A DNA stretch of 64,000 nucleotides from Escherichia phage V18. The translations under genes and the position numbers were made by a program. Each line of letters begins with the position of its first letter. Positions within the stretch are counted from its first letter, which is position 1. The notes beneath the pieces were generated by a model. That model did not search any database and was not told the origin of the DNA. It saw only the letters and a list, made by a program, of their open reading frames with translations. Below are positions 1 to 64,000 of this stretch, piece by piece. The stretch lies in the sequence record NC_041937.1; one strand, given 5' to 3'.

Positions 1-144
1 GTCACCTTCAAATATCAAGCAAGGACAGAAGACAACAACTACCAATTCCCGGAGTGGTGGGATGCTGTATGCGTCAGAAAATCCGCAGAATATGCAAAAC
101 ATGATGATTCGTTGGAAGAGTGGTTTAATCGGAGGTTTAAATGA
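1..144 (+). CDS. 3' end of an upstream gene, partial (runs off window start), product unknown
   Basis: Open frame from position 1 (…EWFNRRFK) ending at TGA 142-144, overlapping the endolysin ATG (ATGA arrangement). Confidence 0.35.
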   Translation, partial: VTFKYQARTEDNNYQFPEWWDAVCVRKSAEYAKHDDSLEEWFNRRFK

Positions 145-620
145 AGCTAGATAAAAATGTACAATTGAGAGCATTTTTTTCGATGATTTCACACTCAGAA
201 GGTACTGACAGGTATGGTGGCGAAGATGCTTCGTACCACATCCTTGTTGGTGGAAAATACATAGAGGATCTCAGCAGGCATCCCGGTATTTATGTCAAAT
301 TAAGACCGGGCCTTACCTCTTCAGCATTTGGCAGATACCAAATTCTGGAGAAATACGCTAAGCATTACATGAAGCAGCTTGGCTTAAGAGATTTTGGTCC
401 GGCAAGTCAAGATGCCATAGCAAAACAGTTGATCCGCGAATGTAAAGCCCTTGATGACATTTATGAAGGAAGGATCCGTTCAGCTATCTATAAATGCCGT
501 AGCCGTTGGGCAAGTTTCCCACCACCACCGGGGGCTGGTAAACTGTATGATCAGCGTGTAGAAAACATAGAGAAGATGCTGGACGTCTTCCGAAAAGCCG
601 GAGGCACAGTACTGGATTAA
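141..620 (+). CDS. endolysin, phage lambda R-like lytic transglycosylase
   Basis: 159 aa; SEGTD, GRYQ, KQLGLRDF, DAIAKQLI, WASFP and C-terminal AGGTV align by eye with lambda R lysozyme along its whole length. Confidence 0.85.
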   Translation: MKLDKNVQLRAFFSMISHSEGTDRYGGEDASYHILVGGKYIEDLSRHPGIYVKLRPGLTSSAFGRYQILEKYAKHYMKQLGLRDFGPASQDAIAKQLIRECKALDDIYEGRIRSAIYKCRSRWASFPPPPGAGKLYDQRVENIEKMLDVFRKAGGTVLD

Positions 621-683
621 TGGTTGACATAACCACACGGACGTGGTATTGTCACCTCATAAGATGTTCAGGAGGGTTTAACC

Positions 684-890
684 ATGAAAGATTTTCTGTT
701 GGCAATTTTGTTCATGGCGGCATGTCTGGCCTGTGGTGTAGTGTTTGCAGGTGAAACAGCGTATCTTGTCGATGTATATCGGGACAATGGTAAACGTATT
801 TGCCTTTATGAGACAAGCCAAGGTGAGCTCTACGAGCTTGTGAAACAAGGCGAGGCAGGTTCCTGCCCTCGCACCCATTTCTTTGAATAA
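684..890 (+). CDS. small secreted or lipoprotein-like protein next to the endolysin (possible lysis accessory)
   Basis: 68 aa; hydrophobic N-terminus LLAILFMAACLACG with Cys after the signal-like segment; position directly downstream of endolysin. Confidence 0.3.
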   Translation: MKDFLLAILFMAACLACGVVFAGETAYLVDVYRDNGKRICLYETSQGELYELVKQGEAGSCPRTHFFE

Positions 891-899
891 GGGGGATAC

Positions 900-1363
900 G
901 TGGAAGACGGACGTTTAATGAAGTCTGAACGCAGGCTTATTGTGCAACTGATCCCAGAAACAGCTTGGTATAATAACCTCCGAAACGCTGTGAAGGAGAG
1001 TGAGTGGGATAAGATCCGCAAGAAGTGCTATAGAGAAGCCAACTACACTTGTGAGGTGTGTGGCGGTAAAGGCAGCAAACACCCAGTGGAGTGTCATGAA
1101 CTTTACACTTTCGAAGAGGGAGTGATCCGGCTTGTCGGACTGATAGCGTTGTGCCAGATTGTCACACATCGGTGCATCCTGGGTTAGCAAATATTCGTGG
1201 AAAGTATGCTCAGGCAGTTAATCAGTTGGCTAAGGTGAATAAGATCACCAAAGGTATGGCAGAGGCGTATTACCGAGACTGCTTTGCAGAGTGGCGTGAG
1301 CTTAGTAAAGTTCCAGAGTGGAAGACTGACTTTTCGTGGATAGAGGGTTACCTTGATGGCTAA
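900..1363 (+). CDS. HNH-type zinc-finger endonuclease, reading frame interrupted near 1150-1160
   Basis: ORF 900..1187 carries CEVCGG…HPVECHELY and ends GLIALC; ORF 1151..1363 in the next frame starts PDCHTSVHPG. Joined they give the HNH signature LCPDCH; the break lies in a CC run. Confidence 0.5.
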
Positions 1364-1642
1364 GAGATCTGTAAAAGAGAAATTCGATAAGACAGCTTTT
1401 GTATTCGATACACCTCTGGACGATATCATCAGAGGTATGCAAGCCTTGTATCGGAAGGCTGAATCTGAGCAGTTGTCTGAATCAGAACTTTACTGGCTTG
1501 GTTGGTGGGAGTTAAACCTGCCTAAAGCTGAAAGTTCTTGTCTGAGAACTGTTAAAACGTGCGCCCAAGAAAACGCTGCACTTGGAATCTACCACAAAAG
1601 GAAAAGATCAACAAAAAGCTCTCCAAGAAAGACTAAAAAGTC

Positions 1643-1672
1643 TTGACAAAAGTGTTATTAATCTGATATTAT
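1643..1672 (+). promoter_or_regulatory. sigma70-like promoter
   Basis: TTGACA at 1643-1648, 17-18 bp spacer, ATATTAT at 1666-1672; upstream of 1747..2013. Confidence 0.4.
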
Positions 1673-2005
1673 CGGTCAGATATCTATAAACTAGGAGAAC
1701 TAGATATGCTTAAATTTTTATTGTTGAAGATAAAGATATTGTCCAGTTGTATGCAAACGAGAATCATAAAGGTATGATTCTAAAGAAGGCAAGCAACCTT
1801 CATGAAAACACAATTCAACCTGGTGATGTAATTAAGATCTGTGGTTATATGATACCAGACTCCTTGATGAAAATAACCCACCACTGGGGGTCTAATCCGT
1901 TCCTTTTTGAAAAGTATTGGGATGTTGAGTCACTTATTGCAGAGAGTGATGATGCCTTCCATTGCAGCATCCAACCATCTTGCAGAATAACTAACAGGAG
2001 GGTCT

Positions 2006-3145
2006 TTGAGTAGAGAATATCCACTTATTGAGTCCATAGATTGTCTGGCTGATCTTCTTGAACCTGACGCTATAGTTTATTATGACTTCGATCAGGTTGC
2101 ATATCAAGCTGCAGCAAGTTGTGAAAAAAGGACAATTGAGGTAACACACAAAGCCTCCGGACGTAAGAAGATGTTTAAAACACGAACAGAGTTCTGGGGG
2201 CGGCAGAAGAACACCGTTGGTGGTTGGTTAAAAGCTGAGAATACCAACCGTGAAGCTGCATGTAAAAAGGCTGGCAAGGAGTTTATTCCGTGGACACGAG
2301 AAGATTTCGATGTCTTGGATATCCAAACCCCTGATCCTGTAGAGAACTGCTTGCACACAATTAAGTGTAAAGCCAATGCAGTCCTTAATTATCTCGGTAT
2401 TCCGGAAGATCGGTGCGTGGGGGTACTTGGAGGCACAGGTAATTTCAGACTAGATCTTCCCATGCCGGAAAGATATAAAGCCAACCGTAACAATACTCTT
2501 CGACCACTGCTGCTTGGAGATGCAAGACAGTATCTCCAAAAGCAGTATAATGCTCAAGTGATCAACGGTATCGAGGCTGACGACTGGTTAGCTATCCAGC
2601 AATTTGAAGGTTGGAACCACTACCAAAAAACAGGTAAGTTCAACAAGTTTATTATCTCTATTGATAAGGACCAAAGAACACTACCGGGGCTTGTGTTCGA
2701 TCCCATGCGAAACGATAAGGGAGATTTTGTAAGGGAAACCCCTATGCTGATCGATAACGGTATGGGGAACATCTTCATGAAGCCTAATGGAGAGGTTGGT
2801 GGTTACGGAATGCTGTTCTTCGGATACCAAATGCTGTGTGGTGACTCTGCTGACAACATCAAGCCGTATCAAGGACTTATCGGTAAGGGTAAGTTCGGAG
2901 ATGCCTCAGCATTCTACCTACTGTCTCAGTGCAGCACTCCAAAGGAGATGTGGGTGGCTATTATTGATCAGTACAAGAAGTGGTTCCCGAAAGGTGTTGT
3001 TAAGTATACTGACTTCAATGGTATTGATCGTAGAATTTCCGTAGGTCAATGGATGAGTATAATTTTTGACTGTTTGTATATGAAGCGAACATTCAATGAT
3101 CAAACAAAACTTGTTAACGTTCTTAGAAATGTTGGAGCAATTTGA
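2006..3145 (+). CDS. 5'-3' exonuclease / flap endonuclease (T5 D15 / Pol I 5'-nuclease family)
   Basis: 379 aa; acidic clusters YYDFD, RYKANR, GIEADD, CGDSADNIKPYQGLIGKGKFGDA (helix-hairpin-helix region). Confidence 0.7.
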   Translation: MSREYPLIESIDCLADLLEPDAIVYYDFDQVAYQAAASCEKRTIEVTHKASGRKKMFKTRTEFWGRQKNTVGGWLKAENTNREAACKKAGKEFIPWTREDFDVLDIQTPDPVENCLHTIKCKANAVLNYLGIPEDRCVGVLGGTGNFRLDLPMPERYKANRNNTLRPLLLGDARQYLQKQYNAQVINGIEADDWLAIQQFEGWNHYQKTGKFNKFIISIDKDQRTLPGLVFDPMRNDKGDFVRETPMLIDNGMGNIFMKPNGEVGGYGMLFFGYQMLCGDSADNIKPYQGLIGKGKFGDASAFYLLSQCSTPKEMWVAIIDQYKKWFPKGVVKYTDFNGIDRRISVGQWMSIIFDCLYMKRTFNDQTKLVNVLRNVGAI

Positions 3146-3473
3146 TGACTAAAAATTCTGTAGATAACGCAATTATGGAAGCTGTTTTTGAGGATGATCA
3201 CACAACAGGGACACTTAAAACAAAAAATACATTCGTTGTTGCCACAGGTATGTGGCGGTTGTATGAAGATGACACCATTTCATACATCCTGTACACGGAT
3301 GATTACGCAGATGACCGTGTATGGTCTGCTGTTTTAAAAGAGGATTGTGAGCTGATTGAGGGCGAGCGGTTATGCATGTTCACCAGTGTGGAAACAGATG
3401 TTAAGCTTTGCTCTCTCGTCTTGTTCAAAGATAAGGCTTATGCTCCTGATGAAGGAGAGGAGGATGAGGAAGC

Positions 3474-4103
3474 ATGAGAGAGCGTCTATTATCCATAGAC
3501 CAGTCGTTGACACACACAGCTTGCGTTGTATGGGACGATGGAAAGCCTGTTCATAAGGTTGTGTTACGAACTCAAAGCTCATCTGCAAAAGAGATGAAAC
3601 CAGGGACGGTTTCTTTTGCAACAGCTGCTGAGCGTATTGACTGGATCTGCAAACAGGTCAGATATTATATCCACACGCACGGCGTTGACACCGTAGTTAT
3701 GGAAGGGCTTTCCTTTGGATCACGCGGGGATGCCACACGTGAACTGGCTGGGTTGTTTTACGGTCTTGAAGTTATGCTTTGGGATGCCTTAGCTGATTGT
3801 GAAAATGACGGCCTGTTTAAGGTCCACACAGTGACACCAACAACTGCCAAAAAGTTTGCTCGTAGTCATCTTCCTGAGGAACTTGCTTTCGAGGAGAAGA
3901 AAAAGCTTGACAAAAAGACAGGTAAAGAGCATACTGTGAAGAAACCTGTTACGATGGATAAAAAGTTGATGGTTAAGGCCTGCGAAGTATCTGAACCTGG
4001 GTTCCTAGATGGGATCAATTTGGTACAAGGTAAGGCCGATCTCGCAGATGCTTATTGGATAGGCAGGGCGCATCTGGAGGGATTATCGCAAAGCGTAAAA
4101 TAA
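3474..4103 (+). CDS. RuvC-like Holliday junction resolvase (putative)
   Basis: 209 aa; N-terminal LSIDQSLTHTACVVWDD, central VVMEGLSFGS, C-terminal DLADAYWIG, matching the spacing of RuvC-fold catalytic acidic residues. Confidence 0.45.
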   Translation: MRERLLSIDQSLTHTACVVWDDGKPVHKVVLRTQSSSAKEMKPGTVSFATAAERIDWICKQVRYYIHTHGVDTVVMEGLSFGSRGDATRELAGLFYGLEVMLWDALADCENDGLFKVHTVTPTTAKKFARSHLPEELAFEEKKKLDKKTGKEHTVKKPVTMDKKLMVKACEVSEPGFLDGINLVQGKADLADAYWIGRAHLEGLSQSVK

Positions 4104-4660
4104 GAAAGAAAGCTGTCAAAGCCCCCGTTCATAACGGGTGGTTAAAAGATTCTAAGGACATAGCCAACTTTCGAAAAGAATTGTCAGAGGAGCAGGATGG
4201 TCTTGATCCGATCTTGTGCGAGCCACTTCGTAAGCCTTGTTTGGATCATGACCATCTAACTGGTCGTTGCAGGGGTGTTTTGTCACAATGCACTAATACC
4301 TTTGAGGGGTATGTGCTTAAATACTGGATGAAATACTGTAACGAGTATACAGATTGCAGTTTATCAGAGGCGTTGCGCCGGATGGCTGACTATTTGGAGA
4401 AAGACTACAGCGACTTCCCGCTCCACAAAAACTACAGAGATGATATGACAAAGTTCTTGAGGAGATGCTCTAAAGCTACGATCATTGCACGAGCAGAATC
4501 AGATCTCAATCTTGTCATTAATCCAGAGTGCACCAAGCATGAGGCTATTGAGTTCTACATGCAGGAGTTTATAAAGAAAACTGAGGAGAGAGATTTCTAT
4601 GGGGATGAAAAAGGTATTCAATCCTTGCGATTCAGTTCTGATCAGGATGAAATACCGTAA
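4055..4660 (+). CDS. endonuclease VII-like (T4 gp49 family) protein
   Basis: Motif CEPLRKPCLDHDHLTGRCRGVLSQCTN (C..C…DHDH.TG..RG.L..C.N). The start is a non-ATG codon overlapping the upstream gene, so the true start is uncertain. Confidence 0.55.
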   Translation: MDRQGASGGIIAKRKIRKKAVKAPVHNGWLKDSKDIANFRKELSEEQDGLDPILCEPLRKPCLDHDHLTGRCRGVLSQCTNTFEGYVLKYWMKYCNEYTDCSLSEALRRMADYLEKDYSDFPLHKNYRDDMTKFLRRCSKATIIARAESDLNLVINPECTKHEAIEFYMQEFIKKTEERDFYGDEKGIQSLRFSSDQDEIP

Positions 4661-4826
4661 CTGGAAAGGTGTTGTTGCAGATCGCTGCGTTACTGAGCCT
4701 AATTTATGGTTTGGCTCTACAGAGTATCATAAAGAAGAGCAGTGGTTGATGCATGCCTTTGATGTAGACAAGGGCGAATATCGTGACTTCGCTTTAAAAG
4801 ACATTCTTCAGTTTTACTAAGGAATC

Positions 4827-5816
4827 TTGACGATGATGACAAAGTTAACTCTTGAGCAAATTTTAACACTAAAGCAACAGGGATACACTAATAGACAAAT
4901 TGCTCGTGAATTTTTAGGCCGTGAGTCACGTGAGAGCTGGATCCGACTACAGCTTAAACGTGCACAGGAGAATATGTCAGAGATTGTAGGAGAAGCAACG
5001 GAGCGCTTCCTTGAAGAGCACAAAGGTGCTAAAGTTTGGGTGTATGATACAGAGACATCTCCAACAAACGGCTGGTTCTTTGGGCACTATAAGACCAACA
5101 TTCAAACCTGCGGTATTGAAATTATGCCCTACATGCTAACTTTCGCAGGTAAGTGGTTAGACAGTCCTAGTGTGGTTGACTGCGCTCTTCCCGATTACAA
5201 AATGTGGGATGAGGATATTCACAATGATCTCGAATTGATTCAGGATTTGTGGTATTATCTGGATAAATGTGATGTCGCAGTAGCCCACAATTCAGGTTTT
5301 GACTGTGGGTGGGCCAACCAACGATTTGCATTTCACGGGTTGCCTCCAACAAGCCCCTACAAAGAGGTTGACACCCTTAAAATGATCAAGAAGGCATTCC
5401 GTTTGAATGCAAACACTTTGGAGTATGCATGCAAATACTTCCAACTGGCCCGACAGAAACTGATTGATCACACATTTGAAATGTGGATCAAGTGTGTCCA
5501 TGGTGATCTTGAGGCATTTAAACAGATGCGGGAGTATAATGTTGGTGATATCCTGTCTCTGGAAGGACTGTATTTGCTGGCTCGCCCGTTTGCTAAGCAG
5601 CACCCAAACATGTCATTGTACTATCAAGACGAGGAGCCAAAAGTTCGTTGTCCACGCTGTGGTGGAGAACACCTTCACGAGGAAGAAGCTTTGGCGTATA
5701 CTCAACTGAGTGCATTTAAAACATACCGCTGCGAAGGTTGTGGATCTGTTGTTCGTGACCGTAACAACATCCGCACCAGAGAAGAAATGAAAAATACCCT
5801 GATTCAGATAATCTAA
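4827..5816 (+). CDS. DEDD-family 3'-5' exonuclease with N-terminal HTH-like segment
   Basis: 329 aa; WVYDTETSP (Exo I), VAHNSGFDCGW (Exo II), YNVGDILSLEGLY (Exo III, YxxxD); N-terminal QGYTNRQIAREF; C-terminal CPRCGG…CEGCG zinc ribbon. Confidence 0.55.
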   Translation: MTMMTKLTLEQILTLKQQGYTNRQIAREFLGRESRESWIRLQLKRAQENMSEIVGEATERFLEEHKGAKVWVYDTETSPTNGWFFGHYKTNIQTCGIEIMPYMLTFAGKWLDSPSVVDCALPDYKMWDEDIHNDLELIQDLWYYLDKCDVAVAHNSGFDCGWANQRFAFHGLPPTSPYKEVDTLKMIKKAFRLNANTLEYACKYFQLARQKLIDHTFEMWIKCVHGDLEAFKQMREYNVGDILSLEGLYLLARPFAKQHPNMSLYYQDEEPKVRCPRCGGEHLHEEEALAYTQLSAFKTYRCEGCGSVVRDRNNIRTREEMKNTLIQII

Positions 5817-5824
5817 CAATTATA

Positions 5825-5850
5825 GGGAGGCTTGCGCCTCCCTTTTCCTT
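5825..5850 (+). terminator. rho-independent terminator
   Basis: GGGAGGC-ttgc-GCCTCCC stem-loop followed by TTTT, just after the stop of 4827..5816. Confidence 0.5.
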
Positions 5851-6678
5851 TTGGAGGCACTTTGAGCAAGAAAGAGTCCAACGACAAATACTACACAAAC
5901 CCTGAGTATGCAGAATATCTTGTTGGTAAAGTAAAAGATAAGTATGGGAATTGTGCATACGTTGAGCCTTCTGCTGGAAGGGGTTCTTTTTCAAAACTAT
6001 TTTCAGAGATACTGTCGTACGATTTAGTACCAGATCCTGAATTTGAAGGACCAACACCGTGCATTCAGGCAAACTTCTTGGAGGTGCATCCCAAGGCAGA
6101 TGTCTTCATAGGTAACCCACCATTTGGCAAGAATTCATCCTTAGCTTGCAAATTCTTTAACCATTGTGCATCATTGCTAGAGCTTGGAGGGGCTATAGCC
6201 TTCATCTTGCCACGGACATTTGAAAAAATTTTTTTCAAACAAACTGGACATGTCGATGCACCTTGTCTACAGCGAAAGGTGCCCTAAGAATTCGTTTTTA
6301 CTTAATGGCAAACCTTATGACGTGCCATGTGTTTTCCAAATTTGGGAGAAAAAGGCGTGCAATAGGGATCCTGTAGAGATTGGAGAGAATAAGTTATTTT
6401 CTTTTAGCACACCAGATGACTACGACTTCTGTGTAAGACGTGTTGGGTATAATGCTGGAAAAGTATTGGGGGATGATGACCCAAAATCTGAAGAATCAAC
6501 ATATTTCATAAAATCTTTAGTTAACGGTGTTGACAGAGTGTTTGCTGAATGCTATTCTTCTTTTCAAGAAGAAGCAGGTAAGACTGCTGGAATGAAGAGT
6601 ATAGGTAAGAAAGAACTACAATACATTTTGGAGACCAGGTATGATCAAAAGCATAGACTTGACCAAAGAACTTACTGA
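5832..6678 (+). CDS. N6-adenine DNA methyltransferase, frame interrupted near 6220-6290
   Basis: AdoMet motif EPSAGRGSF and catalytic IGNPPFGKN in ORF 5832..6287; continuation (…CVFQIWEKK) in ORF 6220..6678 in another frame; break in an A6T7 homopolymer stretch. Start codon uncertain. Confidence 0.5.
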
Positions 6679-7099
6679 TGCAAAAGCTTTTGGTGAGACA
6701 GCGGTACAAAGAGGACAGGCGATGGGACTGGCACTACCTTTCGTCTTAAAAGAGCACTTTACAGATTTTCAACTTATCAAAGGTGATAAGGGAATGCTTA
6801 TCCTGGAGCATAAGTTGAGTAAGAAACGCTATAAAGTCGTTTTTAATTCTAAAGCTCCAACAAAACTGGGATTCAGAACTTACAATCTTAACCCATCCTA
6901 CACTAAGGGTGTTGGAAGGGTAGAACAACAGCATTTCAGTGCCAGAGCTTCTTTAGCCCCTTTGATGCTAAATTTCTCAGGGGTGGCTTTAGGATACCTT
7001 GATAAGAAAAGGGTTCTTCATGTTCGTTTCACAGACTTTGTAACGCTTTTAGCTAACAACGAGGTTGATGAGAAGGGACGTGTAAAAACAAACTTCTAA
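6641..7099 (+). CDS. hypothetical protein
   Basis: 152-aa ORF, no recognisable motif. Confidence 0.3.
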   Translation: MIKSIDLTKELTDAKAFGETAVQRGQAMGLALPFVLKEHFTDFQLIKGDKGMLILEHKLSKKRYKVVFNSKAPTKLGFRTYNLNPSYTKGVGRVEQQHFSARASLAPLMLNFSGVALGYLDKKRVLHVRFTDFVTLLANNEVDEKGRVKTNF

Positions 7100-7325
7100 T
7101 AACGCATAGTATGATTGGAGACCGAAATGACACAATGACACTAGAGTTAACAATTCCAGACAGCTTTTCAGAAAACTTTATCCCAGAAATGATGAGTAAG
7201 ATGCGATCATTGCTTGATCAGATTGAGGAGGCTGTTTGGGAAGACGATGCTGTAGTGGCTAACGAGCTGGTAGATAAGTGTAAAAGTATTATTGATGCAG
7301 TTGAAGAATACCACGGAGGTTTTTA

Positions 7326-7940
7326 ATGGATATTATTGTTCTTAACGCCCCACCCAGCAGTGGTAAGGATCACATTGCAGATCTCTTGTTGGAAGCTATT
7401 CCTAACTCACACCACCGTGAGGTTAAGGAAATGCTCTTCAGTGTGGCAATTAAGGCAGCTGGTGTAACTCCTCAACTCTGGAATGCACTTTATGACCGCC
7501 ACTACAAAGAAGAGCCTTGCCCTTTCTTAATGATAGACGGCAAGCATGTTTCTCCGCGAGAATGGATGATCCATTGTAGTGAAAATCTGATTAAACCTAT
7601 CTTTGGTGAAGATGCTTTCGGTAAAGCCGCAGTCGCATCTTTGAAGAAAGATTTCCCTGAAGGTAAAGGGGTTATTGTTTACTCCGATGGGGGATTCAAA
7701 GAGGAGCTGGCATGCCTTAGCGAGTACGCATACAGCACAGGTGGAGATCTGTTGTTGTTCCGTATTCACCGTGTAGGATATGACTGGGGAAATGATTCCA
7801 GAACCTATCTAAGTCTGGAAAAGAACGGAATAAAAGGGGTTGAGTTTGATGTTGTAAACCCTGAAGGTGCACCTTGGGAGTGTGCATCGGAGATTGTGTG
7901 CAAGTATATTGATGTTAAAGAGGCCCAAGAAGAATGTTAA
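7326..7940 (+). CDS. P-loop deoxynucleoside monophosphate kinase-like protein (T4 gp1-like)
   Basis: N-terminal Walker-A-like LNAPPSSGKDHIAD, resembling the GxxxSGKD.xAD start of phage dNMP kinases; 204 aa. Confidence 0.45.
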   Translation: MDIIVLNAPPSSGKDHIADLLLEAIPNSHHREVKEMLFSVAIKAAGVTPQLWNALYDRHYKEEPCPFLMIDGKHVSPREWMIHCSENLIKPIFGEDAFGKAAVASLKKDFPEGKGVIVYSDGGFKEELACLSEYAYSTGGDLLLFRIHRVGYDWGNDSRTYLSLEKNGIKGVEFDVVNPEGAPWECASEIVCKYIDVKEAQEEC

Positions 7941-8527
7941 TCGGAATTGATGTAGATCTGACACTGGTAGATTCAGGAACAGCATGGTGGGAGTGGTTGG
8001 AGCGTTTGTATGGTCCAGCCAGTAAGACAGTAGCTAAACCTTCTAATGGGCTAATGTATTACGATCTGTCAAAGTATTGGCCTGATCGTCCCAAAGAAAA
8101 CATCATAGGACCTTTTGATTTCTGGAGTGATCCGTTCCTCTACGACTTCCTTAAGCCTGAAGAGGGGGCTATTGAGGTTATGAAAGATTTGGTGGCTCGT
8201 GGTCACAAGCTTGCATTTATCTCGGTATGCAAGAAAGGTCACCTTGCATCTAAATCAAGGTTCTTAAAGCGTTGGACCAGTGATTTTATGGATCTGGACG
8301 ACCACACCCAGGGCCACGGCTTCTACGCCACACATTTCAAAGGGAATGTGGCTGTAGATGTTATAATTGACGACAGGCATGAATACCTGAACCAATTCGC
8401 TTCACGACCTGAAGTTATTAAAATCCTAAAAGATACGCCTTATGAGCAATTCGAGGAGTTAAAGGTCAGTGTTGACTATACCGCTAATAGCTGGTATAAA
8501 ATAGGAAAATTTTTAGAAGGTATTTGA
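7934..8527 (+). CDS. HAD-superfamily phosphatase (putative 5'-deoxynucleotidase)
   Basis: N-terminal IGIDVDLTLVDS (DxDxT HAD motif I) and C-terminal VDVIIDDR (motif IV-like); 197 aa. Confidence 0.5.
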   Translation: MLIGIDVDLTLVDSGTAWWEWLERLYGPASKTVAKPSNGLMYYDLSKYWPDRPKENIIGPFDFWSDPFLYDFLKPEEGAIEVMKDLVARGHKLAFISVCKKGHLASKSRFLKRWTSDFMDLDDHTQGHGFYATHFKGNVAVDVIIDDRHEYLNQFASRPEVIKILKDTPYEQFEELKVSVDYTANSWYKIGKFLEGI

Positions 8528-8728
8528 AATGGGCAGATGTTCTAAAGGTGGCGATCCTGTAGTCAGATATGGTGACTGGCTAGAGGTGTATGATCTAGAA
8601 GGTAAGCTAGTGTATGCCTCTAGGATCACCCAAGATATGTGCTCTGACATGTTCAACAGATACCTTGCATTTAAGGCCAACATAAACCCAGACGAAATTT
8701 CCAAAATTAAAACAAGGAGAGCTAAATA

Positions 8729-9712
8729 ATGCTAAAACTGTGCACTGCAAAGATTATTGCTGACAGCATTTCCGAGAAAGGTAAGCGTATCACCACTTTT
8801 GAACTAGAGTATCCTCGAATTATTCACTCAGAGCTTATGACGCACCGAGTGTTCAGCCGAAACGCCATGTCTTCCCGTGCAGTACCTGTCGGCAAGATGC
8901 TGCAACAGATTGTGGAGAATCCGGCAATGCCAGTTCGCTTCGGTGTAAATAAGCGAGGAATGGAAGATGGTGGGGAACACGATCAAAAGATCCGTGTAGA
9001 GTACACTGACATGGAGCTAACTCCTGAAGAGTTTTGGAAAGAAGCTGCAAAAAACGCCGCTTGGCATGCAGAGAAGTTCGCCCTTGCTGGTTACCATAAG
9101 CAAGTATGTAACCGCTTAGTGGAGCCGTTCCAGCGCATGAAAACAGTTGTAACAAGCACCGAGTGGAATAATTTTTTCCACCTCCGTTGCTGGCACGATG
9201 CGGATCCTACGATTCAGATGTTAGCTAATTGTATGTGGGAGGCTCTTGAGAATAGCACTCCTGAAATCCTTAAACCGGGTCAATGGCACACCCCATATGT
9301 AGAGCACGTTTATTTGGACGGAGAGTTTAACTACGCTGTACGTGACACAGAAGGAAAGCTTTGCATTCTCGATACTAAAGAAGCTCTGTCTATCAGTGCT
9401 AGTTGCTGTGCACAAGTATCTTATCGAAATATTGACAGCACGTTTGAAAAGGCAGATAGTGTTGCTAAAAAATTGATTGGTGGGGATCGTATTCATGCAA
9501 GCCCTTACGAGCACCAGGCAACACCTATGGATCACGATAATGCAATGGAACGTTTAAACTACTACCTGTCTTCATGTGAAATCACACAAGACATCAGTAC
9601 TTGGCAGGAAGGTGTAACCCATCAAGACCGTGATGGTAAATTCTGGTCTGCCAACTTTTGTGGGTGGGTTCAGCACAGACAACTGCTTAATAACCACTTC
9701 GTGAAAGGTTAA
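8729..9712 (+). CDS. thyX: flavin-dependent thymidylate synthase
   Basis: ThyX signature MTHRVFSRNAMSSRAVP (RHR…S…S.R); 327 aa. Confidence 0.8.
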   Translation: MLKLCTAKIIADSISEKGKRITTFELEYPRIIHSELMTHRVFSRNAMSSRAVPVGKMLQQIVENPAMPVRFGVNKRGMEDGGEHDQKIRVEYTDMELTPEEFWKEAAKNAAWHAEKFALAGYHKQVCNRLVEPFQRMKTVVTSTEWNNFFHLRCWHDADPTIQMLANCMWEALENSTPEILKPGQWHTPYVEHVYLDGEFNYAVRDTEGKLCILDTKEALSISASCCAQVSYRNIDSTFEKADSVAKKLIGGDRIHASPYEHQATPMDHDNAMERLNYYLSSCEITQDISTWQEGVTHQDRDGKFWSANFCGWVQHRQLLNNHFVKG

Positions 9713-9741
9713 TCCTATCACAGCGATAGGTAACTTTTGTG

Positions 9742-9770
9742 TTGACTAATAGTATCAGATAATCTATAAT
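9742..9770 (+). promoter_or_regulatory. sigma70-like promoter
   Basis: TTGACT 9742-9747, 17 bp spacer, TATAAT 9765-9770. Confidence 0.5.
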
Positions 9771-9771
9771 A

Positions 9772-10272
9772 ATGGCTCACTTTGTTAGTGAGCCAGAAAT
9801 GGAGACAGATATGAGTAATGTTATGATTCCTAAAAAGACATTTATTTCAGTTACTTTGGATTTCCTATCTACCGTTCCAGGGTTTAACGTTCGCACACGA
9901 AACGGTCTCCGAGCTGCACTCTTTGCCGTAGGGTTTGATTTAAAAAGTATTGATGTTCTTCGTGGAAAAAACGTTCGATGCAAAAATAAGCCAACACATT
10001 ATCGAAAGGCAGATGTATTTGCTGGTGTCATGCGTGCAGACTTTAGATACCCGCAAATGTATAACGGTGTAGATATTTTAGATGTAGATAAAGCACCCGG
10101 TGAGGCAATGCTTGTTCAAGATCTTCCGTATGATATCCCTGTAGAGGATCGTGTTAATGTAAGAAAGTATACAAAACAATCTGAAAAGGCTGAAGATATT
10201 CATATTGTTGATGAACCTTTCAATTTTGAAGATCTGCATCGCCTGGAAAAATTATTCGGTATTGAAAGCTAA
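9772..10272 (+). CDS. hypothetical protein (true start probably at the internal ATG near 9811)
   Basis: The ORF ATG at 9772 lies 1 nt after the -10 box; GGAGA at 9802-9806 precedes the ATG at 9811. Confidence 0.35.
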   Translation: MAHFVSEPEMETDMSNVMIPKKTFISVTLDFLSTVPGFNVRTRNGLRAALFAVGFDLKSIDVLRGKNVRCKNKPTHYRKADVFAGVMRADFRYPQMYNGVDILDVDKAPGEAMLVQDLPYDIPVEDRVNVRKYTKQSEKAEDIHIVDEPFNFEDLHRLEKLFGIES

Positions 10273-10509
10273 GGTGGTGAAGATGAGTCATAACTCCAAG
10301 TGGAAGGATCTTGGTTTTGCAAGTCGGGCAGAGTATGTTGGTTGGCTTTGGTTCAACGGCCTGACAAACGATATTAAAATGTATGATGATGTTTATTATG
10401 ACGAGTATACAGGTAAAATTATAAATATCTCTGTAGAAGAGGATACCTTTATCCAGCAAGATACTGATACCTGCCTTGATAAATACGTTAATGAAGTGGA
10501 GGAAGCAAA

Positions 10510-12825
10510 TTGATCACCAAGGTAATTAAAAGCAACGGATGTGAAGTGGCATTCGATCCAGAACGTTTAAATAAGGCAGCTATTTTCGGTGACGACGGTA
10601 ACGGCAATTGGTCACATATTGCACTGGATGCCTACAAGCGGTTGTATGATGGATGTACAACCAAAGAAGTTAACCAAGCTATTATAGACTCTTGTGTTAG
10701 CCGTAAAGACGAAGCACATTCCCGTATGGCTGGTCGTGTTCTTATTGGTCAGATCTATAAAGAGGCTTTTGGAGGGTTTACAAAGATCCCTTCCTTACCA
10801 TCATTTTACAATGACATGGTTGAGAAAGGTTATTGGGAGGATATGGGTTATAGCTTTACCGAGCTAAACACTTTAGACGCTGTTATTGACCACAGTAAAG
10901 ATCTCGGTTATGGCTATGCAGTCCTTAAACAGTTTCGCGACAAATACGGGATCAAGGATACTCTTAAAGACACCTTGTTTGAATCTCCCCAGATGATGTT
11001 TATGGGGATAGCAATGGCTGTCATGAAGAATATGCCGAAAGAACGTCGTATCAACGATGTTGTAAAATTATACACTTATCTGTCCGACTTAAAGATCAAT
11101 GCCCCGACACCGTACTTAAACGGGCTGCGCACAGGTAAGACAGGGTATGCATCTTGTTGTGTAATAAAAGCTGACGATACAGCAAAATCTATTGGTGTGG
11201 CACGTGAAGTTGCGTACACAATGACGGTTAACCAAGCAGGTATCGGCTACTACTTATCCTCAAGATCTGCAGGCGATGGTGTTCGTGGTAACACTATTAA
11301 ACATATGGGTAAGATTCCATATTATCGAGGTATTGATGCTGGTGTTAAGGAGAACAGACAACAATCACGTGGCGGTTCTGCAACAGTATCATTCCTTGCA
11401 CTGGACCCGCAGATTGATGAGCTAATCCGTTTGAGAAACCCTATGACTGTTGCTTCAAAAAGAATCAACACCATGGACTACTCCATCGGTATTAATAGGT
11501 CGTTTATCAACCGTGTGGCTAAGAATTTAGATTGGATGCTTGTTTCTTATAAGCACGCTCCTCAACTGCATGAGGGTATCTTCACCATGTCTATGGAGGA
11601 GTTCGATGCAGAGGTTGAGCGTATTGCTAAAGATGACAGTATTCCTAAGACATGGATCCGGGCTAGAGATCTTGCTGTTGAGCTGATCACGCAGCGTACT
11701 GAGGTGGGAAGACTGTACGTATACTGGACAGATGAGATGAATAGACATACACCTTTTAAAGATGTGATCTATTCAAGCAACCTGTGTGCAGAAATAGCCC
11801 TCCCGACAAAAGGCTATTCAGATATGCGTAATATCTTCAAGTACGATGTTGATGATGGTGAGGTTGCATTGTGCTTCCTGTCATCTCTTGTAGCTGGAAG
11901 GGTTACCCCAGAGGAGTATGAGGATGTTGCATACTACACGGTGCTTATGATTGACAATGTTATGGAAATCATGACATATCCGTATGAAAACATGGAGAGT
12001 ACTGTTAAAAAACGCAGATCCATCGGGGTTGGCCTTACCAATGTTGCACATTTTATTGCCAGCCACAAGGTTACTTACGGATCTCCTGAAAGTAAACAGC
12101 TTGTTCACGATCTTGCAGAACTTCACAGCTACAGCTTGCATAAGGCAAGTTTACGGTTGGCAAAAGAGCGTGGTGTCTGCGAGTGGATGTATAAAACAAA
12201 ATATCCAGAAGGTTGGTTACCAATCGACACTTATAACAAAGAGGTCGATAGTGTGGTGAAAGATCCTTCTCTTAAACAGGATTGGGAAGGGTTACGTAAA
12301 GAAATCATTGAAAATGGTGGGCTACGTAATAGCGTTCTTGAAGCATATATGCCTAATGAAAGCTCTTCGCTGGCAACAAACACCACTAACGGGGTTTATC
12401 CTGTCCGTGAGCACATTATCTTTAAAAAGTCGCCACAAGGGCAGGTGCTGTTTATCGTTCCTGAATACGATGAGTTGAAAGAGTATTACACTTCGGCTTG
12501 GGACGTTGATACTAACGACATGATCGATATGTATGCTGTGATTCAAAAATTCACAGGTCAGGCAATCAGCGCGGATTTATACATAGACTACACCAAGTTG
12601 AAAGATGGTAAAATTTCAATGAAGGAGCAGCTAGGGTACCTTATCCGTGCCACTAAATTCGGGATGAAGACATGGTATTATTTAAACTCTAGGGTTGGTG
12701 CTGGTGACTCCTTGGCAGAGGAACTTCATGCCAAGAAACAGGCTGAAGATGAAACCAGAAAGAACTATCCTTTGATTGCAGATAGTTCAGTTGAAGATCC
12801 GTATTGCGAAAGTTGTGCACTATAA
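10510..12825 (+). CDS. nrdA: ribonucleotide reductase class Ia large subunit
   Basis: 771 aa; N-terminal ATP-cone-like VIKSNGCEVAFDPERLNKA, SSNLCAEIALP active-site region, C-terminal CESCAL redox Cys pair. Confidence 0.85.
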   Translation: MITKVIKSNGCEVAFDPERLNKAAIFGDDGNGNWSHIALDAYKRLYDGCTTKEVNQAIIDSCVSRKDEAHSRMAGRVLIGQIYKEAFGGFTKIPSLPSFYNDMVEKGYWEDMGYSFTELNTLDAVIDHSKDLGYGYAVLKQFRDKYGIKDTLKDTLFESPQMMFMGIAMAVMKNMPKERRINDVVKLYTYLSDLKINAPTPYLNGLRTGKTGYASCCVIKADDTAKSIGVAREVAYTMTVNQAGIGYYLSSRSAGDGVRGNTIKHMGKIPYYRGIDAGVKENRQQSRGGSATVSFLALDPQIDELIRLRNPMTVASKRINTMDYSIGINRSFINRVAKNLDWMLVSYKHAPQLHEGIFTMSMEEFDAEVERIAKDDSIPKTWIRARDLAVELITQRTEVGRLYVYWTDEMNRHTPFKDVIYSSNLCAEIALPTKGYSDMRNIFKYDVDDGEVALCFLSSLVAGRVTPEEYEDVAYYTVLMIDNVMEIMTYPYENMESTVKKRRSIGVGLTNVAHFIASHKVTYGSPESKQLVHDLAELHSYSLHKASLRLAKERGVCEWMYKTKYPEGWLPIDTYNKEVDSVVKDPSLKQDWEGLRKEIIENGGLRNSVLEAYMPNESSSLATNTTNGVYPVREHIIFKKSPQGQVLFIVPEYDELKEYYTSAWDVDTNDMIDMYAVIQKFTGQAISADLYIDYTKLKDGKISMKEQLGYLIRATKFGMKTWYYLNSRVGAGDSLAEELHAKKQAEDETRKNYPLIADSSVEDPYCESCAL

Positions 12826-12832
12826 TTTTAAA

Positions 12833-12852
12833 GGGGCTTCGGCCCCATTTTA
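12833..12852 (+). terminator. hairpin with UUCG tetraloop after nrdA
   Basis: GGGGC-ttcg-GCCCC followed by ATTTTA. Confidence 0.4.
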
Positions 12853-12864
12853 GAGGTTAGAATA

Positions 12865-13953
12865 ATGGCTGTATTTAATGCTGAGAACACCGCTCATAAA
12901 ACTGGTGACTATCCGCTGTTTTTAGGACAGCAAATGGGTATGTACGACTCTATCAACAAAAAATATCCACAACTGTTTGAACTATACAAAAAACAAAAAG
13001 AACAAGATTGGGCAGAGGATGAAGTGGATTTGTCGCAATCTATTTCAGATTTTGTAACATGCTCAAAGTCAACTTATGACGTGATGGTACAGACCTTGAT
13101 GTGGCAATGGGAGGCTGATAGCGTTGCGGCAAGATCGATCATCTGCCTCTTTTCACCGTTCATCACTAATAGTGAGCTTTTCACTCTATTGATGAAACAG
13201 TCGGAGATTGAAGTTCTTCACGCACTAACTTACTCAGAGATTGTTAGACAATGCCTCCCCAATGCCCGTGAGATTATAGAAGAGATTCAGGAAAACCAAA
13301 ACGTTCTGAGCAGATCCGGTGTTATTGTCAAATACATGCAAGAGCTAGAGGTTATTGGTGCAAAATACCGACTGGATCCTTCTAGTGTTGAAGAAGATGT
13401 TGTGCGGAAATGCATTCTTAGAGCGCTTTTTGCACTTTTAGCTCTGGAAAGTATTGAGTTTATTGCAAGTTTTGCATGCACTTTCGCAGTAGCTGAACAG
13501 GGTATCTTTGTTCAGGTGGCGCAGCTTGTTCAAAAAATCATGCTTGACGAAATGCTACATTCGAAAGGTGATTTTGCCATCATTGATATCTTGCTTAACG
13601 ATCCCGCATGGGAGAAAAGCTTCCTGGAGATAAAAGGGGAGTTAAAAGAGATTCTTGATGAAGTACGAACCAAAGAGTACGGTTGGAGTGACTATATTTT
13701 CAGCGAAGGAAGAGCGATTATAGGTCTTAACTCACCGTTGCTTAAAGAATGGGTTGACTATAACTGCTCACCGATTTATGATTACTACGACATCGACAAA
13801 GACTTTGTGCCGCCAACAAAGGACCCGCTACCGTTTATGCAGGTGTGGATGAAACCTTCATTGCAACAGACGGCGAACCAAGAAATGTCGAACACTGACT
13901 ACCGCGTCAACACAACTGTTAACGACGCTGAAGAAGAAATTTGGGAGTTTTAA
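12865..13953 (+). CDS. nrdB: ribonucleotide reductase class Ia small subunit
   Basis: 362 aa directly downstream of nrdA; ferritin-like E/H-rich helices (EIEVLHALTYSEI), acidic C-terminal tail …EEEIWEF. Confidence 0.8.
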   Translation: MAVFNAENTAHKTGDYPLFLGQQMGMYDSINKKYPQLFELYKKQKEQDWAEDEVDLSQSISDFVTCSKSTYDVMVQTLMWQWEADSVAARSIICLFSPFITNSELFTLLMKQSEIEVLHALTYSEIVRQCLPNAREIIEEIQENQNVLSRSGVIVKYMQELEVIGAKYRLDPSSVEEDVVRKCILRALFALLALESIEFIASFACTFAVAEQGIFVQVAQLVQKIMLDEMLHSKGDFAIIDILLNDPAWEKSFLEIKGELKEILDEVRTKEYGWSDYIFSEGRAIIGLNSPLLKEWVDYNCSPIYDYYDIDKDFVPPTKDPLPFMQVWMKPSLQQTANQEMSNTDYRVNTTVNDAEEEIWEF

Positions 13954-13956
13954 TAT

Positions 13957-14235
13957 ATGAGCTGCGAAAAATCTTTTTTCATCATCATTTACGGTAAGGA
14001 TAACTGCCCACACTGTGTCAGAGCAAAAGAATTTGCAATCAGCAAAGGTCTGCCTTTTGTATATAAGACACTTGGCGATGGCTACACAAAAGAAGAGCTT
14101 ATTGAGAAGTGTAGTCCAATTGTCCCCAGAACGTTGCCGCAGATCTTCTTAGAAAGCGATCTTGACAGTATCCATATAGGCGGTGCCGACGATTTCATCT
14201 CTTTTGTTAAGAATGGTTTTGGAGAGAAAAAGTGA
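13957..14235 (+). CDS. glutaredoxin / NrdH-like redoxin
   Basis: 92 aa; CPHC active site in IYGKDNCPHCVRAKEF; between the aerobic and anaerobic RNR genes. Confidence 0.7.
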   Translation: MSCEKSFFIIIYGKDNCPHCVRAKEFAISKGLPFVYKTLGDGYTKEELIEKCSPIVPRTLPQIFLESDLDSIHIGGADDFISFVKNGFGEKK

Positions 14236-16354
14236 AAGTTGTAAAACGGGACGGTAGAGAAGAGTTCTATAACGGAATTAAGGTGATCAAGGCGGCAGAG
14301 TCCGCCTTACTTGAGTCTGGACATACTGAAGAAGAAGCTTACCGGATCGCCTGCGCGGTTAATGAAGTTGTTGCTAACAATCTACCAACCGACCAGTGCA
14401 CGATCTCTGTAAAAAATATCCATATCCTTGTTGAAGATGCTCTTATGGATATGGGTTTAAAATGTGCAGCCAGAGAATACATCCAGTATAGACAGACAAG
14501 AGATAATAACAGAGAGGCAGGTGGAAAACTGCTTGCAGATATTAGTGGCTTCTTGGATCGAACTTGTGATGAATTTACAAAAGAAAACGCAAATAAGCCC
14601 ACTAATCATGTACACACTCATCGTGACCTGCTTGCAGGCATCCTTAGCAAACACCTTGCATCAACACAGATCCTGCCAGACCGTGTTTCAGAAGAGCACA
14701 ATAAAGGCTTCATCCATGTGCATGATCTTGACTACTTGATCAGTCCGTTAACAAACTGTTGTTTGGTAAATTATCCAGATATGTTGGAAAACGGATTCAA
14801 CATTGGCAACGCCCATGTCAGTAAGCCGAAGTCAATAGGGGTTGCAACAACAATCCTTAGCCAAATCTCTAGTGCGGTAGCTAGTGCTCAATATGGTGGT
14901 CAGACTATGAGCCATATTGATCATTATCTGGCACAGTATGCTGAAGCGACCTATGAGAAGAACCTTAAATTTTGCCAGGAACATTGGTTGCCAGATGCTG
15001 AGACTGTTGCAATGCAAATGACAGATAAAGACGTGTTTGACAGCATGCAGACGTTGCTTTATCAGATCAACACACTAACCTCGGTAAACGGTAACCCCTT
15101 TTATCACATTAAGTTTAGGTTTGGACACTTCGGTCTTTGGTAGAATGATTACCAAAAACTACCTGAAAGTCCACAAAATGGGTCTTGGTGAAGAACGTAT
15201 TACACCTGTGTTCCCTAAAGTGCTGTTCTTCCTAGAAGAGGGTGTCAACATGAACCCTGGGGATCCTAACTACGATTTGAAACGATTAGCTCTGGAATGC
15301 TGTGCAGAACGTATCTACCTGACTTCGTATCTGTACCACTAAATAGAAAAGTGACAGGCTCGACAGATGGCAAAGTAACGAGCATGGGATATGTAGAAGT
15401 TTCTTATCGAAATATAGCGACCCTGTAACAGGCGAGGAGAAATACCTTGGCAGATTTAACTTAGGCGTTGTTAGCCTTAACCTGCCAATGATTGCGGCAA
15501 AAGCTAAGACGGAAGGTGTTGATTTCTTTGCAGTTCTTGACGAATACTTGGATCTTGCATACGAGGCTCACCTTGTAAGGGTTAATCGTCTAAAAGGAAC
15601 AAAGGCGGGGCAGAACCCCATCATGTGGTGTGAAGGCGCTCTTGCTCGCCTGGATCCCGAAGAGAGTATTGATAAACTCTTCTATGACGGGTACGCTTCC
15701 ATCAGTATTGGGTATATCGGTGTGTATGAAACCTGTCAGATTTTGGGTAGAGAAGGCGACAAGGCTTTAGCTCTTGGAATCCTTCAGCACATGAGAGATG
15801 CTTGTGAGCGATACAAGAAGGAAAGTAGACTAGCATTTAGCTTGTACGGCACTCCTTCTGAGAGTCTATGCTATAAAGCTGCAACCTGTCTGGATCGTGA
15901 ATATCCGGAAGTGTTGAAGCACGAGCATGAATATCTCACCAACAGTTTCCATCAGCCAGTATGGATAAATAGCTCTCCTTTTGATAAGTGGGAGTATGAG
16001 GAAGGTTTTGCTATGATCTCCTCTGGTGGCAACATCGGATACGTAGAGACACCTAACCTGAAAAACAACCTGGATGCTTTAGAGGCCCTTGTTGACTTCG
16101 GGTATAAACACATTATGTATTTTGGTATTAACCAACCTGTAGATAAATGTCTCAAGTGTGGTTTCTCTGGTGAGTTCAGTGCAACAGCTAAAGGCTTTGT
16201 ATGCCCAGAGTGTGGAAACCATGAAGAGGGAACGATCAGTGTAATTCGACGTGTGTCTGGATACCTTTCCAGTCCTAACTCCCGTCCTTACAATAAAGGT
16301 AAGCAAGCGGAAGTTATCGAGCGAGTTAAGCACTACGGAAGTTGTGGTTGCTGA
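14232..16354 (+). CDS. nrdD: anaerobic ribonucleotide reductase (class III), reading frame broken in three places (possible pseudogene or indel errors)
   Basis: N-terminal ATP cone in frame 0 (14232..15143); middle segment …ITLSLGLDTSVFGRMITK…CCAERIY in frame +1; …PDFVSVPLNRKVTGSTDGKVTSMG in frame 0; C-terminal …CRSFLS…GRFNLGVVSLNLP…RVSGY (glycyl radical) and CLKCG…CPECG in frame +2 to 16354. Fragments sum to about 700 aa. Confidence 0.75.
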
Positions 16355-16530
16355 TTCTTGACAAAAGCCACAAGGATGTGGCATATTATTGACACACAGT
16401 GAGCTAGGAGGTGCAGTATGTCATCAGGTATTTATAAAATTTGCAAGTGTGGTTGTCGTTGCAATCTTCGTTGGTGCAAGGCACTAGACGATTTTATTTG
16501 GCATTGCCCTAAATGTGATGCGGAGTATCT

Positions 16531-17004
16531 ATGAACATTGTCGGATACACAGAAATATCTTACACCGAAGGGCCAGGTATTAGAACTGCCTTGTGGGTAT
16601 CTGGGTGCCCACACGCTTGCCCTGGTTGCTTTAATCAGGCATTTTGGTCAAAAGATAAGGGGAGGGAGTTCACTGAAGAAGATTTGCAAAAAATCTTGTC
16701 AGATTTAGATAACCTGTCTGTGTGCGGTATCTCTCTGCTGGGTGGAGAACCCTTAGCATACTATAATGAGCCAGATATTATTAGCCTGATGGAGAAAATT
16801 AAGGAAAAATTTGGTGACAAGAAAACTATTCTTGTATATACTGGGTTCACATTTGACCATATCTCTAGTGATGTTCTTAAACTGGCTGATATCATCATTG
16901 ACGGTAAGTATGTAAAAGATTTACCAACCAAGAAACCGTTCCGAGGCAGCGATAACCAAAGAATGTTTAAAAAAGTAGCAGGCGGTTGGGTTCAGGTAGA
17001 CTAG
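16531..17004 (+). CDS. nrdG: anaerobic RNR activating enzyme (radical SAM)
   Basis: 157 aa; CPHACPGC (CxxxCxxC radical SAM cluster motif); directly downstream of nrdD. Confidence 0.8.
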   Translation: MNIVGYTEISYTEGPGIRTALWVSGCPHACPGCFNQAFWSKDKGREFTEEDLQKILSDLDNLSVCGISLLGGEPLAYYNEPDIISLMEKIKEKFGDKKTILVYTGFTFDHISSDVLKLADIIIDGKYVKDLPTKKPFRGSDNQRMFKKVAGGWVQVD

Positions 17005-17007
17005 TTG

Positions 17008-17037
17008 TTGACAAAGCTTGGTTTAGATAGGTATAAT
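17008..17037 (+). promoter_or_regulatory. sigma70-like promoter
   Basis: TTGACA 17008-17013, 18 bp spacer, TATAAT 17032-17037; shares extended similarity with the promoter at 18400. Confidence 0.5.
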
Positions 17038-17068
17038 TATCGTAAAATGAAAGCAGAGGAGGTGCCAA

Positions 17069-17182
17069 ATGGCTAAAAAAGCCTTGAAGAAGGCGTACAA
17101 AAAAGAGATTGCGCTTGAGCTTAAGAAAAAACACAAGCGTGAAAAGAAACATCATGAAGATGAAGAGGGGGTGCAACAGTGA
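17069..17182 (+). CDS. small lysine-rich basic protein (37 aa)
   Basis: ATG at 17069 preceded by AGAGGAGG; translation MAKKALKKAYKKEIALELKKKHKREKKHHEDEEGVQQ; below the 60-aa ORF-track cutoff. Confidence 0.3.
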   Translation: MAKKALKKAYKKEIALELKKKHKREKKHHEDEEGVQQ

Positions 17183-17567
17183 CACAAGAACGTATCGATT
17201 TGGCTAATAAGTTTGTAGATCTCATTTTGCCACGGTTAGTTACTCAACATGCAGATGCTATTTCTACTAATCTTGATGGCTTACGCCTAATGCTGAATCG
17301 CACAGATGACCCTCGTATTCGGGCTGATTTAGAAGCCTCTGCCAACAAACTGGAAAAGTTCTTGCAAGTAGACACGCAAGAAGCCTTACACAAGATTATG
17401 GTGGAAGGTTTCTCTAAAGAATTTACCATTAAAGAGCTTAAGGAGCTGATCCACCAAGAAGAGATGAATATCCGAGTTCAGGCTGTTGCAAGCAGCATGG
17501 AAGCGGCTATTGAAAAACTGTTGCAGTAAAAGTACTTGGCACATCTCAATCTGAAAGGAGTCCCAAC

Positions 17568-18355
17568 ATGGGTCGAGCTAAAGAAACAAAACGCATGCGT
17601 GATGAAGCTAGAGAGGCTCGCAAATCTGATCGCCTGCGTAAGGCTGCTGAGAAATTTGCTGACGAACGAGAGCACACTGCTCCAGCTCTCCGACCAATGA
17701 ATAAGAAGCAGCAAAAGTATCTTGATTACCTAGGGTCGCGTAAAATTATCATTGTAAACGGAGTGTTTGGGTCTGGTAAAACATTCATGGCATCTGCTAT
17801 GCAGGTGACCTTCTGCGTAAGAATGAAATTGATAAGATCATTGTTGCACGTCCTTACGTTCAGACAGGAAAGACTTCAGGATTTAAACCTGGAAATGCAA
17901 TGCAGAAACTGTGGCCCTATCTTCGAAGCATGATGGACACGATTTGTCGTCGTGTTGGCAAAGGTGCTTTTGCCGCAATGCTGGGAGACGGTCAGAACAG
18001 CCGTATCGAGATTTGTGAAGTTGAAAGCATTCGTGGTCGTAGTTTCGATGAGCGATGCTTTGTCCTGATTGACGAGGCACAGCAAACTAACCCTGAAGAA
18101 ATGTTGTCAATTATCACAAGGATCTCTGATCAAGCCACCCTTGTAATTATGGGTGATAATAGCCAACGTGACATCCCTGGTAAATCTGGCCTTGCATGGG
18201 TGACGGATTTCTTTACTCGTCATCCAGATCCTGAGGTTGGAATGATCAGCTTTGATAGTCCAGACGATGTCGTTCGTTCTGGGTTGGGTCGTCAGATCGC
18301 ACTCAATCTTATTGAGGATCGTGCAAATCATATTTGGACCCCTGTTTCCGAGTAA
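17568..18355 (+). CDS. phoH: PhoH-like ATPase, frame interrupted near 17795-17815
   Basis: Walker A GVFGSGKTFMAS in ORF 17568..17933; the PhoH-like continuation (…KIIVARPYVQTGKTSGF…LIDEAQQT…VIMGD) is in the next frame and joins ORF 17900..18355. Confidence 0.65.
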
Positions 18356-18360
18356 TACAG

Positions 18361-18381
18361 AAGGGTGGTTATTCCACCCTT
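18361..18381 (+). terminator. hairpin after phoH
   Basis: AAGGGTGG-ttat-TCCACCCTT perfect stem. Confidence 0.4.
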
Positions 18382-18399
18382 AAATATCTAAAACAGTTG

Positions 18400-18428
18400 T
18401 TGACAAATAGGTAAGCTTTAGATATTAT
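18400..18428 (+). promoter_or_regulatory. sigma70-like promoter
   Basis: TTGACA 18400-18405, 17 bp spacer, TATTAT 18423-18428. Confidence 0.5.
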
Positions 18429-18828
18429 TATCGGACAAAACAGAGAGAAGGACAGTATGGCTACAATACAAGAGAAACTGAATAAAATATACTGCCTGTT
18501 TGTCTATAACGGCGAGACAATTTTGGCAAATAAAGGATCCAAGAATGTGTGGACCAAGGACAGCGGTGGTAATATAATTAACTTAGCGTTGCTACGTGAG
18601 CGCCGACACAGATTCTTTATCGAGTCTCGAATTATTGAAAGCAGCACTTGCTACAGAACAGGCGATAAAGTAATTGTTGACAATGATACGTGGTATGTGG
18701 TAGACTGGCAATCATTGAGTTGTGATGCTTCTGACAATCGTAAGTATTCCATAGTGATTGCTAAATAAAGGTAAATGTGAATCAGGTTTAAATAAATAGC
18801 TTTCAACTTCCAATATTAAGGATTTCTC

Positions 18829-19875
18829 ATGAATTTAACACCTCGCAGCACCATGGTACACGGCATGAAAGAAAAACAGAACGGTTTCGAACCTATGAGT
18901 AATAAAATGTTTGGTATGCCGGGTGGTATCATGGAAACATACAGCTACCCAACACCTGTTGTTGACCACGTTCTTTATATCGACGATTTGGAAGACCTGC
19001 AGGATCATATGTCTCGTCTGCAGACGATCCGTATGGCTCAGCCGGAAGAAAGCATTCGGGTGATCATCAATAGCCCTGGGGGTTGCGTGCACATTGCAAT
19101 GGCTTATCTACAGGCATTCCGCGAGTCTCAGGCAAGCGTTGTTGCACATGCTGAAGGGATGTGCTGCTCTGCGGGAACAATCTTATGGCTGGGTTGTAAA
19201 GAACGCACTGTGGCTCCGGACACAGAATTTATGTTCCACTACTATCAAGGTGGCACTTATGGTAATGGTGTGAACATGAATACTCAGGTCAGCTACTGGA
19301 AAAAACGTTTTGAACGCCTGATCGAAAAATACTACGGTGGGGTGCTGACAGAAGATGAGATCGCATCCATCACAGCTGGTGGTGAAGTGTGGTTGGACGG
19401 AGAGGAGCTGGCAGCTCGAACTGGAGCCATCATTCTGGATGAAGGCAACATACAACGCATCCAGAATGGACAAAAACCTAAAAAGCTTCTGGCAAAAGGT
19501 GATGAAGGCGTGTTAGGTGAAGCAGGTCTTCCGGAGATTCACCAGTGCACCTCTTTAGATGAGCTAGTTCATGCTGTTGAATCTGCGAAAGCGGTTGGTT
19601 CGAAAGGTGATGTTCACACTGTGTTCCTGAATCTGCAGATGGAAAGTGGTGAGACCATTAAGATTGCCTTAGGTGAGATTACCTCAGAAGATCTGCAGCG
19701 ATTCTCTGTCGTTGAACTTCAAGACATTCTGTCCCAATTGAAGACAACCCTGAACGGCGGTGAAGAGGTTAAGGTAAAAGATAAGACTCGCAAGCGTCTG
19801 GTGGACAATATTATTAAAACAGCAAAAGAACTCAATGAAAAAATCCTGGGTGCAGGAATTGTCGAAGAAGCTTAA
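18829..19875 (+). CDS. ClpP-family serine peptidase with about 150-aa C-terminal extension
   Basis: 348 aa; INSPGGCVHIAMA and AEGMCCSAGTILWLG correspond to the ClpP INSPGG and active-site Ser segments. Confidence 0.5.
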   Translation: MNLTPRSTMVHGMKEKQNGFEPMSNKMFGMPGGIMETYSYPTPVVDHVLYIDDLEDLQDHMSRLQTIRMAQPEESIRVIINSPGGCVHIAMAYLQAFRESQASVVAHAEGMCCSAGTILWLGCKERTVAPDTEFMFHYYQGGTYGNGVNMNTQVSYWKKRFERLIEKYYGGVLTEDEIASITAGGEVWLDGEELAARTGAIILDEGNIQRIQNGQKPKKLLAKGDEGVLGEAGLPEIHQCTSLDELVHAVESAKAVGSKGDVHTVFLNLQMESGETIKIALGEITSEDLQRFSVVELQDILSQLKTTLNGGEEVKVKDKTRKRLVDNIIKTAKELNEKILGAGIVEEA

Positions 19876-19887
19876 ACATTAATTCTA

Positions 19888-19910
19888 AAGCCCTCTTCGG
19901 AGGGCTTTTA
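19888..19910 (+). terminator. rho-independent terminator
   Basis: AGCCCTC-ttcg-GAGGGCT followed by TTTTA. Confidence 0.5.
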
Positions 19911-19926
19911 TGATCTGGAGATTTGC

Positions 19927-20460
19927 ATGACTTGTGCTAGAAAACCTGATGAACAACGTAACGCCTACGATGAGTATGTGACACCGGAGTGGTGTGCAGA
20001 AGGGCTGTATGACCTTATTCCGTTCCCAGAAGACTGGACCTACTTAGAGCCTTGCAGGAATAGTGCCTCAGGTGTGTTCTACTCCCGTATGCCGTTAGGA
20101 TCTGCATGGGGAGAAATCCAAGAAGGTGTTGACTATCTGAATACAGAATACAACCATGTTGACTGTATTATCACCAACCCACCATACAGTTTGGCTCGTG
20201 AGTTTGTAGACAAGGCGTTGAAAGATGCTGACGTAGTTATTATGCTTTTGCGTCTTAATTTTCTGGAAAGCAAAGCCAGATTTGAATGGTGGCTTGATAA
20301 TGCACCTACCACTGTGATCACAATATCTAAGCGTCCATCTTTTCAATCAAATGGCAGAACTGACGGGCAAGCATATGCATATTTTGTGTGGGATAAGAAA
20401 AACCGTTTAGGCTTGCCGCCATTTATGTGGTTGGCACCACCAGAGGTAGACCTGAAATGA
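19927..20460 (+). CDS. small N6-adenine DNA methyltransferase (phage Dam-like)
   Basis: 177 aa; catalytic motif CIITNPPYSLAREF (NPPY). Confidence 0.5.
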   Translation: MTCARKPDEQRNAYDEYVTPEWCAEGLYDLIPFPEDWTYLEPCRNSASGVFYSRMPLGSAWGEIQEGVDYLNTEYNHVDCIITNPPYSLAREFVDKALKDADVVIMLLRLNFLESKARFEWWLDNAPTTVITISKRPSFQSNGRTDGQAYAYFVWDKKNRLGLPPFMWLAPPEVDLK

Positions 20461-21013
20461 AGATGAGTGCTAAGGACAAATTACACCAGTTAGCGCTAAA
20501 ACGTCCTGTAACGCTCCCTGACGAGCTTAACTCCATTTATGATGCGATTGTAGGGGAGATACAAAATAAAGCGTTAGCAGGCTTTCTGGGATGCGGATTT
20601 TCGATAAATCTACCCTCGCATCTCTCAGATTACTTCCCGCACATTGTTGGAGATTTGAGAGCAGGAGGTCTGCAGGTAGATGTTGTTGGCATCTCCCCAG
20701 AGAAAAATAACACGGTTGCCTACTTGACAGTAACCTGGTAGTTGTGTATTGTTGTTCTCAACAAGGGGGAGTCATTTATGTACAAGTCATTTTCAATTTA
20801 CTCAAGACAGGGGAAACACTACACAGAGATCCTGATCACTCAGAAAAAATCTGTAGAAGGTGAGTGGGAATATCACCATAAAATGTTGCGTCCAGATTGG
20901 GTTTTTGATAGACTTATTGCCATGATCCCTCTTGGAGAAGTATATCCTCTGACAGGCGGGAGGGATGTTTGGGATTTAATTGCTTACATAGATTCATTTA
21001 AGGAGCCCAGTGT

Positions 21014-21415
21014 ATGAAGATTGAGATCACCAAAGAAGGCAAGAAAGTGTCTGGCGACTATGCAACAGTAATTCGGGATTTAATGTTTGAAGCCACCAAG
21101 ATCGGTACATCTAAAGTTGGTCAAACTGTTAGTGTGCAAAGTAATATCGCCACAGGAGAGAAGGTATTCATTGTGGTCAAAGGGCAGGATCCTGTGGAAG
21201 GAACAGTGGGCCGAGGAGGTTACCTGTGCATTTCTGAAGAGCCTCGTATGCTAGTGGCTGACTCCGCTACTATAGGTGGGAAACGTGTGTGCGAGGCGGA
21301 TGAGGTAATGATTATCCAGCCTGTTGACCCAGATGATCCAGCAACTTGGGTGGTAGGAAATGAAATCTTCTCTTTAGAAGAGTTATCCTTCCCAGCCCCG
21401 CGCTCTGTTCAGTAA
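21014..21415 (+). CDS. hypothetical small acidic protein (MKIEIT N-terminus group)
   Basis: 133 aa; N-terminus resembles 25218, 27368 and 30797. Confidence 0.35.
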   Translation: MKIEITKEGKKVSGDYATVIRDLMFEATKIGTSKVGQTVSVQSNIATGEKVFIVVKGQDPVEGTVGRGGYLCISEEPRMLVADSATIGGKRVCEADEVMIIQPVDPDDPATWVVGNEIFSLEELSFPAPRSVQ

Positions 21416-21454
21416 TAATTTATCTTACCAGGGACGGTAGAAGCAGGAGGTAGC

Positions 21455-21688
21455 ATGAAAGTTAAATTTCTTACAGATTTAGGGTACCCTTCCTTGGTTG
21501 ACTGTGTTGGTAAAATTGTGGAAGCAAAACGGCTATCTGCAAACGAGAATGTTGTCCTGGTTAAAGGGAAGGATTTACTAGCTGCAGGTGCAGAGTCTGG
21601 CAGGATCTCTCCTGATTATATGTATTACCTATCTTTAAGTAATCTGCCAGAGCGAGGCGGTAAAGGCCTTGAAGTTGTGGAGGAGTGA
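21455..21688 (+). CDS. small acidic protein, paralog family A (DL[IL]AAGA motif)
   Basis: 77 aa; MKVKFLTD… KDLLAAGAESG …EVVEE. Confidence 0.45.
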   Translation: MKVKFLTDLGYPSLVDCVGKIVEAKRLSANENVVLVKGKDLLAAGAESGRISPDYMYYLSLSNLPERGGKGLEVVEE

Positions 21689-22072
21689 CAGGTATGCTTC
21701 TGATTAACTGGGAAGACCTCTATGGGCCTTTATGGGAAAAGAGCATGTATTTAAAATGGTGCGTTAATTTAGGGAGGCCTTCCAGTGTTTCAAGCCATGT
21801 TTATTGAGATGCTATCTGGGGTATTGTTACTGGTAGCCATCTTAGGTGGTGCAGTTCTGATGTATAACTATCTTGAAAAAGGAGACAGCAATGGTAAAAA
21901 ATAAATCTTTAGAGCAGGCTGAAAACCTTCTCCACGAGCTGGTAAAGGAGTGGAAAGTTGAATACTCAGATTTTAATGCACGAGAGGGTGAAGATTATTG
22001 GCCTACGGAGCGCTCAGAGGGCGAATGGTATCAAGATTTTATAGAGTGGTTATATCAGACGTGCGATGAGGG

Positions 22073-22537
22073 GTGACGATGTTTGTTAAATATGTAAAAA
22101 CGTGCCTCAACAGTCTTGGCAGAGAGCATTGGTACACCTTGCTTGAAAAAGGGGAAATTTTAACAAAATCTGGAAAGATAACTTTTATACATAGTAAAGG
22201 TAAAGACCCGTCACGACTTGTTATAGATGATTACGTTACAGGTGTGACGTTCGAGGTCTCTGTGGAGAGGTTAATACGCAGAGCTGGCGGCCCTTATGAC
22301 CGAAGAGAGTATGTTTTCGATTCCGTTACAGAGATGGGGGAGCATCCGTCTTTAATGTTCAGGATGGTAATCAGAGATATGAGGTCATCTATAGATAGGA
22401 TTGTAAAGGACATTAAGGAACCTTTTAGAGTAAAAGTTAAGAAGTTTTTCGATTCTAAGATTAACATACTCGCCGTTGCACTAGGTGTAGTTCAACTTCT
22501 GTTAATTTTGCACTATTTTGAACTACTATTTAAGTAG
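22073..22537 (+). CDS. hypothetical protein with C-terminal transmembrane segment
   Basis: 154 aa; C-terminal ILAVALGVVQLLLILHYF hydrophobic helix. Confidence 0.35.
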   Translation: MTMFVKYVKTCLNSLGREHWYTLLEKGEILTKSGKITFIHSKGKDPSRLVIDDYVTGVTFEVSVERLIRRAGGPYDRREYVFDSVTEMGEHPSLMFRMVIRDMRSSIDRIVKDIKEPFRVKVKKFFDSKINILAVALGVVQLLLILHYFELLFK

Positions 22538-22599
22538 TAGTTGAGATATGGCACAAAGGATGTGCCATAGTGAAATAAACTAAGAAAGAGGTAGAGAGA

Positions 22600-22947
22600 A
22601 TGCCAAAGATTAAAACGTTATTACTGTGGGTAACTGTTTTAGCTTTTATAGGGTACTGGACTTGGGAAACTGAATTAAAAGATATAGGATATACCAGTCT
22701 TGAGAGCAAGGCGTGCATTGGCATAACCGATGCGTTCAGGCAAAATGCTATGGATCACGAATGTGTTGATGCAGATATAGATGAGAAACTGTCTAAGGAC
22801 AAAGATTTTTACCATGGGCATGCTTTACTTGATAGTGGTGACACTGTAGAGTTCTGGTCGTGGTTTCGTGAAGATGGAACAATAAAAACAGCAGTAAAGA
22901 TCTCTAACAAAGAGTTAATGCTGTTGCAGCAAAAGGAGGCTCAATGA
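22600..22947 (+). CDS. hypothetical protein with N-terminal signal/TM segment
   Basis: 115 aa; LLLWVTVLAFIGYW hydrophobic N-terminus. Confidence 0.35.
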   Translation: MPKIKTLLLWVTVLAFIGYWTWETELKDIGYTSLESKACIGITDAFRQNAMDHECVDADIDEKLSKDKDFYHGHALLDSGDTVEFWSWFREDGTIKTAVKISNKELMLLQQKEAQ

Positions 22948-23484
22948 TCTGGATATCCTATGCTGATGGCACCATGCTGTATACTGCAGGTACCAGATAT
23001 GAAGTTCAGGAGAACGATAAAAAATTTATCGTAAAAACATTTGACAAGGACGACAACCTTTTGCTAGAATTGACTTACAAGGTTGGAGAGGTATCCAATA
23101 TCCAATTGGATTGTGGTCATAAAGATAACCCACTCAAAAAACCTGGAATAGGCAAGGCTTCAGAAGAACGTTTGTCTCGTATTGCAGAAAGCGTTTCTAC
23201 ACAAAAATCTAAGAAGGGGACTAGAAAATGAAAAACTTACGTTTTAACACTGGCGCAATGGAAGAAGCAATATTCTAAACCAGGCGGGAGGGTTTTATGA
23301 AGCACTATTGCCTGTCTGGTAGAATGGGTACAGATTGTGATTGGGTTTTCTTAAAACTTGTCAGCATTCGAGAGTTCATCCCAGAGGAAGAGCAAGAAAG
23401 CGAGCTGATGTCATGGATCAACCATTACGGTAACACTTTTCGGCATGTTAAGGTAGAAGAGTTGCCAAGCGAGGCTGATTGACT

Positions 23485-23574
23485 ATGATTGCATCAATAT
23501 TAACGTTTATGGGTGGCGTGGCATTCGGATTCATTGTTTGCCTGTTTATAGTGATTATGTCTATGCGAGGCTGA
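23485..23574 (+). CDS. 29-aa hydrophobic peptide (putative)
   Basis: ATG at 23485; MIASILTFMGGVAFGFIVCLFIVIMSMRG; fills the gap between 23297..23482 and 23578..23949. Confidence 0.25.
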   Translation: MIASILTFMGGVAFGFIVCLFIVIMSMRG

Positions 23575-23945
23575 ATTATGAAACTTTTTGAGTGGTTTAA
23601 AAAGTTTAAATATAAAGCTGTAGCCATCGTGCCGTGGTCAATTCAGTGGGTTGATGAAGGTGGTCTACCAATACCTGGTGACAAAGATACTGGGTACTGG
23701 ATTATGATGGAGAACGGGTTTGGAAAGCGAAAGTATACGTGCACAAACTCTACTCGATCTGCCACTAACTGGTCTAAATTCTACTGGGGAGCCAACGAGT
23801 GGGGAAGATACGCCACCAAATCAATGGCACTTATTGGTATAGCAGAGTACATTGCAGCCAGAGATAGGGTTGGAGACACTTATTACTATACTGCGGACGA
23901 TATTCGTAACAGTGTTTACGTCCCACAACCACCTGATGGAGACCG

Positions 23946-24173
23946 TTGATGAAAGTTAAAGTTTTAGATTCAAGCTTCTATATTGGTCAGGAGCCCTTAG
24001 TGGGGAAAGTGTTTACTGCTGTCCCTAACGAAGATTACCCCGACCTTTTAAAAATAAAAGGGGCAGATCTTATTGCCGCTGGTGCATCTCATGAATGCTT
24101 TGACAGTCAGTGGACCTACAACTTTGCCCTAGGTGAGGATGTAGAGATAGTGGAGGACGATCATGAAGGTTAA
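23946..24173 (+). CDS. small acidic protein, paralog family A
   Basis: 75 aa; MMKVKVLD… ADLIAAGASHE …VEIVEDD. Confidence 0.45.
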   Translation: MMKVKVLDSSFYIGQEPLVGKVFTAVPNEDYPDLLKIKGADLIAAGASHECFDSQWTYNFALGEDVEIVEDDHEG

Positions 24174-24417
24174 AATTCTTGATTCTAACGTCTACTTGGG
24201 ACAATCCTTCCTGAAGGGAAAGGTAGTTCCTGCGGTATACTTTGAAGGGTTGCCGTGGGATGATCCTGTGCGGCAACATCACAGTTATGTAGGCCACAAC
24301 GTAGTGTTTATCTTAGGATCAGACCTGATCGCTGCTGGTGCACCGGAATATTATTTCGGGGAAGAATCCTATTATGCCTTTGGGGCAGGGTCAGATGCAG
24401 ATATTGTAGAGCTGTGA
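24163..24417 (+). CDS. small acidic protein, paralog family A
   Basis: 84 aa; MKVKILD… SDLIAAGAPEY …DADIVEL. Confidence 0.45.
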   Translation: MKVKILDSNVYLGQSFLKGKVVPAVYFEGLPWDDPVRQHHSYVGHNVVFILGSDLIAAGAPEYYFGEESYYAFGAGSDADIVEL

Positions 24418-24429
24418 TGGGTAACCGTT

Positions 24430-24825
24430 GTGAAAAATAAACTGTTCAAAGTTACAATGAAAATTCGCGGAGCTTGGAGCGTAAAGCAAGGGCGTATCCC
24501 AGAATTTGAGAAAGACTTCTACGTAGTCTCCACCTCGGAGGAGGCTGCATGCTGGCAGGCTGGCTATGCCTATGCAAGAACCTGGTACGAAGGATACCAG
24601 ACTGGGGGCTATGACGGAGAAATTATCAGCAAGGGTGTGGAAGAAATTAATGTGTTGACAAGTAAAAATTTTGTTATAGTGCATCCAGATTCCAGAGTGA
24701 AGCATTACTGGAATGCCAGAACAAAAACTTGGACACCGTTTGCAGATTCTGCTACACCACTTTTAAACCAAAAAGCTCTTGACTCTGCCCCGAGCTACGG
24801 GGTTGTTGAAGAAAAGCTAGACTGA
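24430..24825 (+). CDS. 131-aa protein, paralog family B
   Basis: …VIVHPDSRVKHYWNARTKTWTP…; paralog of 26635..27030. Confidence 0.45.
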   Translation: MKNKLFKVTMKIRGAWSVKQGRIPEFEKDFYVVSTSEEAACWQAGYAYARTWYEGYQTGGYDGEIISKGVEEINVLTSKNFVIVHPDSRVKHYWNARTKTWTPFADSATPLLNQKALDSAPSYGVVEEKLD

Positions 24826-25139
24826 AACAGTGAGGTGCCACTATGATGGATTTAGTTCTGAATATTGATAACGCAGGGGAGTTTAAAGACGATGGTGTAA
24901 CAAGCATTGACCAACCATGCTCTGCCAAGATTGACTCAAAATGGGCCTACAAGTTTGACGGAGAGATCTTCGCAAATGATGAGAAGGTTGTAGATGCTGC
25001 AGCCATTTTGAACGCTCTAGGGTACGACCCTGTGAATTCTTTGATCAAGGATCCTGTTGAGTTTGCAGAGTATGTTCGAAAAATGGCAGATCTTGCTGTA
25101 GATATTTTAGATACTATCGATAATAAGCTGTAAAAACTG

Positions 25140-25168
25140 TTGACACAACGCTTCAGATTTAGTATCAT
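25140..25168 (+). promoter_or_regulatory. sigma70-like promoter
   Basis: TTGACA 25140-25145, 17 bp spacer, TATCAT 25163-25168. Confidence 0.4.
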
Positions 25169-25217
25169 TGTTTTCAAAGAGAGATAGTTATTCCCTCTTC
25201 CTTAAAAGGAACACGTT

Positions 25218-25538
25218 ATGCAAATTGAAATCACTGGCAACAATGTAGAAATCACAGAAGGTATGGTATCTTTTATTTCCCGCAAAATGTCCAAGCTGGA
25301 GCGTTTACATCCCTCTGTCAACTATGCACGTGTGAGTGTAAAAGTTGAAAATGATCACCAGGAAGTTATGGCGTTCATTTTTGACAATTCTGGAAAAGAA
25401 GTTATTGCCAAAGCTAAAGGCAGTGATGCTTACGAGGCAACTGACCGTATGGTAGATGTTGCAGCACGTCAGCTGGCTAAATGCGGTGGAAAGAAAGGTA
25501 AGGGGAAAGGCAAAGTAAAGATTGACTTTGGAGAATGA
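25218..25538 (+). CDS. hypothetical protein with lysine/glycine-rich C-terminus
   Basis: 106 aa; MQIEITGNN…; C-terminal GGKKGKGKGKVK. Confidence 0.35.
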   Translation: MQIEITGNNVEITEGMVSFISRKMSKLERLHPSVNYARVSVKVENDHQEVMAFIFDNSGKEVIAKAKGSDAYEATDRMVDVAARQLAKCGGKKGKGKGKVKIDFGE

Positions 25539-25675
25539 GGTGCTACAATGGGTGTGATTAAGAAATTAGTCACAAATGTAGAGATTGCATGCTTTGAAAT
25601 TATGTTTGCAATCGCAGTTGTAGTTAATGTGTTAGGTTACGGCTATTAATATCAAATAATTGAGGAGACCTCTAA

Positions 25676-25945
25676 ATGAAAATTAAATTATTCAAAACTG
25701 AGCTGGCAGACAAAAACTGTGGACTGGTTGAAGGCATGATTGTTGAAGCACAACCAGTGGACTATATGAAGGTGGTTCGTGATGCCCTAGGTGAAGGTTT
25801 TGATCTGATGGAGCCAGCTCTGCGAGAAGATGTTATCGAGATGGCTAAAAAGCACACACCTGAAGGTTTGGTGGTGTTTGTTGCACCGGGTAACGGAGAA
25901 GAGTTGATTGTAACTCCGGATGTGTATGAGATTGTAGAGGAATAA
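25676..25945 (+). CDS. small acidic protein (family A-like architecture)
   Basis: 89 aa; MKIKLFKTE… ending YEIVEE. Confidence 0.4.
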   Translation: MKIKLFKTELADKNCGLVEGMIVEAQPVDYMKVVRDALGEGFDLMEPALREDVIEMAKKHTPEGLVVFVAPGNGEELIVTPDVYEIVEE

Positions 25946-26276
25946 TCCTGCTTGGATTAGCATACTTCCTCGATAAGGAAGATTTGTAATTATTTGTGGG
26001 AAAGGAATCCCAATCTCTTACCAGAGGTGATACTATATGATTGTTTATTTTAAAACTTCAGGTGGATACCCTGATTCTCAAAGCTTGATCGGAAAAACGT
26101 GCACAGCATACTCACCTCTTGATGAGGAGGTAAGCGATATTCTACGAAATATGTATCGGATTGACCCCCAAGAAGCTTTGATCAAAACCTTGTATTTGTC
26201 AAGGGCTCAGATATGAAGTCTTTGGGAGCATTCCCTGAAGCAGATGATGATGCCGTTTATTCGTTCATGACTCCTT

Positions 26277-26636
26277 TTGAAGCTATGGTTGTTGGGTGAT
26301 AATATGAAAGTACGCTTTATTGGTGAAACAATTCCTGTGCATCTCCGGTCTCCTGAGGATTCTGCAGATCTTGCATCTCAAAAGGCGAGAGGTTATGATA
26401 AGAAAGTAACCTCAACCGATGTAGTGCTTGAGGCTACTAGCTACCTGACCCTGCTGCATTCTTTAATCATTATGGGTACTATTTCAGCAACCTGATGAAT
26501 ATCGGTGAGCTTGTATTTATTAGTGGTGGAGAAATTGTTAGCAAGCTCGGTGGCGATCCAGATGTCTTTCATGAAACCTGTCCTTTTGCATTTGTGGTAG
26601 GTTCAGATGTGGAAGTTATTGAGGAGGTGCGGTAAT
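26277..26636 (+). CDS. family A paralog, apparently frame-disrupted
   Basis: N-terminus MKVRFIGE… in ORF 26277..26495; C-terminal half LVFISGGEIVSKLGGDPDVF…VVGSDVEVIEE in a small ORF 26496..26636 in another frame; mirrors 24163..24417. Confidence 0.35.
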
Positions 26637-27030
26637 GGTAAGCCTATACCGTGTCGAGTATAGCTCGGATACTGTATACAACGTAAGAAGCAAAGATCGC
26701 AGCGACAGAGTGCAAGAAATGTATGTTCTTGCCGACAGTCCGTTATCTGCAGCGTTCAAGGCAGGGGCTCTTGCATCTCGTTGGAAATTTGAAGGTGGAT
26801 CTTTCTATGAAGAAACCCTTGAAGATTCTGTTGTTATTTCTTCTGTAGAGGTTTCAGATGACTACGAAGGGAAAAAGTTCGTAATGCGGCACCCACACAG
26901 CAATATTGCGTACTACTGGGACGTTCTGAACAACGAGTGGACCCCAGATCTTCAGAAGGCTACTGTGCTAACACCGTTTTTGGCAGATAAGTTCCCACCA
27001 GAAGGTAATTTATCTGCACTGTTTCAGTAA
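26635..27030 (+). CDS. 131-aa protein, paralog family B
   Basis: …VMRHPHSNIAYYWDVLNNEWTP…; paralog of 24430..24825, same length. Confidence 0.45.
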   Translation: MVSLYRVEYSSDTVYNVRSKDRSDRVQEMYVLADSPLSAAFKAGALASRWKFEGGSFYEETLEDSVVISSVEVSDDYEGKKFVMRHPHSNIAYYWDVLNNEWTPDLQKATVLTPFLADKFPPEGNLSALFQ

Positions 27031-27048
27031 TTTTCTTGCACACAGGTG

Positions 27049-27077
27049 TTGACAACGCCAACCCTGTGTGAAATAAT
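27049..27077 (+). promoter_or_regulatory. sigma70-like promoter flanked by inverted repeat
   Basis: TTGACA 27049-27054, 17 bp spacer, AATAAT 27072-27077; CACAGG…CCTGTG inverted repeat brackets the -35 element. Confidence 0.35.
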
Positions 27078-27106
27078 ACCTTCATCTTAACAAGACAGGA
27101 GACCGA

Positions 27107-27367
27107 TTGATGAAGATTAAATTGAAAAACCTTGAAACGGCAGAGATTCAGGACGGTGTTGATTTCCGTTCTAAAGATGGTGACATCTTAGAGGTAAATA
27201 TTCCAACCTACGATCTGATCAAAGGTTTTGGCAACGTCCCCGAGGAAGGTATCGCAGACGTTCTTCTAATGTTAATCGTTAGTGGGACAGTGTTCTTGGG
27301 TGAAGGTGAGAACGCTATTGCAATCCCAAGCCATTTTTATGAAGTAGTTGACGAAGAGGTGCTGTAA
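27107..27367 (+). CDS. small acidic protein
   Basis: 86 aa; MMKIKLKN… ending YEVVDEEVL. Confidence 0.4.
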   Translation: MMKIKLKNLETAEIQDGVDFRSKDGDILEVNIPTYDLIKGFGNVPEEGIADVLLMLIVSGTVFLGEGENAIAIPSHFYEVVDEEVL

Positions 27368-27718
27368 ATGAAAGTAGAAATTACTGGTTTTGATGTGAAT
27401 GCGGTTCCGGAAGATATTTTAGCTAAACTTCCGGAAGGTTTTGGTAACGGTGTTGTGGTGGATGCTGTTCCTCCTACCAAAGACATTCTGCTGCAGTATG
27501 GTGTAGCAGAGGAAGATGTCGATAAAGTTCTTACAATGATGGCAATCGATCGTGTTGTCGTTGTTAAAGGTCTCGATAATTTTGAGAGTGATCCCCTGAT
27601 TATTCGTGGAGATGACTACAAAATCATCGATAATGAAGGCCAAGAGTTCTATGAACCTTGTGCAGAAGATATTCTTAACTTATTACTGGAAGCAGGCACC
27701 GAAGAGGAGGACGAATAA
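27368..27718 (+). CDS. small acidic protein
   Basis: 116 aa; MKVEITGF…; acidic C-terminus GTEEEDE. Confidence 0.4.
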   Translation: MKVEITGFDVNAVPEDILAKLPEGFGNGVVVDAVPPTKDILLQYGVAEEDVDKVLTMMAIDRVVVVKGLDNFESDPLIIRGDDYKIIDNEGQEFYEPCAEDILNLLLEAGTEEEDE

Positions 27719-28047
27719 TGAAGATTGACCCGTTACTGAAGGCTCGTGCAGAAAAAGCGTACACCATTAAGCTGACCACCCTGGTTCCTGCTTGTCATCC
27801 GGATGTAGGTTGGCCCGAAGGTCTGGTAGAGGGGACTGTAACAGCCGCATACCTTCCTAACATCAAATACCTTATGGAAATCTTAGAGATGGATGAGGAA
27901 ACTGCAGAACAGTTCCAGTTGGATATGAAACAAAGTGGGACTTTGGTTATTCACGGGTGGTATAATACTAAAGATGCAGAAGACCCTCTGGTAACTTCTA
28001 ATCTGGCATATGAAATCTTAGGGCCTTTGAACCTGGGGGAAGACTAA
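27718..28047 (+). CDS. hypothetical protein
   Basis: 109-aa ORF, start overlaps the preceding stop (ATGA). Confidence 0.35.
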   Translation: MKIDPLLKARAEKAYTIKLTTLVPACHPDVGWPEGLVEGTVTAAYLPNIKYLMEILEMDEETAEQFQLDMKQSGTLVIHGWYNTKDAEDPLVTSNLAYEILGPLNLGED

Positions 28048-28334
28048 TGAAAGATCTGGTTAAGATTAAGATTAAAGATACCAATGGAGAACTCAGCCAT
28101 TTTGGAATTAATGATGGTGACGAGCTGATCGCACACTTGCCTACCAAGGAAGTTGTAAGCAAAGCGGTTGCCGGAGAAGAAGCTGCAATGCAGGCTGCAG
28201 GTGTGGATGAAAACTATGTAGCCATGTGCATGTGCCGAGATCAGGTTGTTCTGTATAAAGCGTATCGACCAAACGGAGCCACGGAGTGGCTTGTATTCCG
28301 ACCTGAAGGATATGAAATCTTAGAGGCACTATGA
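28047..28334 (+). CDS. hypothetical protein
   Basis: 95-aa ORF, start overlaps the preceding stop. Confidence 0.35.
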   Translation: MKDLVKIKIKDTNGELSHFGINDGDELIAHLPTKEVVSKAVAGEEAAMQAAGVDENYVAMCMCRDQVVLYKAYRPNGATEWLVFRPEGYEILEAL

Positions 28335-28714
28335 TAAATCTTGCCAAGGTTGCAATGGTCCTGCTAATTATTTGCTGGTCAGTAACCTTAACACTGTGTC
28401 TTGTATTTCAGTAAGGTGCTTATATGAACATCCTGATGTGGGTTGTAGCAGTGGCGTTTGTTGCATGTTTTTGCTGCTGGGTTGCGGTGAGGATTTCTGT
28501 AGCTACCTTCGGAAGTTGGGGTTCTCAGAGTGGGATATTAATATCCTTTCTTTTCGCAATGAAACAATCTCAGCCGCCCTGCTCTGTAAGAAATTCAAGT
28601 GGGAACCTTGTGAGGTCATGAACTATCTAAGAACGGGGGATATCCCTGAAAGATTTAAAAAAGTTCTTGACGGCAAGGATAAATGATAGTATAGTGACTA
28701 ACAAGAGGTGAGGA

Positions 28715-28855
28715 ATGACTGATTTTACTGAAGCTTTGATGATGGCCTTGTCTGTTTTAGCGCTATCGGTATGTTTTGGGGCGTTATTCACATCTCTGGT
28801 TAAAGTTTTACATACAGTATTATTACCCAAGGAGCGCAGTAATGACGAAGATTGA
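28715..28855 (+). CDS. 46-aa membrane peptide (putative)
   Basis: ATG 28715; MTDFTEALMMALSVLALSVCFGALFTSLVKVL…; overlaps the start of the next gene. Confidence 0.25.
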   Translation: MTDFTEALMMALSVLALSVCFGALFTSLVKVLHTVLLPKERSNDED

Positions 28856-29093
28856 CTTGAATGCTGGCGACCATGTTGTTGTCAAATGCATCGGAGATTA
28901 TCTTGGATTCACAATCGGCAATACTTACGAGGCGGTAGTGTCGAAGGTTTATCATGATAAAGTCCTCAGTCTTGTATTTGACTGCGATGATGATGGGGAT
29001 GACCGATACGTCTGTGAGGTGCTGGCACGAGACGATAGTGAAGACCAGAAATTCCTGGTTATTGAACTGAACGGTATTTTTGTAGAACGTTAA
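28842..29093 (+). CDS. hypothetical acidic protein
   Basis: MTKIDLNAGD… preceded by AAGGAG at 28829-28834; within ORF-track entry 28776..29093. Confidence 0.4.
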   Translation: MTKIDLNAGDHVVVKCIGDYLGFTIGNTYEAVVSKVYHDKVLSLVFDCDDDGDDRYVCEVLARDDSEDQKFLVIELNGIFVER

Positions 29094-29121
29094 TTTAAAA
29101 CAACATAAGGAGACTCTTACT

Positions 29122-29427
29122 ATGGCTAAATCTAAAGTTGAACTGTTCACCTCTCTTCCTTCTGACACTGCAGAACGTGATCGCCTTCGCAAAACAATCG
29201 AAGAACTGGTGGAACTCCAGCTTCAGATTAAAGACCTGAAAGATGCCATCAAGGATATCATTCTCGTTGAGAAGCAGGATCATCTATATTCTCCTAAATT
29301 CATCAAATCTCTGGTGGCTACAGAGTTTGATATCCGCTACGAAGCTGAAAAACGTCGCGCTAAGATTGAAGAAGAGGTTGAGCACATGTCTGAGGCAGAC
29401 ATTCTGTTCAAACGCTCTGTAGAATAA
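29122..29427 (+). CDS. hypothetical protein, predicted helical/coiled
   Basis: 101 aa; charged heptad-like sequence; followed by terminator. Confidence 0.4.
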   Translation: MAKSKVELFTSLPSDTAERDRLRKTIEELVELQLQIKDLKDAIKDIILVEKQDHLYSPKFIKSLVATEFDIRYEAEKRRAKIEEEVEHMSEADILFKRSVE

Positions 29428-29433
29428 TGACAA

Positions 29434-29460
29434 AAAGAGGGGCCCAAGCCCCTCTTTTTA
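29434..29460 (+). terminator. rho-independent terminator
   Basis: AGAGGGG-cccaag-CCCCTCT followed by TTTTT. Confidence 0.55.
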
Positions 29461-29482
29461 CTATCTATGAAGGAGATTTGAG

Positions 29483-29809
29483 ATGGGTATACCGATCACT
29501 GTAAAAGAATTGAATGAACGTGATGCAGGCGGTCTATGGCCTGCACGAAAAATACGCTGCGTCTATATGAAAGAGAATCTTGAACATCTTGATCAACAGA
29601 TAAAGGTCGGCGATATTTTCGAGGTCTTCTATTCCAATCGGCGCAACTGGGAAACCATTCAGCCTTCTGGTTTTGTTCTTGCCAAACTTGACACTGGAGA
29701 AGTGATTATCCCTGGGTTGGATATTGTCTTCGAAATTATCCAGGAGTGGGATCCGGATAAGATTAGATACGAAGAACTATTCGGTAAAGGTATTATCAAA
29801 CCTGTGTGA
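29483..29809 (+). CDS. hypothetical protein
   Basis: 108-aa ORF. Confidence 0.35.
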   Translation: MGIPITVKELNERDAGGLWPARKIRCVYMKENLEHLDQQIKVGDIFEVFYSNRRNWETIQPSGFVLAKLDTGEVIIPGLDIVFEIIQEWDPDKIRYEELFGKGIIKPV

Positions 29810-30796
29810 GGTGGATTATGTCTACAAAGGCGGCTAAATACTCTTACATGCCATCAACCTCTGCAGAGGTAGACTTTAGTTTCGATGTGTTTCCACTGTT
29901 TGAGGTGGTTCTGGCATACCCAACAATACTATCTACTCCTGAATCACTTGTGCCTGTTAAGTTGCAGAACGCTATGCATTCTATGCACTACAACAATAAA
30001 TGTAGGCACAGATGGTGTCAAGACGAGGAAAAAGATTTGGATAGTTTGAGGGATTTTGACAGTCACCTTTTGACACCTTTCAGCTACTCCAACCTTGATA
30101 AGCCTCATGGGTATAGCAAAATATCAAATTTAAGACACCTAGGACGCTCTGTGGCGTCCTTTTCTTTATCTGGTGCACGATTGCATACCTTGGACAGATA
30201 ATCCCGTTACAGAGCGTTTAAGAGCTTCCTACAAACAAATCTCTCTTTCGAGCGTAGCGAGAACGCACGTCCGTTTTGACCCAAATCACCATACGCTCGG
30301 ATTTTAACCAAACCCTCGCGGCGTTTCTGTTGACACATTACCGCTACCGTGATAGTATCCACACAGTTTGGAGAATATGGAATACACAATGAGAACATTG
30401 TCTGAAGTTTTAGTGGTGATCCTGATGATCATTACGTCTATAGCGGCTGTTGCCGGAATACTCACGGGTGGAACATGATCAACACACATGCATCTGAAGG
30501 AGTGACGACATGTAGCCTGGATGAGCCAGTTAAAGAGGAAAACTTAGATTCTGATGACTCTTCATCTTCGTCCCAGACAGATCCTGAGGCTGATGACCTA
30601 ACGTGGGAAGACATCGTAGACATCTGGTTCTCTATTATGCCTGAGCACGAAGAGTTCAGAGGTGGTAGACTATGAAGCACCGAGCCCACACAGATTCCTC
30701 ATGCTAAAGCATGGCCTGAAGAGGCAAACGTGCATAATTCCAGCGTATTGGAACGTATAAAACCCTGTTCACACTCTCATTTCCAGAGGAGATTTC

Positions 30797-31012
30797 ATGA
30801 AGATAGAAATATTTGGTGGAGCTGACAACACTCGTGGCCTGATTTACCTTGAATTTGATGAATCATACCTGCCAGAGGTGTTAAATATAGACTCTGTTGC
30901 TGAGGCTTTGGGAGTAAACCCTAAAGAACTCCACTCTTGTGCTGAGATCGATGGTTGGGAAGAGACCATGAACATTGATTTCAGTGAAGTGGAGGATGAA
31001 CCGCTAGACTGA
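30797..31012 (+). CDS. small acidic protein, last gene of the plus-strand arm
   Basis: 71 aa; MKIEIFGG…; acidic C-terminus. Confidence 0.4.
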   Translation: MKIEIFGGADNTRGLIYLEFDESYLPEVLNIDSVAEALGVNPKELHSCAEIDGWEETMNIDFSEVEDEPLD

Positions 31013-31362
31013 CGCACAATTAGCTGCCCGGCTAAAGTGCTGGAAGCACCTATAACACATCTTTCAACTAAATTTCCTACCACCACAATCACTTACCTCC
31101 CGCACATGACTGTTTGCTTGTTTAGTGAGCAGTCATGCCTTGACATTCTTGCCTATCCTGATAAAATTAAGTTCTTCTCTTTTCTTTTACCGAGTAATTC
31201 GGGTTTTCTGTTCTCTTCGGTTTGAAGGGGTATGGAGATACACCTGAGTGAACAGGGTGAACAACCGAACCATTAGCTATGGCATTAGCATGGCGAAGCG
31301 GACGGGTGACGAAAGAGGGGCCGGAGGACACCAGTCACTGCCATATGATATATGGGTGATAA

Positions 31363-31902
31363 CCTGAAGAGTCTGAATAAGTGTTTAAGTACCAGTCAGA
31401 GGAAAAGGTGAATGGTAGCCGAAGGGGGGAGGGGGGTTTCTTGTATCTTTAATTTGTATATTATGTATACACTTGTAAACCAATCTAATCTGAATCTGTT
31501 TACCACACAAAGCGGATAGAGACAAATATTGCCTATTAAACTTGAATTATTTATAGAAAATACCACAACACCCCTTAAGTCTTTGATTTACACACAAATC
31601 CTACAGATATTCAACCTCCATATTTAACATACTTGTAACATATTCCATACTCTACCTGTCTGATCAATTTCCCAACTACATTCTCATATTTTCCCTGTCT
31701 GTACTACCCCTGCCCCGCCGGGAGTCCCGTCATATCTGGCTTTCCAGCAAATATCACACCCACAAATATCATTGCCTGAAGAGGGTTTCATCCCATAATA
31801 CCTGCCTTACCTGAAGAGCGCTTCATACACCACGTAAATTTTTTAATTGACCTCCCCCTGCCCCTCCGGAGAGGTTGGCTTTTCCCACACAGACCTGAAG
31901 AG
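31363..31902. repeat. dispersed CCTGAAGAG repeat family in the inter-arm non-coding region
   Basis: Exact 9-mer at 31363-31371, 31775-31783, 31810-31818, 31894-31902; also CCCTGCCCCGCCGGGAG (about 31708) and CCCTGCCCCTCCGGAGAG (about 31853). Confidence 0.5.
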
Positions 31903-32495
31903 TCAGCCAGAAATATCTGAATAGGCCCGATCTGCCCAGTCAGGAGCCAGTAGCGACTGGAGTGCTGCCAGGCGGACGGAATGGGAATACTTCTCATTCT
32001 TATAACAATTCTCAAATATCGAGGCAGTGAGAGAAATTAATAGGCCAGGCCGTTCACACAGTGGCACAACATTTGCAACCTATCCTGTGGGGATGAATGA
32101 GAATACCTATCATTGTGAGAACTATTATCATTACGGGCAATTTAACATAATACCCATTATGCGCACCACTGGCGATACATACAGGGATTGATACCATGAG
32201 TTACAGTTTACACACATAACAATTATATTTCTTACTATTTGTGTGGGATATAGTTAGCAGCCAATAGATTAGATATTGACCTGTAGACTTCCAACCGTCT
32301 GGACGTCTAAACGCCCACACACCAAGGGTTATACATACATCGCTGAATGTAAACAGGGCCGCAAAAATGCTACCATACCAGTTTGTAAATTTTTCATGCA
32401 GCACTTGACAAAGAGGAGAAAAACTTGTCTGACACAATGTCACACAATATGACACTTTACACTGGACACACTAGGCACAAAAAAAAAAAACTGCA

Positions 32496-32720
32496 GTGAC
32501 TAGGTCACCCCTTCAGGTGTTTCTATGACATAATATAAAAGCAGGGCAACTATTACAAATCTAAAGTTGCCTTGCTTGTTATGTCATGATTAACTAAATA
32601 CAAGGCAACTATGATCTGATTAATAGTTTGCAGACAAACTATCACGGGGGTGATGGTTACTGCTTTTATATTATGTCGCGACTCCGTCGCGCCATGCCAT
32701 TCGTTTGCATAGTTGCCTTA
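32496..32720. repeat. iteron-like locus: nested inverted repeats and GGCAACT repeats (candidate origin/operator)
   Basis: Palindrome GTGACTAGGTCAC 32496-32508; 18-bp perfect inverted repeat GACATAATATAAAAGCAG 32527-32544 vs 32660-32677; CAAGGCAACT(T/A) at 32601-32610 (+) and 32564-32574 (-); AAGGCAACTATG at 32602-32613 (+) and 32708-32719 (-). Confidence 0.55.
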
Positions 32721-33370
32721 TTGTTACAGATAAAATAATTGTATTGTTAATTATTTCTTATCTTTCTATTAGTCATCTAATGATTCCAGTTAGTATAGTA
32801 ACGTATAGTAAACATTAGACGACTAAATATTTCTCTGTTTATGATAACTCACCGTAATAATTTCGGACTGTTTACGAAAAATGTTGACACCCTGGCTGAT
32901 TTATGTTATGCAATTTAAACGAATAATTATTTTATGCAGGTATTGACTATTCCGTTATTCTATGGTTGGAATAAATACTTAGCAGGCTATAGAATGGTGA
33001 GCGTACGTAAATTCTGAGATCTGTCGGCTATAGTTATACCCGATTTTTCACGTAGAACACGCTTTCGATGCTGTGTAAGTGTATGACTTATAAAGATTTT
33101 TAGTTGTTGACAAGATATTGGAGATGTGCATCAGGTTAAAATTTGTGCAATAGCGGCATTACGTGCACTTTTGGGAGAGAAAACGGGTAAAAATGGACTT
33201 GCTACCACACAATGAAAAATTATGCAATAGCTATTTTACATGTATGTTTGTACAGTGCGGGCAATTGATGGCTCGTCAATTATTCCACTTGCCAGGTAGG
33301 GCCGTTTATGGTAGGGGGAAGAGCAGACAAAAAGAAAGGGGCCTAAGCCCTTGATAATTCAGTTAAAAAA

Positions 33371-33790
33371 TTATAATGATTCGTATATTTCAAAAATCCG
33401 ATTTGCCAGGTCGTTACGGTAGCGGAATTTTTCCTCACGTTTGATCATCAGATCTTTAAAGCCATATTCTTTAAGCACTTCATTAACTTTATGGCGGCAC
33501 ACCTTCATATTATCTTGAGCGTCACCAATAAACTTGTTGCTGTGGTGCATTGCTTTAATTTCTTCTTCCAGGACCAGGGCAACTACCCGGACCGGATCAA
33601 GCTGGTAGGCGGTAACATCGATGCGGCATTGTAGACGGCTTTTAACGTCTGCCACCGGATATACTGCAACCTCTTCCCCGTCAACATTGACAATAACTAG
33701 TTTACCATCGATCTCGAATCCTTTCGCCGCCGGACCGTGACAAAAAGCGTTATCAAAGCTATATGCCGGATTATTAGATTTAATGTTCAT
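33371..33790 (-). CDS. hypothetical protein, first gene of the minus-strand arm
   Basis: 139-aa ORF; hairpin GGGGCC-taa-GCCC at about 33330-33350 downstream. Confidence 0.4.
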   Translation of the reverse strand: MNIKSNNPAYSFDNAFCHGPAAKGFEIDGKLVIVNVDGEEVAVYPVADVKSRLQCRIDVTAYQLDPVRVVALVLEEEIKAMHHSNKFIGDAQDNMKVCRHKVNEVLKEYGFKDLMIKREEKFRYRNDLANRIFEIYESL

Positions 33791-34945
33791 GGTGTTTTTA
33801 CCTCTTAGTTAATTTTCTTACAACTTCCCTTCAAAAAAGAATATAGCAAAACTGCCGATCCCTGTCAACCAAGGATGGCATAATTTTTATGTGATCAAGG
33901 GGCTTTATTGCCCCTGACCATGTAACTTGTTGTATTATTTGTTATTCATCCAGTTTTCCCAAGCTGCCTGATAATCTGCCTCACTGCGGCGGATCTCTTC
34001 TTGCTCTTCAAGCCGGATCTCTTCTTCCAGGTACCCCAAGATATCGGCTTTTTTGGTCTGGCGTAACATCCAATCATCTTTTTTACGGGTAAAGATCTTA
34101 TATGCTTTCTCGCAAACCTCTTTTTTGCTACCTTTTTGGACTTTAAGAACTTTGTAGGCCATGTACTGAACTAGTTTGAGCTGATCAAGACGTTTCATGA
34201 TGTTTACCTCTTTATGAGGTTCTGGTTTGGTGTGGGCCTTTTGGCCCGTGTCATTATCTTATTACTTACGGCGGCAAAATTCAAGTGTTTTTAATTGATA
34301 ATCTTCCTCAGCTTGGAGTACAACCGCTCGATCATTTCGTTGGCATTGGTGAAGCCATACCCTTGAGCGAACTCATCCGCGCCACCTTCGTGATCATGTT
34401 CTGCGTTCATCGCTTCCACAAAATGGAATTCAAGATTATTGAGGTAAGGGCTTGATGTTCCGTCCTCTTTTTCGATGAGATCCCAGATAGCATTAAAACG
34501 TGATTCAACTTCTTGATTAATCCAGCTTGACATAATGTTTTCCTCTCTTCTGGTTGTTGTGTGGGCACTTTTGCCCCTTCAAGATAAATAATATCCCACC
34601 ACCTGGCAGATGTCAACGGTTTTTATAGTTTTTATATAACAGGCACCCCCGGTGATTGTCTCCCCCCGTCGCCAGGTGCCACCCGTGAAACAAGTATAAC
34701 AAAAAACAGGACAAAAACAAGCCCTGTTTTGTAGATATAAGGATTATATTTTTTCGCCTATGTAGTCCGGCCTATTCTTTTCGGTCATACGCTTAAGCAT
34801 TTTTTGCAAAGAGTTAATATATAACACCAGATCGCTGACTACCAGGACAACATTAATCAGCACATACCTAACCATAAAGGGAAAGATCGCCAACATTGCC
34901 GCCACGATCCCCATGGTAATAATTACCTTTCTCATGGTTAGCGGT

Positions 34946-35221
34946 TTACGTAGCTTTACCGTTTACGGTTATCGGCAGATCCTCCAGGTCTGGATCTTCT
35001 TTAAGGTCGCGAGCAAGTTCACCGCACCGAACGCCCTCGAATCCGTAGTACTCTGTCGTGCCATCCTGGAAAGTTTTAGCGGCAAGGCATAGGCGATAAG
35101 TAACACCGATTTGATTGACGGCATGGATATCAGTTAGATCTACCTCTTTTGCCAGCTCTTTGGCCATTACAGGCGCATTAAGTCCAACAACCAGGGCAAC
35201 CACTGCGATCATCTTTTTCAT
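34946..35221 (-). CDS. small secreted protein (signal peptide)
   Basis: 91 aa; MKKMIAVVALVVGLNAPVMA N-terminal signal-like segment. Confidence 0.4.
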   Translation of the reverse strand: MKKMIAVVALVVGLNAPVMAKELAKEVDLTDIHAVNQIGVTYRLCLAAKTFQDGTTEYYGFEGVRCGELARDLKEDPDLEDLPITVNGKAT

Positions 35222-35537
35222 TGTATCTATCCTCTTTCTGCTACGTTTAAGGCGGCGGCAACCGCCTGTTTATGCTTTGTTGGTTAATTTTCGGGTATCG
35301 GTATAAATTAAACTATGCTGTACGCTCAACTATAACAACGGCTTGAGGGATCTCACCTTCCACCACTATCAAGGCTTTTTTCTGCGTAATGGATATCTTT
35401 ACCCGCTTCAGCGTGGCGGTAAAGTCTTTCATTTCGTCACGTGGTGTTTTAGTGCAATACCAGATCTCAGGCTTGCCGATCTGTAAGTTGCGTAAAAATT
35501 CCGTTTTGCCTGTTTTGTTAGTGATCATTTGCCAACC

Positions 35538-35642
35538 TCACCCGATACCGTTGGAAGACAAGATCACATTAGCCATGGTTGCAATCAGGCCAATACCCAG
35601 GGCAATAACCAGGATCACCGCATCAATTAATTTCTGTTTCAT
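35538..35642 (-). CDS. 34-aa hydrophobic peptide (putative)
   Basis: ATG (minus) at 35642; MKQKLIDAVILVIALGIGLIATMANVILSSNGIG. Confidence 0.25.
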   Translation of the reverse strand: MKQKLIDAVILVIALGIGLIATMANVILSSNGIG

Positions 35643-36326
35643 GGTGTTTATCCTCTTCCTGTTGCGTTTAATGGGGCGCTTGTCTCCCCTACTTATTATG
35701 TTTTAATCTTCTTGTTCCAGGTGGCGGACCATTCCACCGCCTTATGTATTATGCTTTGTAAGATGGTTGTTTGTTTTCAAACTATTTTAACGATAATCAT
35801 CGTACGCTTTATTAACCTGGCGAATATAACATTCAAAAGCCAGATCAATAGATTTATATTCACGGATATACTCACCATAGGAAACCACATACATTTCTAT
35901 AGCTTCCTCATATGCGAGGAGAGTAGAATCCAAGCCTACGATCTCAGTCTTTGCAATAATAGCCATGATTTTTATCCTCTTTGTGGTTGGTGGGCTTGCC
36001 CCTTTGATTTATATACTACAGTCTTATATGGTCATGTCAACTATTTTCAAAAAATTTTTCTGCCGTGATATTCTTCCCGGTGGGGTTCGCCACCTTCAAA
36101 ATTTTATCATGCACTGGACGCCCAAAAGAATAAGCGCCGTACGCAGTAAGCCAATAATCCCCGTCAGGCTGTACTATTACCGCCGCATATGGTACGCCTT
36201 TTTCGTTTTTGCTGACAAAATAGATCACATTGCCATTAATAGCCTCAGCGCGTTTAATTTGTTCCATCATGATGATTCACCTATCTTTATTTTTAATAGT
36301 TTCAGGCCTTTTTGGCCCCGCCAGGT

Positions 36327-36611
36327 TTATTTATTGATAGCGTGCAACGGGAAAGGTACGCCAGGTTGATAGATAACTTTTACAACCTCATCGGGGCAAA
36401 AGAAATTACAAAATTCACCCCGATAAGCTTCATCTTCTTTTAATTCTTCATCAACATACTCAAAAAAGTAGTCGATGCTTGGATAATCCTGACCGGGATT
36501 ATAGTCAACCATTGTCAGGACTAGTTCAAGATCGTTGCGTAGGATATGCATACCTGCTTTTAAGTATTTTGCTTCCATTTCTACTACATCGCCAACGGTA
36601 ACAATAGCCAT
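36327..36611 (-). CDS. hypothetical protein
   Basis: 94 aa; a 17-nt poly-C/G tract lies 37 nt upstream of its start codon. Confidence 0.4.
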   Translation of the reverse strand: MAIVTVGDVVEMEAKYLKAGMHILRNDLELVLTMVDYNPGQDYPSIDYFFEYVDEELKEDEAYRGEFCNFFCPDEVVKVIYQPGVPFPLHAINK

Positions 36612-36647
36612 GATTTTAACTCCTATCTATCCGGTTAATGATTGGAG

Positions 36648-36664
36648 CCCCCCCCCCCCCCCCC
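36648..36664. repeat. homopolymeric C17 (G17 on minus strand) tract
   Basis: 17 consecutive C at 36648-36664 in the 5' region of gene 36327..36611. Confidence 0.8.
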
Positions 36665-36844
36665 GACACCCTTTATTATCCATATTGTAGGGCTTGATGC
36701 AAGTACTTCTTTAAAAATTTTTTAAGCGCCTTGGGGGCCGCTGTAGCGCTAAAATAATAAAGGCCATGCAACCGCATAGCTTTATGTGATTATATCGCTG
36801 CAGGCCCTACCATGGGCCTTATTTTGCATCATTTGCTGGAATTA

Positions 36845-37162
36845 TTAAGAGAAAACATCGTTCACAATAGCGATCACAATGCCGCCCACCTTGTCACGGT
36901 CAACAATGCACAAATCACCATAGATCATGTGGTAGTCTGGATGATCTTTCACGGAATAGTCAATGAGTGTCTTCTTATCGTCCAGCTTACTAACTTCCAT
37001 TCTCATAAAGATATGAGAATCATCAAAGGCATTATTCCGAAAAGTCATAACCTGACCGCCAGGGCACCCGGTGATTTCCACCTCCACGCCGTCTACGATC
37101 TGACCATCAAAGAAATAAAGATTATTAGCGGGTATAAACATGATCATTGCTCCTTTTTGCAC
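36845..37162 (-). CDS. hypothetical protein
   Basis: 105-aa ORF. Confidence 0.35.
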   Translation of the reverse strand: MQKGAMIMFIPANNLYFFDGQIVDGVEVEITGCPGGQVMTFRNNAFDDSHIFMRMEVSKLDDKKTLIDYSVKDHPDYHMIYGDLCIVDRDKVGGIVIAIVNDVFS

Positions 37163-37185
37163 TGATTATTTTAACAGGGTTTAAA

Positions 37186-37230
37186 TTTACTTTATTGATG
37201 GCCCTGGAGTCAAGGCCATCTAAAAATAAA
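37186..37230 (-). promoter_or_regulatory. repeated promoter/operator-like element, copy 1
   Basis: Inverted repeat GATGGCC…GGCCATC (37197-37203 / 37214-37220); minus-strand reading gives TTGACT-N18-TAAATT; upstream of 36845..37162. Confidence 0.4.
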
Positions 37231-37910
37231 TTTTACAGGCCTACAATCTCTTTATTCGTTTTACTGCTGCCTCAGCGCCTTGAGGGTAAAAATTATGGTA
37301 ACCAATCACGCGGGTAATACTGATCGCCGCCTGATGATCTTCATAATACCCCTTGAATATTTCTTGACCATCAACCAGCACAGCAATTTTTTCTTCTTTT
37401 TTGAAGTTAATAACGCGGATATTGTTGCTCATTTTGTTTCTCCTTTTGGAACTTTGTCTGTGTGGTGGGGAGTGTCTCCCCGTTGATTGTTATTATCCAT
37501 ATTCAGGACCGGATTGCAACACCCAGGGAGAAAAAATTTGAAAAGTTAGGCCCCAGGGATCGGGGCCGTTATCAGGCACGTACAGCGATAAAATACATCC
37601 CTACGCCTAACAATATTTCAAGGGCGATGATCTCCAGCCATACCATAACACGGCGCGCCTTATCGGTGCTGGGCTTATCCTTGGGTGTCATCGTCTCCCC
37701 CTTTCCTCCTGTTAGTAGTGACGTGGTTTGTAATGGTCCCCAGGAGTATTATCACCACGCACATTACAAGAAAAATTATCTCTGTCGTTGTTCGATCCAT
37801 TGTTATAAAACTCCTTAAGATCAGGCCTGAAAATAAAGCTTTCGTTATTGAATCCATCCCGCCAGGCGGCTGGCTTCAAATCTTCACTAAATGGATTAAT
37901 TAACGTGGTA

Positions 37911-38315
37911 TTATTTAAACGGCTGGCCCACATATTTTCTATTCCTCTCAAATAAGCGATCCGCCTCAGTTAAACAAATCTCATGGGCGTGATCTCTGGT
38001 TTTAGCTTCATCGAAAACCTGTTGTGCAAGGCTGCAACGTAGGGAGACTGGAAGATCACTATAATAGGCGTTGACAAACGTTTGAGCGTCGTACAGGTCT
38101 GAAAATACTTTACCCTTTCTATTATTCCCCTTGTCAACAATTGCAAGGATAACCAATACAATAGTTGCAACCACCCCCAGGAAAATAGATATAATAAACC
38201 ATAAAAAGGCGGATCTTCCCATCTTGCCAGCGATCCAGGCGTTAAACAAGGCAACCAATACAGCCAAAATAATAAATTCCATTCTATGTACCTCTTTTAC
38301 AGTTCTGATTAACAA
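37911..38315 (-). CDS. membrane protein
   Basis: 134 aa; two hydrophobic helices (ILAVLVALFNAWIA, FLWFIISIFLGVVATIVLVILAIV). Confidence 0.4.
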   Translation of the reverse strand: MLIRTVKEVHRMEFIILAVLVALFNAWIAGKMGRSAFLWFIISIFLGVVATIVLVILAIVDKGNNRKGKVFSDLYDAQTFVNAYYSDLPVSLRCSLAQQVFDEAKTRDHAHEICLTEADRLFERNRKYVGQPFK

Positions 38316-39043
38316 TAAGGCGGCAAATATGCCGCCTGTTACCTGATTAAAAATTATCGCCGTAAAGCTTTCCGCTTTCTGCCCATACCACCACGCGAGG
38401 CATACTATCCCACACGTCTTGTTTTAGATTAACGCGTGCAATTCTTCGGTGGTGCTCATACCGGGCACGGGCTGATTGTATACTGCAAAACGACCGCCTG
38501 CATAATCATAGGCCAGGGTTAAATCACACTGGATCATCTTTTTGATCATGGCATTAAGCATGGCGTTAGCCGCATATTGATCACGTTTTAAAGGCAACTC
38601 TTTGATTAGTTTGCGATAGTTTTCGATATGGTCGCACACTGTTTCACGAGGAAGATCTTTCATATCCTCGCGAAAGGTAACCAGGTTAAACATAACGGTG
38701 TCAATAGCTTTGGTAGTGTTTTTCATGATGTTATCCTCTTTGTTTTGTGTGGGGCAAATCATCGCCCCCTTGAGTTTTAATATAGCAGGTTTTTAGGTTA
38801 TTGCAACACTTTATTTATGAAAAAGTCATCTCACCATATTCATCGACATCAAACCGCCAATCATTGGCCTCGATAAGGCCGATCAGGTTTTCTGCGGTGA
38901 ACTGTTCTAGATAGGCCTCCTCCAGGTCTACGTAAACCTTGCGGGATAGCTCCCGTACCGTCTCGGTGATCAGTTCTTCCAGTCTTCCACTTTGTTTTCT
39001 TGTTTGGCGGTCAGATCTAGCCAAGTGGTATCAATGTACCCGC

Positions 39044-39436
39044 TTACAGTGTTTTCATGGCTGTAATGGCTGTACTTGTCGCGTTCAACACTGGCTGATA
39101 ACTCGCATCGTGCATTGTGCCGAACAAGTGACGAATTGATCGGAACTTGGTCAGGGCCCTTACTTTACGCAAAAATTTTTCTAAATCCACGTTTTCAGCA
39201 CTGATTGAAGCGCCGTCACCCTGGCACCAAAAGCCGGACCAATGTACTTCGGTATCTTCAAGGCCGTACTCTGGAAAGATATATTCTTTGTAGTGTTCAA
39301 TTACACTTTCTGCAAAAAAGTCATCCCCGCTGCGTTCTTCTCTTTCGCGGACCATTTCAATGGCTTTTTCTTTTTGTTCGTCGGTCAGCACGTCGAAAGA
39401 TAAATTGCAACCTGTAGTAATGTTAACGGTAGTCAT
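39044..39436 (-). CDS. hypothetical protein
   Basis: 130 aa; conserved 5'-leader hairpin CGGGAAGTTTTCCCG at 39466-39480 and promoter-like TTGACA-N16-TATACT (minus) at about 39493-39522. Confidence 0.4.
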   Translation of the reverse strand: MTTVNITTGCNLSFDVLTDEQKEKAIEMVREREERSGDDFFAESVIEHYKEYIFPEYGLEDTEVHWSGFWCQGDGASISAENVDLEKFLRKVRALTKFRSIRHLFGTMHDASYQPVLNATSTAITAMKTL

Positions 39437-40625
39437 GATGTTTTCTCCTATTTTCTTTGTTAGTGGCGGGAAGTTTTCCCGTTTACGTGTTTAAGTATAC
39501 TTATCAAGATTTACTTGTCAACACTATTTTTTAAATTATTGTGGCGCAAAATGTTTAAAATCTCCTCAACGTCATCAACACGGCGGCAATTTTTAAACGC
39601 TACCAATTGCCCCATGATTTTAATCACTGGGCGGCCTTGCCAGTGCCCCTGGAGAAAGCGCGCCTTGACTTTATCGGTGGAACTATCACGCCACCAAATA
39701 GCCTTGTTGTTGCAGTAGTAAAAATTATTCAGGACAACATCAACTTTATCAAAATTTTTTAATTTACGCATGGCGTTTACTCCTTTCTCTCTTTGATGTG
39801 GTTAGTATAGCTAACCTGTTGACGATGTCAAGGTTAAATAAAAAACTGTCAATGATATTTTTAACGCCATAAAACGGCCCTAAGCGATGTTTTCAGGTTA
39901 AAGGGGGGGCGATTGCATAGGTGGGGCCTTTTTGGCGCTTACAGGGCCAACCAGGGGCGCTATTCGTAGGATAGAAATAAAAAGCCCCGCACAATGGCGG
40001 GGCGTTGGTTGTTATTTGTCTTTATGGCGGTATCGTTCTGCCTGTCGTTCACGTTCCAAAAGTAGGCCGGGCAATTTACGATCATAATGATTGCGCCAGA
40101 TCTTCCCAAACCTTTTTGGCTTATTCAGTTTATTGTTACGCTGGCGGCGTTCTGGCAGCTCTTCGGAATCATGAGGGCGCTTTACAATTTTCTCGAAATT
40201 AATTTTCATATATTCCCCCCTTGCTAACTTCAATATTGGCCTGAATAGCCGATACGGCGCTTTATAACTTCCTGATCTGTGTGGTCATATCCCCAAAAGT
40301 CTACGATTTTTGCGCCTCCAGCCTTTAGGCGGTATAGTGTTTCTTGCATCTTGTAAGCTGGGATCGGTCGCGGTGTTACCTGGTCGCCTCTCTCATCCTT
40401 GTACTTGATAATGTAGTCTTCGTTGTCGTTGAATGCCCAAAATGGGTATTCTGTGAGCGCGTTGCTATCTTTTTCGTTTTTAGATTGGATCTTGTTTACA
40501 ATTAAAGCCGTAGCAATAGCGCCAATGATAAAACTAGCCCCGCTAATCATGTACTTTCTCCTTTCATGGTGTTAATAAATTATCTTTATAGATGGCCCTG
40601 CAACCAGGACCACCGAAAAAACAGC

Positions 40626-40871
40626 TTATTTGACGATACCGACAAAACAGATCCCGCCTTCCCCTATATAGGCAATATCGGTAATTTTATAATTTGTCAA
40701 GATCTGCTTATTTAGTTCATTAATAAAATCGGTCATTGCGTTGGTGTAGTTGTCTTCCGTGTCTAAGGCATAATCCCAGGTGTACACCTTTTTACGTCCG
40801 AAGCCTTTTACCATGATACGGGCGCTTTTGGTGTTGGTAGGGGCATAATATTTGGTGATTAGTGCTGCCAT
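40626..40871 (-). CDS. hypothetical protein
   Basis: 81 aa; same RBS/start context as 36327..36611 (ATAGGAGTTAAAAnCATGGC). Confidence 0.4.
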   Translation of the reverse strand: MAALITKYYAPTNTKSARIMVKGFGRKKVYTWDYALDTEDNYTNAMTDFINELNKQILTNYKITDIAYIGEGGICFVGIVK

Positions 40872-40912
40872 GGTTTTAACTCCTATGCATTAGTTCAGTG
40901 TTAACAGTATAA

Positions 40913-40962
40913 AGTTTACTTTATTGATGGCCCTGGTGTCAAGGCCATCTAAAAATAAGCTT
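40913..40962 (-). promoter_or_regulatory. repeated promoter/operator-like element, copy 2
   Basis: Near-identical 50 bp to 41533-41582; GATGGCC/GGCCATC inverted repeat bracketing a TTGACA on the minus strand. Confidence 0.4.
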
Positions 40963-41301
40963 ACTCGTTTTCTTCCAGCTCCGCAAGCTCTTCTTTTGCT
41001 TCTTCCAACCCTGTCTGTAATTCCTGGTATTCTTCATCGTCCTCAATATCCAGCTGTCGATGTAGTCGCTAAATCCGCAGCGGTAAGCGATAGGATCTAG
41101 CTCCTTGAGGATACGCGACGGAAGAAAAGAAATGTTTCCGATCATAATTTCGCCGTAGATCTCGTCTAACCATTCATCATAGTTTTCGTCGTACTTGTCC
41201 TCGTCGATTTCAAAGTTATCGATCTTATTCTCAAGGTCTGCGATCTGTTTTTTCAGCGCGGCGATCTGCATGGCTTTTTCTGCGGCGGTCATAGTAGTCA
41301 T
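40939..41301 (-). CDS. hypothetical coiled-coil/acidic protein (C-terminal part possibly out of frame)
   Basis: 120 aa; N-terminal KKQIADLENKIDNFEIDEDKYDENYDEW; leader hairpin GGGAAGTTTTCCCG at 41328-41341. Confidence 0.35.
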   Translation of the reverse strand: MTTMTAAEKAMQIAALKKQIADLENKIDNFEIDEDKYDENYDEWLDEIYGEIMIGNISFLPSRILKELDPIAYRCGFSDYIDSWILRTMKNTRNYRQGWKKQKKSLRSWKKTSKLIFRWP

Positions 41302-41380
41302 GGTGTTTTTCTCCTTTTGTGTGTTCTGGGAAGTTTTCCCGTTTATGTGCTTATTATAGCGATTTAAGTTAGCTTGTCAA

Positions 41381-41500
41381 TTAAAAGTTTAAGAAAAATT
41401 TTGCGACACCGTTGGCGCTACCCATCAACATTTGCGCCAGGATGTACCCAATGATGCAAACGATGATGGTTACCTTTGTGTGCTGGCGTGTAGTGCTCAT
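41381..41500 (-). CDS. 39-aa hydrophobic peptide (putative)
   Basis: ATG (minus) at 41500 preceded by GGAGGC; MSTTRQHTKVTIIVCIIGYILAQMLMGSANGVAKFFLNF. Confidence 0.25.
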   Translation of the reverse strand: MSTTRQHTKVTIIVCIIGYILAQMLMGSANGVAKFFLNF

Positions 41501-41532
41501 CTTCAAGCCTCCTTTTTCGCTTAATTGAGATT

Positions 41533-41582
41533 AGTTTACTTTATTGATGGCCCTGGTGTCAAGGCCATCTAAAAATAAGCTT
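41533..41582 (-). promoter_or_regulatory. repeated promoter/operator-like element, copy 3
   Basis: Inverted repeat GATGGCC 41546-41552 / GGCCATC 41563-41569; upstream of the 41381..41500 peptide ORF. Confidence 0.4.
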
Positions 41583-42024
41583 AGTAAATTTTCAGTACTT
41601 TACCGTCCAACCTGTCAAGCTGGATCTCGATAGCTGCAGAAAACCTATTGTACACCACGTCGCCCATAGAATCCAACCAGTCTATGACGTTATACACTTG
41701 CTCTTTGTTCTTGCAGGTCCGGATCCGTTTCATGATGTAAGCCGGATCAATATTGGTACTCTCGTTGGGGCCTTTACCACCACCTGGAATGGCTTTAAGG
41801 TGCCTTTTGCGTTCATCTCACGCGCTTTTGCGGCGCGGTTGTTATATGTTACACAACGGCGGCAAATGTTGATCAAATGCATGTCAATAATTTTTTCATC
41901 GTTTGCCAACTCGTTCATGATGCGGCGTACGTTCTTATTCATGATCTTTTTCCTTTGTGCTGGCGGGAAACATTCCCGCCTTTTGTGTCTAGTTTACTTA
42001 AATTTTGCAGCGTGTCAATGATTT

Positions 42025-42423
42025 TTATTCGTGGGCGCATGTTACAATGTGCTTTTTATAACCCAGGTGGTCAGCAAGTGCCGACAAAAACTCTTCTTCG
42101 TAGATCCAGCCGTCGGCAGTGATCCCCATAGCATCTAATGCGCTTTCAAGTGCTGCGTTGGCTTTATCGTAACCGTGACCGCTCGCCTTGCCGCCAGTAT
42201 AACCGTACTTATTGTTCTTGTTGTCGTGAATCCAAAACACGCAGTAGTAAGTGTTCCCGCTGGCTGCGGCATAATACCGGATCTCAGCTACTTCGTGCAA
42301 ATTATTGTCATCGTCCAGGCCCACCAGATTATAAGCCTTGTAAAATCCACGATCACGGCGGCAGTTCTTAACATCAGAAAAAGAGAAGTTAGCATTATCA
42401 AAATTAAAGGTAGTGGTTTTCAT
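42025..42423 (-). CDS. hypothetical protein
   Basis: 132-aa ORF. Confidence 0.35.
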   Translation of the reverse strand: MKTTTFNFDNANFSFSDVKNCRRDRGFYKAYNLVGLDDDNNLHEVAEIRYYAAASGNTYYCVFWIHDNKNNKYGYTGGKASGHGYDKANAALESALDAMGITADGWIYEEEFLSALADHLGYKKHIVTCAHE

Positions 42424-43031
42424 GATTTTATCCTCTTAGTGTCTTTTGTGCTTTCAGTGTATTTTGTGTCAGACTATATGTCAATACTTATTTTTTATTA
42501 AACCAGTGGTTGATCTGACCTTTTGTCAGGGCGCAACGGTTAAGCTGTTGCAGGGTATAGCTATGACCGCGACGGAATTTATAAAGGCCTTGCCCGTTGT
42601 TGATGGTTACATCCACCCGGCAAATCACTTGATTGGTGACCACCTGGCGAGTATTGCGACGTACTTTAATTCCGTAGGCGTTCATGATTTTTATCCTCTC
42701 TGTTAATTAGTGTGGTGTTGTTCACCTTGCGAGGATAAGAATAACAGAACTATCCGAGCTGTCAACCATTGGTTAGAATTATTTTTTGGGCAGAATCCCC
42801 GCCCAGGTTAACCATCATTTTTTCGTACTCTTCTTTATGTTCCAATGCTTCCGTTTTAGCCTTTTCGACCAGGGTGATAGCCTCAGCGTCATTAATCGCT
42901 ACATTTCCCAGGTGAGTAGCATTACCTTTCATTTTTGTACCTCCTCTTCAATTGTTTACCCTACAGCATGGGCCTACCAGGTTTGCAAGATTTCACCCTC
43001 TCCCACCTGGTCAGTTAGGTCCTGCCAGGCT

Positions 43032-43320
43032 GGCCCCGCCAGGTTGCAGCGGTTGGCGCATTATGTTAGAAAAAAAATTTTGAAAAGGTGTTGACAGCGG
43101 CCCCGCCAGGTGGCACAATATACCTATCGAAAGGACGGCAGGCACCGGTGACGGGGGAGACAACCACCGGGGATGGGCGCTGCATAAAATGAGAACGGTT
43201 ATCATTATCATTTAAAAATTTATGCAAAAAATCCTTGCTTTCTTTGTCCTGTGTGATACTATAATAACAAGCCGGGGCAACAGGGGCCGGGAGACAATCA
43301 CCGGGCCTGCCCGTTATTCT
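43032..43320. repeat. non-coding repeat block: GGCCCCGCCAGGT copies and GGGAGACAAYCACCGGG units
   Basis: 13-mer at 43032-43044 and 43099-43111 (third copy at 36314-36326); 17-mer GGGAGACAA(C/T)CACCGGG at 43155-43171 and 43289-43305, exact reverse complement at 34648-34664; each 17-mer followed by a GAGAAYGRTTATCATT…AAAA segment. Confidence 0.5.
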
Positions 43321-43380
43321 GCAAACGAGAATGATTATCATTCAAAATTCTAAATGAGAACTCCTCGCATTTAACAAATT

Positions 43381-43900
43381 TAATTAGCATGCTAATTACC
43401 TTCCGTAACAATTTCCTATAAAATAGTACCCCATAAAATATTCCCATATAGAAATTTTAAAAATCCATTTCTGAAAACGAAAAATCGATTTCGTTCCCAA
43501 AAATTTTAGACCTGGTGCTGGACCAATTTCAAGAAAATCCGATTCAGAAAACGAAAAACAGATCGAGTACCGAAAAATTTATCGAGAAAAATTTTCAGAA
43601 AATTCAATCTTTGAAACGAAAAACAGATCGAGTACTTGGAAAGCTGTGCCGCAACTTCAAGATAGTGGTTGGATTATTACCATAAAAGGTCAAGGGTAAG
43701 CGGAGGAAGTTCCCGTAGAAGGGTGTGAGCATGTGCGGGAAATCTGTAATGGTGATCTGGAATATGGTGCAAACGATAGGATGAGTGATTCATCTCGTCG
43801 TGCCTGCTCTGAAAAATCCATTTTAGTTTTCGATCCATTTTCTGATTTTCTAAGGATTTTAAAATATCCGGGCAGGTAAAATATCAAAAGGAGGAAATCC
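43381..43900. repeat. direct-repeat array and palindrome in non-coding DNA
   Basis: Perfect 16-bp palindrome AATTAGCATGCTAATT 43381-43396; GAAAACGAAAAA(C/T)(A/C)GAT(C/T)G units at 43472-43492, 43546-43569, 43612-43634; AAATCCATTTT recurring near 43460, 43802, 43883. Confidence 0.5.
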
Positions 43901-45798
43901 ATTTTAGAAATCCCCCTTACACTTGATATGCCAGGAATTTTCAAGTATCAGCTGTTTTTGTTTTTAGGTTTGTACATGCGCAGAGGTATGGTCGTAACAG
44001 TCCATCTCCCCAGCCCTTCCCAGTTCCAGTTGTAGGCATGGTACCCGGTTATGCATGCACTGCTAGAGTGGTCATAGGCATAAGAGAACGCTATACGCAC
44101 CAAATGGAACCAGTCTTTCCACGGTTGTGGTCCGTAAGCTTTTCTCCAACACCGACACAAACTAAATGTCTCAAGAATAGGCAGGATAACAAATCCATAC
44201 ACCGCCACCAGAATAGCCAGCGCAATGATTGTCAGGAATACATACCCTGCAGTTGAAACGATGATCTCTGTCATTTGTCGTCCCCTTTCTTACGGATATA
44301 GATGTGAGAGCCTGCCTGTATATAAATTTCTCGACCATCTTCTGCAAAGATATGAAATACACGATCACCTTCATACTCGATACGTGATATCTTCATAATG
44401 GTCTTTCCACCTGGGATGCGGATCTCGTCCCCCACAGCGATGTTCCATGCAGATTTAAGCTTAAACATCTGCACCCTCCTTTGGGAGCTCTAACTCTGGC
44501 ATAGCCATATACGCCACAACAGGGTTGTAATCAAAGTAGAAATGACCGTTAATTATCCCAGTTTTGTGAGCATAGTCACCAGATCCTGCAAGAACAACCT
44601 CGCAAACTCCGAAATCCACCTTGCCATTCTCATCTGCCATGGCTACAATATACTTTCCTAGAGGCATGTTTTTAACGCCGTCTACAAATGTCCACCCTTT
44701 GTTCATACTTTATCTCCTGCATTCTCTTAAGGTAACCAGTAAACAATCTCGCCTTTCAGCTTCATGTCGTTTCCAACATAAATTTGCCAGCCATCCATCT
44801 TAGCAGCTGCAGGCCCAAAGTCATCCGCACCCCTTACCTCTTTCCAGGTCCCGTAGTCAGGTTGCCAGATGTAAAATCCACCATCTTTATCCCATGCTCC
44901 GTACACTACGTTTAACAGGTTTCCCATTGCAACAATGGTGGGCCGTGGGAATAATACATCTACAGATGCGCCACAATTTCTGGTATCTTTTAAGTTGCAA
45001 TCCCAAAAGATGTCTGCCAGTGTGGCGGCGATAGCTTTACGTCTTTCCAATGTTACCATATCATACTCACTTTGTTAATAAGTTCTAAAACTTTCTGTCT
45101 TACTTTGTCAAGGTCTGTGGATTCAAAAACTGTACGGTATCCCCAACTTTGCCCATAGGAGTGACTGCAATCCCCGTAGCACCATTGCTCAATTTGATAG
45201 TATTCAAGGAACGGGTGCTGTCTAACTATGATACCATCTCGGTTAAAAATTACCATAATACATCGCTCTCTGTTAGTTTATGCGTATATTATACACTGCA
45301 GTCTTCAGATGTCAACCTCTTACAGATTGCTCCAGTACAATCGGCATTTACATTTTGGGCAATGAGGTTCTTTTATGTAATAACCGTCAGTCTTTGGAAC
45401 ACTTTTTGGTGCAGTTTTAAGATTGTACCTGGTAAAACATCGGAAGCAGGTTACCTCTCCCACCTGTTGATCGTTGATCCACTCACCAGAGTAAAGTTCT
45501 TTCTTGTTTCTCATAATTCTCTCCCAAATCATCTGCAATCTTATACCAAAATCTCCAGCCAGAAAGCACACGGGAACACTTTGAGGATTGAATCTTTACT
45601 TGGCTCGGAAGTTCTTTTCCGTATGGTAGGTAGAAATACCCTCCTGCAGATTCGAATATAGCTCCTTCGGTTGTATCTACCACAGCAAGAATTAAGATTT
45701 TAGTCTCCACAGTGCTCTCCTCTCTTAGTTGTTGTGGAAACTATATCACCTCAGAAGATGGTCGTCAACACTTTTAACCTTTCATGATTGAAAAGTAT

Positions 45799-46107
45799 TC
45801 AGCATTGGGTCCTGGGTAGAACTGGGTATACAGCTAGATTGCCATAAGCAGTCTCTTTGTCGGCTGCCAGTGCTTGAGGGAACTCACGGGCAATATCTTT
45901 CGCTATACCTGCACCCATTGTGTGAAAGCAGTTACAACCGTGGATCATGTGGCCTGACCCTTTCTTGAAAATGGAGATTAGATCTCCCTTTACAGTATCA
46001 ATAATCACGGTATGCCAACTCCTCTTCCGCAATTTCAAAAAACTCAGTCCAGCACTGTGGCATATTGGAGTTACCGAAGTGGCTTTCATAGTAAAGGTTC
46101 TCACCAC
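45799..46107 (-). CDS. macro-domain-like fragment (possibly truncated or frame-disrupted)
   Basis: Segment IIDTVKGDLISIFKKGSGHMIHGCNCFHTMGAGIAKDIAREFP resembles the N-terminal ADP-ribose-binding core of macro domains; ORF is too short for a full domain and overlaps 45998..46423. Confidence 0.3.
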   Translation of the reverse strand: MVRTFTMKATSVTPICHSAGLSFLKLRKRSWHTVIIDTVKGDLISIFKKGSGHMIHGCNCFHTMGAGIAKDIAREFPQALAADKETAYGNLAVYPVLPRTQC

Positions 46108-47221
46108 TTGGAAGGTAGAAATCTGTTACCTCATAGAATCCACAATCGTCGCACTCACCTTCTTCAAACTTGGCCTCAACCTTAATACCGAGGAAGGTAA
46201 AAAGTTTATGGATATCTTCAGTTTCGAACTCCCAGTGAATGTTGTTTTCCGCATCGGTATAGAACTGGATCAGCAGACCATTGTCCAGTTTACCAAAATA
46301 CTCTGTGAAGTAACTTCCTTCCCAGAAATCTTTATGACAAATAATATCCATGCGTTTACCCATAATAATGGTGTGAGCGTTTTGGGCATCGTCACGAATC
46401 AGTTTTGGCATTTCATAGCTCATCTTAGTTCTCCGGGTTCAACAGGTGGTGGCGCTACAGGAAGATCATAAAACATGGCTATCACAGTCTCTTACACAGG
46501 AATTGCTTCAAATAGACCGTTATCTATACCGTCCTTCAGGTAGAGGTTATATTCTATGTCGGTATCTGTATAAAGGGCAGCATCCAGCATTCTATCCGTG
46601 AGTCCATCCATCGGGGGGAGAAACCACCACCCACGCCAGTCAAAGTAACAGCCTGGTGCATCTTCTCTTACACGGATTCGATAAATCATGAGCAGTGGCC
46701 TCCTGTTAGTTATACATCCCAGTTTTCTTCGTTCATCACGTCCTCCCGTTCTATGAAGTTATAATTGCACACCTTTCAACCTGTGTCAACAGAAAACTTC
46801 AACAAATTCTTCCACAGTTTTAATGTCGTGGGAAAAAGGTTTACGGCTATAACGGGCAATAGCACTATCAACCACCGCCCGGTACTCCAAATCTTCAGAA
46901 TATTTCATGAAGCATTGTAGCGTCTCTGGACAGATAGCTAAATAGCTCCACCACCCCTCTTCAGATTGGTAGTCGAATCCCATACTCTCCAACCATGAAG
47001 CATATACGCCTGCACCCTCAAGCCAGTGAGTGTTTTCATCCAGGAACTTGTTAACAGACATGTGGGCTTCCAAGCATTTATCCAACTCTTTTCCGTTAAC
47101 CAGCCACGCACTGACCGTGGCGCATCCAAGGTCTACAGATTGAGTTGACAGGTTGTATTGGTCATAGTTCTCAGGCTTAACAATGATATCTTCTAATGTC
47201 ATTTTTCAGATCTCCTTATAC

Positions 47222-47250
47222 AAAAATGCCCCACCCTTTCGGGCAGGGCT
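47222..47250 (-). terminator. rho-independent terminator (minus strand)
   Basis: GCCCCACCCTTTCGGGCAGGGC hairpin 47228-47249 followed on the minus strand by a U-run; identical hairpin at 57908-57929. Confidence 0.45.
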
Positions 47251-47264
47251 ATGTCAGTTAGGTG

Positions 47265-47699
47265 CTAAAAGTATTCATAGAAGTATCCATCTGGAGCTGG
47301 AATTTTTTCATGAATGTAGTAACCAATATATATTCCGGTTTCTCTGCTACAAGAGTTGTGGGATACCCATTCTTTAAGAACGTTACCATTCATGTCCAAC
47401 CTCCTTACATTTTTGCACCGTCTACCGCTGGTGCTTCTATGCAACAGAATATCCTCCGTCTGCTTATCTTTATTTTCTCCCCAAGTCGTTAAACGGATAT
47501 TATCAAAAGAGTACCCTTTGAAATCATCTATCCTGTCACAAGAAGGCTTTTTCCTTTTGTCGTATCCGCTGGCTACCCACTGATCATACAACTCTTTGTA
47601 ACCGTTTAGGTATAGCCACTCCTTAAACTCTTTTTTGGTGTAAGTCGGAGGAGGGTGACCTCTTTGCTTGCTGTTGCACTTTTGAGCCTTGTACAACAC
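47265..47699 (-). CDS. hypothetical protein, weak HNH-like resemblance
   Basis: 144 aa; CDRIDDFKGYSFDNIRLTTWGEN loosely resembles the HNH_3 pattern H-IDGN…N-R—T-EN but lacks the first His. Confidence 0.25.
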   Translation of the reverse strand: MLYKAQKCNSKQRGHPPPTYTKKEFKEWLYLNGYKELYDQWVASGYDKRKKPSCDRIDDFKGYSFDNIRLTTWGENKDKQTEDILLHRSTSGRRCKNVRRLDMNGNVLKEWVSHNSCSRETGIYIGYYIHEKIPAPDGYFYEYF

Positions 47700-47809
47700 A
47701 CGTATTACACCTTTTTCTGAAGAGTCTTTAGCAAATTGGTCAGCCTCCCTGCTGGCCTTCTTGCAACACTCTTTGCACGTTGATTTGTTGCTGGTATAGA
47801 AGTCGGACC

Positions 47810-49036
47810 TTAGAAAGGGATCGAGTCATCGAACTCATACTGTGCTGGATTCTGATCCATTGGGTCATCTTCCTCATCATTTACAGGAGGAGCGTCTACA
47901 GTGTTTTGCTGTGGAGCTGCTTCCTGTTTGGCAGCTTGAGGTTCTTGATGGTCAGTGGACCCAGCACCGTTCTTGATCCAATCGTACAACGGCTCAGCCA
48001 GATTAGTCAAGACATCTTTTGCTTCTGCAGTAATTGCCGCTGCAAAATCATCAACTTTCGTTTTCTTGTCAATACGGCGACAAGCGTTCAACACCGCATT
48101 GCCGACACTGGCACCTACTTCATCTTCAGTTCGGTTGGTGGCTTGAGCATACTCTTTCTTAAGCTCAATGGTGACTACGTGCAGTGTTTTAGCCACGCCT
48201 AGTGGGTCGTCCACCTTAAACCCGCGATCCAGGATGATCTGCAACGCATTGATGCTATGTCCCGTCTCCACACCGATAGGGTCGTAAGAGGATTTACGCT
48301 TGCCACCAGAGCCTTGAGTGCCGTTCTCTGCCTTAGGAGGATAGGCCTTGAAACCACTGATAATGTTTCCGGTGTCTTTGTCAACAATGGCTGCAACACG
48401 ACCACCTACCACCAGGTCTTTAAGCTGCTCATCAGTGACAACCATAGCACCTTCGCCAATCTTGTGGTCATTAACAGTAACCACGTTGCCAACAATCTGA
48501 GTCACATCACCATAGATGCGTAAAACGTCCTGATTGGCATTCTGCTGAGGTTTCTGCTTCTGGCCTTGTGATTGTGCACCTTGTTGCTGTTTTTGCTGCT
48601 GAGTCGCTGCTGGAGCCTCTCCTGCACCCAGCTTAACCATCTTAGCCAGTGAGCCTTTGTAATAGGTCTTACCGTTATGCTCGTTTGCCTTCAAAGGGAT
48701 ATTTACGATCCATCCTGGCGTTACGGTTTCCCACTTGTCATCAATCTTAACAGAGACAGAGTCTTGATGACCCGGTTTAAGCAGTTTATCACCCATGCTG
48801 ATCCAGACTTCTTCACCACCTTGAAGCAGGTTATCAGAGGAATCCAGTTCAGAAATCAGTAAAGAGATGGTGTGGCTGGATTCAATTTTCTTACCTTGCC
48901 ACACAGTGGTTTTAATACCTGTTGTAGGATCAGTACCTTTGATAGGCTTGATGCTGACACGTTTAATCATGCCGTGAGCCAGTAAAACAGTTTCACGCGG
49001 ATTCATCGGGTTAGCGAATTGTTGAATAACGCTCAT
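47810..49036 (-). CDS. ssb: single-stranded DNA-binding protein
   Basis: 408 aa; Gln/Gly-rich linker; C-terminal acidic tail …EFDDSIPF matching the SSB C-terminal D-D-D-I-P-F type motif. Confidence 0.6.
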   Translation of the reverse strand: MSVIQQFANPMNPRETVLLAHGMIKRVSIKPIKGTDPTTGIKTTVWQGKKIESSHTISLLISELDSSDNLLQGGEEVWISMGDKLLKPGHQDSVSVKIDDKWETVTPGWIVNIPLKANEHNGKTYYKGSLAKMVKLGAGEAPAATQQQKQQQGAQSQGQKQKPQQNANQDVLRIYGDVTQIVGNVVTVNDHKIGEGAMVVTDEQLKDLVVGGRVAAIVDKDTGNIISGFKAYPPKAENGTQGSGGKRKSSYDPIGVETGHSINALQIILDRGFKVDDPLGVAKTLHVVTIELKKEYAQATNRTEDEVGASVGNAVLNACRRIDKKTKVDDFAAAITAEAKDVLTNLAEPLYDWIKNGAGSTDHQEPQAAKQEAAPQQNTVDAPPVNDEEDDPMDQNPAQYEFDDSIPF

Positions 49037-50427
49037 TATTTGTCTCCTTGTTCTTCGTTAGTGTTTGCCGTGTGTGCAAACCCTGCCTGAATTAATTTGT
49101 CCTGAACTTGAGCCAACAGGCCCATTGCAAAACTTGTGGTCCCAGAGAGAGCCATCAGCATATCTCGTTGTTGAGCTACCCAACCTAAGGCATAGTCCAA
49201 ACGACGATATTTTTCTTCTTCGCGCAGAGCCTGAAATAATTGTTCAGCCTCCGGTTGTTGTGTGAGCTCCTGAAGTCTTCCCATGAAAGAAGAAAGCACT
49301 AGCAAAAGAGACACTTGATCTTTACTTAACCCTAAGAAAAATTCTTGAGGTTGTTCTTGCTCGTTCATTGCAACCGACGTTTGATCGTTCATTTGTTCCA
49401 TTATGGAATCTCCGATTTTATTTGAACAACATAGAAGGAGACACTATTTTAGCATCCCCTTCTGCAAATTACAATAGGTATTTGTTAGCCAATCACTTCA
49501 AAAGTTCCCCAATTCCCGTCCAGCAGGCAGGTGATCGGATCCCCATCGTCGTCAAAGATTTCAAAGTTTTCAGCATCCAGGATGTGACCCTCGAACACGA
49601 TACTTTCGTCTCCACCACCAGAAATAACAGCGTATTCCTTACCTTGAGTCAAGTTTTGACACCCTTTGCCACCAAAACCTACTTCAACACAACGTACTTT
49701 CTGTCCTGCGCGAGCAACTGCTTCAGTCATCTTAAGGTCTCCTGATATTAATCGTCAAGTTCAAAATAGATTTTAACAGCTTCATCAAAGATTGGAATCC
49801 CGATGTTGTTGATAAGCTGCCAAACTACCATATCTTTACCTGGATCTGGGAGAATGTCAACCTTTCTCCATGCGCTGTATACCCAGTTCGGACCGCCTTC
49901 TGCACTAACTGGCAGATTTTCACCAGCTTCTTGTAGATACTTATACAGCAAAAGATATTCTGGATACTCTAGAACACTGTCCTCTGTAGTATATAGCAGT
50001 TCACGGTATACTTTTAAGAACCCTGCTGGGGTAATGTTTTCAGTCTTCATTTGCCGCTTCTCCTGCATTCATCAGGTCTGCCATAGCGTCACCCACGAAG
50101 AGGACAACCACATCGTTGACAGCGTCAGCATCATCTTTGTTGACGTTGCTGAATTTAGGACACACAGCAATGATCATATAGACACCGTTACCAACCTGAA
50201 CTGTCCGTGTGGTGCACATCATGGCGGTATTTGTGCCTTCTTTGAAGGCGAAGCTTGAAGACGCTCCTCTAAAGTGTTACCGGTAGATTTCAGAAGCGCC
50301 AGCTCGTCCAAGGCATAGATGATATCTCCGGAAGTTAGTGTTGCCTTGCCATCAGACACCATAATCACTCCATCAGCACCGTCAAGCTTAGAGGCTTCAA
50401 AGATATCAATATCCCAAATATTTTTCA

Positions 50428-50760
50428 TTACGCTTCCTCGTCGTCTAAGTAATCATCAAGAGAGGTGAAGATTTCACCGAAGTATTCTAAGATTTCTAGC
50501 TCACGTGTGGTGCAGCAAACATAATCTCCTTGGTCGTCCTTAATAGTGGCCTCTTTACCCAGAACATCTACTTCAAATTCATCGTTCAGCAGGACGGCCC
50601 CTGTGTAAACTTTGTCAGCTGTGCAGTCCCGAAAAGCAGAGTCCTTTTCCAGATAGTCTGGCTTAACCTTGGCTTTAATTCGTTGATATTGTTTGGTCAT
50701 TGCTGTGGTCTCCTTTCGTTTTGATAGGGCCATTATATTAGGCCCCATCACTGTTGTCAA
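50428..50760 (-). CDS. small acidic protein, tandem paralog 1
   Basis: 110 aa; KPDYLEKDSAFRDCTADKVYTGA… vs KPECVANDRAFKDCTVGAIYEA… in 50764..51018. Confidence 0.4.
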   Translation of the reverse strand: MTTVMGPNIMALSKRKETTAMTKQYQRIKAKVKPDYLEKDSAFRDCTADKVYTGAVLLNDEFEVDVLGKEATIKDDQGDYVCCTTRELEILEYFGEIFTSLDDYLDDEEA

Positions 50761-50763
50761 GTA

Positions 50764-51018
50764 TTAATGTTCAGGTTTTACAAAAACTACTTCATTAACA
50801 GTGCACCAGACAGAGTCTCCTTCGTCATCTTTAAAGGTAAGGCACTGTGCTGAGTTTTCCAGCTCATCAATCTCTTCTTGTGATAAAGGGGCCCCTTCTT
50901 CCAGAAGGGCTTTTACCAGAGGGTTCTCACAAAACTCTGCTTCATAAATTGCACCGACTGTGCAATCTTTAAAAGCTCGGTCATTTGCAACGCATTCTGG
51001 CTTCAAAGTAATTTTCAT
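50764..51018 (-). CDS. small acidic protein, tandem paralog 2
   Basis: 84 aa; see 50428..50760. Confidence 0.4.
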   Translation of the reverse strand: MKITLKPECVANDRAFKDCTVGAIYEAEFCENPLVKALLEEGAPLSQEEIDELENSAQCLTFKDDEGDSVWCTVNEVVFVKPEH

Positions 51019-52225
51019 CTTGGCAGTCTCCTTAGTTATTTAAAAATCAACGCTCTGTTTGTGTGAAGCATCTTATATCTAATCTTACTTCTTGTCAATG
51101 ACTATTTTCAATCAGCCACACAGGGTCGAGGTAGATTTGTTGGCGTGTTGCCCAATGACAAACTTCATTGTACATCTGCACCTCTTTGTCTGTCAATTCA
51201 CGAATAGGCTCATCTATACCCTCATTTTTGTGGTAATCCCAGTCGGCATCGATTTCCCACAGCCATGACTTGTTGTCACCACGCTTACGCACACAGAAGT
51301 CACCAGGACGGCCTGCCAGTGCATTTAAGAACTCGTTCTCTGCTCGCTCTTGAAGAATGCTAAGGAGCAAAACGTTGGAGCATGACCGTAAAATATGCTT
51401 CAGCTCACAATCATCAATCTCAACTTCAATACGTTGTTTGACTGTGTGGGTACCTTTTACTAACATCCTACCTCCTCTAAACGAACTCTGCAAGGGTTGT
51501 GTTGTTCACTGCACCACAGTAAATGGAGTATCCCAGCCCATTAGAGTGCAGAAACCACGGCGTGCCGAAATTATCTTTCACGTAGACATCGCCGTTGCTT
51601 GTAAAGGGCCAATATTCTTCACCAAGGGTGAAATACCTACTCATACCCTCAGCCAGATACTTTACTTTCATAGGTCCTCTTCAACAGCTACAAACTTGGC
51701 AAGCAGGGTGGTTCCGTAGATATGATACTCACCGTTTGCCAGATGGGAGATAAACCAGGCAATCCCTTCCTCGTCTTTAATCATCTTGTTTGCACGATTT
51801 TTATCGTAATAAACCTCGTAGGTCTTTCCTTCTTTAAAGAAGGACAGGTCTGTCATCTTTTCTTCTACAAAAGTAGCTTTAACCAAAGTTGTCATTGATC
51901 GGTCTCCTTCTTGTTAAGTCTGAATACTGCAATAATAGCATTCCCAAGGTGCAGTGTCAAATCATTTCCAAGATACCACAGCATCCCACGGTCATCTTTA
52001 ATGAAAGGGTAACAATCTGGTGCCTTCCAGACATTGTACACTTTGCCAACCTGAAAGAAATCAGGCCCTGTTGGGATTTTAGTTCCAGGCCACACTTGAG
52101 ATACCTGAACACATTCCACCTGCATAATAACAGGGATAGTCATGGATGTAAATGTTTTTGTTGGTTCTACTACCATAAAAGTCTCCTCTTTGCTCAACAA
52201 CACTTCCATGTGTTGATAGTTTACA

Positions 52226-55003
52226 TTAGTGACAATCACCCCAATTACGACCACACAAGTATTCACCTGTGATCTGGAACGGGACTCCCATCATTTTAGA
52301 AGCTTGCCAGAAGCAATGCACCACCATTTCACCCACAGGGCTCCAGATAAGCTCAAGCTTTCCGTCATCGTTCAGGATAGGATCGTACACCGTGTTTCCG
52401 TCTCTGTCAACCACTTCGTTTCCGTCCTCATCCTTGCGTGCCTTTTTGTACTTATGACCGTCGAACACATGAAGTTTGGCCTCCTGCTCTGCCTTAAATG
52501 CTTCCAGTTCTTCGATTGTGTCGAAGGTGTACACAGTCTTATACTTCGGTGTGTCAGGGACTTGAAGCTGATATTCGTCATGGTAATAGATAATACGACG
52601 AACACCTTCATCGTACCACCCACGCTTCACCATTTGGTGGTGCATGAGTATCCCAACTAAGTCACACAGCGATGCACCACCATTCTGTTGGTATGCATTA
52701 AGTAAAGAGTGTTTAGATCGGGTCCAGATAGCATGACCATCAAAAGAGTAGATAAACTTCTTACCCGTTGCTTCCCAGAATTTCTCCAGATCTTCTTTAC
52801 GCCCCTTAAGACCGGGGTTGGCATCCCAAAGTGCATCGATTACCCTTTGTCCCAACTCTGGAGAGATGTCCAGCATATCTGCAACTTTATCTTTTTGTGC
52901 CCCATACATAACCCCATACGTGATAGGTTTACCGTCGTTACGAGACACCTCTCTGCCTGCTACTTTTGTATATGCTTCAGCATTGTTTTGGTGTGCGTCC
53001 CCGTTACTTACAACATCATAATACAATCCGTTGTCGAACTCAAAGGCACCCCAAGCCCCGATAAGCTGCTCTAAGTTGGACCCGTCAATACCGATCTCAA
53101 AGTATCCTGGAGGAACACCCCACAGACTACGCATCTCTTTACCCATGACCACTTTAGGAGATGGTTTAGGCATGTTTGCACAAATACTGTGTTTCTGTCG
53201 GGAAGTGTTTGTTAACCCAGAGCTTTTAGCAGGAAGCTTATGGTCAATCTTCAAACGTGGATGATTAAGAAGACCAGTATCAACCTTATCCTCCTTGATT
53301 GGATCAAGTACCGATCTGCGGTTTCGCAATGATAACCACAAGACGATATCTTTAGCCATCTCTCCGTTCAATTTTTCAAGATTCGGGCATAGGTGTCCAA
53401 ACGTATCTTTCAGTTGCGGAGAAGTAATAAGTGCCCTAGCTTTTCTACGTATTTTCCCGAATACTTCCTTTTTAATCCTTTCGGAGTTAGGAAAGCTTCG
53501 GAACTTGTGCACGGTTGTCTGGAACTTAGCATCAGTTTTGTTCCAGAAGTTGATAATCAGGTCACAATACTCTGACTCTAAAAGCTCGTCCATATATGCA
53601 TATACTCGTGCATCAACATCTGCATCAGGTAGAGCTTTCTTCTTGCTGTCTTTAGTTACATCCTTAGTTCTCCACATTGTCGGAAGCCAACCAGCACTGA
53701 TCAGGTATCGCTTAATGTCGTCCTGGTTGCTGATTTTCATAGGTATCTTGCAGTCCGGCATTCGCTTCTGCTGTAGATCACTTATTGCCTGATCCATTAG
53801 CTCTTTAGGTAAAGGTTGTGGTGTGGAGGTGCCCTTAATATAGCCTCTCAAGAAATCAGCCATCTTATCGGGGTCTTTGCAGCCCATCTCTTCACACCAT
53901 TTTATCCCCATCTTACTGACATCTCCTGTAGAGGTAAATGCTCGCTTAGGCGGGGCTTTGAACTCTAAAGCGCTCATATCTACAGGATAGCCAAGCTTAT
54001 CTTTTAACCATTTCCAACCATTATTGGAGATTGTCCCATCTTGGTTAAACGGCTTTTCAGGGAACTTGGGCCGCTGAGACATTGACAGCTCTTTTAAAGG
54101 TAGTTGCGGTTCAACACGATCAGCGATTTCTTTCATCCACGCATCGCAACGGTCACGTAAAGCAATAGCTCCATCTATGTCAAAATACACACCCTGACGG
54201 GCCTGCAGCTCCATCAGGAAGTGCTGCAGCATGCCTCGGCGTAATGCGTTCTTCCAGGTGATCTTCTTGAACCCTTTCGGCTTCTCTTTGGCAGGATCGT
54301 ACATAAAGTTCTGCATGTCAGATTTGCCGTAGAATACACCTTTTGATTCCGCTACCAGCTCTTTCCAGAGCAGCTCCTGGATGATAACGTCCTCGAATAC
54401 ACGATCCACATACTTCCACAACGGAAGATCGCGCCAGTCATCAATTTGAACTTTCTGGTTACCAAGGGCGTAGCCCCATGCCATAAGGCCGTGAGGACCA
54501 ACAGGTTGCATTTTCTTAGTAACCGGGTTGAATACAGCGTCCGGACAACCTTTTGGTAAAGGGCGATCAGGCCACAAGATTCGGCTCATAGCCAACGTAT
54601 CAAACAGGTTAACCTGGTGGTCGTTGATAGTCCCCATGCATTTAGGATCACGGAACATATCAAAATGAATACCGGATAATCTTTCCATCAGCATAAAGTC
54701 ATAACTGTAGCAGTTATGGCAGTTCAAAGCTGTTGGTGACCAGTCGGAATTGCCTGTAAGCCAACCTTCCAACTCCGAAAAATCTGCTATGCGAACTTCA
54801 AAATCTTTATAAAGAGTTTTCTTTGCCAGAATAAAGTTCTTAGCCTTTTCTATATCCTCCTCGGAGTAGTGTGTGCGGCTATTTAGAGGAAGGAACAGCA
54901 TAAAACGGTTCTTATTCAGCTCTTTAAACAGACCGCAGTGATAATAAAGATCTGGGTCTTCCAGCAAACCGGATGACTCAAAATCGAACGACCACATACT
55001 CAT
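52226..55003 (-). CDS. DNA polymerase, family A, with N-terminal 3'-5' exonuclease domain
   Basis: 925 aa; N-terminal FDFESSGL (Exo I); polymerase motif B …KPITYGVMYGAQ and motif C YYHDEYQLQV. Confidence 0.85.
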   Translation of the reverse strand: MSMWSFDFESSGLLEDPDLYYHCGLFKELNKNRFMLFLPLNSRTHYSEEDIEKAKNFILAKKTLYKDFEVRIADFSELEGWLTGNSDWSPTALNCHNCYSYDFMLMERLSGIHFDMFRDPKCMGTINDHQVNLFDTLAMSRILWPDRPLPKGCPDAVFNPVTKKMQPVGPHGLMAWGYALGNQKVQIDDWRDLPLWKYVDRVFEDVIIQELLWKELVAESKGVFYGKSDMQNFMYDPAKEKPKGFKKITWKNALRRGMLQHFLMELQARQGVYFDIDGAIALRDRCDAWMKEIADRVEPQLPLKELSMSQRPKFPEKPFNQDGTISNNGWKWLKDKLGYPVDMSALEFKAPPKRAFTSTGDVSKMGIKWCEEMGCKDPDKMADFLRGYIKGTSTPQPLPKELMDQAISDLQQKRMPDCKIPMKISNQDDIKRYLISAGWLPTMWRTKDVTKDSKKKALPDADVDARVYAYMDELLESEYCDLIINFWNKTDAKFQTTVHKFRSFPNSERIKKEVFGKIRRKARALITSPQLKDTFGHLCPNLEKLNGEMAKDIVLWLSLRNRRSVLDPIKEDKVDTGLLNHPRLKIDHKLPAKSSGLTNTSRQKHSICANMPKPSPKVVMGKEMRSLWGVPPGYFEIGIDGSNLEQLIGAWGAFEFDNGLYYDVVSNGDAHQNNAEAYTKVAGREVSRNDGKPITYGVMYGAQKDKVADMLDISPELGQRVIDALWDANPGLKGRKEDLEKFWEATGKKFIYSFDGHAIWTRSKHSLLNAYQQNGGASLCDLVGILMHHQMVKRGWYDEGVRRIIYYHDEYQLQVPDTPKYKTVYTFDTIEELEAFKAEQEAKLHVFDGHKYKKARKDEDGNEVVDRDGNTVYDPILNDDGKLELIWSPVGEMVVHCFWQASKMMGVPFQITGEYLCGRNWGDCH

Positions 55004-55061
55004 ATACAGTTCTCCTTAAAGGGGAGGCGGTTGTACTACCCCTCCCACTCTTTGTTAAACA

Positions 55062-57055
55062 TTAAAAAGGCGTTTCATCATCCTCAAAACCAGGGACCGG
55101 GTCAGAGGATGGATCATCGTACTGGAGGTCTTCCTGCGTGTCAACAGGCTTAACAGTAGGAGTTACAACCTTATCAGCCACAACCTTGCCCATAGGTGTT
55201 TCTACAACTGCATGCTCCTGATCCTCAAACATAGCCTGAGGTCTCCAAACAACCTCCCCGCCTTCTCCGTCTGTAAACATTTGCATTTCTTTGTCCCAGT
55301 ACCAATTACTGGCATCATGGAACTTACCTGTGTGCGGGTCCATAACCAAAGTGTCAGCAATACCTAGAGTTTTTGCTGGACGGTTTTTAAGACCTACCAG
55401 ACGGACACGTCCACGAGAACGATCCACCATTTCTTCGGCCTCGACACCTATGACTACCCAACTCAACTGTTCAAGCCCAGCCGATCCTCGCAAATTCTCT
55501 TTTCGCACAGGATACCAGAAAGGTAACGGGTTACCATCCTTGTCCTTAGGAGGCACAATCTCTGTACGTTTGAGGTGAGCGATCACCAAGATAAACACAT
55601 TAAACTGCTTACAAAACGCAGCCAGTTGGGTCATAGCCATGTCCAGTTCTTTTCGCTCATCCTTAACATTAAGCCCTGAAATTACCATGGACAGGTGATC
55701 CAGCACAATATAACGACAATGGTACAGGCAAACCATTTGCTTAAGCTTGGTAATCAACTCGTCCACCGGAATAGACCCGAAATGTTTGAACACTTTGATT
55801 TTTCCAGCTTTTGCCCATGATTGGTGAATCTCTGCGTGTTCTTGATCAGTTAAAAACTGGCTAGGATCTTCAACAAACTCTTTAACATCAAACCCTAACT
55901 GGTTTGCATACAAGGAGTTAATTGCTTCCTCTGGGTCCTCCTCAAGATGGATCATGCATAGACGATCATCCTCTTCATAGTCATCAGCCTTCGGGCATGT
56001 CGGGTCCATTAGGTATCTTGCAATACAGTGTTCCAGTTTTTTAGCCACGGTTGTTTTACCGCCCCCTGATGGCCCTGTAAGCATTACGAGTGTCCCTTTG
56101 TGCAAGCCTTTTAGCATTTTTTGCAGTTTTGGGAACTCTGCGCTGATATCTACCCCGTTGGAAGTCTTTTTCCGCAAAGACTCGATAGAGAAGTCTTCTA
56201 AATCCGACACAGCATCAGGCACATATTTAACAGGATGCCGGAACATGTTGACAATATCTTCCAGCTTTTTAGCCTTCAGCATGTCACGGATATCTTTTAC
56301 ACCGTCAGGATCGTTTACCTCACCGGGGTATTCTACGTGGTAAACGTTATCAGCCATCAAAAATGCTGCAATATTGTGCGTGGCCTCGACACCTTTAATG
56401 ACGTGTTTTTGCTTCTCTACCTCGTTAGCTGCATCGTTATCCATTGCCAGCACAACTGTTCCATAGCTACGGATAAACTTCTCATTGTTTGCAAAAGTAT
56501 CTACTGCGTTTGCACATCCACAGTTAATTCCAACAAAAGGTAGGCAAGGTTTTCCTGCCAGATCACCACCGTTGATAACTGCGTCGATCCCGTCCTGGAC
56601 CTCTTTAGCCCACTGCTTCACCTTTGCCGGGGCTTTAGCGTTGGTGAGAATCCCTTTTACTTGTATCTGATATGCAGCCTGCCATGCTGCAATAACATCA
56701 CCTTCTCCCTCACAAACGTTAATCTGCTTACGGTTGTTGGAAGATGCACACAGCTTTTGACCAAACATCTGGGAGTTGGCCTTTACTATGCTACTACAGA
56801 CCAGTGCCCTTTCTGCTCTTTCGGCTTAGACCAGTCACGCTTTTTGAAACCAGACAGATTTCCGTAGCGGTCGTAATATGGGAAATATGTTGCAGTGACT
56901 GTCACACCGTCTTCTTGGGACAATGCTGATCGCACACCAAAATATTGTGCAGCCATCAGACCGATATTTTGTTGTGGGACAGGGACAATTTTAGTATTTT
57001 CTAAAACAGTCTCTACAGTTTCAACCTCTTTTTCATCACGATAGTCTCGTTTCAT
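55062..57055 (-). CDS. primase-helicase (TOPRIM primase domain + DnaB-family helicase), N-terminal part in a different frame
   Basis: ORF 55062..56768: TOPRIM EGEGD and LAMDNDAAN; Walker A LTGPSGGGKTT; Walker B-like FILVIAHL. A separate 89-aa ORF 56786..57055 immediately upstream ends 18 nt before it in another frame; I did not identify a primase motif in it, so the join is positional. Confidence 0.65.
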
Positions 57056-57128
57056 ACTACCCCCACTTTTGTATCTTGTTGCAACTGGGTTAGGTTCTCC
57101 ATAGCGGCTATATGCAGAGGATATAAAC

Positions 57129-57914
57129 TTATTCCCCTCTCCTTACTACAGGCTCGTTTGCTAAGAATACAGCTTTTGCCCAGCCACGTGGTGTGAGGCT
57201 TCGAATCATCTTCGTTCTTGCACTCTTTCCACCAAGCTTGGCGTGTTGCATGGAATACCCGCTAACCACGTCAACTATTTGCGGGACAGGTTTTGTGTCC
57301 GGGATTATAAATCCATTACCTATCCAGCCGCAAGTTATTTTTGGATAGGCATCACGTGGAGCTATAAATTCAGGAAACCATGGGTTTACATCATCCTCAG
57401 GTAAATACCCGCCATAGTCAGAAGGATGAAAACGGTAATCAGGTTTGCGCCACAGTGTGGACATAACACCAACAGGATTCTCTACATGCCACGGGCAATC
57501 GTAAATCTCTCCCAGCTCTTCCGCAACCCGAGCATCCTTTACAGCATTAATTTGGATCATGGGGTCCTTAGCCAGCTTTTTCTTAAAATGTGCAGCACCC
57601 GATACCGCTAAATGCGTGCACGGAGGAAATGCAAGAATAAAGTCTGGAGCTGGATACATGCAAAAAGTTTCCTGAGGGAACCACGGGTCAATCCAATAGT
57701 CAACATAGTGAATGTTGGGATGATCGGTTATCACCTCTGCATAACTGCCGTGATCAGCACCTTCTGCGTTAAAGCACAGGCACAGATATCCAGCTTTTGC
57801 CCAGTCAATGACTGCACCACCAGACCCGTCAAATAGACTCCACACAACACCTTTGTGGTAGTGTTCTTTGTAGATAAATTTCAATTTGCTGTCTCCTAAT
57901 GCAAAAAGCCCCAC
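57129..57914 (-). CDS. C5-cytosine DNA methyltransferase-like protein
   Basis: 261 aa; LFDGSGG (motif I F.G.GG), FPPCTH (motif IV PC), HVENPVG (motif VI ENV); shorter than typical Dcm-type enzymes. Confidence 0.35.
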   Translation of the reverse strand: MGLFALGDSKLKFIYKEHYHKGVVWSLFDGSGGAVIDWAKAGYLCLCFNAEGADHGSYAEVITDHPNIHYVDYWIDPWFPQETFCMYPAPDFILAFPPCTHLAVSGAAHFKKKLAKDPMIQINAVKDARVAEELGEIYDCPWHVENPVGVMSTLWRKPDYRFHPSDYGGYLPEDDVNPWFPEFIAPRDAYPKITCGWIGNGFIIPDTKPVPQIVDVVSGYSMQHAKLGGKSARTKMIRSLTPRGWAKAVFLANEPVVRRGE

Positions 57915-57930
57915 CCTTTCGGGCAGGGCC
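57902..57930 (-). terminator. rho-independent terminator (minus strand), identical to 47228-47249
   Basis: GCCCCACCCTTTCGGGCAGGGC at 57908-57929 followed by a U-run on the minus strand. Confidence 0.45.
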
Positions 57931-57935
57931 TAGTG

Positions 57936-58418
57936 TTAAACCCGGATACCTATTGTATACTCGGTGGATACCAATGTCAAATCTAAATTTAAAATTTCTT
58001 GCATCTCATAATATGCGTCCAGGGTGAGATACATTTCCCCATCCTTTTCTACATACTTGTCCAAGTGCTTGAGGCATTTCGGATAACTATCAAGTGCAGC
58101 TTTCAGACACTCAAATTCTGTGCTGTTGATGAATCCTTCCATCTTAGCTACCCGTTCTGGAGTAACGATAGCACTGTAGTGAGATTTAGCTTCCTGAATG
58201 CAATGGGTCCAAGCATCAACTTTCTCTTCAAAAAGTCCGAAGAACTTCTTTTTGGTGAGCTTCAGATTCTTTAAGTGCTTAAGCACTCGGTTGCCGATCA
58301 CAGCTACATCACGAAACTTAAGGATCACTTTGTCGATATCCTCGCGGCCTATTTTCACAAAGCAAGCCTCGCACATTTCAGGAGTGGCATAGCCTACTTT
58401 CCACATAAAATCTGACAT
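57936..58418 (-). CDS. hypothetical protein
   Basis: 160-aa ORF between two methyltransferase-like genes. Confidence 0.35.
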   Translation of the reverse strand: MSDFMWKVGYATPEMCEACFVKIGREDIDKVILKFRDVAVIGNRVLKHLKNLKLTKKKFFGLFEEKVDAWTHCIQEAKSHYSAIVTPERVAKMEGFINSTEFECLKAALDSYPKCLKHLDKYVEKDGEMYLTLDAYYEMQEILNLDLTLVSTEYTIGIRV

Positions 58419-58430
58419 AGCACTCTCTCC

Positions 58431-58826
58431 TTATTCCTGAAAAGCAACGATATCATATGAACTTGCAGATGATCCTGGTGAAGAATGACTCCAGTCTAGG
58501 TCATCAGAGTAGTCAGCGTACTGTGCACCACTACGTAGTTTGTATTTTACCCACTTACCTGGTGCAGGGTTTTCACCACCTTCCCATACTTCCCAGCCTT
58601 CTGGCAGGCCGTCCTGGGGGTAGTCATCCACCTCACTAATAATCTTAGGGTTTGGCACCAAGATCCCCGCAGGCTCTTCCTTCCGGATAAGTGTCCACAC
58701 AGCGCAGGTGTCTGAGCAGGCGCATGATAGCAAAGTATATCCACTATTCAGAACTTCTGCAAGCTCTTTTTCAGCATCTTCTAATTTGGTTAAGTGGTAT
58801 TGGATAATCTTCACACCTGTAATCAT
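58431..58826 (-). CDS. hypothetical protein
   Basis: 131-aa ORF. Confidence 0.35.
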   Translation of the reverse strand: MITGVKIIQYHLTKLEDAEKELAEVLNSGYTLLSCACSDTCAVWTLIRKEEPAGILVPNPKIISEVDDYPQDGLPEGWEVWEGGENPAPGKWVKYKLRSGAQYADYSDDLDWSHSSPGSSASSYDIVAFQE

Positions 58827-59170
58827 CAGAAACCTCCCACTTCTTCAGCAAATGCAGCTGCTGTCGTCGCTGCATCCAGATAGGACTCTAGTTCACGGGA
58901 TGCACGTTTGTAAATTGAGTGGCGCATATCGTTTGGCAGTTGGTGGAAGTCCACCTCTTCACCGTTGTGGTAAACATGCACATCGGTAATTTGTCTAAAT
59001 CCGTAATAGTCAACATCAGAATCACGGCACTCTGGGTCTGGCAACTGGACAACTGCCTGAGCTTCCACAGTGAACATATCGTCAAGTTCGAAATCGATTT
59101 CAAAAGTGTATGGTTTATAACGTTTCATCATTTGATTGTGCTCTTTATTGATCAGACTTATCTTTCGCAA
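58826..59170 (-). CDS. hypothetical protein
   Basis: 114-aa ORF. Confidence 0.35.
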   Translation of the reverse strand: MRKISLINKEHNQMMKRYKPYTFEIDFELDDMFTVEAQAVVQLPDPECRDSDVDYYGFRQITDVHVYHNGEEVDFHQLPNDMRHSIYKRASRELESYLDAATTAAAFAEEVGGF

Positions 59171-60470
59171 TTAAGGTCGGGGTAAGTTTGTAATAACGGA
59201 AGCCACCACCACCTTTCCAGTTTACAGACTTAGAAATACCACCTTGATCTTCGCCATCGATCACTTTTTCCAAGCGCGGAATAATATGGGTATGACAATG
59301 ATCACCTAGCTCGATTGAGATCCAACGTCTTTTCATCTTGTGAGCTACAGCAGCAGTAGTTCCCGAACCACCGAATGAATCCAATACCAAATCGCCTTCT
59401 CGCGTACACATTTCTAAAATCCGCTTCAAAAGAGCTTCTGGTTTTTTCCCATTTTTGAAACTGACGCCGCCTTCATTTGCTATTCCATTCCAACTAATGT
59501 CTGTCCAAACATCAGTTATTAGTTCCGCAGGTTGCATCTCACCGTCAATTTCCAAAAGTCTATTGGAGTAAAAGACCATTTGCCTACCATTTGCGATATA
59601 AAATCCTTCAACATCCTCATTTGGATGTACATAAACCTTATCCCTATCTTTCTTTGACTTCTCGATAGTTTCTTTTCTCTTTATTTTAGCACCACCACCA
59701 ATTGCAACAGATTGAAATACACGTTCTGCATTATCAGTTGCGAATTGTGCTAATTCATCATCGAATGTATCAGGCAGTTTTTTCTTGGCTTCTTTTGCAT
59801 CTTTATAACCATTGGCCTTTGCAAACGCATCGGCAATACCGCACCACGTCCAATTTTTATAATGGTCATCCGGGTTTAATAGGTATTTGTTATATCCTGT
59901 ATCATACCCTTTAGGTATATAGATTTTGTTAAGCGGTTTCTGGGTGCGATCTTTTGCATATACAAGCAAAAAGTTTGCTGTGGAGAAAACTGTGGCTCCT
60001 GTTGCCTTAAATCCCGAAGGGGAATTTGTGGTCATCGATATGGTATTTAACTGATTTGCACGACCAAAAATCTCGTCCATCAAAACTTTTAAATACGCCA
60101 TTTCGCAATCATCTAAGTGAACGAATATTACCCCATCATCACTTAGAAGATTACGAATTATTTCTAACCTATCCCTCATTAAGCCCAGCCAAATGGAATG
60201 CTCCAGGCTATCATCGTAGTGCTCAAAAGCCCTTCCGGTATTGAATGGTGGGTCTATGTAAACACACTTCACTTTGCCTGCATACTCTTGCTCTAGCGCC
60301 TTCAATGCTAATAAGTTATCTCCAAAAATCAGTTTATTATCAAAAATATCGTTTTCGGTCACTTTCTGGCTGTGGTAAGACTTGCTAGAATCCTCTAACA
60401 AAATGTGCGGCTCTAACTTTTTGCGCTCGTTTTTACCTATCCAGGTAAGTTCTAATTTGGTTTTGCTCAT
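59145..60470 (-). CDS. DNA methyltransferase, beta-class N6-adenine/N4-cytosine type
   Basis: 441 aa; catalytic VYIDPPFNTG upstream of the AdoMet motif VLDSFGGSGTTAAVA (beta-class order). Confidence 0.7.
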   Translation of the reverse strand: MSKTKLELTWIGKNERKKLEPHILLEDSSKSYHSQKVTENDIFDNKLIFGDNLLALKALEQEYAGKVKCVYIDPPFNTGRAFEHYDDSLEHSIWLGLMRDRLEIIRNLLSDDGVIFVHLDDCEMAYLKVLMDEIFGRANQLNTISMTTNSPSGFKATGATVFSTANFLLVYAKDRTQKPLNKIYIPKGYDTGYNKYLLNPDDHYKNWTWCGIADAFAKANGYKDAKEAKKKLPDTFDDELAQFATDNAERVFQSVAIGGGAKIKRKETIEKSKKDRDKVYVHPNEDVEGFYIANGRQMVFYSNRLLEIDGEMQPAELITDVWTDISWNGIANEGGVSFKNGKKPEALLKRILEMCTREGDLVLDSFGGSGTTAAVAHKMKRRWISIELGDHCHTHIIPRLEKVIDGEDQGGISKSVNWKGGGGFRYYKLTPTLIAKDKSDQ

Positions 60471-60531
60471 CGTTTGGTGCTCTCCTTAGTTTTTGTGGGG
60501 AGGAGTGCCTCCCCTTTATACTCACATCTTA

Positions 60532-60873
60532 CTACTCAAGGTCTTCAGAGTCAAGCTCAAAAAGAATCAAACTGTGCATGCCTGCAGAGAGATTAACACA
60601 CCCTGCAACAATAAGGGTTTGATAGTAAGGTTCAGCACCCTCAATGTCTTCGTTAAAATCCACAACAAGGTAGTCACCTTTGTTAAAGGTGTATTTGTCC
60701 GATGTAAACGCAAAACCTGCCCAGTCCCCTACTGCAGGATCTTTATCAGTCACCTTTGTTAGCAGTAGATCTTTTTCACGAGATCTTTTAGTAAAATCGT
60801 GAATCACAACATCCTTCTCTTCAGGAGTCGGATTGCCACACACGTAGTTAACGATATTTCTCCACAAACTCAT
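60532..60873 (-). CDS. hypothetical protein
   Basis: 113-aa ORF. Confidence 0.35.
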   Translation of the reverse strand: MSLWRNIVNYVCGNPTPEEKDVVIHDFTKRSREKDLLLTKVTDKDPAVGDWAGFAFTSDKYTFNKGDYLVVDFNEDIEGAEPYYQTLIVAGCVNLSAGMHSLILFELDSEDLE

Positions 60874-62240
60874 ACGTCCCCCTCTTCTGCTCTGGTTTCA
60901 AAATCTTTCCTGACAATTTTGTCTAAGTCAGGGAATGTTGTATTGTAAAACTCTACGACTCGCGGGTCAACAATAATGTCAACTTCTCTTAGCGGACGCA
61001 ACAAGTTTATTCCTTGTATTGTCTTAACTCTACTCAAAGCGACATACGTCATCCCAGGAGAGAAAGCTCCGTTCTTTCCAAGGTCTAGGTTGTAACAATC
61101 TAGCGTAAGTCCTTGACTTTTATGAGATGTTACGGCGTACCCAGATTTCAGAGGAAGTTGCTTGTATGACCCAATCACTACCCTCTCTATAAACTTCTCC
61201 ATCTTCCTTTCTGCAATGTTGTATCTCTGAGATGGCTTATACTCGTTATTCTCCCACAACCTCTGCTCTATGTCAACCTGTGTTCCATCTTCAAGCTCTA
61301 CCACCACCGCCTTGTTCTTAAATTTAACAATCGTGGCACGTGTTCCGTTAACATAATAAGGTACTTTGTGCGTCGGGTCAACATCGTTGGCGGTTATCAT
61401 AACTTTCATGCCAATTTTCAACTTCATCTCCTGCTCAACTGGCAGGGTGGAGGGAAACTTACCCTTCATTTCACCAGTGTATACCTTCTCTGGGGCGTTG
61501 ATGGCATCATAGAACCTTCTGTTCACTTCCTCTGCTTGTTTGTTGGTGGCGCAAATTGTGAGAGCATCTGTTGGTACACCACCTTTGTAACAGCGAGCAT
61601 TAAGTTCTGCTACAACCTCTTTTATGCGACGACCCTCACGAACACAGTTGAGCATTGTGGCAAATCGAATAGACTCCTGTCGGAACTGATCTATTAGGGC
61701 TATGTTGTGGAGGTCAAGCTCTTTCCAAGATTCGGTATAGCAACACAGGTCCGTATGGTAGAAGTTGAAATAGGCTTCCTTCTCCATAGAAGAGACAACA
61801 GGAGGTGCCTGGTAAAAATCGCCAAACAATATGACCTGTATGCCTCCGAAAGGTTTGTCATTTTTTCGAAGGAAGCGGAGTTTCCTATCCATCTCTATAA
61901 ACTTATCAGCGCGGATCATAGAGATTTCATCGATAATTAGGATGGTAAATGCCTTGCTTTTCAAAGGCTTTGCTGTTTTTGCCCTTATTGCGGTCCAGTC
62001 TGACTCCATGCTCACACCTGCTGCAAGATCGAAGGTTCGGTGTGCTGTTGCTCCATTAACGTTTAAAGCGGCTACCCCTGTCGGGGCAACCGTTATGCAA
62101 GAGTCTCCATACATTGACTGGATCATGTTGATGAGATACGTCTTCCCACAACCTGCAGGCCCTGAAACGAAGACATTCTCACCACTCATGATTGCAACGA
62201 GGGCAGCATCTGTGCCTACATCATACTGCCCTTTTTCCAT
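60870..62240 (-). CDS. superfamily 1 DNA helicase, Dda/RecD/Pif1-like
   Basis: 456 aa; Walker A VSGPAGCGKTYL, Walker B ILIIDEISM, further SF1 motifs (VILFGDFYQ, GYAVTSHKSQGLTL, VALSRV). Confidence 0.7.
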   Translation of the reverse strand: MEKGQYDVGTDAALVAIMSGENVFVSGPAGCGKTYLINMIQSMYGDSCITVAPTGVAALNVNGATAHRTFDLAAGVSMESDWTAIRAKTAKPLKSKAFTILIIDEISMIRADKFIEMDRKLRFLRKNDKPFGGIQVILFGDFYQAPPVVSSMEKEAYFNFYHTDLCCYTESWKELDLHNIALIDQFRQESIRFATMLNCVREGRRIKEVVAELNARCYKGGVPTDALTICATNKQAEEVNRRFYDAINAPEKVYTGEMKGKFPSTLPVEQEMKLKIGMKVMITANDVDPTHKVPYYVNGTRATIVKFKNKAVVVELEDGTQVDIEQRLWENNEYKPSQRYNIAERKMEKFIERVVIGSYKQLPLKSGYAVTSHKSQGLTLDCYNLDLGKNGAFSPGMTYVALSRVKTIQGINLLRPLREVDIIVDPRVVEFYNTTFPDLDKIVRKDFETRAEEGDV

Positions 62241-63481
62241 TACGCCTCCTCGTAAAGAATGTCGATAGTGTTACCGTCACGATCAACTACATATTCAATA
62301 GGGTCTCCATCTTTGCGTGCTTCCGGAGCTACCACAATCTCATAGCGGCATGCACGGCACTTAGCGCTATTGTGTTGGTATGGCACACTAACCACATCTG
62401 CAGGGTCAACCATAACAGTCATTACAGTGCCGTAGCTCTTTGCATACTCTTTGCTGGCGCAGTGTAGGCCATAGGAGCACGCAGCTTCAGGATCATCCTC
62501 TACAAAGTTACGAGGCATGGATACAAAAGCACCTTGGTATTGTGGGACTTTACCACTGTGCCAATCCACCCACTTGCTGCCGTTAAACTGAACCCCTTTG
62601 TAGCAAATGATTCGACCATCTTCTGCAATCTGGATATCGTTGGCCTGCATAAAGTCGTAGAGCATGTTTACAGATTTTGCAGAAGGATTGCGTAGCAGGC
62701 GAACGAGGAATTTCACATAGCGGTCATCTAGTGTTCCGTCTGCATAATCTTTCTCAATTTTCTTTGCAATGGTGGATCGCATCTCTACACCGTAGTAGTA
62801 GAGCTTACCATCTTTCATAATCAGGTTGTCTGCAAGTGTGGTGAACTCATTCTTGCGTTCCAGCCAGACAAGGATTTCACCAATTGCCTCATCATATTCC
62901 TGAACAGAGATATGGTCGAAGACTTTCTGGTAAACTTCCTCACTTTCGCTGCGGCGAATTTCAAAAATGCCTTCGTTGCAGGTGATCTGGAGAAGTTCCC
63001 CGCAAATAACTACCAAAGGCTCGATGCTTCGAGTCTGTTGCTGAGACACACTGCTCACCACCTCCAGCACCGGATCTTTGACTTCTACTAAAGGTTCTTC
63101 TGACTTGATTGCTACTCCAGTTAACCCCACACCGTGAACAACACACAGTGGGTATACCACGCCCCAACGTTTAACGGAACCTTCGCCTAAATCTAAGATC
63201 ATGGCGTACTTACCGTTATCTTCCAGACCGTATCGAAATAAACGGGCCTCTTCGCGGGTTTCAAAATCCTCACGGGTGTAGCAGACGCTGTCACGGTCAG
63301 GATCGAACAACTCTGGGGCACCCACTGCCAGTGTCCAGGTTGTGTCGCCTTTCTCAATAGCACATGTGAAACCCTTCTTCTCAAGTTCTGCACGGCGGTC
63401 GCGTGCTTCTTTACGAGTTTTGAAGTGTTCGTAGATGAAAATCATAACTGTCTCCTTATTTGGTGTTATTCTTTGTATCAA
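62240..63481 (-). CDS. hypothetical 413-aa protein
   Basis: Long ORF, start overlaps the helicase stop; no motif I can assign with confidence. Confidence 0.45.
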   Translation of the reverse strand: MIQRITPNKETVMIFIYEHFKTRKEARDRRAELEKKGFTCAIEKGDTTWTLAVGAPELFDPDRDSVCYTREDFETREEARLFRYGLEDNGKYAMILDLGEGSVKRWGVVYPLCVVHGVGLTGVAIKSEEPLVEVKDPVLEVVSSVSQQQTRSIEPLVVICGELLQITCNEGIFEIRRSESEEVYQKVFDHISVQEYDEAIGEILVWLERKNEFTTLADNLIMKDGKLYYYGVEMRSTIAKKIEKDYADGTLDDRYVKFLVRLLRNPSAKSVNMLYDFMQANDIQIAEDGRIICYKGVQFNGSKWVDWHSGKVPQYQGAFVSMPRNFVEDDPEAACSYGLHCASKEYAKSYGTVMTVMVDPADVVSVPYQHNSAKCRACRYEIVVAPEARKDGDPIEYVVDRDGNTIDILYEEA

Positions 63482-63531
63482 TCAGCTCACGGTATTCAAT
63501 CATAGCAGGGGTGTCCCAATATTTCAAGCGA

Positions 63532-64000
63532 AAGCTAGATAAAAATGTACAATTGAGAGCATTTTTTTCGATGATTTCACACTCAGAAGGTACTGACAGG
63601 TATGGTGGCGAAGATGCTTCGTACCACATCCTTGTTGGTGGAAAATACATAGAGGATCTCAGCAGGCATCCCGGTATTTATGTCAAATTAAGACCGGGCC
63701 TTACCTCTTCAGCATTTGGCAGATACCAAATTCTGGAGAAATACGCTAAGCATTACATGAAGCAGCTTGGCTTAAGAGATTTTGGTCCGGCAAGTCAAGA
63801 TGCCATAGCAAAACAGTTGATCCGCGAATGTAAAGCCCTTGATGACATTTATGAAGGAAGGATCCGTTCAGCTATCTATAAATGCCGTAGCCGTTGGGCA
63901 AGTTTCCCACCACCACCGGGGGCTGGTAAACTGTATGATCAGCGTGTAGAAAACATAGAGAAGATGCTGGACGTCTTCCGAAAAGCCGGAGGCACAAGAC
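63532..64000 (+). CDS. second copy of the endolysin coding sequence (partial; runs off window end)
   Basis: 63532-63996 matches 144-608 by eye; lacks the ATG (CGA at 63529-63531); in-frame GTG at 63511 or TTG at 63460 upstream; diverges at 63997-63998. Confidence 0.45.

Follow-up and report, generated by a model that had tools for sequence, protein, structure and literature searches.

A conserved kinase, nucleotidase-like and ThyX gene block of Escherichia phage V18 that probably serves canonical dNTP supply

In animal cells, the NT5C enzymes cdN and mdN balance the pyrimidine pool together with deoxynucleoside kinases, and in bacteriophage T4 the domains of Pnkp are arranged with the kinase first and the phosphatase behind it. 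Thymidine hypermodification pathways use dUMP hydroxymethylases of the ThyA family, followed by amino-acid:DNA transferases at later steps (PMC8989533). The rV5 genome paper counts gp106, as thymidylate synthase, among a normal set of nucleotide-metabolism genes (PMC3606486). Here we compared these systems with a gene block in a 64,000-nucleotide stretch of Escherichia phage V18 (NC_041937.1), referred to below as the window.

In the DNA search, the query was 99.4% identical to rV5_ev147 and slur16, and the phage is an rV5-like Vequintavirus, an E. coli myophage; 116 records covered at least 80% of the query, and RudolfGeigy was 98.9% identical over the 4.5 kb queried. The earlier note had placed a kinase, a HAD phosphatase and ThyX together upstream of the ribonucleotide reductase (RNR) genes, and we found all three there, on the plus strand between 7326 and 9712. 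The RNR-related genes lie downstream of ThyX at 10510-17004, also on the plus strand. They comprise the class I enzymes NrdA (10510-12825) and NrdB (12865-13953), both recognized from annotated orthologues in RudolfGeigy and Murica, glutaredoxin (13957-14235; Pfam Glutaredoxin), the anaerobic RNR NrdD (14232-16354; Pfam NRDD plus ATP-cone and NRDD plus Gly_radical) and the activase NrdG (16531-17004; Pfam Fer4_12/Radical_SAM). NrdD is broken into ORFs in the window and, compared with Murica, has indels at 15091, 15317 and 15390.

Several conserved hypothetical proteins of PHROG families with unknown function are interspersed on the same strand. Proteins of 152 aa (6641-7099; PHROG 9938, with no Pfam or NCBIfam match) and 71 aa (7111-7326; PHROG 7393) precede the kinase, and a 66-aa protein (8529-8729; PHROG 4903) separates the HAD gene from ThyX, a position at which the record of Salmonella phage PVP-SE1 has a similar small protein (gp131). 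Two further ORFs lie between ThyX and NrdA (9772-10272 and about 10283-10513; PHROG 5557 and 5488), the former behind a near-consensus sigma-70-like promoter at 9742-9770 in which 11 of 12 positions match.

The arrangement extends beyond the genus. PVP-SE1, which belongs to a different genus and shows about 50-60% amino-acid identity, carries in order an exonuclease gene, a small ORF, the kinase, the HAD gene, a small ORF and ThyX, followed by NrdA and NrdB. Vibrio phage 193E37-1 likewise has a kinase-HAD pair with overlapping ends, followed by a MazG-like gene; identity is about 31-35%. Since the order is kept in PVP-SE1 and the pair recurs in the Vibrio phage, the cluster is not a product of chance. 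The block itself is already known, as annotated nucleotide-metabolism genes of a very common coliphage group; our literature search returned no assay of any enzyme from the kinase-HAD-ThyX module.

The kinase gene (7326-7940, plus strand) encodes a 204-aa P-loop protein resembling the T4 gp1 type of dNMP kinase. The protein matched PHROG 139, "deoxynucleoside monophosphate kinase", at an E value of 3.7e-44, and its AlphaFold (AF2) model (pLDDT 91) had T4 dNMP kinase 1DEK as the top PDB fold match in Foldseek (E 2.6e-6, TMq 0.57). Its P-loop, PPSSGKD, was aligned to VKRSGKD of T4 gp1 (hhalign E 1.9e-4). The protein thereby combines a fold nearest to gp1 with a Walker A motif ending in GKD, the two features by which we recognized gp1-type dNMP kinases, and the model predicts a fold of that type. 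Neither a single-sequence search nor a family profile retrieved a match for the kinase among PDB sequences, and the Pfam scan assigned it to no family. The kinase has homologues in phages as unlike one another as T1, phiEco32 and KLPN1, and we know of no report of hypermodified bases in these three. An assignment as 5-hmdU DNA kinase was rejected, the only match being a generic P-loop stretch of 23 residues in the ViI protein YP_004327432. In many Vequintavirus records, the label "hypothetical protein" for this gene could be replaced by dNMP kinase-like.

The HAD gene (7934-8527, plus strand) begins ahead of the kinase stop, with a 7-nt overlap, and its 197-aa product scored 27.1 bits with Pfam NT5C against a cut-off of 24.8, NT5C being its sole Pfam family at E ≤ 0.01. 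A single-sequence search of PDB sequences gave no match, and a family profile was needed, which retrieved human mitochondrial 5'(3')-deoxyribonucleotidase mdN (1MH9, E 1e-5), the putative bacterial protein 3BWV over its full length (E 1.8e-5) and human cdN (2I7D). The family alignment shows no variation at D6, D8, T10, D146 and D147; the DxDxT of motif I and the DD of motif IV are thus both present alongside the Pfam score by which NT5C-type HAD proteins are recognized. As judged from these sequence features, the gene product is a putative NT5C-type, 5'(3')-deoxyribonucleotidase-like phosphatase with intact catalytic Asp motifs, a description that could take the place of "hypothetical protein" in many Vequintavirus records. 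Distant homologues of the HAD protein, at 24-29% identity, were found in phages of Salmonella, Klebsiella and Serratia with genomes of 157-160 kb, which, from their size and host, we take to be ViI-like.

The third gene (8729-9712, plus strand) encodes a divergent, long-form ThyX of 327 aa. Its product matched PHROG 85, "thymidylate synthase" (E 5e-113), and Pfam Thy1 (PF02511) at 38.1 bits, above the gathering threshold of 24.8. The Thy1 match was limited to residues 23-179, corresponding to profile positions 60-191 of 191, and the score with the NCBIfam ThyX equivalog TIGR02170 was 39.5 bits, below its cut-off of 87.9. The homology behind the label "thymidylate synthase" in a large phage family thus does not reach the curated cut-off of the equivalog. 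No PDB sequence was matched in a single-sequence search, and the family profile retrieved just one ThyX chain (E 1.3). As PDB sequence and profile searches were unproductive for both the kinase and ThyX, fold comparison was needed for the two proteins. For the AF2 model of ThyX (pLDDT 77), the top PDB matches listed were either ThyX structures or PolB, a ThyX-like methylase, at TM-scores of about 0.5 on target length.

When the protein was aligned to Thermotoga maritima (Tm) ThyX, TM0449, its core (residues 14-178) corresponded to Tm 54-199 (hhalign E 3.6e-4), and the stretch from T38 to R50 retained all of the RHRxxSxxxxSxR motif except the first Arg, THRxxSxxxxSSR being aligned to Tm RHRxxSxxxxSGR. 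Phage residues H39, R40, S43, N45, S48, R50 and R153 are equivalent to Tm H79, R80, S83, N85, S88, R90 and R174, whereas Tm R78, E86, R74 and Q75 are replaced by T38, A46, S34 and E35. The Thr in place of the first Arg is invariant in 25 family members. Its weight as a warning sign is lessened by the ThyX of phages with the canonical form, in which the triplet also varies (KHQ, KHE or KHK). An alignment of 25 ThyX sequences at about 55-60% identity contained about 100 invariant columns, including H39, R40, S48, R50, R129, R153, H256, S258, P259, E261 and H262, and homologues in the databases number more than 7,000. These data indicated that the protein is a Thy1-fold enzyme keeping most ThyX motif residues, and the alignment points to strong purifying selection.

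The order of segments in this ThyX differs from the canonical one, in which N-terminal helices with the His53/SPFEH motif precede the RHR core. Ahead of its core, the phage protein has no counterpart of the N-terminal helical segment (Tm about 17-53), and residues 223-262, behind the core, were aligned to Tm 22-59 (hhalign E 0.0026-0.0072), the segment ending in HASPYEH as the equivalent of Tm HETPFEH (His53). None of 300 column shuffles matched the score of this alignment. Because Pfam scans of the C-terminal fragment alone yielded no Thy1 match, the claim of a relocated segment rests on the hhalign alignment and the shuffle control. A weak match was also recorded between residues 305-319 and Tm 159-173 (hhalign E 0.011-0.023), and a comparison of the N- and C-terminal halves detected no internal repeat (E 0.39). 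A second, truncated "RHR" at the C terminus (GWVQHRQL), picked out by eye, was discarded, since hhalign gave no alignment to the Tm RHR region. A literature search on permuted ThyX turned up nothing relevant. On balance, we favor the view that the long ThyX is rearranged, either by circular permutation or as what is left of a tandem Thy1 duplication. The ThyX of a large phage family would then be an atypical protein with an apparently rearranged Thy1 domain.

The earlier note had read the three genes as a normal dNTP-supply module, and family, fold and synteny evidence bore this out. We consider it probable that the module is a conserved pyrimidine/dNTP-pool block feeding canonical dNTPs to phage replication. 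ThyX would use methylene-tetrahydrofolate with reduced flavin to turn dUMP into dTMP. As no other thymidylate synthase is annotated in the rV5-type phage, a plain dTMP role fits it best. The kinase would convert dNMPs, supplied by ThyX and probably by breakdown of host DNA, to dNDPs, and the coupled nucleotidase would trim monophosphates of the dUMP/dTMP type. A kinase adjoining a phosphatase looks futile unless their specificities differ. The conserved translational coupling of the pair suggests a phage-encoded substrate cycle, in which kinase and phosphatase may balance the pyrimidine pool by analogy with cdN and mdN.

Four methyltransferase-like genes had been reported next to this module, and all four exist in the window, yet only the first adjoins the block and the others lie about 10, 47 and 49 kb away. 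The adjoining gene (5832-6678, plus strand) is an N6-adenine DNA methyltransferase-like gene split in two ORFs, one at 5832-6287 and the other at 6220-6678. The two parts match PHROG 5172 at profile positions 13-145 and 137-290, PHROG 799, "DNA methyltransferase", matches as well, and DNA alignment traced the frameshift to an A6T7 run near 6228 that is 2 nt short; RudolfGeigy and Murica each have a single ORF of 272 aa. PVP-SE1 has no methyltransferase gene between its exonuclease and kinase genes. Since it is absent from that position and is also frameshifted in the window, the adjacent methyltransferase is outside the conserved module.

The three distant genes belong to ordinary DNA methyltransferase families. 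The small protein of 177 aa (19927-20460, plus strand) matched PHROG 799 (E 5.5e-67) and, weakly and under the cut-off, Pfam EcoRI_methylase, and its RudolfGeigy counterpart is annotated as N6 adenine methyltransferase. The 261-aa protein (57129-57914, minus strand) matched PHROG 757, "DNA methyltransferase" (E 9e-87), and no Pfam or NCBIfam model; its counterpart in RudolfGeigy is annotated as "Dcm-like C5 cytosine methyltransferase". The 441-aa N6/N4 DNA methyltransferase (59145-60470, minus strand) scored 146.8 bits with Pfam N6_N4_Mtase, belongs to PHROG 67 and had matches under the cut-off to adenine-methyltransferase models, including CcrM. All four would act separately from the module, after replication, adding ordinary methyl marks, e.g., m6A and possibly m5C.

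Whether these methyltransferases and the module jointly make a modified nucleotide had been left open by the earlier note, which called the idea speculative, and the suggestion gained no support, the adjacent gene being foreign to the module, the others distant and no exotic-base genes annotated in the relative RudolfGeigy. The remark that a hydroxymethylase is lacking agrees with the RudolfGeigy genome, in which no ThyA, hydroxymethylase, 5-hmdU DNA kinase, base transferase, DpdA or PurZ is annotated, a judgment from annotation that carries less weight than a full profile scan would. A "putative 1-3 fucosyltransferase" is annotated in RudolfGeigy, outside the window. The module proteins matched no ThyA-family or transferase model in Pfam, PHROG or NCBIfam. 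The gene set of thymidine hypermodification of the ViI, M6 and SP10 type (ThyA-family dUMP hydroxymethylase, 5-hmdU DNA kinase and the aGPT-Pplase transferase) was found neither among the module proteins nor in the RudolfGeigy annotation. Of the T4-type pathway to hydroxymethyl-cytosine, RudolfGeigy likewise has no annotated dCMP hydroxymethylase, dCTPase or DNA glucosyltransferase. Literature searches found no nucleoside mass spectrometry of any Vequintavirus and nothing relevant on a Vequintavirus with hypermodified bases or on nanopore methylation.

A different product of the module itself was considered as an alternative, namely that the divergent ThyX releases, in place of dTMP, 5-hydroxymethyl-dUMP or some other C5 product, that the phosphatase depletes dTMP/dUMP and that the gp1-type kinase phosphorylates the modified dNMP for incorporation, the mark being either incomplete or one that leaves the restriction-modification (RM) systems tested so far unhindered. 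Trapping experiments on ThyX gave 5-hydroxymethyl-dUMP, which makes such chemistry conceivable, and the V18 enzyme is atypical in its TIGR02170 score, its THR triplet and its rearranged domain. The conserved pairing of kinase and phosphatase could be counted in the same direction, as could the nearest fold to the kinase, T4 gp1, which handles hm-dCMP in T4 according to an annotation note, and the occurrence of distant HAD homologues in presumably ViI-like phages. Phages of the ViI type carry 5-hmdU-derived bases (PMC8989533). However, the known dUMP/dCMP hydroxymethylases are all of the ThyA fold (PMC8989533), no ViI-like gene set was seen in the module or the RudolfGeigy annotation, the same kinase family is present in T1, phiEco32 and KLPN1, and a changed product would leave the phage with no other annotated thymidylate synthase. 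Moreover, Vequintavirinae were described in the BASEL study as "exceptionally susceptible" to RM systems and without effective protection (PMC8594841), and DNA of the relative Certrevirus CB7 was cut by BamHI, SspI and BglII and gave a ClaI pattern consistent with Dam methylation (PMC7344957). RM sensitivity is no rigorous exclusion of subtle or partial base replacement, and a non-canonical mark, if real, would have escaped notice because it blocks none of the RM systems tested. The genes and the published restriction tests leave the modified-base idea unsupported, and we regard this alternative as highly improbable; that the altered active site of the rearranged ThyX yields, with the kinase and nucleotidase, a product other than plain dTMP is a proposal to which we attach a slighter chance still. 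If true, this would be the first route to a non-canonical DNA pyrimidine that is based on ThyX, and it would be shared by Vequintavirinae and related phages.

The pair could also be a split polynucleotide 5'-kinase/3'-phosphatase of the T4 Pnkp kind that heals nucleic-acid ends and does not act on free nucleotides, as its kinase-then-HAD order with overlapping ends, its conservation across distant phages and the label "3'-phosphatase, 5'-polynucleotide kinase" of the feature under the matching stretch in the T1-like phage record H35 might imply. The fold matches point elsewhere, because 1DEK is followed by small-molecule P-loop kinases (adenylate and dephospho-CoA kinases), and none of the 50 matches listed is described as polynucleotide kinase. 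The NT5C assignment and the mdN/cdN matches of the HAD protein likewise differ from the PNK3P-type HAD that, with a fold nearest to Pnk, would mark the Pnkp type; neither mark appeared among the fold and Pfam matches. With a separate set of RNA ligase, polynucleotide kinase and phosphoesterase elsewhere in rV5-type genomes, and the pair itself located among ThyX and RNR genes, we hold a split Pnkp to be very unlikely. It is unlikely, too, that the long ThyX-like protein is no dUMP methylase at all, i.e., that it acts on another substrate, as PolB does on UMP, or is dead while host ThyA supplies dTMP. The score under the equivalog cut-off, the replacement of the four Tm residues and the presence of PolB, a ThyX-like UMP/dUMP methylase, among the fold matches fit such a reading, but they have to be set against apparent strong purifying selection, a conserved position beside the RNR genes, the thousands of homologues and the variation of the RHR triplet in canonical phage ThyX.

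The module can be compared with the known systems nearest to it. Salmonella phage ViI has, like the rV5 module, a gp1-like gene, "dnk", with an SGKD-type P-loop, and both encode an enzyme for C1 transfer to a pyrimidine nucleotide. This enzyme is of the ThyX fold in the rV5 module, in contrast to a thyA-annotated gene in ViI, where the 5-hmdU DNA kinase (YP_004327432), the thyA-annotated gene, dnk and dUTPase stand side by side, a set with no counterpart in the rV5 module or the RudolfGeigy annotation. T4 gp1 and the phage kinase share a Walker A motif that, unusually, ends in Asp (SGKD), and they were aligned over the N-terminal 26 residues, at only about 15% identity; gp1 serves the hm-dC pathway, which is absent in the rV5-type phage. 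With the NT5C family (mdN 1MH9, cdN 2I7D and 3BWV), the HAD protein has the fold family and the DxDxT and DD motifs in common at low identity, and by analogy its role would be similar, the trimming of pyrimidine dNMP pools. Unlike the NT5C family, the phage gene is coupled translationally, through its 7-nt overlap, to a dNMP kinase gene. Finally, the long protein has the Thy1 fold in common with TM0449 and PBCV-1 ThyX (4FZB), measures 327 aa versus about 220 aa in TM0449-type ThyX and is encoded beside RNR genes, as are thymidylate synthases in many phages.

The cluster of kinase, HAD phosphatase and ThyX genes is real, and the coordinates that the earlier note assigned to the three ORFs proved exact. 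Along its entire length, the interval 5800-10300 shares 99.4% identity with Escherichia phages rV5_ev147, rV5_ev156, slur16, and slur12, and at least 80% of it is covered by 116 phage records; by these sequence matches, the window is part of an rV5-like Vequintavirus. Such phages are very common myoviruses of E. coli, and their genomes measure about 136 kb. Two well-annotated relatives, RudolfGeigy (BASEL Bas52; 98.9% identical in 5800-10300) and Murica, were used as annotation guides. About 20 "Campylobacter phage" records (e.g., MG065654 C15 and MG065666 A12a), mostly without annotation, are also ca. 98% identical to this region, apparently as a result of mislabelling or of contamination with rV5-like phage sequence. 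Since public records for near-identical phages carry annotations of these genes, the cluster is already known, and the sole residual novelty lies in an apparently rearranged ThyX of predicted activity and in a conserved kinase-nucleotidase coupling.

The kinase gene (7326-7940, + strand) encodes a 204-aa protein that matched PHROG 139, "deoxynucleoside monophosphate kinase" (E 3.7e-44), and no family in Pfam or NCBIfam scans. Its AlphaFold model, built from a 22-sequence alignment, is confident (pLDDT 91), and the top PDB fold match is the T4 dNMP kinase 1DEK (E 2.6e-6, TMq 0.57); the next matches are P-loop kinases of small molecules, adenylate and dephospho-CoA kinases among them. The N terminus and P-loop, MDIIVLNAPPSSGKDHIADLL, were aligned by hhalign to MKLIFLSGVKRSGKDTTADFI of T4 gp1 (E 1.9e-4), and the two share an unusual Asp after GK. 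The family is also carried by T1, phiEco32, and Klebsiella KLPN1-type phages. The neighboring gene (7934-8527, + strand) encodes a 197-aa NT5C-type HAD phosphatase (Pfam NT5C, 27.1 bits versus a threshold of 24.8), in which HAD motifs I and IV (D6, D8, T10, D146, and D147) are invariant. A profile of its homologues matches two human 5'(3')-deoxyribonucleotidases, the mitochondrial and the cytosolic enzyme, as well as 3BWV, a putative deoxyribonucleotidase (E 1e-5 to 1.8e-5). Animal relatives of this phosphatase prefer dUMP and dTMP.

ThyX (8729-9712, + strand; 327 aa) belongs to PHROG 85 and to a large family of >7,000 database homologues of about 320 to 345 aa. It scores 38.1 bits against Pfam Thy1 (threshold, 24.8) and 39.5 bits against TIGR02170, far under the equivalog cutoff of 87.9, and its sequence matched no PDB sequence at E <= 1. 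The best PDB matches listed for its AlphaFold model (pLDDT 77) are ThyX structures and the ThyX-like methylase PolB. With the Thermotoga maritima ThyX sequence (identical to PDB 1KQ4/1O26) as the reference, residues 14-178 align with residues 54-199, placing T38-H39-R40...S48.R50 opposite R78-H79-R80...S88.R90 and R153 opposite R174. The Thr in place of Arg is of less concern than it seems at first, since KHQ, KHE, and KHK also occur at the RHR triplet in canonical phage ThyX sequences.

Whereas canonical ThyX has an N-terminal helical segment ahead of the core, the phage protein has none there, and the segment matching the one that carries His53 and SPFEH appears to follow the catalytic core. 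By hhalign, residues 223-262 (SASCCAQVSYR...IHASPYEH), which are invariant across the family, correspond to T. maritima residues 22-59 (SAVRAARVSF...GHETPFEH, His53 included), with an E value of 0.011 for the single sequence and 0.0026 to 0.0072 for a 10-sequence canonical profile. The observed score was 27.6, and all of 300 column-shuffled controls stayed below it (mean, 13.7; sd, 2.6; maximum, 27.1). Because an N-terminal-type segment is found after the core and not before it, the protein looks circularly permuted or like the degenerate vestige of a tandem duplication of Thy1; a comparison within ThyX detected no internal repeat, and the segment after the core had no Pfam match. A limited literature search found no paper on this arrangement.

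The last 7 nt of the kinase gene (7934-7940) are also the first of the HAD gene, which suggests that the two genes are translationally coupled. Their ends also overlap in two other phages, all three being distantly related: Vibrio phage 193E37-1 (8592-8602; 31 to 35% identity), in which a MazG-like NTP pyrophosphohydrolase gene directly follows the pair, and the Salmonella phage PVP-SE1 (5983-5990; genus Seunavirus), whose proteins are ca. 50 to 60% identical to those of the window. Outside the window, rV5-type genomes encode a protein that has an NTP-pyrophosphohydrolase-like domain. The order in PVP-SE1 is exonuclease, small ORF, kinase, HAD, small ORF, one extra ORF, ThyX, HNH gene, two small ORFs, NrdA, and NrdB; in the window, NrdA, NrdB, glutaredoxin, NrdD, and NrdG lie downstream of ThyX. 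Pattern scans revealed a strong hairpin, rich in G+C and with a T-run, directly after the exonuclease gene (5824-5843) and sigma-70-like promoters just after ThyX (9742-9770; near-consensus, 11/12 positions) and after nrdG (17008-17037; 12/12 positions). Promoter-like sites in total are no more frequent than in shuffled sequence, only the top sites being notable. The hairpin and the promoter at 9742-9770, consensus matches only, indicate that the methyltransferase-to-ThyX stretch may be a transcription unit of its own.

These data support the claim of a normal dNTP-supply module. Given the fold and family assignments shown for the three products, we infer the remaining mechanism: ThyX, besides which this type of phage has no annotated thymidylate synthase, would supply dTMP; the gp1-like kinase would convert dNMPs into dNDPs; and the NT5C-like phosphatase would remove surplus or unwanted pyrimidine dNMPs, such that kinase and phosphatase could form a substrate cycle that tunes the pool alongside the two RNRs, aerobic and anaerobic.

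The earlier note had combined this module with four methyltransferase-like genes. All four are present in the window (METHYLTRANSFERASES; 4/4), but only the N6-adenine methyltransferase-like gene at 5832-6678 (PHROG 5172 and 799) adjoins the module, and PVP-SE1 has none at the equivalent position. The other three lie 10 to 49 kb off among replication genes, at 19927-20460 (PHROG 799), 57129-57914 (- strand; PHROG 757; "Dcm-like" in the BASEL annotation), and 59145-60470 (- strand; Pfam N6_N4_Mtase, 146.8 bits), and seem to be ordinary phage enzymes of post-replicative DNA methylation rather than nucleotide-module partners. The adjoining gene is split into overlapping ORFs (5832-6287 and 6220-6678) by a 2-nt deficit at an A6T7 run near 6228, as compared with RudolfGeigy and Murica, whose gene is intact (272 aa). 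A genuine pseudogene, a slippery site, or a sequencing error in the homopolymer could each be the explanation. The matched stretch carries this methyltransferase product name twice in several other records (nomine, magaca, nimi, and inoa). The gene for the anaerobic RNR, nrdD (14232-16354), is likewise interrupted and gives at least two ORFs (14232-15143 and 15488-16354), neither of which covers Pfam NRDD profile positions ca. 166-289, with indels of -2 at 15091, -1 at 15317, and +2 at 15390 versus the single 707-aa ORF of Murica; RudolfGeigy nrdD is annotated as a two-piece join. Taken with the methyltransferase frameshift, these breaks may be assembly indel errors. Elsewhere, about 3 kb at 30200-33370 lacks any ORF of >=90 aa; it marks the junction of + strand with - strand genes and a change in the sign of the GC skew. 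Neither tandem repeats nor an Rfam match (E <= 0.1) turned up in it, and its RudolfGeigy counterpart (91,806-94,336) is likewise without annotation.

The speculation that the phage makes a modified nucleotide is unsupported: no sign of one was seen in gene content, distribution, or restriction data, none of which is nucleoside analysis, and no such analysis of this kind of phage DNA was found in the literature. A subtle or partial replacement, which such data could miss, is improbable. The annotated RudolfGeigy genome has no ThyA-type hydroxymethylase or DNA glucosyltransferase, nor a 5-hmdU DNA kinase, amino-acid:DNA transferase, DpdA, or PurZ. A "putative 1-3 fucosyltransferase" occurs in rV5-type genomes outside the window (RudolfGeigy MZ501102.1, 54682-55581). 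Published restriction phenotypes speak against the speculation in spirit: the BASEL study describes Vequintavirinae as exceptionally susceptible to restriction-modification systems, against which they have no effective protection (PMC8594841), DNA of the subfamily relative CB7 is cleaved by BamHI, SspI, and BglII, and its ClaI pattern is consistent with Dam methylation (PMC7344957). The rV5 genome paper gives gp106 simply as thymidylate synthase (PMC3606486). By comparison, in Salmonella phage ViI, with genuine thymidine hypermodification, genes for a 5-hmdU DNA kinase, a thyA-annotated protein, dnk, and dUTPase adjoin, and the dUMP hydroxymethylases of such pathways belong to the classical ThyA family. 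The rV5 kinase has only a generic P-loop in common with the ViI 5-hmdU DNA kinase and is nearer the dnk type.

Follow-up and report, generated by a model that had tools for sequence, protein, structure and literature searches.

Frame path of nrdD and its neighbouring genes

Why does nrdD, the class III ribonucleotide reductase (RNR) gene of the rV5-like Vequintavirus V18 (14232–16354, + strand), change reading frame three times when the RNR genes around it are intact? We addressed this question in a stretch of 64,000 nt from sequence record NC_041937.1 (hereafter, the window). The initial annotation had described nrdD as broken by three closely spaced indels, and both three-frame translation and the list of open reading frames (ORFs) agreed, with frame changes at 15092/3, 15317/8, and 15389–91; the annotated frame order (0, +1, 0, +2) was likewise recovered in the three-frame translation. 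Frame 0 stays open from 14232 until a stop codon at 15141–15143, frame +1 carries NrdD sequence from approximately 15094 to 15317, frame 0 is used again from 15318 to 15388, and frame +2 extends from 15392 to the stop codon at 16352–16354. The positions of the lesions were set by alignment to intact nrdD alleles, a check that had been proposed together with the annotation and that pinpointed each of them; within 15000–15500, the V18 sequence at the breaks reads AACGGTAACCCC, TCTACCTGA, and GGGATATGTAG. In the alignment, the V18 gene measures 2123 nt, compared with 2124 nt in intact alleles, and at least 116 relatives covering nrdD have it in a single frame or as exons.

Also as annotated, nrdA (10510–12825), nrdB (12865–13953), the glutaredoxin gene (13957–14235), and nrdG (16531–17004) are uninterrupted and have the same lengths as the copies in relatives. 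The contrast with intact neighbours holds for these four genes but is misleading for the window, in which other genes are frame-broken.

The segments of nrdD correspond to the exons of intron-bearing relatives. Segment 1 (14232–15092, + strand, frame 0), the equivalent of exon 1 by translation, ends in ...GTAAACGGT and covers the ATP-cone together with the N-terminal portion of the NRDD domain; its 287-aa product, ending in ...SVNG, is exactly the exon-1 ORF of intron-bearing phages and was found in 213 contigs. Segment 2a (15093–15317, + strand, frame +1; translation and alignments) is equivalent to the first part of exon 2, and segment 2b (15318–15388, + strand, frame 0; translation and flank comparison) to its end, ...AGCATGGG. 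Segment 3 (15392–16354 including the stop codon, + strand, frame +2; translation and domain search) is the exon 3 equivalent and holds the catalytic Cys, a Cys4 zinc ribbon, and the glycyl-radical motif RVSGY. With an initial M, its 321-aa product exactly matched an ORF on at least 13 independent contigs, all with intron 2, and a three-exon layout was present in all six of the listed contigs with the exon-3 ORF (24 read).

Breaks at intron insertion sites

Two of the three breaks are the only two known intron insertion sites in nrdD, and the breaks are not random: the estimated chance that three random indels in 2.1 kb would give the observed pattern (within 300 nt and hitting both sites) is approximately 3e-5.

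Break 1 (15092..15093, + strand; alignments to intron-bearing and intron-less alleles) is the insertion junction of group I intron 1 in relatives. Two nucleotides are absent between 15092 and 15093, where the 'CA' of exon 2 is lost and the intron is absent, so that V18 reads AACGGT joined directly to AACCCC; in intron-less alleles the sequence is AACGGGCAAAC, and splicing of a two-exon allele would give AACGGT followed by CAAACCCC. The annotation had instead placed an extra C in a C run at approximately 15095–15098, a claim that the two missing nucleotides at 15092/3 replace; the CCCC run after the break also occurs in the intron-bearing allele of phage nom. In relatives, intron 1 is either ORF-free (257 nt) or contains an HNH gene (797 nt), and that of nom has the P1 pairing AACGGU/GCCGUU and a terminal G. 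Site 1 of V18 is preceded by GGT, not GGG, which is the intron-bearing type (U pairing in P1). The upstream flank showed exact identity over 90–144 nt with nom, 241Ecol014PP, A147, and L019, and the downstream flank over 18–66 nt with natural two-intron alleles (241Ecol014PP, L019, and L020). An exon patch typical of intron-1-bearing alleles spans the break (15035..15129, + strand; difference list, codon comparison, and alignments); it differs from the intron-less ev168 allele by approximately 19 substitutions and no amino-acid change (codon comparison), and in the phage collection, which did not include the V18 record, it occurred only in records with the 257-nt intron.

Break 3 (15389..15391, + strand; alignments to intron-2-bearing alleles) has 'ATA' in place of the final T of exon 2, which gives GGG-ATA-TGT rather than the expected GGT-TGT. 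The 'extra AT' annotated at approximately 15388–15391 was correct in its net gain of 2 nt, but the exact change is the replacement of T by ATA. In 17 phage records, group I intron 2 is inserted at this position; the intron of relatives is 762 nt long with an HNH endonuclease ORF, and the site lies directly before the catalytic Cys codon, which aligns with T4 NrdD Cys290. The V18 flanks were exactly identical to those of two-intron alleles over 71 nt upstream and 26–116 nt downstream. A recoded patch of 38 nt (15392..15429, + strand; alignments) corresponds to the exon-3 start of intron-2-bearing alleles and preserves CRSFLSKY although six of its codons are changed synonymously, one of them from AGC to TCG. 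The patch was not found in IMG/VR, and the host E. coli nrdD was rejected as its donor (0 matches in 5,426 E. coli genomes).

Break 2 (15317..15318, + strand; alignments to relatives) is a 1-nt deletion private to V18, which reads TCTA-CCTGA, compared with TCTACCCTGA or TCTATCCTGA in relatives; the C annotated as missing at approximately 15318 is thus confirmed as one absent nucleotide, C or T, at 15317/8. Going upstream from site 2, the match to 241Ecol014PP, L019, and L020 is exact as far as this break, where it stops.

The assignment of the insertions in relatives to group I introns rests on sub-threshold matches to RF00028, a conserved core, P1 and the terminal G, and the join annotations of depositors; nrdD is annotated as a two-piece join in the AlexBoehm and HeinrichReichert records. 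An Rfam search at the gathering threshold gave no match to these insertions, and RF00028 was recovered in a permissive search only, with E = 1e-5 for intron 1 and 1.7e-6 for intron 2, below the gathering score. Intron 1 (nom and slur16), intron 2 (SYGMH1), and the EmilHeitz endonuclease gene had no blastn match in the V18 window, and with 2123 nt, compared with 2381–3683 nt in intron-bearing relatives, the V18 nrdD contains no group I intron RNA. The exon sequences at both insertion sites are nevertheless of the intron-bearing type. Judged from them, the V18 nrdD belongs to the allele type whose other known examples all carry two putatively self-splicing group I introns.

Coding integrity of nrdD

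Three minimal repairs yielded a 707-aa NrdD with a full-length match to PF13597 (NRDD, E = 1.4e-160) and matches to PF01228 (Gly_radical, E = 2.9e-23) and PF03477 (ATP-cone, E = 4.1e-13); in the deposited sequence, the NRDD domain is split over three reading frames. The catalytic motifs of class III RNRs are present: MGCRSFLS aligns with T4 residues 288–295, and CLKC...CPEC and RRVSGYL are found in segment 3. Compared with the intact ev168 allele, the repaired gene has 46 synonymous and 5 non-synonymous codon differences, with three of the latter belonging to the natural exon-3 patch. Because of this ratio, the sequence gives no sign of decay in nrdD, and its constraint is not that of a decaying pseudogene; nor did the lesions occur in independent sequences of the lineage. 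The suggestion that nrdD is decaying while the aerobic pathway is kept does not agree with these counts or with the complete set of catalytic motifs. Its alternative, an error cluster, fares better in that error explains the data better than decay does; the cluster is not random, however, since two of the breaks are junction scars at intron sites. A functional two-piece NrdD, made of the 303-aa N-terminal and 288-aa C-terminal fragments, was also considered and rejected, as the middle of the protein, including the catalytic Cys, lies in neither ORF.

Other defects in the V18 record

The other frame-broken genes of the window include those for the primase/helicase, an N6-adenine methyltransferase, and a homing endonuclease, as well as several small genes. 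Those truncated products that could be looked up were found only in the V18 record: the 568-aa primase/helicase and its 89-aa N-terminal fragment (one contig each), V18_00141 (one contig), V18_00171 (130 aa, compared with 207 aa in approximately 250 relatives), and V18_00158 (80 compared with 90 aa) all matched V18 alone, several of them exactly, with a single contig for each. The NrdG of the window also matched only V18. Beside the primase gene, a free-standing HNH-AP2 homing endonuclease gene, approximately 662 nt long in EmilHeitz and HeinrichReichert, is missing (57130..57140, − strand; comparison with these two phages). The 5' end of the V18 primase gene is still the allele linked to the endonuclease gene, and at the junction the primase ATG has lost its T, which destroys the start codon. 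Because V18 is a propagated lytic isolate (PMC13304965) and the gene is assumed to be essential, a broken primase/helicase without a start codon is unlikely to be real.

Relative to both JeffSchatz and HeinrichReichert, V18 has 29 indels in a clean context, including 20 deletions of 1 nt, 3 deletions of 2 nt, and 2 insertions of 1 nt. Among the short indels, deletions outnumber insertions by 23 to 3, and 11 of the 20 single-base deletions shorten a homopolymer. Five further segments of 86–815 nt are lost at blunt junctions (21726, 23251, 23762–70, 31928–32, and 36829–34) with 0–1 nt of microhomology and 0–7 nt of filler. The 815-nt loss was shared by no record in the phage collection, and the lost segments of 144 and 216 nt were kept in every best match listed from that collection.

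Artefact does not account for all frame breaks of the window: an independent MEGAHIT metagenome contig and three further contigs have the same split of PhoH at 17798, and the explanation of all window frameshifts as errors was ruled out on this ground. V18 also retains two other homing endonuclease genes (approximately 900–1363 and 47254–47810), so any dropping of segments spared some mobile elements; the ORF that breaks at 1156 is homologous to homing endonucleases. At the intron site of the DNA polymerase gene, V18 has a clean, in-frame junction without an intron that matches natural intron-less alleles at 100% identity.

Searches for element-free flanks

Intron-bearing-type flanks without an intron were found at neither site in the phage collection or IMG/VR, and the site 1 flank pattern without an intron was not found in the JGI metagenomes. 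The exact site 1 junction of V18 had no match in GTDB genomes, IMG/VR, or JGI metagenomes (the GTDB scan used the exact site 1 junction, and the JGI scan used the site 1 flank pattern). The searches of IMG/VR, JGI, and GTDB thus yielded no independent copy of the V18 scars and no precise intron-less allele with the same flanks. In a collection of 15 billion proteins, the repaired intron-less NrdD and the broken V18 fragments (303, 288, and 73 aa) were absent, and the exon-shaped products of the intron-bearing gene were present on 213 and at least 13 contigs.

Origin of the lesions

We consider it likely that the nrdD lesions are an assembly or consensus defect specific to the V18 record, with a technical cause that we infer from the pattern of defects: they lie in one record, are deletion-biased, and include a split primase/helicase with a lost ATG, in a gene whose essentiality is assumed. 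The lesions would have arisen while the sequence was built, with the V18 phage DNA free of them. Plausibly, reads prone to 1-nt deletions were fed into a step of consensus building or contig joining that is unable to represent large insertions or unmapped stretches. If segments were dropped, the true genome would be expected to measure approximately 135–140 kb, compared with 129,454 bp in the record. The real V18 nrdD is probably intact and would encode a complete class III RNR, either in three exons that are spliced at the RNA level (the arrangement of 241Ecol014PP and JEP1) or as a precisely intron-less gene reading AACGGTCAAACC, TA(C/T)CCTG, and GGTTGTAGA. A literature search found no paper describing the sequencing of V18.

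Some specific routes were rejected. Assembly from RNA with the introns spliced out would have been precise, and the free-standing endonuclease gene is missing as well. Contig breaks induced by repeated introns or endonuclease genes fail as an explanation because each missing element occurs only once in a 72-kb region of a relative and has no copy in the window. Mapping to rV5 as a reference of the same structure does not fit either, as rV5 has several segments that are absent from the window.

Of the rival explanations, the one that survives best, and is still unlikely, takes the lesions as real: an ancestor of V18 would have gained the introns and the endonuclease gene by homing, and imprecise DNA-level excision would later have removed each of them, leaving nrdD a pseudogene. 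Such excision could occur, for instance, when element-free phages infect the same cell and the heteroduplex loops that form are repaired imprecisely. Element-type flanks without elements are the expected remnant after homing with co-conversion, a process described for T4 introns (PMC2988022). The base of a heteroduplex loop would sit exactly at the element boundary, so that such a process could 'know' the boundaries, and, judged by homology with the JeffSchatz annotation, a recombination endonuclease of the EndoVII type is encoded in the window. The split of PhoH indicates that genuine frame breaks exist in the lineage. As established for T4, nrdD is dispensable in aerobic culture, so a broken copy would be tolerable, which is a counterpoint to the artefact reading. 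However, real excision requires three independent excisions in one genome that were near-exact yet imprecise, of a kind seen in none of more than 100 sequenced relatives or in metagenome collections. One of the scars costs the primase/helicase gene its start codon, and the frameshift in this gene is likewise confined to the V18 record; nrdD shows no relaxed constraint, and the record has many other private, deletion-biased defects. That the V18 DNA truly lacks both introns and the endonuclease gene, through a boundary-aware loss of selfish elements at the DNA level, appears quite improbable to us.

There is little to recommend a third explanation, in which the V18 nrdD is intron-less and intact with precise junctions and the three breaks are independent read-level errors. 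It would draw on the many private 1- and 2-nt deletions of the record, on break 2, which is exactly of this kind, and on the clean intron-less site in the DNA polymerase gene. Two of the three errors would nevertheless have to hit intron sites to the nucleotide (chance approximately 3e-5), break 3 is a net insertion plus a substitution, unlike the usual deletions in V18, and no intron-less allele with V18 flanks occurred in any collection searched. Finally, decay of nrdD by random indels, or programmed ribosomal frameshifting that reads through them, is scarcely credible: the closeness of the frame changes, the aerobic dispensability of the gene, and the CCCCTTTT run after break 1 speak for it, but the excess of synonymous differences, the coincidence of lesions with intron sites, the stop codons after each shift, and the need for three shifts of different sign, none of which is conserved in any relative, speak against it.

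If a defect of assembly or consensus is the cause, as we favour, pseudogene calls and comparisons of gene content or genome size based on the V18 record would mislead. V18 proteins have RefSeq accessions, and the phage presumably represents an ICTV species as its exemplar. Clustered frameshifts can, in turn, flag places where an assembly dropped introns. Should the scars be true, they would capture a rarely observed event, the loss of introns and an endonuclease gene from phage DNA, shortly after it inactivated a dispensable nrdD. The nrdD with two group I introns, one of them just before the catalytic cysteine codon, is real in relatives and already visible in public annotations.

Comparison with known systems

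The closest counterpart is the two-intron nrdD of Vequintaviruses (241Ecol014PP, JEP1, and the metagenome/Logan contigs L017–L022), which has identical exon sequence at both junctions, the same gene order (nrdA, nrdB, grx, nrdD, nrdG, and PhoH), and exon-1 and exon-3 products that match those of V18 exactly; V18 differs in having neither intron and lesions of −2, −1, and +2 nt. Compared with frameshift-rich phage records from indel-prone sequencing, V18 shares the deletion-biased, homopolymer-shortening indels and has truncated proteins that are unique to it and full-length in hundreds of relatives. Unlike simple read errors, two of its three nrdD lesions are scars of missing introns, and it also lacks whole segments with blunt junctions. 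The nrdD (sunY) intron of T4, with I-TevII, is the same kind of element in the same host gene, and the alignment of the repaired V18 protein with T4 NrdD spans 599 residues (E = 3e-167). In T4 intron homing (PMC2988022), as here, the insertion site lies between short exon tracts of the donor type. In contrast to T4, the Vequintavirus gene has two insertion sites, and the intron endonucleases of V18 relatives are of the HNH type (Pfam HNH_3, with the intron 1 ORF above the gathering cut-off and the intron 2 ORF just below it), whereas I-TevII is a GIY-YIG enzyme.

Three lesions in the nrdD gene

The window represents an rV5-like Vequintavirus with approximately 97–98% identity to JeffSchatz, slur16, and the rV5_ev phages. 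Its class III (anaerobic) ribonucleotide reductase gene, nrdD (14232–16354), spans 2123 nt, compared with 2124 nt in intact intron-less alleles such as that of rV5_ev168. The initial annotation described this gene as broken in three places, which was confirmed by alignment and three-frame translation. The ORF list and the translation also bore out the frame path it had traced: frame 0 to a stop codon at 15141–15143, frame +1 to 15317, frame 0 to 15388, and frame +2 from 15392 to the stop. The neighboring nrdA, nrdB, glutaredoxin, and nrdG genes were uninterrupted and of normal length in the ORF list, as had been stated.

The lesions were placed by alignment with intact and intron-bearing alleles. 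At 15092/15093 (AACGGT joined to AACCCC), 2 nt are absent, rather than an extra C being present as had been proposed. The second lesion lacks 1 nt at 15317/15318 (TCTA-CCTGA), and in the third, ATA replaces T at 15389–15391 (GGG-ATA-TGT); these lie near the ‘missing C’ and ‘extra AT’ suggested earlier. Adding CA, adding one C, and changing ATA to T yields a 2124-nt ORF with 46 synonymous and 5 non-synonymous codon differences from rV5_ev168, 3 of the latter falling in a natural exon-3 patch. The NRDD, Gly_radical, and ATP-cone domains of the repaired protein are all full-length, and it aligns to T4 NrdD with E = 3e-167. The excess of synonymous differences and the complete domains speak against the suggestion that nrdD is decaying.

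Group I introns at two lesion sites in relatives

The position of the first lesion (site 1) is split exactly by a 257-nt insertion in nom, AlexBoehm, HeinrichReichert, and others, and by a 797-nt insertion with an HNH gene in slur16 and JEP1. The third lesion (site 2), located between a Gly codon and the catalytic Cys codon (aligned to Cys290 of T4 NrdD), is split exactly by an insertion of 762 nt that contains an HNH-type ORF in SYGMH1, YP-6, and 15 more phage records. Several observations support both insertions being group I introns: their matches to the Rfam group I intron model, which include the AAGAUAUAGUC core, have E-values of 1e-5 and 1.7e-6 but score below the curated cut-off (0 matches at the gathering threshold); as read from the sequences, an internal guide sequence pairs with each exon end (AACGGU/GCCGUU and CAUGGGU/GCUCAUG) and both insertions have a terminal G; and the BASEL depositors annotated nrdD as a two-piece join. 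The predicted splice products, AACGGU joined to CAAACC and AUGGGU joined to UGUAGA, are both in frame. Natural Vequintaviruses with three nrdD exons and two group I introns were also observed (JEP1, 241Ecol014PP, and contigs L017–L022); their exons are mostly listed publicly as separate ‘nrdD_1/2/3’ genes or hypothetical proteins, unjoined.

The exons in the window are of this two-intron type. Around site 1 (15035–15129), approximately 19 substitutions distinguish the window from rV5_ev168, none of which alters an amino acid in the codon comparison, and in the phage collection, which lacks the record of Escherichia phage V18, the source of the window, they are restricted to alleles bearing intron 1. 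Downstream of site 2 lies a 38-nt recoded patch (15392–15429); six of its codons are changed synonymously, AGC to TCG among them, with CRSFLSKY preserved, and alleles bearing intron 2 have the identical sequence where their exon 3 begins. The natural two-intron alleles of 241Ecol014PP and contigs L019 and L020 are exactly identical to the window at both junctions, over 90–144 nt upstream and 18–66 nt downstream of site 1, and over 71 nt upstream, stopping precisely at the 1-nt deletion, and 26–116 nt downstream of site 2. None of the relatives' intron sequence was found anywhere in the window. By these sequence comparisons, the window holds the exons of a two-intron allele without the introns.

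Two-intron-type flanks without introns were found in neither the phage collection nor IMG/VR; the site 1 flank without its intron, the only flank scanned there, was not found in JGI metagenomes, and the exact site 1 junction, the sole pattern scanned, was not found in GTDB genomes. A collection of 15 billion proteins contained neither the broken fragments of the window nor the repaired NrdD without introns; in the same collection, 213 contigs carried the exon-1 product (287 aa with SVNG at its end), and at least 13 carried the exon-3 product (321 aa, an M followed by the translated 15392–16351). The three-exon layout was seen in all 6 contigs shown, of 24 read. The nrdD state of the window is unique among the collections searched.

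Defects elsewhere in the V18 record

V18 is a therapeutic isolate that has been propagated (PMC13304965). Approximately a dozen annotated genes in the window are frame-split relative to JeffSchatz, and several of its frame-truncated products were found in the V18 record alone, each on one contig of 129,454 bp: the primase/helicase (568 aa) with its N-terminal fragment (89 aa), V18_00141, V18_00171 (130 aa versus 207 aa in approximately 250 relatives), and V18_00158 (80 aa versus 90 aa). The NrdG of the window was likewise found in V18 alone. In clean context against two references, the window shows 20 1-nt deletions, 11 of which shorten a homopolymer, 3 2-nt deletions, and 2 1-nt insertions. 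Frame breaks in the window include CCC to CC at 1156, which breaks a homing endonuclease homologue (JeffSchatz bas55_0202; 900–1363), and two 1-nt deletions (6230 and 6236) inside A6-T-A-T6, which break an N6-adenine methyltransferase (5832–6678). Outside long homopolymers, 1-nt deletions at 38983, 41054, and 26441 fall in CAG^ATC (GATC), CCAG^GCTG (CCWGG), and CTAG^TCTA, motifs resembling methylation sites, and the phage encodes several adenine methyltransferases and one Dcm-like enzyme; speculatively, this could hint at base-calling errors tied to DNA modification.

The primase/helicase gene, a 692-aa protein in relatives, is split by CC to C at approximately 56790 into the 89-aa and 568-aa ORFs. 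In EmilHeitz, HeinrichReichert, and Phage 203/206, the genes for the Dcm-like methyltransferase and the primase/helicase are separated by a free-standing HNH-AP2 homing endonuclease gene (approximately 662 nt); in the window, this endonuclease gene is missing at 57130–57140, upstream of the primase gene among minus-strand genes. The first approximately 345 nt of the primase gene are of the endonuclease-linked allele (98.4% to EmilHeitz versus approximately 92.7% to endonuclease-free alleles), and the endonuclease gene is kept in every record whose primase 5′ allele is at least 95.9% identical to the window. At this junction, the T is missing from the primase start codon, ATG.

Five more segments are lost, with 0–1 nt of microhomology and 0–7 nt of filler at the junctions. 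The 815-nt loss (21726/21727, no microhomology) fuses the homologues of rV5 gp123 (putative glycosidase) and gp125 in frame, at codons 11 and 25, respectively. Relative to best-matching relatives, 144, 216, 86, and 349 nt are lost at 23251/23252, 23762–23770, 31928–31932, and 36829–36834, respectively, with filler loosely resembling the start of the missing segment. The three losses compared with the phage collection were those of 815, 144, and 216 nt: the first was shared by 0 of 118 matching records, and the other two segments were present in every best match listed.

The missing elements are not repeats, as judged from a 72-kb region of a relative, and two other endonuclease genes are retained. 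A 555-nt stretch (47254–47810) corresponds to the HeinrichReichert homing endonuclease bas58_0089 and is missing from JeffSchatz; the loss of endonuclease genes from the record is therefore selective. At 52567–52580 is the site where a DNA-polymerase group I intron carrying a homing endonuclease gene is inserted (854 nt in HeinrichReichert); here the window has no intron, stays in frame, and matches natural intron-less alleles (phages C15 and A12a) at 100% identity, with a small synonymous cluster relative to JeffSchatz adjoining the site. A 1-nt difference at 17798 (GCATCTGC-TATGC) divides the PhoH-like ATPase gene (17568–18355) into ORFs of 121 aa and 141/151 aa. Because an independent MEGAHIT metagenome contig (ERZ27290372 k141_1044056) and three further contigs share this split, it appears to be a true natural variant, and thus some frame breaks in the window are not artefacts.

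Origin of the nrdD breaks

The near-boundary loss of three elements in one genome, together with the deletion-biased private indels, makes a technical cause specific to this record the best explanation, and we infer that it probably applies. Any process that removed three mobile elements almost exactly at their boundaries, in one genome only, must ‘see’ those boundaries; its scars also disrupt a gene that seems essential, in a phage that is viable. A consensus built on a backbone lacking the elements would see the boundaries automatically, as would the discarding of unaligned stretches, while random deletion would not. On this technical reading, the real nrdD is probably intact, with three exons as in 241Ecol014PP. 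No account of V18 sequencing was found in the literature.

Real excision at the DNA level could also leave scars, for example through imprecise heteroduplex-loop repair in mixed infections, but it is unlikely; a single genome would have to undergo three rare events, and its primase gene would be damaged. A precise intron-less nrdD with independent read errors is quite improbable, since two of the errors would have to hit both intron sites by chance. The substitution pattern, the stop codons, and the absence of conservation contradict both programmed frameshifting and random decay, which are very improbable. Of the two possibilities raised by the initial annotation, error was right in spirit, and decay was not supported. 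The nrdD breaks are best filed as a database-record defect overlying known biology, namely group I introns with homing endonucleases in phage nrdD.

Follow-up and report, generated by a model that had tools for sequence, protein, structure and literature searches.

A ClpP-like protease gene in the genome of Escherichia phage V18 (NC_041937.1) probably encodes a serine peptidase of the ClpP fold that is not a virion component, is made in the early to middle, DNA-metabolism stage of infection and takes effect inside the infected cell instead of serving head maturation. The gene lies in a 64,000-nt stretch of V18 DNA that was analysed as a whole and is referred to here as the window. The first-pass annotation of this stretch had described a ClpP-family peptidase in the DNA-metabolism module and had proposed for it either a non-morphogenetic role or displacement of a prohead protease; of these two readings, the non-morphogenetic one is the better supported. 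Non-head ClpP-like genes occur in many unrelated virulent phage groups, among them rV5-like and Pakpunavirus phages, which are candidates for therapy, and the cholera phage ICP1; their usual label is 'ATP-dependent Clp protease subunit'. Two points sharpen the question of what such proteins do, namely that the V18 protein does not appear to be a head protease and that the rV5-type family to which it belongs seems to lack the docking pocket for ClpX/ClpA. As a result of a genome scan the gene itself is ordinary, having long been annotated, correctly recognised and found at its usual location.

The protease gene and its transcription unit

The protease ORF is intact, with an ATG start codon preceded, 6 nt upstream, by an AAGGA ribosome-binding site. 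Its product matched Pfam CLP_protease (PF00574) over residues 59-168 with 47.7 bits against a gathering cutoff of 20.2 (E=2e-12), and the PHROG family phrog_5410, 'ATP-dependent protease', over almost the entire profile (E=2.3e-153; residues 24-344 of the protease against profile positions 4-322 of 323), with a further match to phrog_1827 (E=2.6e-40). These family matches, together with the best solved sequences and folds, which are all ClpP, bear out the assignment to the ClpP family made in the first-pass annotation. Two other Pfam families of the ClpP clan were matched below threshold (NfeD1b_N, 18.8 bits against 40; SDH_protease, 15.8 bits against 31.3), while the Pfam search reported no match to Peptidase_S49, the SppA-type Ser-Lys group that includes lambda gpC-like proteins.

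The region containing the protease is 98-99% identical to that of rV5-like Escherichia phages of the genus Vequintavirus, and the 348-aa protein is 100% identical to the deposited HdK5_00193. It is the same gene as rV5 gp122, which Table S3 of a 2013 paper (PMC3606486) gives as 'ClpP (ATP-dependent) protease subunit', and as the BASEL phage Bas55 'ClpP-like protease', all of them falling in PHROG 5410 with a protein identity of 96-100%. The rV5-like counterparts have the same neighbours, promoter and terminator as V18 and show no sequence-level difference. Gene, position and label have been known for years in rV5-like phages, the annotation dating from at least 2013, and the three recur across more than 100 deposited genomes.

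The elements surrounding the protease gene are collected in Table 1. The hairpin that follows phoH separates it from the protease unit, and the strong promoter-like site downstream of this hairpin coincides with a PhagePromoter annotation in phage Gotham. The 103-aa ORF that comes next precedes the protease in every Vequintavirinae-type locus examined, and neither the consensus scan nor the sequence revealed a terminator between these two genes. Downstream, between the protease stop codon and the methyltransferase, lies a hairpin with the core stem GCCCUC-UUCG-GAGGGC, followed by U-rich sequence. The consensus scan missed this terminator, but ARNold calls one at the corresponding site of HdK5 and of Gotham, so that the claim that the protease has a terminator of its own was borne out by the V18 hairpin and by calls in two deposited relatives. 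Given this succession of promoter, 103-aa ORF, protease and terminator, the 103-aa ORF and the protease are most simply read as a two-gene operon that has a promoter and a terminator to itself. The adenine methyltransferase is kept downstream of the protease across Vequintavirinae-type loci. The earlier statement that the protease lies between phoH and a methyltransferase therefore holds as to the methyltransferase downstream and phoH upstream, but the 103-aa ORF intervenes and the phoH gene is frameshifted. PADLOC returned no defence-system match for the protease or for its 103-aa operon partner, and tRNA and Rfam scans of the 64-kb window found nothing.

Table 1. Features of the V18 protease locus (positions in the window)
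Feature	Position	Strand	Evidence
phoH-like ATPase gene, in two ORFs through a 1-nt deletion at ~17798	17568..18355	+	
Hairpin after phoH, separating phoH from the protease unit	18361..18381	+	dG -13.7 kcal/mol, z -2.9
Sigma-70-type promoter-like site, TTGACA-17-TATTAT, 11/12 matches	18400..18428	+	Consensus scan
103-aa ORF, probably co-transcribed with the protease downstream	18457..18768	+	PHROG 5456, E=2e-39
ClpP-like protease gene, 348 aa, orthologue of rV5 gp122	18829..19875	+	PHROG 5410, Pfam PF00574, 100% identity to HdK5 protein
Predicted ClpP-fold catalytic core, residues 45-215	18961..19473	+	AF2 pLDDT >90
Codons of predicted catalytic residues Ser114 and His137	19168-19170; 19237-19239	+	Within ClpP core
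Variable disordered linker, residues 216-242	19474..19554	+	pLDDT <50 for 225-238; variable in length and sequence between aligned homologues
C-terminal alpha/beta domain, residues 243-341 (helix, beta-hairpin, two helices; orphan fold)	19555..19851	+	
Intrinsic-terminator-like hairpin 3′ of the protease	19887..19908	+	dG -14.9 kcal/mol, z -2.3
N6-adenine DNA methyltransferase	19927..20460	+	PHROG 799, E=5.5e-67

Separation from head morphogenesis

No head genes were found within the 64-kb window. Because the window corresponds, in reverse orientation, to about 61.7-125.7 kb of phage JeffSchatz, the head module falls outside it; on the linear JeffSchatz record the head genes lie about 100 kb from the position of the protease. 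There they form an array of portal, a 139-aa protease, scaffold, decoration protein and major capsid protein, in which the 139-aa protein, between portal and scaffold, is an XkdF/S78_2 protease (PF14550, E=9e-18). The same portal-protease-scaffold-decoration-capsid array is present in Pakpunavirus EPA3. The V18 ClpP-like protein is a second protease, separate from this head-module enzyme, and the V18 genome type uses an XkdF/S78-type head protease in place of a ClpP-related one.

Virion proteomics, one of the checks proposed for this gene, is available from published mass spectrometry of two relatives, and in both cases the ClpP-like protein is missing. In rV5 virions, portal, capsid, decoration, sheath, tube and fibre proteins were identified and gp122 was not among them. 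In Certrevirus CB7 virions, 26 proteins were identified, all from the structural region bar one unrelated exception; they include the XkdF-type protease CB7_5, and the ClpP-like protein was not found. The rV5 paper also places genes 82-163, among which the protease gene falls, in a transcription unit distinct from that of the late genes 27-66.

Additional information on timing comes from the ICP1 homologue, gp211, with an identity of 27-36%. RNA-seq of ICP1 showed that a nucleotide-metabolism subset peaking at 12 min lies within gp176-gp211 (PMC7567579), a range that the paper names as such, not naming gp211 singly, and of which gp211 is the last gene. The ICP1 capsid cluster gp122-126, with the predicted protease gp125, is late and peaks at 16 min (PMC7567579). 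By analogy with this homologue, and considering the type of promoter that precedes the operon, we infer that expression of the V18 protease would be early to middle. The nucleotide-metabolism, non-head setting of the gene is in turn kept across many phage genera.

These data bear directly on the alternative that the V18 protein is a displaced or second head-maturation protease, which would enter proheads via its C-terminal domain and cut capsid or internal proteins. Domains for targeting or scaffolding at the C-terminus are common among prohead proteases. Beyond the families to which it belongs, the next-best PHROGs for the V18 protein are head-maturation proteases, among them phrog_1684 with E=6.6e-22 and a match that runs into the linker, to residue 253. 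The best NCBIfam match is likewise NF045542, 'head maturation protease, ClpP-related', at 60.4 bits, a higher score than that of any cellular ClpP model. This score is, however, half of the curated cutoff of 120, and the PHROG head-protease families gave E values of 1e-8 to 7e-22 against 2e-153 for PHROG 5410. An XkdF-type protease already occupies the canonical position in the head module and was detected in CB7 virions, from which, as from those of rV5, the ClpP-like protein is absent. Moreover, the gene stands about 100 kb from the head genes and behind a sigma-70-type promoter, the ICP1 homologue falls in an earlier-peaking nucleotide-metabolism range whereas the ICP1 capsid protease gp125 is late, and the C-terminal domain is predicted to be small, globular and of alpha/beta type, with no coiled-coil scaffold. 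Maturation proteases often exit the head, so a transient prohead role may be compatible with absence from mature virions. Taking both sides together, we consider a function in head maturation quite unlikely.

In comparison with the ClpP-related head-maturation proteases as a group (NF045542; PHROGs 94, 1684, 2976 and 133, including protease-capsid fusions), the V18 protein has the ClpP-like fold in common and a weak-to-moderate sequence match below the curated cutoff, but it differs in that its gene is not beside portal or capsid genes, the protein is not in virions and the range of its homologue is not late. Because it scores slightly higher on the models of phage ClpP-related head proteases than on those of cellular ClpP, common ancestry with head proteases is possible. 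As a statement about function, the notion of a displaced prohead protease found no support, since a separate XkdF/S78-type enzyme sits beside the portal gene; nor did homology mark the V18 protein as a canonical prohead protease with structural genes nearby (60 against 120 bits, NF045542). The non-morphogenetic role suggested as the other option gained support from that head enzyme, from virion proteomes that lack the ClpP-like protein, from the non-head context and from the timing in ICP1.

Catalytic core, docking pocket and C-terminal domain

An AlphaFold2 (AF2) monomer model, computed from 39 homologues, predicted a disordered N-terminus (residues 1-44) followed by the catalytic core. In Foldseek searches of the PDB, the top 50 matches were all ClpP, with a target-normalised TM of ~0.7 over 160-170 columns, and the best solved sequence matches were all cellular ClpP. 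Ser114 and His137 align with Ser97 and His122 of E. coli ClpP and are invariant (39/39 sequences), and the NSPGG oxyanion-hole motif is conserved in the V18-type family. The predicted fold, the invariant Ser-His pair and this motif suggest that the protease is very probably catalytically active. The equivalent of E. coli Asp171 is Glu186 in V18, and in the family it is Gln in 34 of the 39 sequences, Glu in 4 and Asp in 1, in a register set from secondary structure and by eye; as the third residue of the triad is Glu here and Gln in 34/39 relatives, catalytic efficiency is in doubt. Overall, the V18 protease resembles cellular ClpP (MEROPS S14; E. coli ClpP) in its fold, its Ser-His pair, the NSPGG motif and a long handle helix, but departs from it in the Glu/Gln at the Asp171 position, in a different N-terminal gating region and in the added C-terminal domain.

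Association of ClpP with its ATPases involves a hydrophobic pocket for the IGF/LGF loops of ClpX/ClpA, which in E. coli ClpP is formed by Y60, Y62, F82, I90, M92, F112, L114 and L189. Five of the seven alignable pocket residues are replaced in the V18-type family by conserved polar or charged residues: Y60 by R77, F82 by E99 and M92 by E109 (37/39 sequences each), and I90 by H107 and F112 by T127 (36/39 each). L114 is changed to S/A, Y62, changed to I/V, is the sole position still hydrophobic, and L189 is not alignable. From this replacement in alignment and model we infer that the V18 protease would not act as a canonical ClpXP/ClpAP subunit. Results with the curated NCBIfam models point in the same direction, with 33.2 bits against a cutoff of 308.6 for TIGR00493 (clpP) and 21-39 bits against 228-361 for the other ClpP models. 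With both these cutoffs and that of NF045542 missed, the protein counts, by curated sequence criteria, neither as a bona fide ClpP nor as a head-maturation protease and is best described as a ClpP-fold Ser-His peptidase.

We also considered that the protein might be a genuine ClpP subunit that docks on host ClpX or ClpA, by itself or together with host ClpP in mixed rings, and diverts ATP-dependent proteolysis. Passage of the Pfam CLP_protease gathering threshold, the fact that the nearest solved sequences and folds are all ClpP, the conserved catalytic Ser and His, and the use of this label by hundreds of deposited records speak for such a subunit, but the residues that would contact the ATPase are now conserved as charged or polar at five of seven alignable positions, the curated ClpP equivalog models are missed widely (33-39 bits against 228-309), the N-terminal gating region is unlike that of ClpP and disordered in the prediction, and the Asp171 equivalent is mostly Gln in the family. 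On balance, a ClpP subunit in this sense seems a rather improbable identity for the V18 protein. The 'ATP-dependent' label carried in Vequintavirinae genomes is an annotation by similarity to which the tests made here lend no support, and the name 'ATP-dependent Clp protease subunit' is unsupported.

The C-terminal extension, which the first-pass annotation had put at 150 aa, is real but shorter than stated, at about 135 aa, the core ending near residue 215. The structure prediction that had been recommended for it resolved a disordered linker (residues 216-242) and an alpha/beta domain (residues 243-341) that was modelled confidently and separately from the core. This domain is conserved across the Vequintavirinae-type family. 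An exhaustive HMMER search of 1.8 billion representative proteins recovered as relatives of the extension only its own family, plus repeat artefacts; the weak matches P0108-P0110 were rejected because they are tandem-repeat proteins, in which repetition raises the score artificially. Homology to the extensions of ICP1 gp211 and of the F99 protein was not demonstrable (hhalign probability <1%), and a BFVD fold search with the domain returned one match, a protein of ~300 aa that is probably a family member. Because the domain is tethered and conserved, it may help to recognise partners or substrates, or act as a gate.

A non-virion peptidase acting in the infected cell would, on these data, operate as follows. 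The protease would be produced early to middle in infection, while DNA metabolism is under way, and could assemble, as ClpP does, into a ring-shaped, self-compartmentalising peptidase. It would work independently of ClpX/ClpA, in keeping with the polar docking pocket in the monomer model and the alignment, and the flexibly tethered C-terminal domain could provide recognition of a partner or substrate, or gating. As substrates it would take proteins of the host or the phage whose turnover falls in mid-infection. A more specific and, in our judgement, unlikely version sees a phage-specific, differently regulated compartmental protease, in which a conserved polar surface stands in for the docking pocket and an orphan C-terminal domain is added; such an enzyme might be gated or targeted by that domain or coupled to another phage factor, for instance the often linked PhoH-like ATPase, and might be directed at host proteins (in takeover, counter-defence or a block of cell division) or at phage proteins during mid-infection.

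Relatives in other phages and linkage to phoH

Profile searches place the V18 protease in what is, by its scores, a distinct and widespread clade of phage non-head ClpP-like proteins. With an HMM of the family core, Vequintavirinae-type proteins scored 270-330 bits, and a second tier of non-head forms scored 84-137 bits over nearly the full length. This tier comprises proteins of ICP1, Vibrio phage F99, Otagovirus, Pakpunavirus, Barbavirus, Acinetobacter BS46, T5-like Klebsiella phages, an N4-like Dorisvirus and a Schizo-T4-like phage. Head-maturation proteases from small viral contigs, at 32-72 bits, and E. coli ClpP, at 43 bits, matched only part of the profile. The division in PHROGs agrees, in that the small-contig proteins are head-maturation proteases of the phrog_94 type, some of them fused to capsid proteins, and the N4-like copy falls in phrog_1827.

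The short-form lineages were examined one by one. In these non-head proteases (PHROG 1827), the ClpP-like core extends nearly from end to end and the Ser and His are invariant; their genes sit among nucleotide-metabolism or early genes, as in V18, and not among head genes. Most are ~180-240 aa long and do not have the C-terminal domain of V18, although those of ICP1 and F99 carry extensions. The polar patch formed by R77, E99, H107, E109 and T127 is specific to the Vequintavirinae-type family and is not shared by the short forms. Our literature search found no functional study of a phage-encoded non-head ClpP; a CRISPRi-ART study included the rV5-like phage EdH4, targeting only its capsid and rII genes.

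In 17 of 18 Vequintavirinae-type viral contigs, a PhoH HMM detected a same-strand phoH 0.8-2.8 kb upstream of the protease, and phoH is likewise upstream in 4MG, Certrevirus, POP18, ICP1, F99, Otagovirus, Barbavirus and BS46. The linkage between PhoH and the protease is recurrent in about ten phage lineages, but it is not obligatory. An obligate PhoH-protease pair was weakened as a candidate by Pakpunavirus EPA3, which has the protease and no PhoH in its genome.

Recurrent linkage raises the alternative that the protease and the neighbouring PhoH-like P-loop ATPase form a phage-specific ATPase-protease pair. Across Vequintavirus, Seunavirus, Certrevirus, POP18, ICP1, F99, Otagovirus, Barbavirus and BS46, phoH keeps the same strand and order, 0-4 small genes upstream, while the intervening and flanking genes vary between lineages; phoH and the protease gene share 8 nt in Otagovirus and are separated by 11 nt in Barbavirus. 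The polar pocket would, besides, leave space for a partner other than ClpX. Several observations nonetheless make such a pair very unlikely. To our knowledge PhoH is not an AAA+ unfoldase. Besides EPA3, no adjacent PhoH accompanies the protease in the T5-like, N4-like and T4-like phages or at locus L026, and in V18 itself phoH is not only frameshifted but also set apart from the protease unit by a hairpin and a promoter. Since the genomes of the linked lineages follow a related plan, inherited synteny suffices to account for the linkage. In view of EPA3, of the unlinked lineages and of the state of the V18 locus, the simpler explanation is that a related group of myoviruses inherited this gene order. 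At the Barbavirus locus, a Dam methylase gene follows the protease, in the same position as the V18 methyltransferase. The phoH gene of BS46 had been annotated as hypothetical.

Interrupted phoH and nrdD reading frames

The phoH gene of the window (17568-18355) is split into two ORFs, the cause being a 1-nt deletion at ~17798 relative to phage JeffSchatz, where CTGCCTATG in JeffSchatz is changed to CTGCTATG in the window. PhoH was also found annotated as two pieces in several deposited relatives among the nucleotide matches of the region. The split could be either a real frameshift or pseudogene common to these relatives or a sequencing error that recurs.

The gene for the anaerobic ribonucleotide reductase, nrdD (14232-16354), is likewise present as three ORFs, while the JeffSchatz gene is intact. 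Comparison with JeffSchatz located the breaks at several small indels, near 15092, 15318 and 15389-15410. These breaks either mark a pseudogene or reflect poor sequence quality in this patch. In phage slur16, an HNH endonuclease is inserted in the same gene.

Neighbours of the proteases and their annotation in relatives

Two small ORFs, corresponding to PHROGs 12158 and 7650, accompany the phoH/protease/methyltransferase block across Vequintavirinae-type loci.

Small ORFs of the protease block and inverted repeat of the window
Feature	Position	PHROG	Remark
Small ORF, function not assigned	17179-17529	12158 or 7650	Accompanies the protease block
Small ORF, function not assigned	20427-20741	12158 or 7650	Accompanies the protease block
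Perfect inverted repeat, 18 nt	32527-32544 and 32660-32677		Inside the gene-poor stretch

In Acinetobacter phage BS46, gp12 (positions 2326-3150 of locus L009), which is annotated as 'hypothetical protein', belongs to the PhoH family of ATPases, matching a phage PhoH profile at E=1.5e-60, and an HNH homing endonuclease gene separates it from the ClpP-like protease.

Regarding the head module, the XkdF/S78_2 prohead protease of JeffSchatz (L001:3954-4373) matches PHROG 1530, which carries the label 'DNA methyltransferase', and the equivalent gene of Pakpunavirus EPA3, located between portal and scaffold (L059:28465-28935), is annotated 'methyltransferase'. This label on the XkdF/S78_2 protease is probably a misannotation that has been propagated.

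Strand-switch region and host labels

The stretch at ~31230-33160 contains few genes, comprises the G+C minimum of the window and is the place where the coding strand switches. Scans for tRNAs and Rfam families gave no match inside this stretch, which probably corresponds to the 'non-coding' box of the rV5 genome map.

Finally, the nucleotide matches of the region included 19 'Campylobacter phage' records (e.g. MG065635.1 and MG065653.1) whose stated host is Campylobacter jejuni. These records share ~97.6% nucleotide identity with E. coli rV5-like phages across the region, and their host labels look doubtful.

Follow-up and report, generated by a model that had tools for sequence, protein, structure and literature searches.

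Conserved small open reading frames for predicted single-helix membrane peptides in the rV5-like Escherichia phage V18

Small hydrophobic open reading frames and their annotation

The window analysed here, a stretch of 64,000 nucleotides from Escherichia phage V18 (NC_041937.1), belongs to an rV5-like Vequintavirus and shows about 95% identity to phage RudolfGeigy. It contains six short open reading frames (ORFs), designated c1 to c6 (Table 1), each of which specifies a single hydrophobic helix and occupies a gap on the locally coding strand. A preliminary description of the sequence had listed six short hydrophobic ORFs as filling such gaps, and all of them were recovered at exactly the same coordinates, with hydrophobic translations. 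The ORFs c1, c2, c3, c5 and c6 are preceded by the Shine-Dalgarno (SD) motif GAGG, GGAG or AGGAGG at a distance of 6-10 nt from the ATG, including AGGAGG 7 nt before the start of c6 and a motif with a poor spacing of 10 nt in the case of c1. The c2 ORF follows the phage ribosome-hibernation-factor gene at a distance of 9 nt, and c6 is placed between two sigma-70-like promoters.

Table 1. Positions of the small hydrophobic ORFs and associated sequence elements in the window
Feature	Position	Strand	Length	Sequence	Remarks
c1	23485-23574	+	29 aa	MIASILTFMGGVAFGFIVCLFIVIMSMRG	
c2	25548-25649	+	33 aa	MGVIKKLVTNVEIACFEIMFAIAVVVNVLGYGY	rV5 ORF145/gp140; phrog_15151, full-length, E = 1.6e-25
c3	28715-28855	+	46 aa	MTDFTEALMMALSVLALSVCFGALFTSLVKVLHTVLLPKERSNDED	rV5 ORF156/gp151; phrog_16755, E = 3.6e-36
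c4	30389-30478	+	29 aa	MRTLSEVLVVILMIITSIAAVAGILTGGT	phrog_34195
c5	35538-35642	-	34 aa	MKQKLIDAVILVIALGIGLIATMANVILSSNGIG	rV5 ORF173/gp168; phrog_14631
c6	41381-41500	-	39 aa	MSTTRQHTKVTIIVCIIGYILAQMLMGSANGVAKFFLNF	rV5 ORF193/gp188; phrog_16391, E = 1.8e-31
Additional mini-ORF	21785-21904	+	39 aa		GTG start; one helix; rV5 ORF131; phrog_15251 match
Additional mini-ORF	28331-28414	+	27 aa	MINLAKVAMVLLIICWSVTLTLCLVFQ	intact in 12/12 loci
Additional mini-ORF	37572-37691	-	39 aa		basic N-terminus, then one helix; rV5 ORF181; intact in 12/12 loci; phrog_13629 match
rV5 ORF170 homologue	34744-34935	-	63 aa		44-aa membrane mini-protein in rV5
Direct repeat, upstream copy	23470-23478	+	9 nt	CGAGGCTGA	holds GAGG SD motif, as read from the sequence
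Direct repeat, second copy	23566-23574	+	9 nt		last 9 nt of c1
Sigma-70-like site	28667-28695				just 5' of c3
Extended -10 promoter-like site	30330-30358				upstream of c4
Promoter-like site	41533-41562	-		TTGACA-18-TAAACT	about 30 nt 5' of c6; consensus match only
Sigma-70-like promoter site	41353-41380	-		TTGACA-16-TATAAT	perfect site; abuts c6 stop; annotated in rV5 as promoter P192 of the next gene

The ORFs had previously been termed unannotated, which holds for the ORF track used in that description but not for the public records of RudolfGeigy and rV5. As genes, c1 to c6 are not new and most of them are already annotated in related phages. All six are present in the RudolfGeigy entry as hypothetical proteins (bas52_0159, 0151, 0141, 0135, 0122 and 0106), and the rV5 counterparts of c2, c3, c5 and c6 were classified as 'membrane protein, 1 TMD' by means of TMHMM/Phobius (Table S3 of Kropinski et al. 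2013, PMC3606486). The orthologues of rV5 and RudolfGeigy are located at the same positions and share about 90-100% amino-acid identity with the window ORFs, with different start choices in some cases, such as the longer start annotated for rV5 ORF173, which yields 46 aa versus 34 aa in c5. The c1 ORF lacks an annotation in rV5, A51.2, ECP32 and most other records.

Full-length PHROG matches were obtained for five of the six ORFs, c2 to c6, with E-values of 1e-21 to 1e-36, and the five families are labelled 'unknown function'; c1 was not assigned to a PHROG family (best match E = 0.004). Searches of Pfam, NCBIfam and PADLOC yielded no match of c1 to c6 to any characterised protein. In rV5 virions the products of three neighbouring genes were detected by mass spectrometry (PMC3606486), and c1 to c6 are absent from the mass-spectrometry flags in Table S3 of that study. 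The label 'early', given to the surrounding genes in the preliminary description, is therefore at most tentative: sigma-70-like promoters would suit it, but the virion detection of neighbouring products and the late (lysis-packaging) location of the prophage c1 homologues do not point in that direction.

The translation start of c4 deserves separate consideration. Its SD motif is weak and poorly placed: a GGAG sequence precedes ATG 30389 by 15 nt and a second in-frame ATG, 30377, by 3 nt. A start at ATG 30377 would extend c4 from 29 to 33 aa, and the GGAG is mutated in three relatives. The previously assigned ATG 30389 turned out to be the conserved start, with ATG 30377 confined to the lineage of the window: the phrog_34195 profile begins at ATG 30389, and the divergent relative L004 contains only the ATG matching 30389, preceded by AAGAGGAG. 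The records of Murica and RudolfGeigy both list the c4 gene, with 90 bp and 102 bp, respectively; in rV5 it is masked by the over-extended ORF162.

Four more ORFs of the same kind, which are missing from the preliminary description, were detected in the window (Table 1). In the ORF at 21785-21904, synonymous and nonsynonymous changes amount to 17/4 in frame versus 0/21 and 1/20 in the other frames. The ATG of the ORF at 28331-28414 overlaps the upstream stop codon and is preceded by GAGG at 4 nt; the respective counts are 7/6 in frame versus 4/8 and 3/10. This ORF has no PHROG match and is not annotated in any of the five annotated relatives inspected, and the evidence that it represents an additional gene is moderate. 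The homologue of rV5 ORF170 is affected by a 142-nt deletion in the window that fused it in frame to the last approximately 20 codons of the next gene.

The c1 cassette and its relatives in temperate phages

A new point is that c1 is, as judged from sequence comparisons, a small mobile cassette common to the window, to mEp021-type temperate phages and to E. coli prophages. The c1 region forms a cassette of about 100 nt between the copies of a 9-nt direct repeat, and this cassette is precisely absent from Murica, C7 and one IMG/VR relative; the empty-site genomes (Murica L011, L016) contain a single copy of the repeat. The c1 ORF is present in 89 phage records, most of which do not annotate it. 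Of 5426 E. coli genomes, 10 contain a homologue of 29 codons, as do 10 IMG/VR contigs, and this length is constant throughout 20 or more prophage or viral contigs. Comparisons of c1 with the prophage copies gave dN/dS values of 0.07-0.55.

In the mEp021-type (mEpimmI) temperate coliphages and prophages, including mEp010, mEp554, mEp044, mEp013 and MagusPhagus as well as prophages of E. coli PAR, M1/5 and UMNK88, 8-11 hydrophobic mini-ORFs are arranged in tandem in the interval from the lysis to the terminase genes, and the foremost of them is a c1 homologue. This homologue comprises 29 aa and shares 76-93% amino-acid and 78-92% nucleotide identity with c1, and the SD/stop/start junction, CGAGGCTGATT-ATG, is identical in the arrays and in the window; in the prophages CGAGGCTGATT is found on both sides of the c1 homologue. 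Whereas c1 stands alone between unrelated genes in the window, it is the first member of an array in the temperate phages, and nothing in the window corresponds to the remaining 7-10 array ORFs. The arrays are mostly without annotation and match no PHROG family, and the word 'transmembrane' is absent from the text of the mEpimmI genome paper (PMC11893012).

Evidence for protein coding

Among the 489 ORFs of 25-50 aa in the whole window, only 17 had a Kyte-Doolittle mean of 2.3 or more over 17 residues. Ten of these are located on the coding strand, and nine of the ten are gap-filling ORFs like c1 to c6. Base composition does not promote hydrophobic ORFs on this strand, which is rich in A. With 7-15 related loci examined per ORF, intact copies were found in 8/8 loci for c1, 11/12 for c2, 14/14 for c3, 11/15 for c4, 7/7 for c5 and 9/10 for c6; the remaining c2 locus starts at the ATG of codon 3. 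Taken by itself, the intactness of the ORFs counts for little, since the identity of most relatives is as high as 92-96%.

The substitution patterns, in turn, show purifying selection in the proposed frame. The pooled distinct variants comprise 62 synonymous and 75 nonsynonymous changes in this frame versus 25/110 and 14/118 in the other frames (Fisher p = 5e-11), and pairwise dN/dS values according to Nei-Gojobori are about 0.1-0.4, with 0.21 for c3 and 0.11-0.29 for c6. The counts are small for each single ORF: c2 alone gave 6/11 versus 6/11, which does not separate the frames, and one c2 pair has a dN/dS of about 1 that results from five differences. The transmembrane core of c2 is invariant in an 87%-identical relative. 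Moreover, length and hydrophobicity are maintained despite sequence divergence, as in the prophage copies of c1 and in c5, which has two alleles within the genus; c5 alleles at 38-53% identity consistently encode 34 aa with an invariant C-terminal motif ATMANxxxSS. Homologues of c5 with 34 aa occur in the 145-kb phage vB_EcoM_AMO3598 as well as in L007 and L008, which are distant phages, and 1.84 billion representatives yielded only one 50%-identity cluster. Homologues of c3 are restricted to close relatives, with 11 clusters of at least 78% identity that all encode 46 aa.

Taken as a set, c1 to c6 are thus very probably real protein-coding genes, with the weakest translation signals in c1 and c4. 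The objection named in the preliminary description, a lack of conservation, does not apply to ORFs that are both conserved and subject to purifying selection, and its reading of the ORFs as genes for small hydrophobic membrane peptides was borne out in this respect. That they are chance ORFs in intergenic spacers, kept by close kinship or by promoter or terminator DNA, is by now largely refuted and scarcely credible. The high identity of most relatives, the promoter-like sites overlapping the starts of c1 and c2 and the ease with which T-rich spacers encode hydrophobic residues would suit such an origin, but the synonymous excess is frame-specific, equally long ORFs are retained in other phage groups and in relatives with a nucleotide identity of 72-87%, and small control ORFs without hydrophobic helices, taken from these gaps, are disrupted in the majority of relatives and give no frame signal. 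It is also very improbable, though less so, that translation itself matters rather than the peptide, with the ORFs serving as coupling or spacer elements by which ribosomes are brought to the following gene or structured mRNA is opened. Such a role would fit the tight junctions of c1, with spacers of 2 nt and 3 nt on either side and the SD motif of the next gene inside its 3' end, the overlap of the c4 stop with the next start (ATGA) and the 14-nt overlap of c3 with the next gene. It would not explain why amino-acid sequence, length and hydrophobicity are conserved with synonymous changes in excess, or why c1 is conserved in the wholly different gene context of the prophages; c6, in addition, is followed by a promoter instead of a coupled gene, and in genomes without c1 the downstream gene is still present, together with one copy of this SD motif.

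Possible modes of action at the membrane

The peptides are likely to be inserted in the membrane. Their hydrophobicity suggests the inner membrane of E. coli as the destination, and the positive-inside rule predicts an N-in/C-out topology for c2, c4, c5 and c6 and an N-out/C-in topology for c1 and c3. E. coli itself encodes single-helix proteins of less than 50 aa that insert into the membrane and regulate larger membrane proteins (PMC12648545; YohP insertion, PMC7549839). AcrZ, MgrB, CydX, KdpF and YohP resemble c1 to c6 in size, in their one hydrophobic helix and in their short polar ends (PMC12648545; PMC7549839; PMC8404706), but c1 to c6 are phage-encoded and show no sequence similarity to them, so that the likeness is architectural only. 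By this analogy, c1 to c6 most plausibly work like bacterial small regulatory membrane proteins.

An unlikely, though not negligible, alternative is that the peptides are membrane-damaging effectors, resembling type I toxins or holins and antiholins, which depolarise or permeabilise the inner membrane for host shutdown or lysis timing. Type I toxins such as TisB and DinQ (PMC3567139) likewise consist of one hydrophobic helix, 20-50 aa in length, and are directed at the inner membrane, and the size and hydrophobicity of c1 to c6 also recall depolarising YohP-type peptides (bioRxiv 10.1101/2025.05.06.652344). The prophage homologues of c1 are located directly 3' of the holin-endolysin-spanin cassette in the late (lysis-packaging) region, c3 combines an N-terminal helix with a charged C-terminal tail in a holin-like layout, and the rV5 table lists other small TMD proteins near putative holins (PMC3606486). 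These parallels are opposed by the lack of sequence similarity of c1 to c6 to any toxin or holin family and by their location in phage operons rather than toxin-antitoxin loci. No known antisense-RNA antitoxin family or other RNA family was detected in the c1-c6 region, and no endolysin gene adjoins any of the six ORFs in this phage group. Furthermore, about ten membrane-damaging peptides expressed from host-type promoters would be hard to square with a productive infection.

On balance, the best explanation as a whole is that c1 to c6 are accessory inner-membrane microproteins acting on membrane proteins or on membrane integrity, and we consider this reading reasonably probable. More tentatively, and at somewhat less than even odds, they may act chiefly through contacts with specific membrane proteins and less through general damage to the membrane. 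The virulent myovirus T4 makes small membrane proteins, namely Imm and Sp (superinfection exclusion), Ac and rI, whose effects concern the host envelope or the DNA of phages entering the cell; with 51-97 aa they exceed c1 to c6 in size and show no sequence relationship to them, and the functional parallel is one of analogy. For the T4 ac product, a passage in PMC13250531 names AcrAB-TolC as its supposed target. Since c1 to c6 lack homology to characterised proteins, the proposed mode of action is likewise drawn by analogy only.

The six ORFs would then represent unrelated, independently translated accessory genes, each encoding little more than one transmembrane helix. The sigma-70-like sites just upstream of c3, c4 and c6 are consistent with transcription by the host RNA polymerase, which would transcribe c1 to c6 along with the surrounding small genes, and the sequence signals suggest that each ORF has its own translation start, often coupled to a neighbouring gene. 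Each peptide would most likely bind a host or phage membrane protein helix-to-helix and alter its activity, in the manner of AcrZ, MgrB and CydX. Plausibly, this could lead to the exclusion of superinfecting phages, affect transport or signalling, or adjust lysis. Because c1 is either present or absent, c5 and c6 occur as divergent alleles and the ORF170 mini-gene has been joined to the adjacent gene in the window, the genes would be individually dispensable and exchangeable.

Genomic context and structure of the six hydrophobic ORFs

A megablast search of nucleotides 23000-42000 of the window against 50,697 phage records yielded 256 matching records. The closest was Escherichia phage RudolfGeigy, a member of the genus Vequintavirus, with an identity of 95.5% across 99% of the query; next came rV5 itself and numerous rV5-like phages. 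The genes are located on the plus strand up to ~31.1 kb and on the minus strand from ~33.4 kb, forming two convergent blocks. The ~2.3 kb between these blocks are devoid of convincing ORFs, have a lower G+C content (0.387), contain a perfect 18-nt inverted repeat along with several short direct repeats, and revealed neither a tRNA nor an Rfam family; a tRNA search was likewise negative. The equivalent region of rV5 was termed 'non-coding' (PMC3606486), and some related records annotate repeat regions at this position.

All six short ORFs, designated c1 to c6, were located exactly where the preliminary description had placed them. They comprise at most 50 codons, fill gaps between larger genes on the coding strand, and share the same build, i.e. 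a short polar end and a single stretch of about 20 uncharged or nearly uncharged residues that could span the bilayer once (17-residue Kyte-Doolittle mean of 2.35-2.83). The TMHMM/Phobius analysis of the rV5 authors gave '1 TMD' for four of the six (PMC3606486 Table S3). A GAGG or AGGAGG motif precedes the ATG of c1, c2, c3, c5 and c6 by 6-10 nt. In the case of c4, the ATG at 30389 follows a GGAG motif at a distance of 15 nt, and an in-frame ATG at 30377 follows it at 3 nt. The latter was rejected as the conserved start, as the four codons ahead of 30389 vary nonsynonymously, the PHROG profile begins at 30389, and a divergent relative contains only the equivalent of the 30389 codon, preceded by AAGAGGAG; the start originally proposed for c4 is the conserved one. 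Coupling to adjacent genes is often tight: c1 is separated by 2 nt from the upstream stop codon and by 3 nt from the ATG behind it, the stop of c4 and the start that follows share an ATGA, and c3 extends 14 nt into the next gene. The c2 ORF begins 9 nt downstream of a gene encoding a RaiA/HPF-like ribosome hibernation factor, and this pairing is kept in all relatives examined, including one with 87% identity. Sigma-70-like sites were found just upstream of c3, c4 and c6, and a perfect TTGACA-16-TATAAT site, annotated as promoter P192 in rV5, abuts the c6 stop codon.

Positions and properties of the mini-ORFs and associated features (window coordinates unless a comparison locus is named; dN/dS according to Nei-Gojobori against the most divergent homologues)
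Feature	Position	Strand	Length (aa)	Intact / loci having the segment	dN/dS	PHROG match (E-value; positions)	Remarks
c1	23485-23574	+	29	8/8	0.21
c2	25548-25649	+	33	11/12	0.31	15151 (1.6e-25; residues 1-33 of 33)
c3	28715-28855	+	46	14/14	0.21	16755 (3.6e-36; 1-46 of 46)
c4	30389-30478	+	29 (or 33)	11/15	0.10-0.36	34195 (4.3e-21; profile positions 1-29 of 29)
c5	35538-35642	-	34	7/7	0.10-0.41	14631 (1.8e-22; 1-34 of 34)
c6	41381-41500	-	39	9/10	0.11-0.29	16391 (1.8e-31; 1-39 of 39)
Additional ORF	21785-21904	+	39				rV5 ORF131; synonymous/nonsynonymous 17/4
Additional ORF	28331-28414	+	27	12/12			MINLAKVAMVLLIICWSVTLTLCLVFQ; ATG overlaps upstream stop
Additional ORF	34744-34935	-	63				fused ORF
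Additional ORF	37572-37691	-	39	12/12			rV5 ORF181
c2 and hibernation-factor gene	25218-25649
Sigma-70-like site	28667-28695						just upstream of c3
Sigma-70-like site	30330-30358						just upstream of c4; extended -10
Sigma-70-like site	41562-41533						just upstream of c6
Direct repeats CGAGGCTGA	23470-23478; 23566-23574						flanking c1
Gene-free region	~31100-33370
Inverted repeat, 18 nt	32527-32544; 32660-32677
Possibly exchanged module	35315-36273						c5 and neighbours
Mini-ORF array	L018 4001-4952						E. coli PAR prophage; between lysis cassette and terminase genes
Mini-ORF array	L019 4001-4646						comparison locus
Mini-ORF array	L020 4001-4760						comparison locus
Mini-ORF array	L021 2046-3032						phage MagusPhagus

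Annotation, conservation and selection

The preliminary description had regarded the six ORFs as unannotated, which did not hold, since all of them are listed as hypothetical proteins in RudolfGeigy. The rV5 annotation contains c2, c3, c5 (with a longer start) and c6, which are orthologues of ORFs 145, 156, 173 and 193 according to their corresponding positions in NC_011041 and 93-99% nucleotide identity. These four are described as "membrane protein ... 1 TMD" in Table S3 of the rV5 paper, as are ORFs 131, 170 and 181 (PMC3606486). Moreover, c2, c5 and c6 are named "putative membrane protein" in A51.2, and c2, c4 and c5 are annotated in Murica, each with a ribosome-binding site. In the rV5 record, an upstream extension of ORF162 in a different frame conceals c4. 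The exception is c1, which is present in 89 phage records and mostly unannotated. Profile HMM searches assigned c2 to c6 over their full length to PHROG families, all of unknown function, and no family was matched by c1. Since GenBank, PHROGs and the rV5 paper of 2013 thus already contain the genes, as membrane proteins without assigned function, their detection is by itself ordinary and adds little. Searches of Pfam, NCBIfam and PADLOC gave nothing meaningful for any of the six, and the literature search retrieved no transcriptomic, Ribo-seq, proteomic or functional study of these genes.

Since scans of IMG/VR with neighbouring proteins yielded just 3-4 loci per protein, the comparison set was built from GenBank records. 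Its 16 related loci comprise RudolfGeigy, rV5, A51.2, Murica, ECP32, five 'Campylobacter phage' records and IMG/VR contigs, including one relative with just 72-87% DNA identity at the six ORFs. The five 'Campylobacter phage' records are unannotated and are in fact Vequintaviruses. GenBank contains a series of such records marked UNVERIFIED, MG065635-MG065690 (D#, D1, C5, A12a, A142, C7 and others), which share ~94-95% identity with rV5-like phages of E. coli over the region and are placed under Vequintavirus by NCBI; the Campylobacter host label therefore looks doubtful. The alignment with seven relatives also revealed that the window lacks single bases found in 5-7 of them at 26179, 26440, 28505-28507, 30102, 31586, 34326, 34952, 37565, 38982, 39105 and 41052, along with a 2-nt case at 40250. 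At three sites examined closely, genes that are intact elsewhere are split (26037-26299, 26277-26635 and the gene of an 87-aa membrane protein starting at 28424), which points to an assembly prone to errors or, possibly, to genuine pseudogenes. The six ORFs are not affected by any of these sites.

The ORFs are kept intact in nearly all related loci. When every distinct variant codon was counted once, the pooled ratio of synonymous to nonsynonymous changes was 62/75 in the proposed frame versus 25/110 and 14/118 in the shifted frames (Fisher p = 5e-11), and the dN/dS values of the shifted frames were higher. Non-hydrophobic small ORFs in the same gaps, which served as control, are broken in most relatives and lack a frame signal. 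By counts alone c2 is the weakest case, as two frames give 6/11, yet the c2 helix is unchanged in the relative with 87% identity. Among the 489 ORFs of 25-50 aa that the six reading frames of the window contain, 17 (3.5%) reached a 17-residue Kyte-Doolittle mean of at least 2.3. Ten of these are located on the coding strand, nine of them being gap-filling ORFs of the same kind as c1 to c6. As the coding strand is A-rich and not T-rich, its composition does not favour hydrophobic ORFs, and an artefact of composition was rejected in view of this bias and of the low proportion of same-size ORFs at the threshold. The same scan detected four further ORFs of this type. The 27-aa ORF occupies an 89-nt gap after the gene ending at 28334, is unannotated in RudolfGeigy, rV5, A51.2, Murica and ECP32, and matched no PHROG family. 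The 63-aa ORF results from a 142-nt deletion relative to RudolfGeigy, rV5 and ECP32 that is specific to this genome and fuses a 44-aa membrane mini-protein, ORF170 of rV5, in frame with the final ~20 residues encoded by the following gene. In total, the stretch from 21.7 to 41.5 kb encodes about ten single-helix mini-proteins, among which no similarity was detectable.

Homologues of c3 were restricted to 11 clusters of close relatives in a large protein word-index search, with at least 78% identity and all of 46 aa. An exhaustive HMMER search of 1.84 billion representatives with c5 detected nothing but its own cluster. Homologues of c5 with 34 aa were present in two distant IMG/VR phages and in the 145-kb phage vB_EcoM_AMO3598, in which the ATMAN..SS motif is invariant and the N-terminal half has diverged yet is still hydrophobic; both alleles circulate inside Vequintavirus. 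The module containing c5 and its neighbours shows 82-93% DNA identity to segments of 145-150-kb phages such as phi92, KKE7M, BME3 and Antha. The remainder of the region has no match of comparable identity to these phages, suggesting that the small-gene module was exchanged laterally between phage groups.

A c1 cassette and mini-ORF arrays in prophages

When nine concatenated mini-ORFs were used to search 5,426 complete E. coli genomes at the DNA level, only c1 yielded matches. These were found in ten chromosomes, each covering the full 90 nt at 78-92% identity, none annotated and all in prophage contexts. The gene order there is holin, lysozyme, Rz, a 180-aa gene, the c1 homologue after 2 nt, ~0.9 kb of sequence and two terminase genes. 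The ~0.9 kb are almost empty in the PGAP annotation and consist of 8-11 ATG-initiated ORFs arrayed head to tail, which are 20-47 aa in length and each specify one hydrophobic helix with a short, usually acidic N-terminus. Arrays have peptide types in common, and members were gained, lost or duplicated between genomes; the array ORFs matched no PHROG families. The c1 homologue is the first member of the arrays in mEp021-type phages and prophages, the carriers belonging to the mEp021/mEpimmI group (mEp010, mEp554, mEp044, mEp013 and MagusPhagus). The word 'transmembrane' is absent from the mEpimmI genome paper (PMC11893012). Relatedness among the six peptides or with the array ORFs was also considered and rejected, the only similarity being that of c1 to the first array ORF.

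A degenerate c1 pattern gave no match in a one-genome-per-species collection and detected ten prophage-type IMG/VR contigs of ~22-77 kb (mostly 52-57 kb) that share this 29-codon ORF and its junction context; the nearest peptide differs from that of the window by two residues. Between phage and prophage copies, dN/dS ranged from 0.07 to 0.55 at dS values of up to 0.9. The similarity of mEp021-type phages to Vequintaviruses is limited to ~109 nt, corresponding to c1 and its junctions. In the window, c1 lies between direct repeats, and the junction of 9-11 nt, CGAGGCTGA(TT), carries the Shine-Dalgarno sequence and the stop codon and abuts the next ATG; the prophage version of the repeat is CGAGGCTGATT. 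Murica and phage C7 contain an "empty site" with one repeat copy and without c1, and in MagusPhagus the slot is taken by an unrelated 27-aa hydrophobic ORF. These data indicate that c1 is a discrete, exchangeable mini-gene cassette, which may have been gained among Vequintaviruses or lost by some of them. The cassette, together with the prophage arrays, represents a modest new lead.

Interpretation of the mini-ORFs

The analysis demonstrates that coding potential is conserved and that start signals and single hydrophobic helices exist, along with a modular pattern of presence or absence, and the interpretation of the six ORFs as genes of membrane peptides is well supported. Frame-specific selection and the conservation of c1 in an unrelated context argue against chance ORFs and against ORFs that serve purely in translational coupling. 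By analogy with bacterial small membrane proteins (PMC12648545, PMC7549839, PMC8404706) and with T4 Ac (PMC13250531), the peptides would insert into the inner membrane and might act there by helix-helix contacts with membrane proteins of the host or the phage. The main rival is generic membrane damage in the manner of type I toxins or holins, and it is favoured somewhat by the prophage homologues of c1 that lie close to lysis genes (~0.9 kb downstream of the lysis cassette). It is opposed by the sheer number of such peptides, by the lack of toxin or holin homology (c1 to c6 matched no holin family in Pfam or NCBIfam and no functional PHROG) and by the lack of linkage to a lysin in this phage. 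None of the six adjoins a lysin gene in RudolfGeigy, rV5, A51.2 or Murica, the rV5 lysin being ORF89, ~25 kb away (PMC3606486 Table S3). No Rfam family of any kind reached its gathering score anywhere in 22000-43000; an antisense antitoxin of the type I kind, if present, would be a novel RNA. Searches of Pfam, NCBIfam and PADLOC likewise revealed no similarity to characterised superinfection-exclusion proteins such as T4 Imm/Sp and P22 SieA.

With respect to timing, the predicted host-type promoters would be compatible with early or middle expression. The orthologues of c1 to c6 are not included among the mass-spectrometry flags of rV5 virions, in which the neighbouring products of ORFs 133, 137 and 152 were found (PMC3606486 Table S3), and the prophage copies of c1 are located in a late region.

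A further-reaching and rather improbable reading is that single-helix mini-genes constitute a shared pool of exchangeable cassettes moving between temperate and virulent coliphages, whose products might be diversified transmembrane-helix binders directed against host defence effectors embedded in the membrane or against the entry machinery of competing phages; in rV5-like phages, the interspersed mini-genes would then represent the same strategy in dispersed form. The movement it assumes is deduced from c1, with its flanking junction, its presence or absence among Vequintaviruses and its position in the first slot of the 8-11-member arrays.

The quantitative case for protein-level selection on all of these ORFs, including the usually unannotated c1 and the new 27-aa ORF, justifies their annotation in rV5-like therapeutic and typing phages. 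As about ten of the roughly sixty small genes in the block encode single-helix peptides, this region is a good place to seek phage factors acting on the host inner membrane. Finally, c1 connects a virulent myovirus with the largely unannotated hydrophobic mini-gene arrays of common gut prophages and provides a concrete, testable case of mini-gene mobility.
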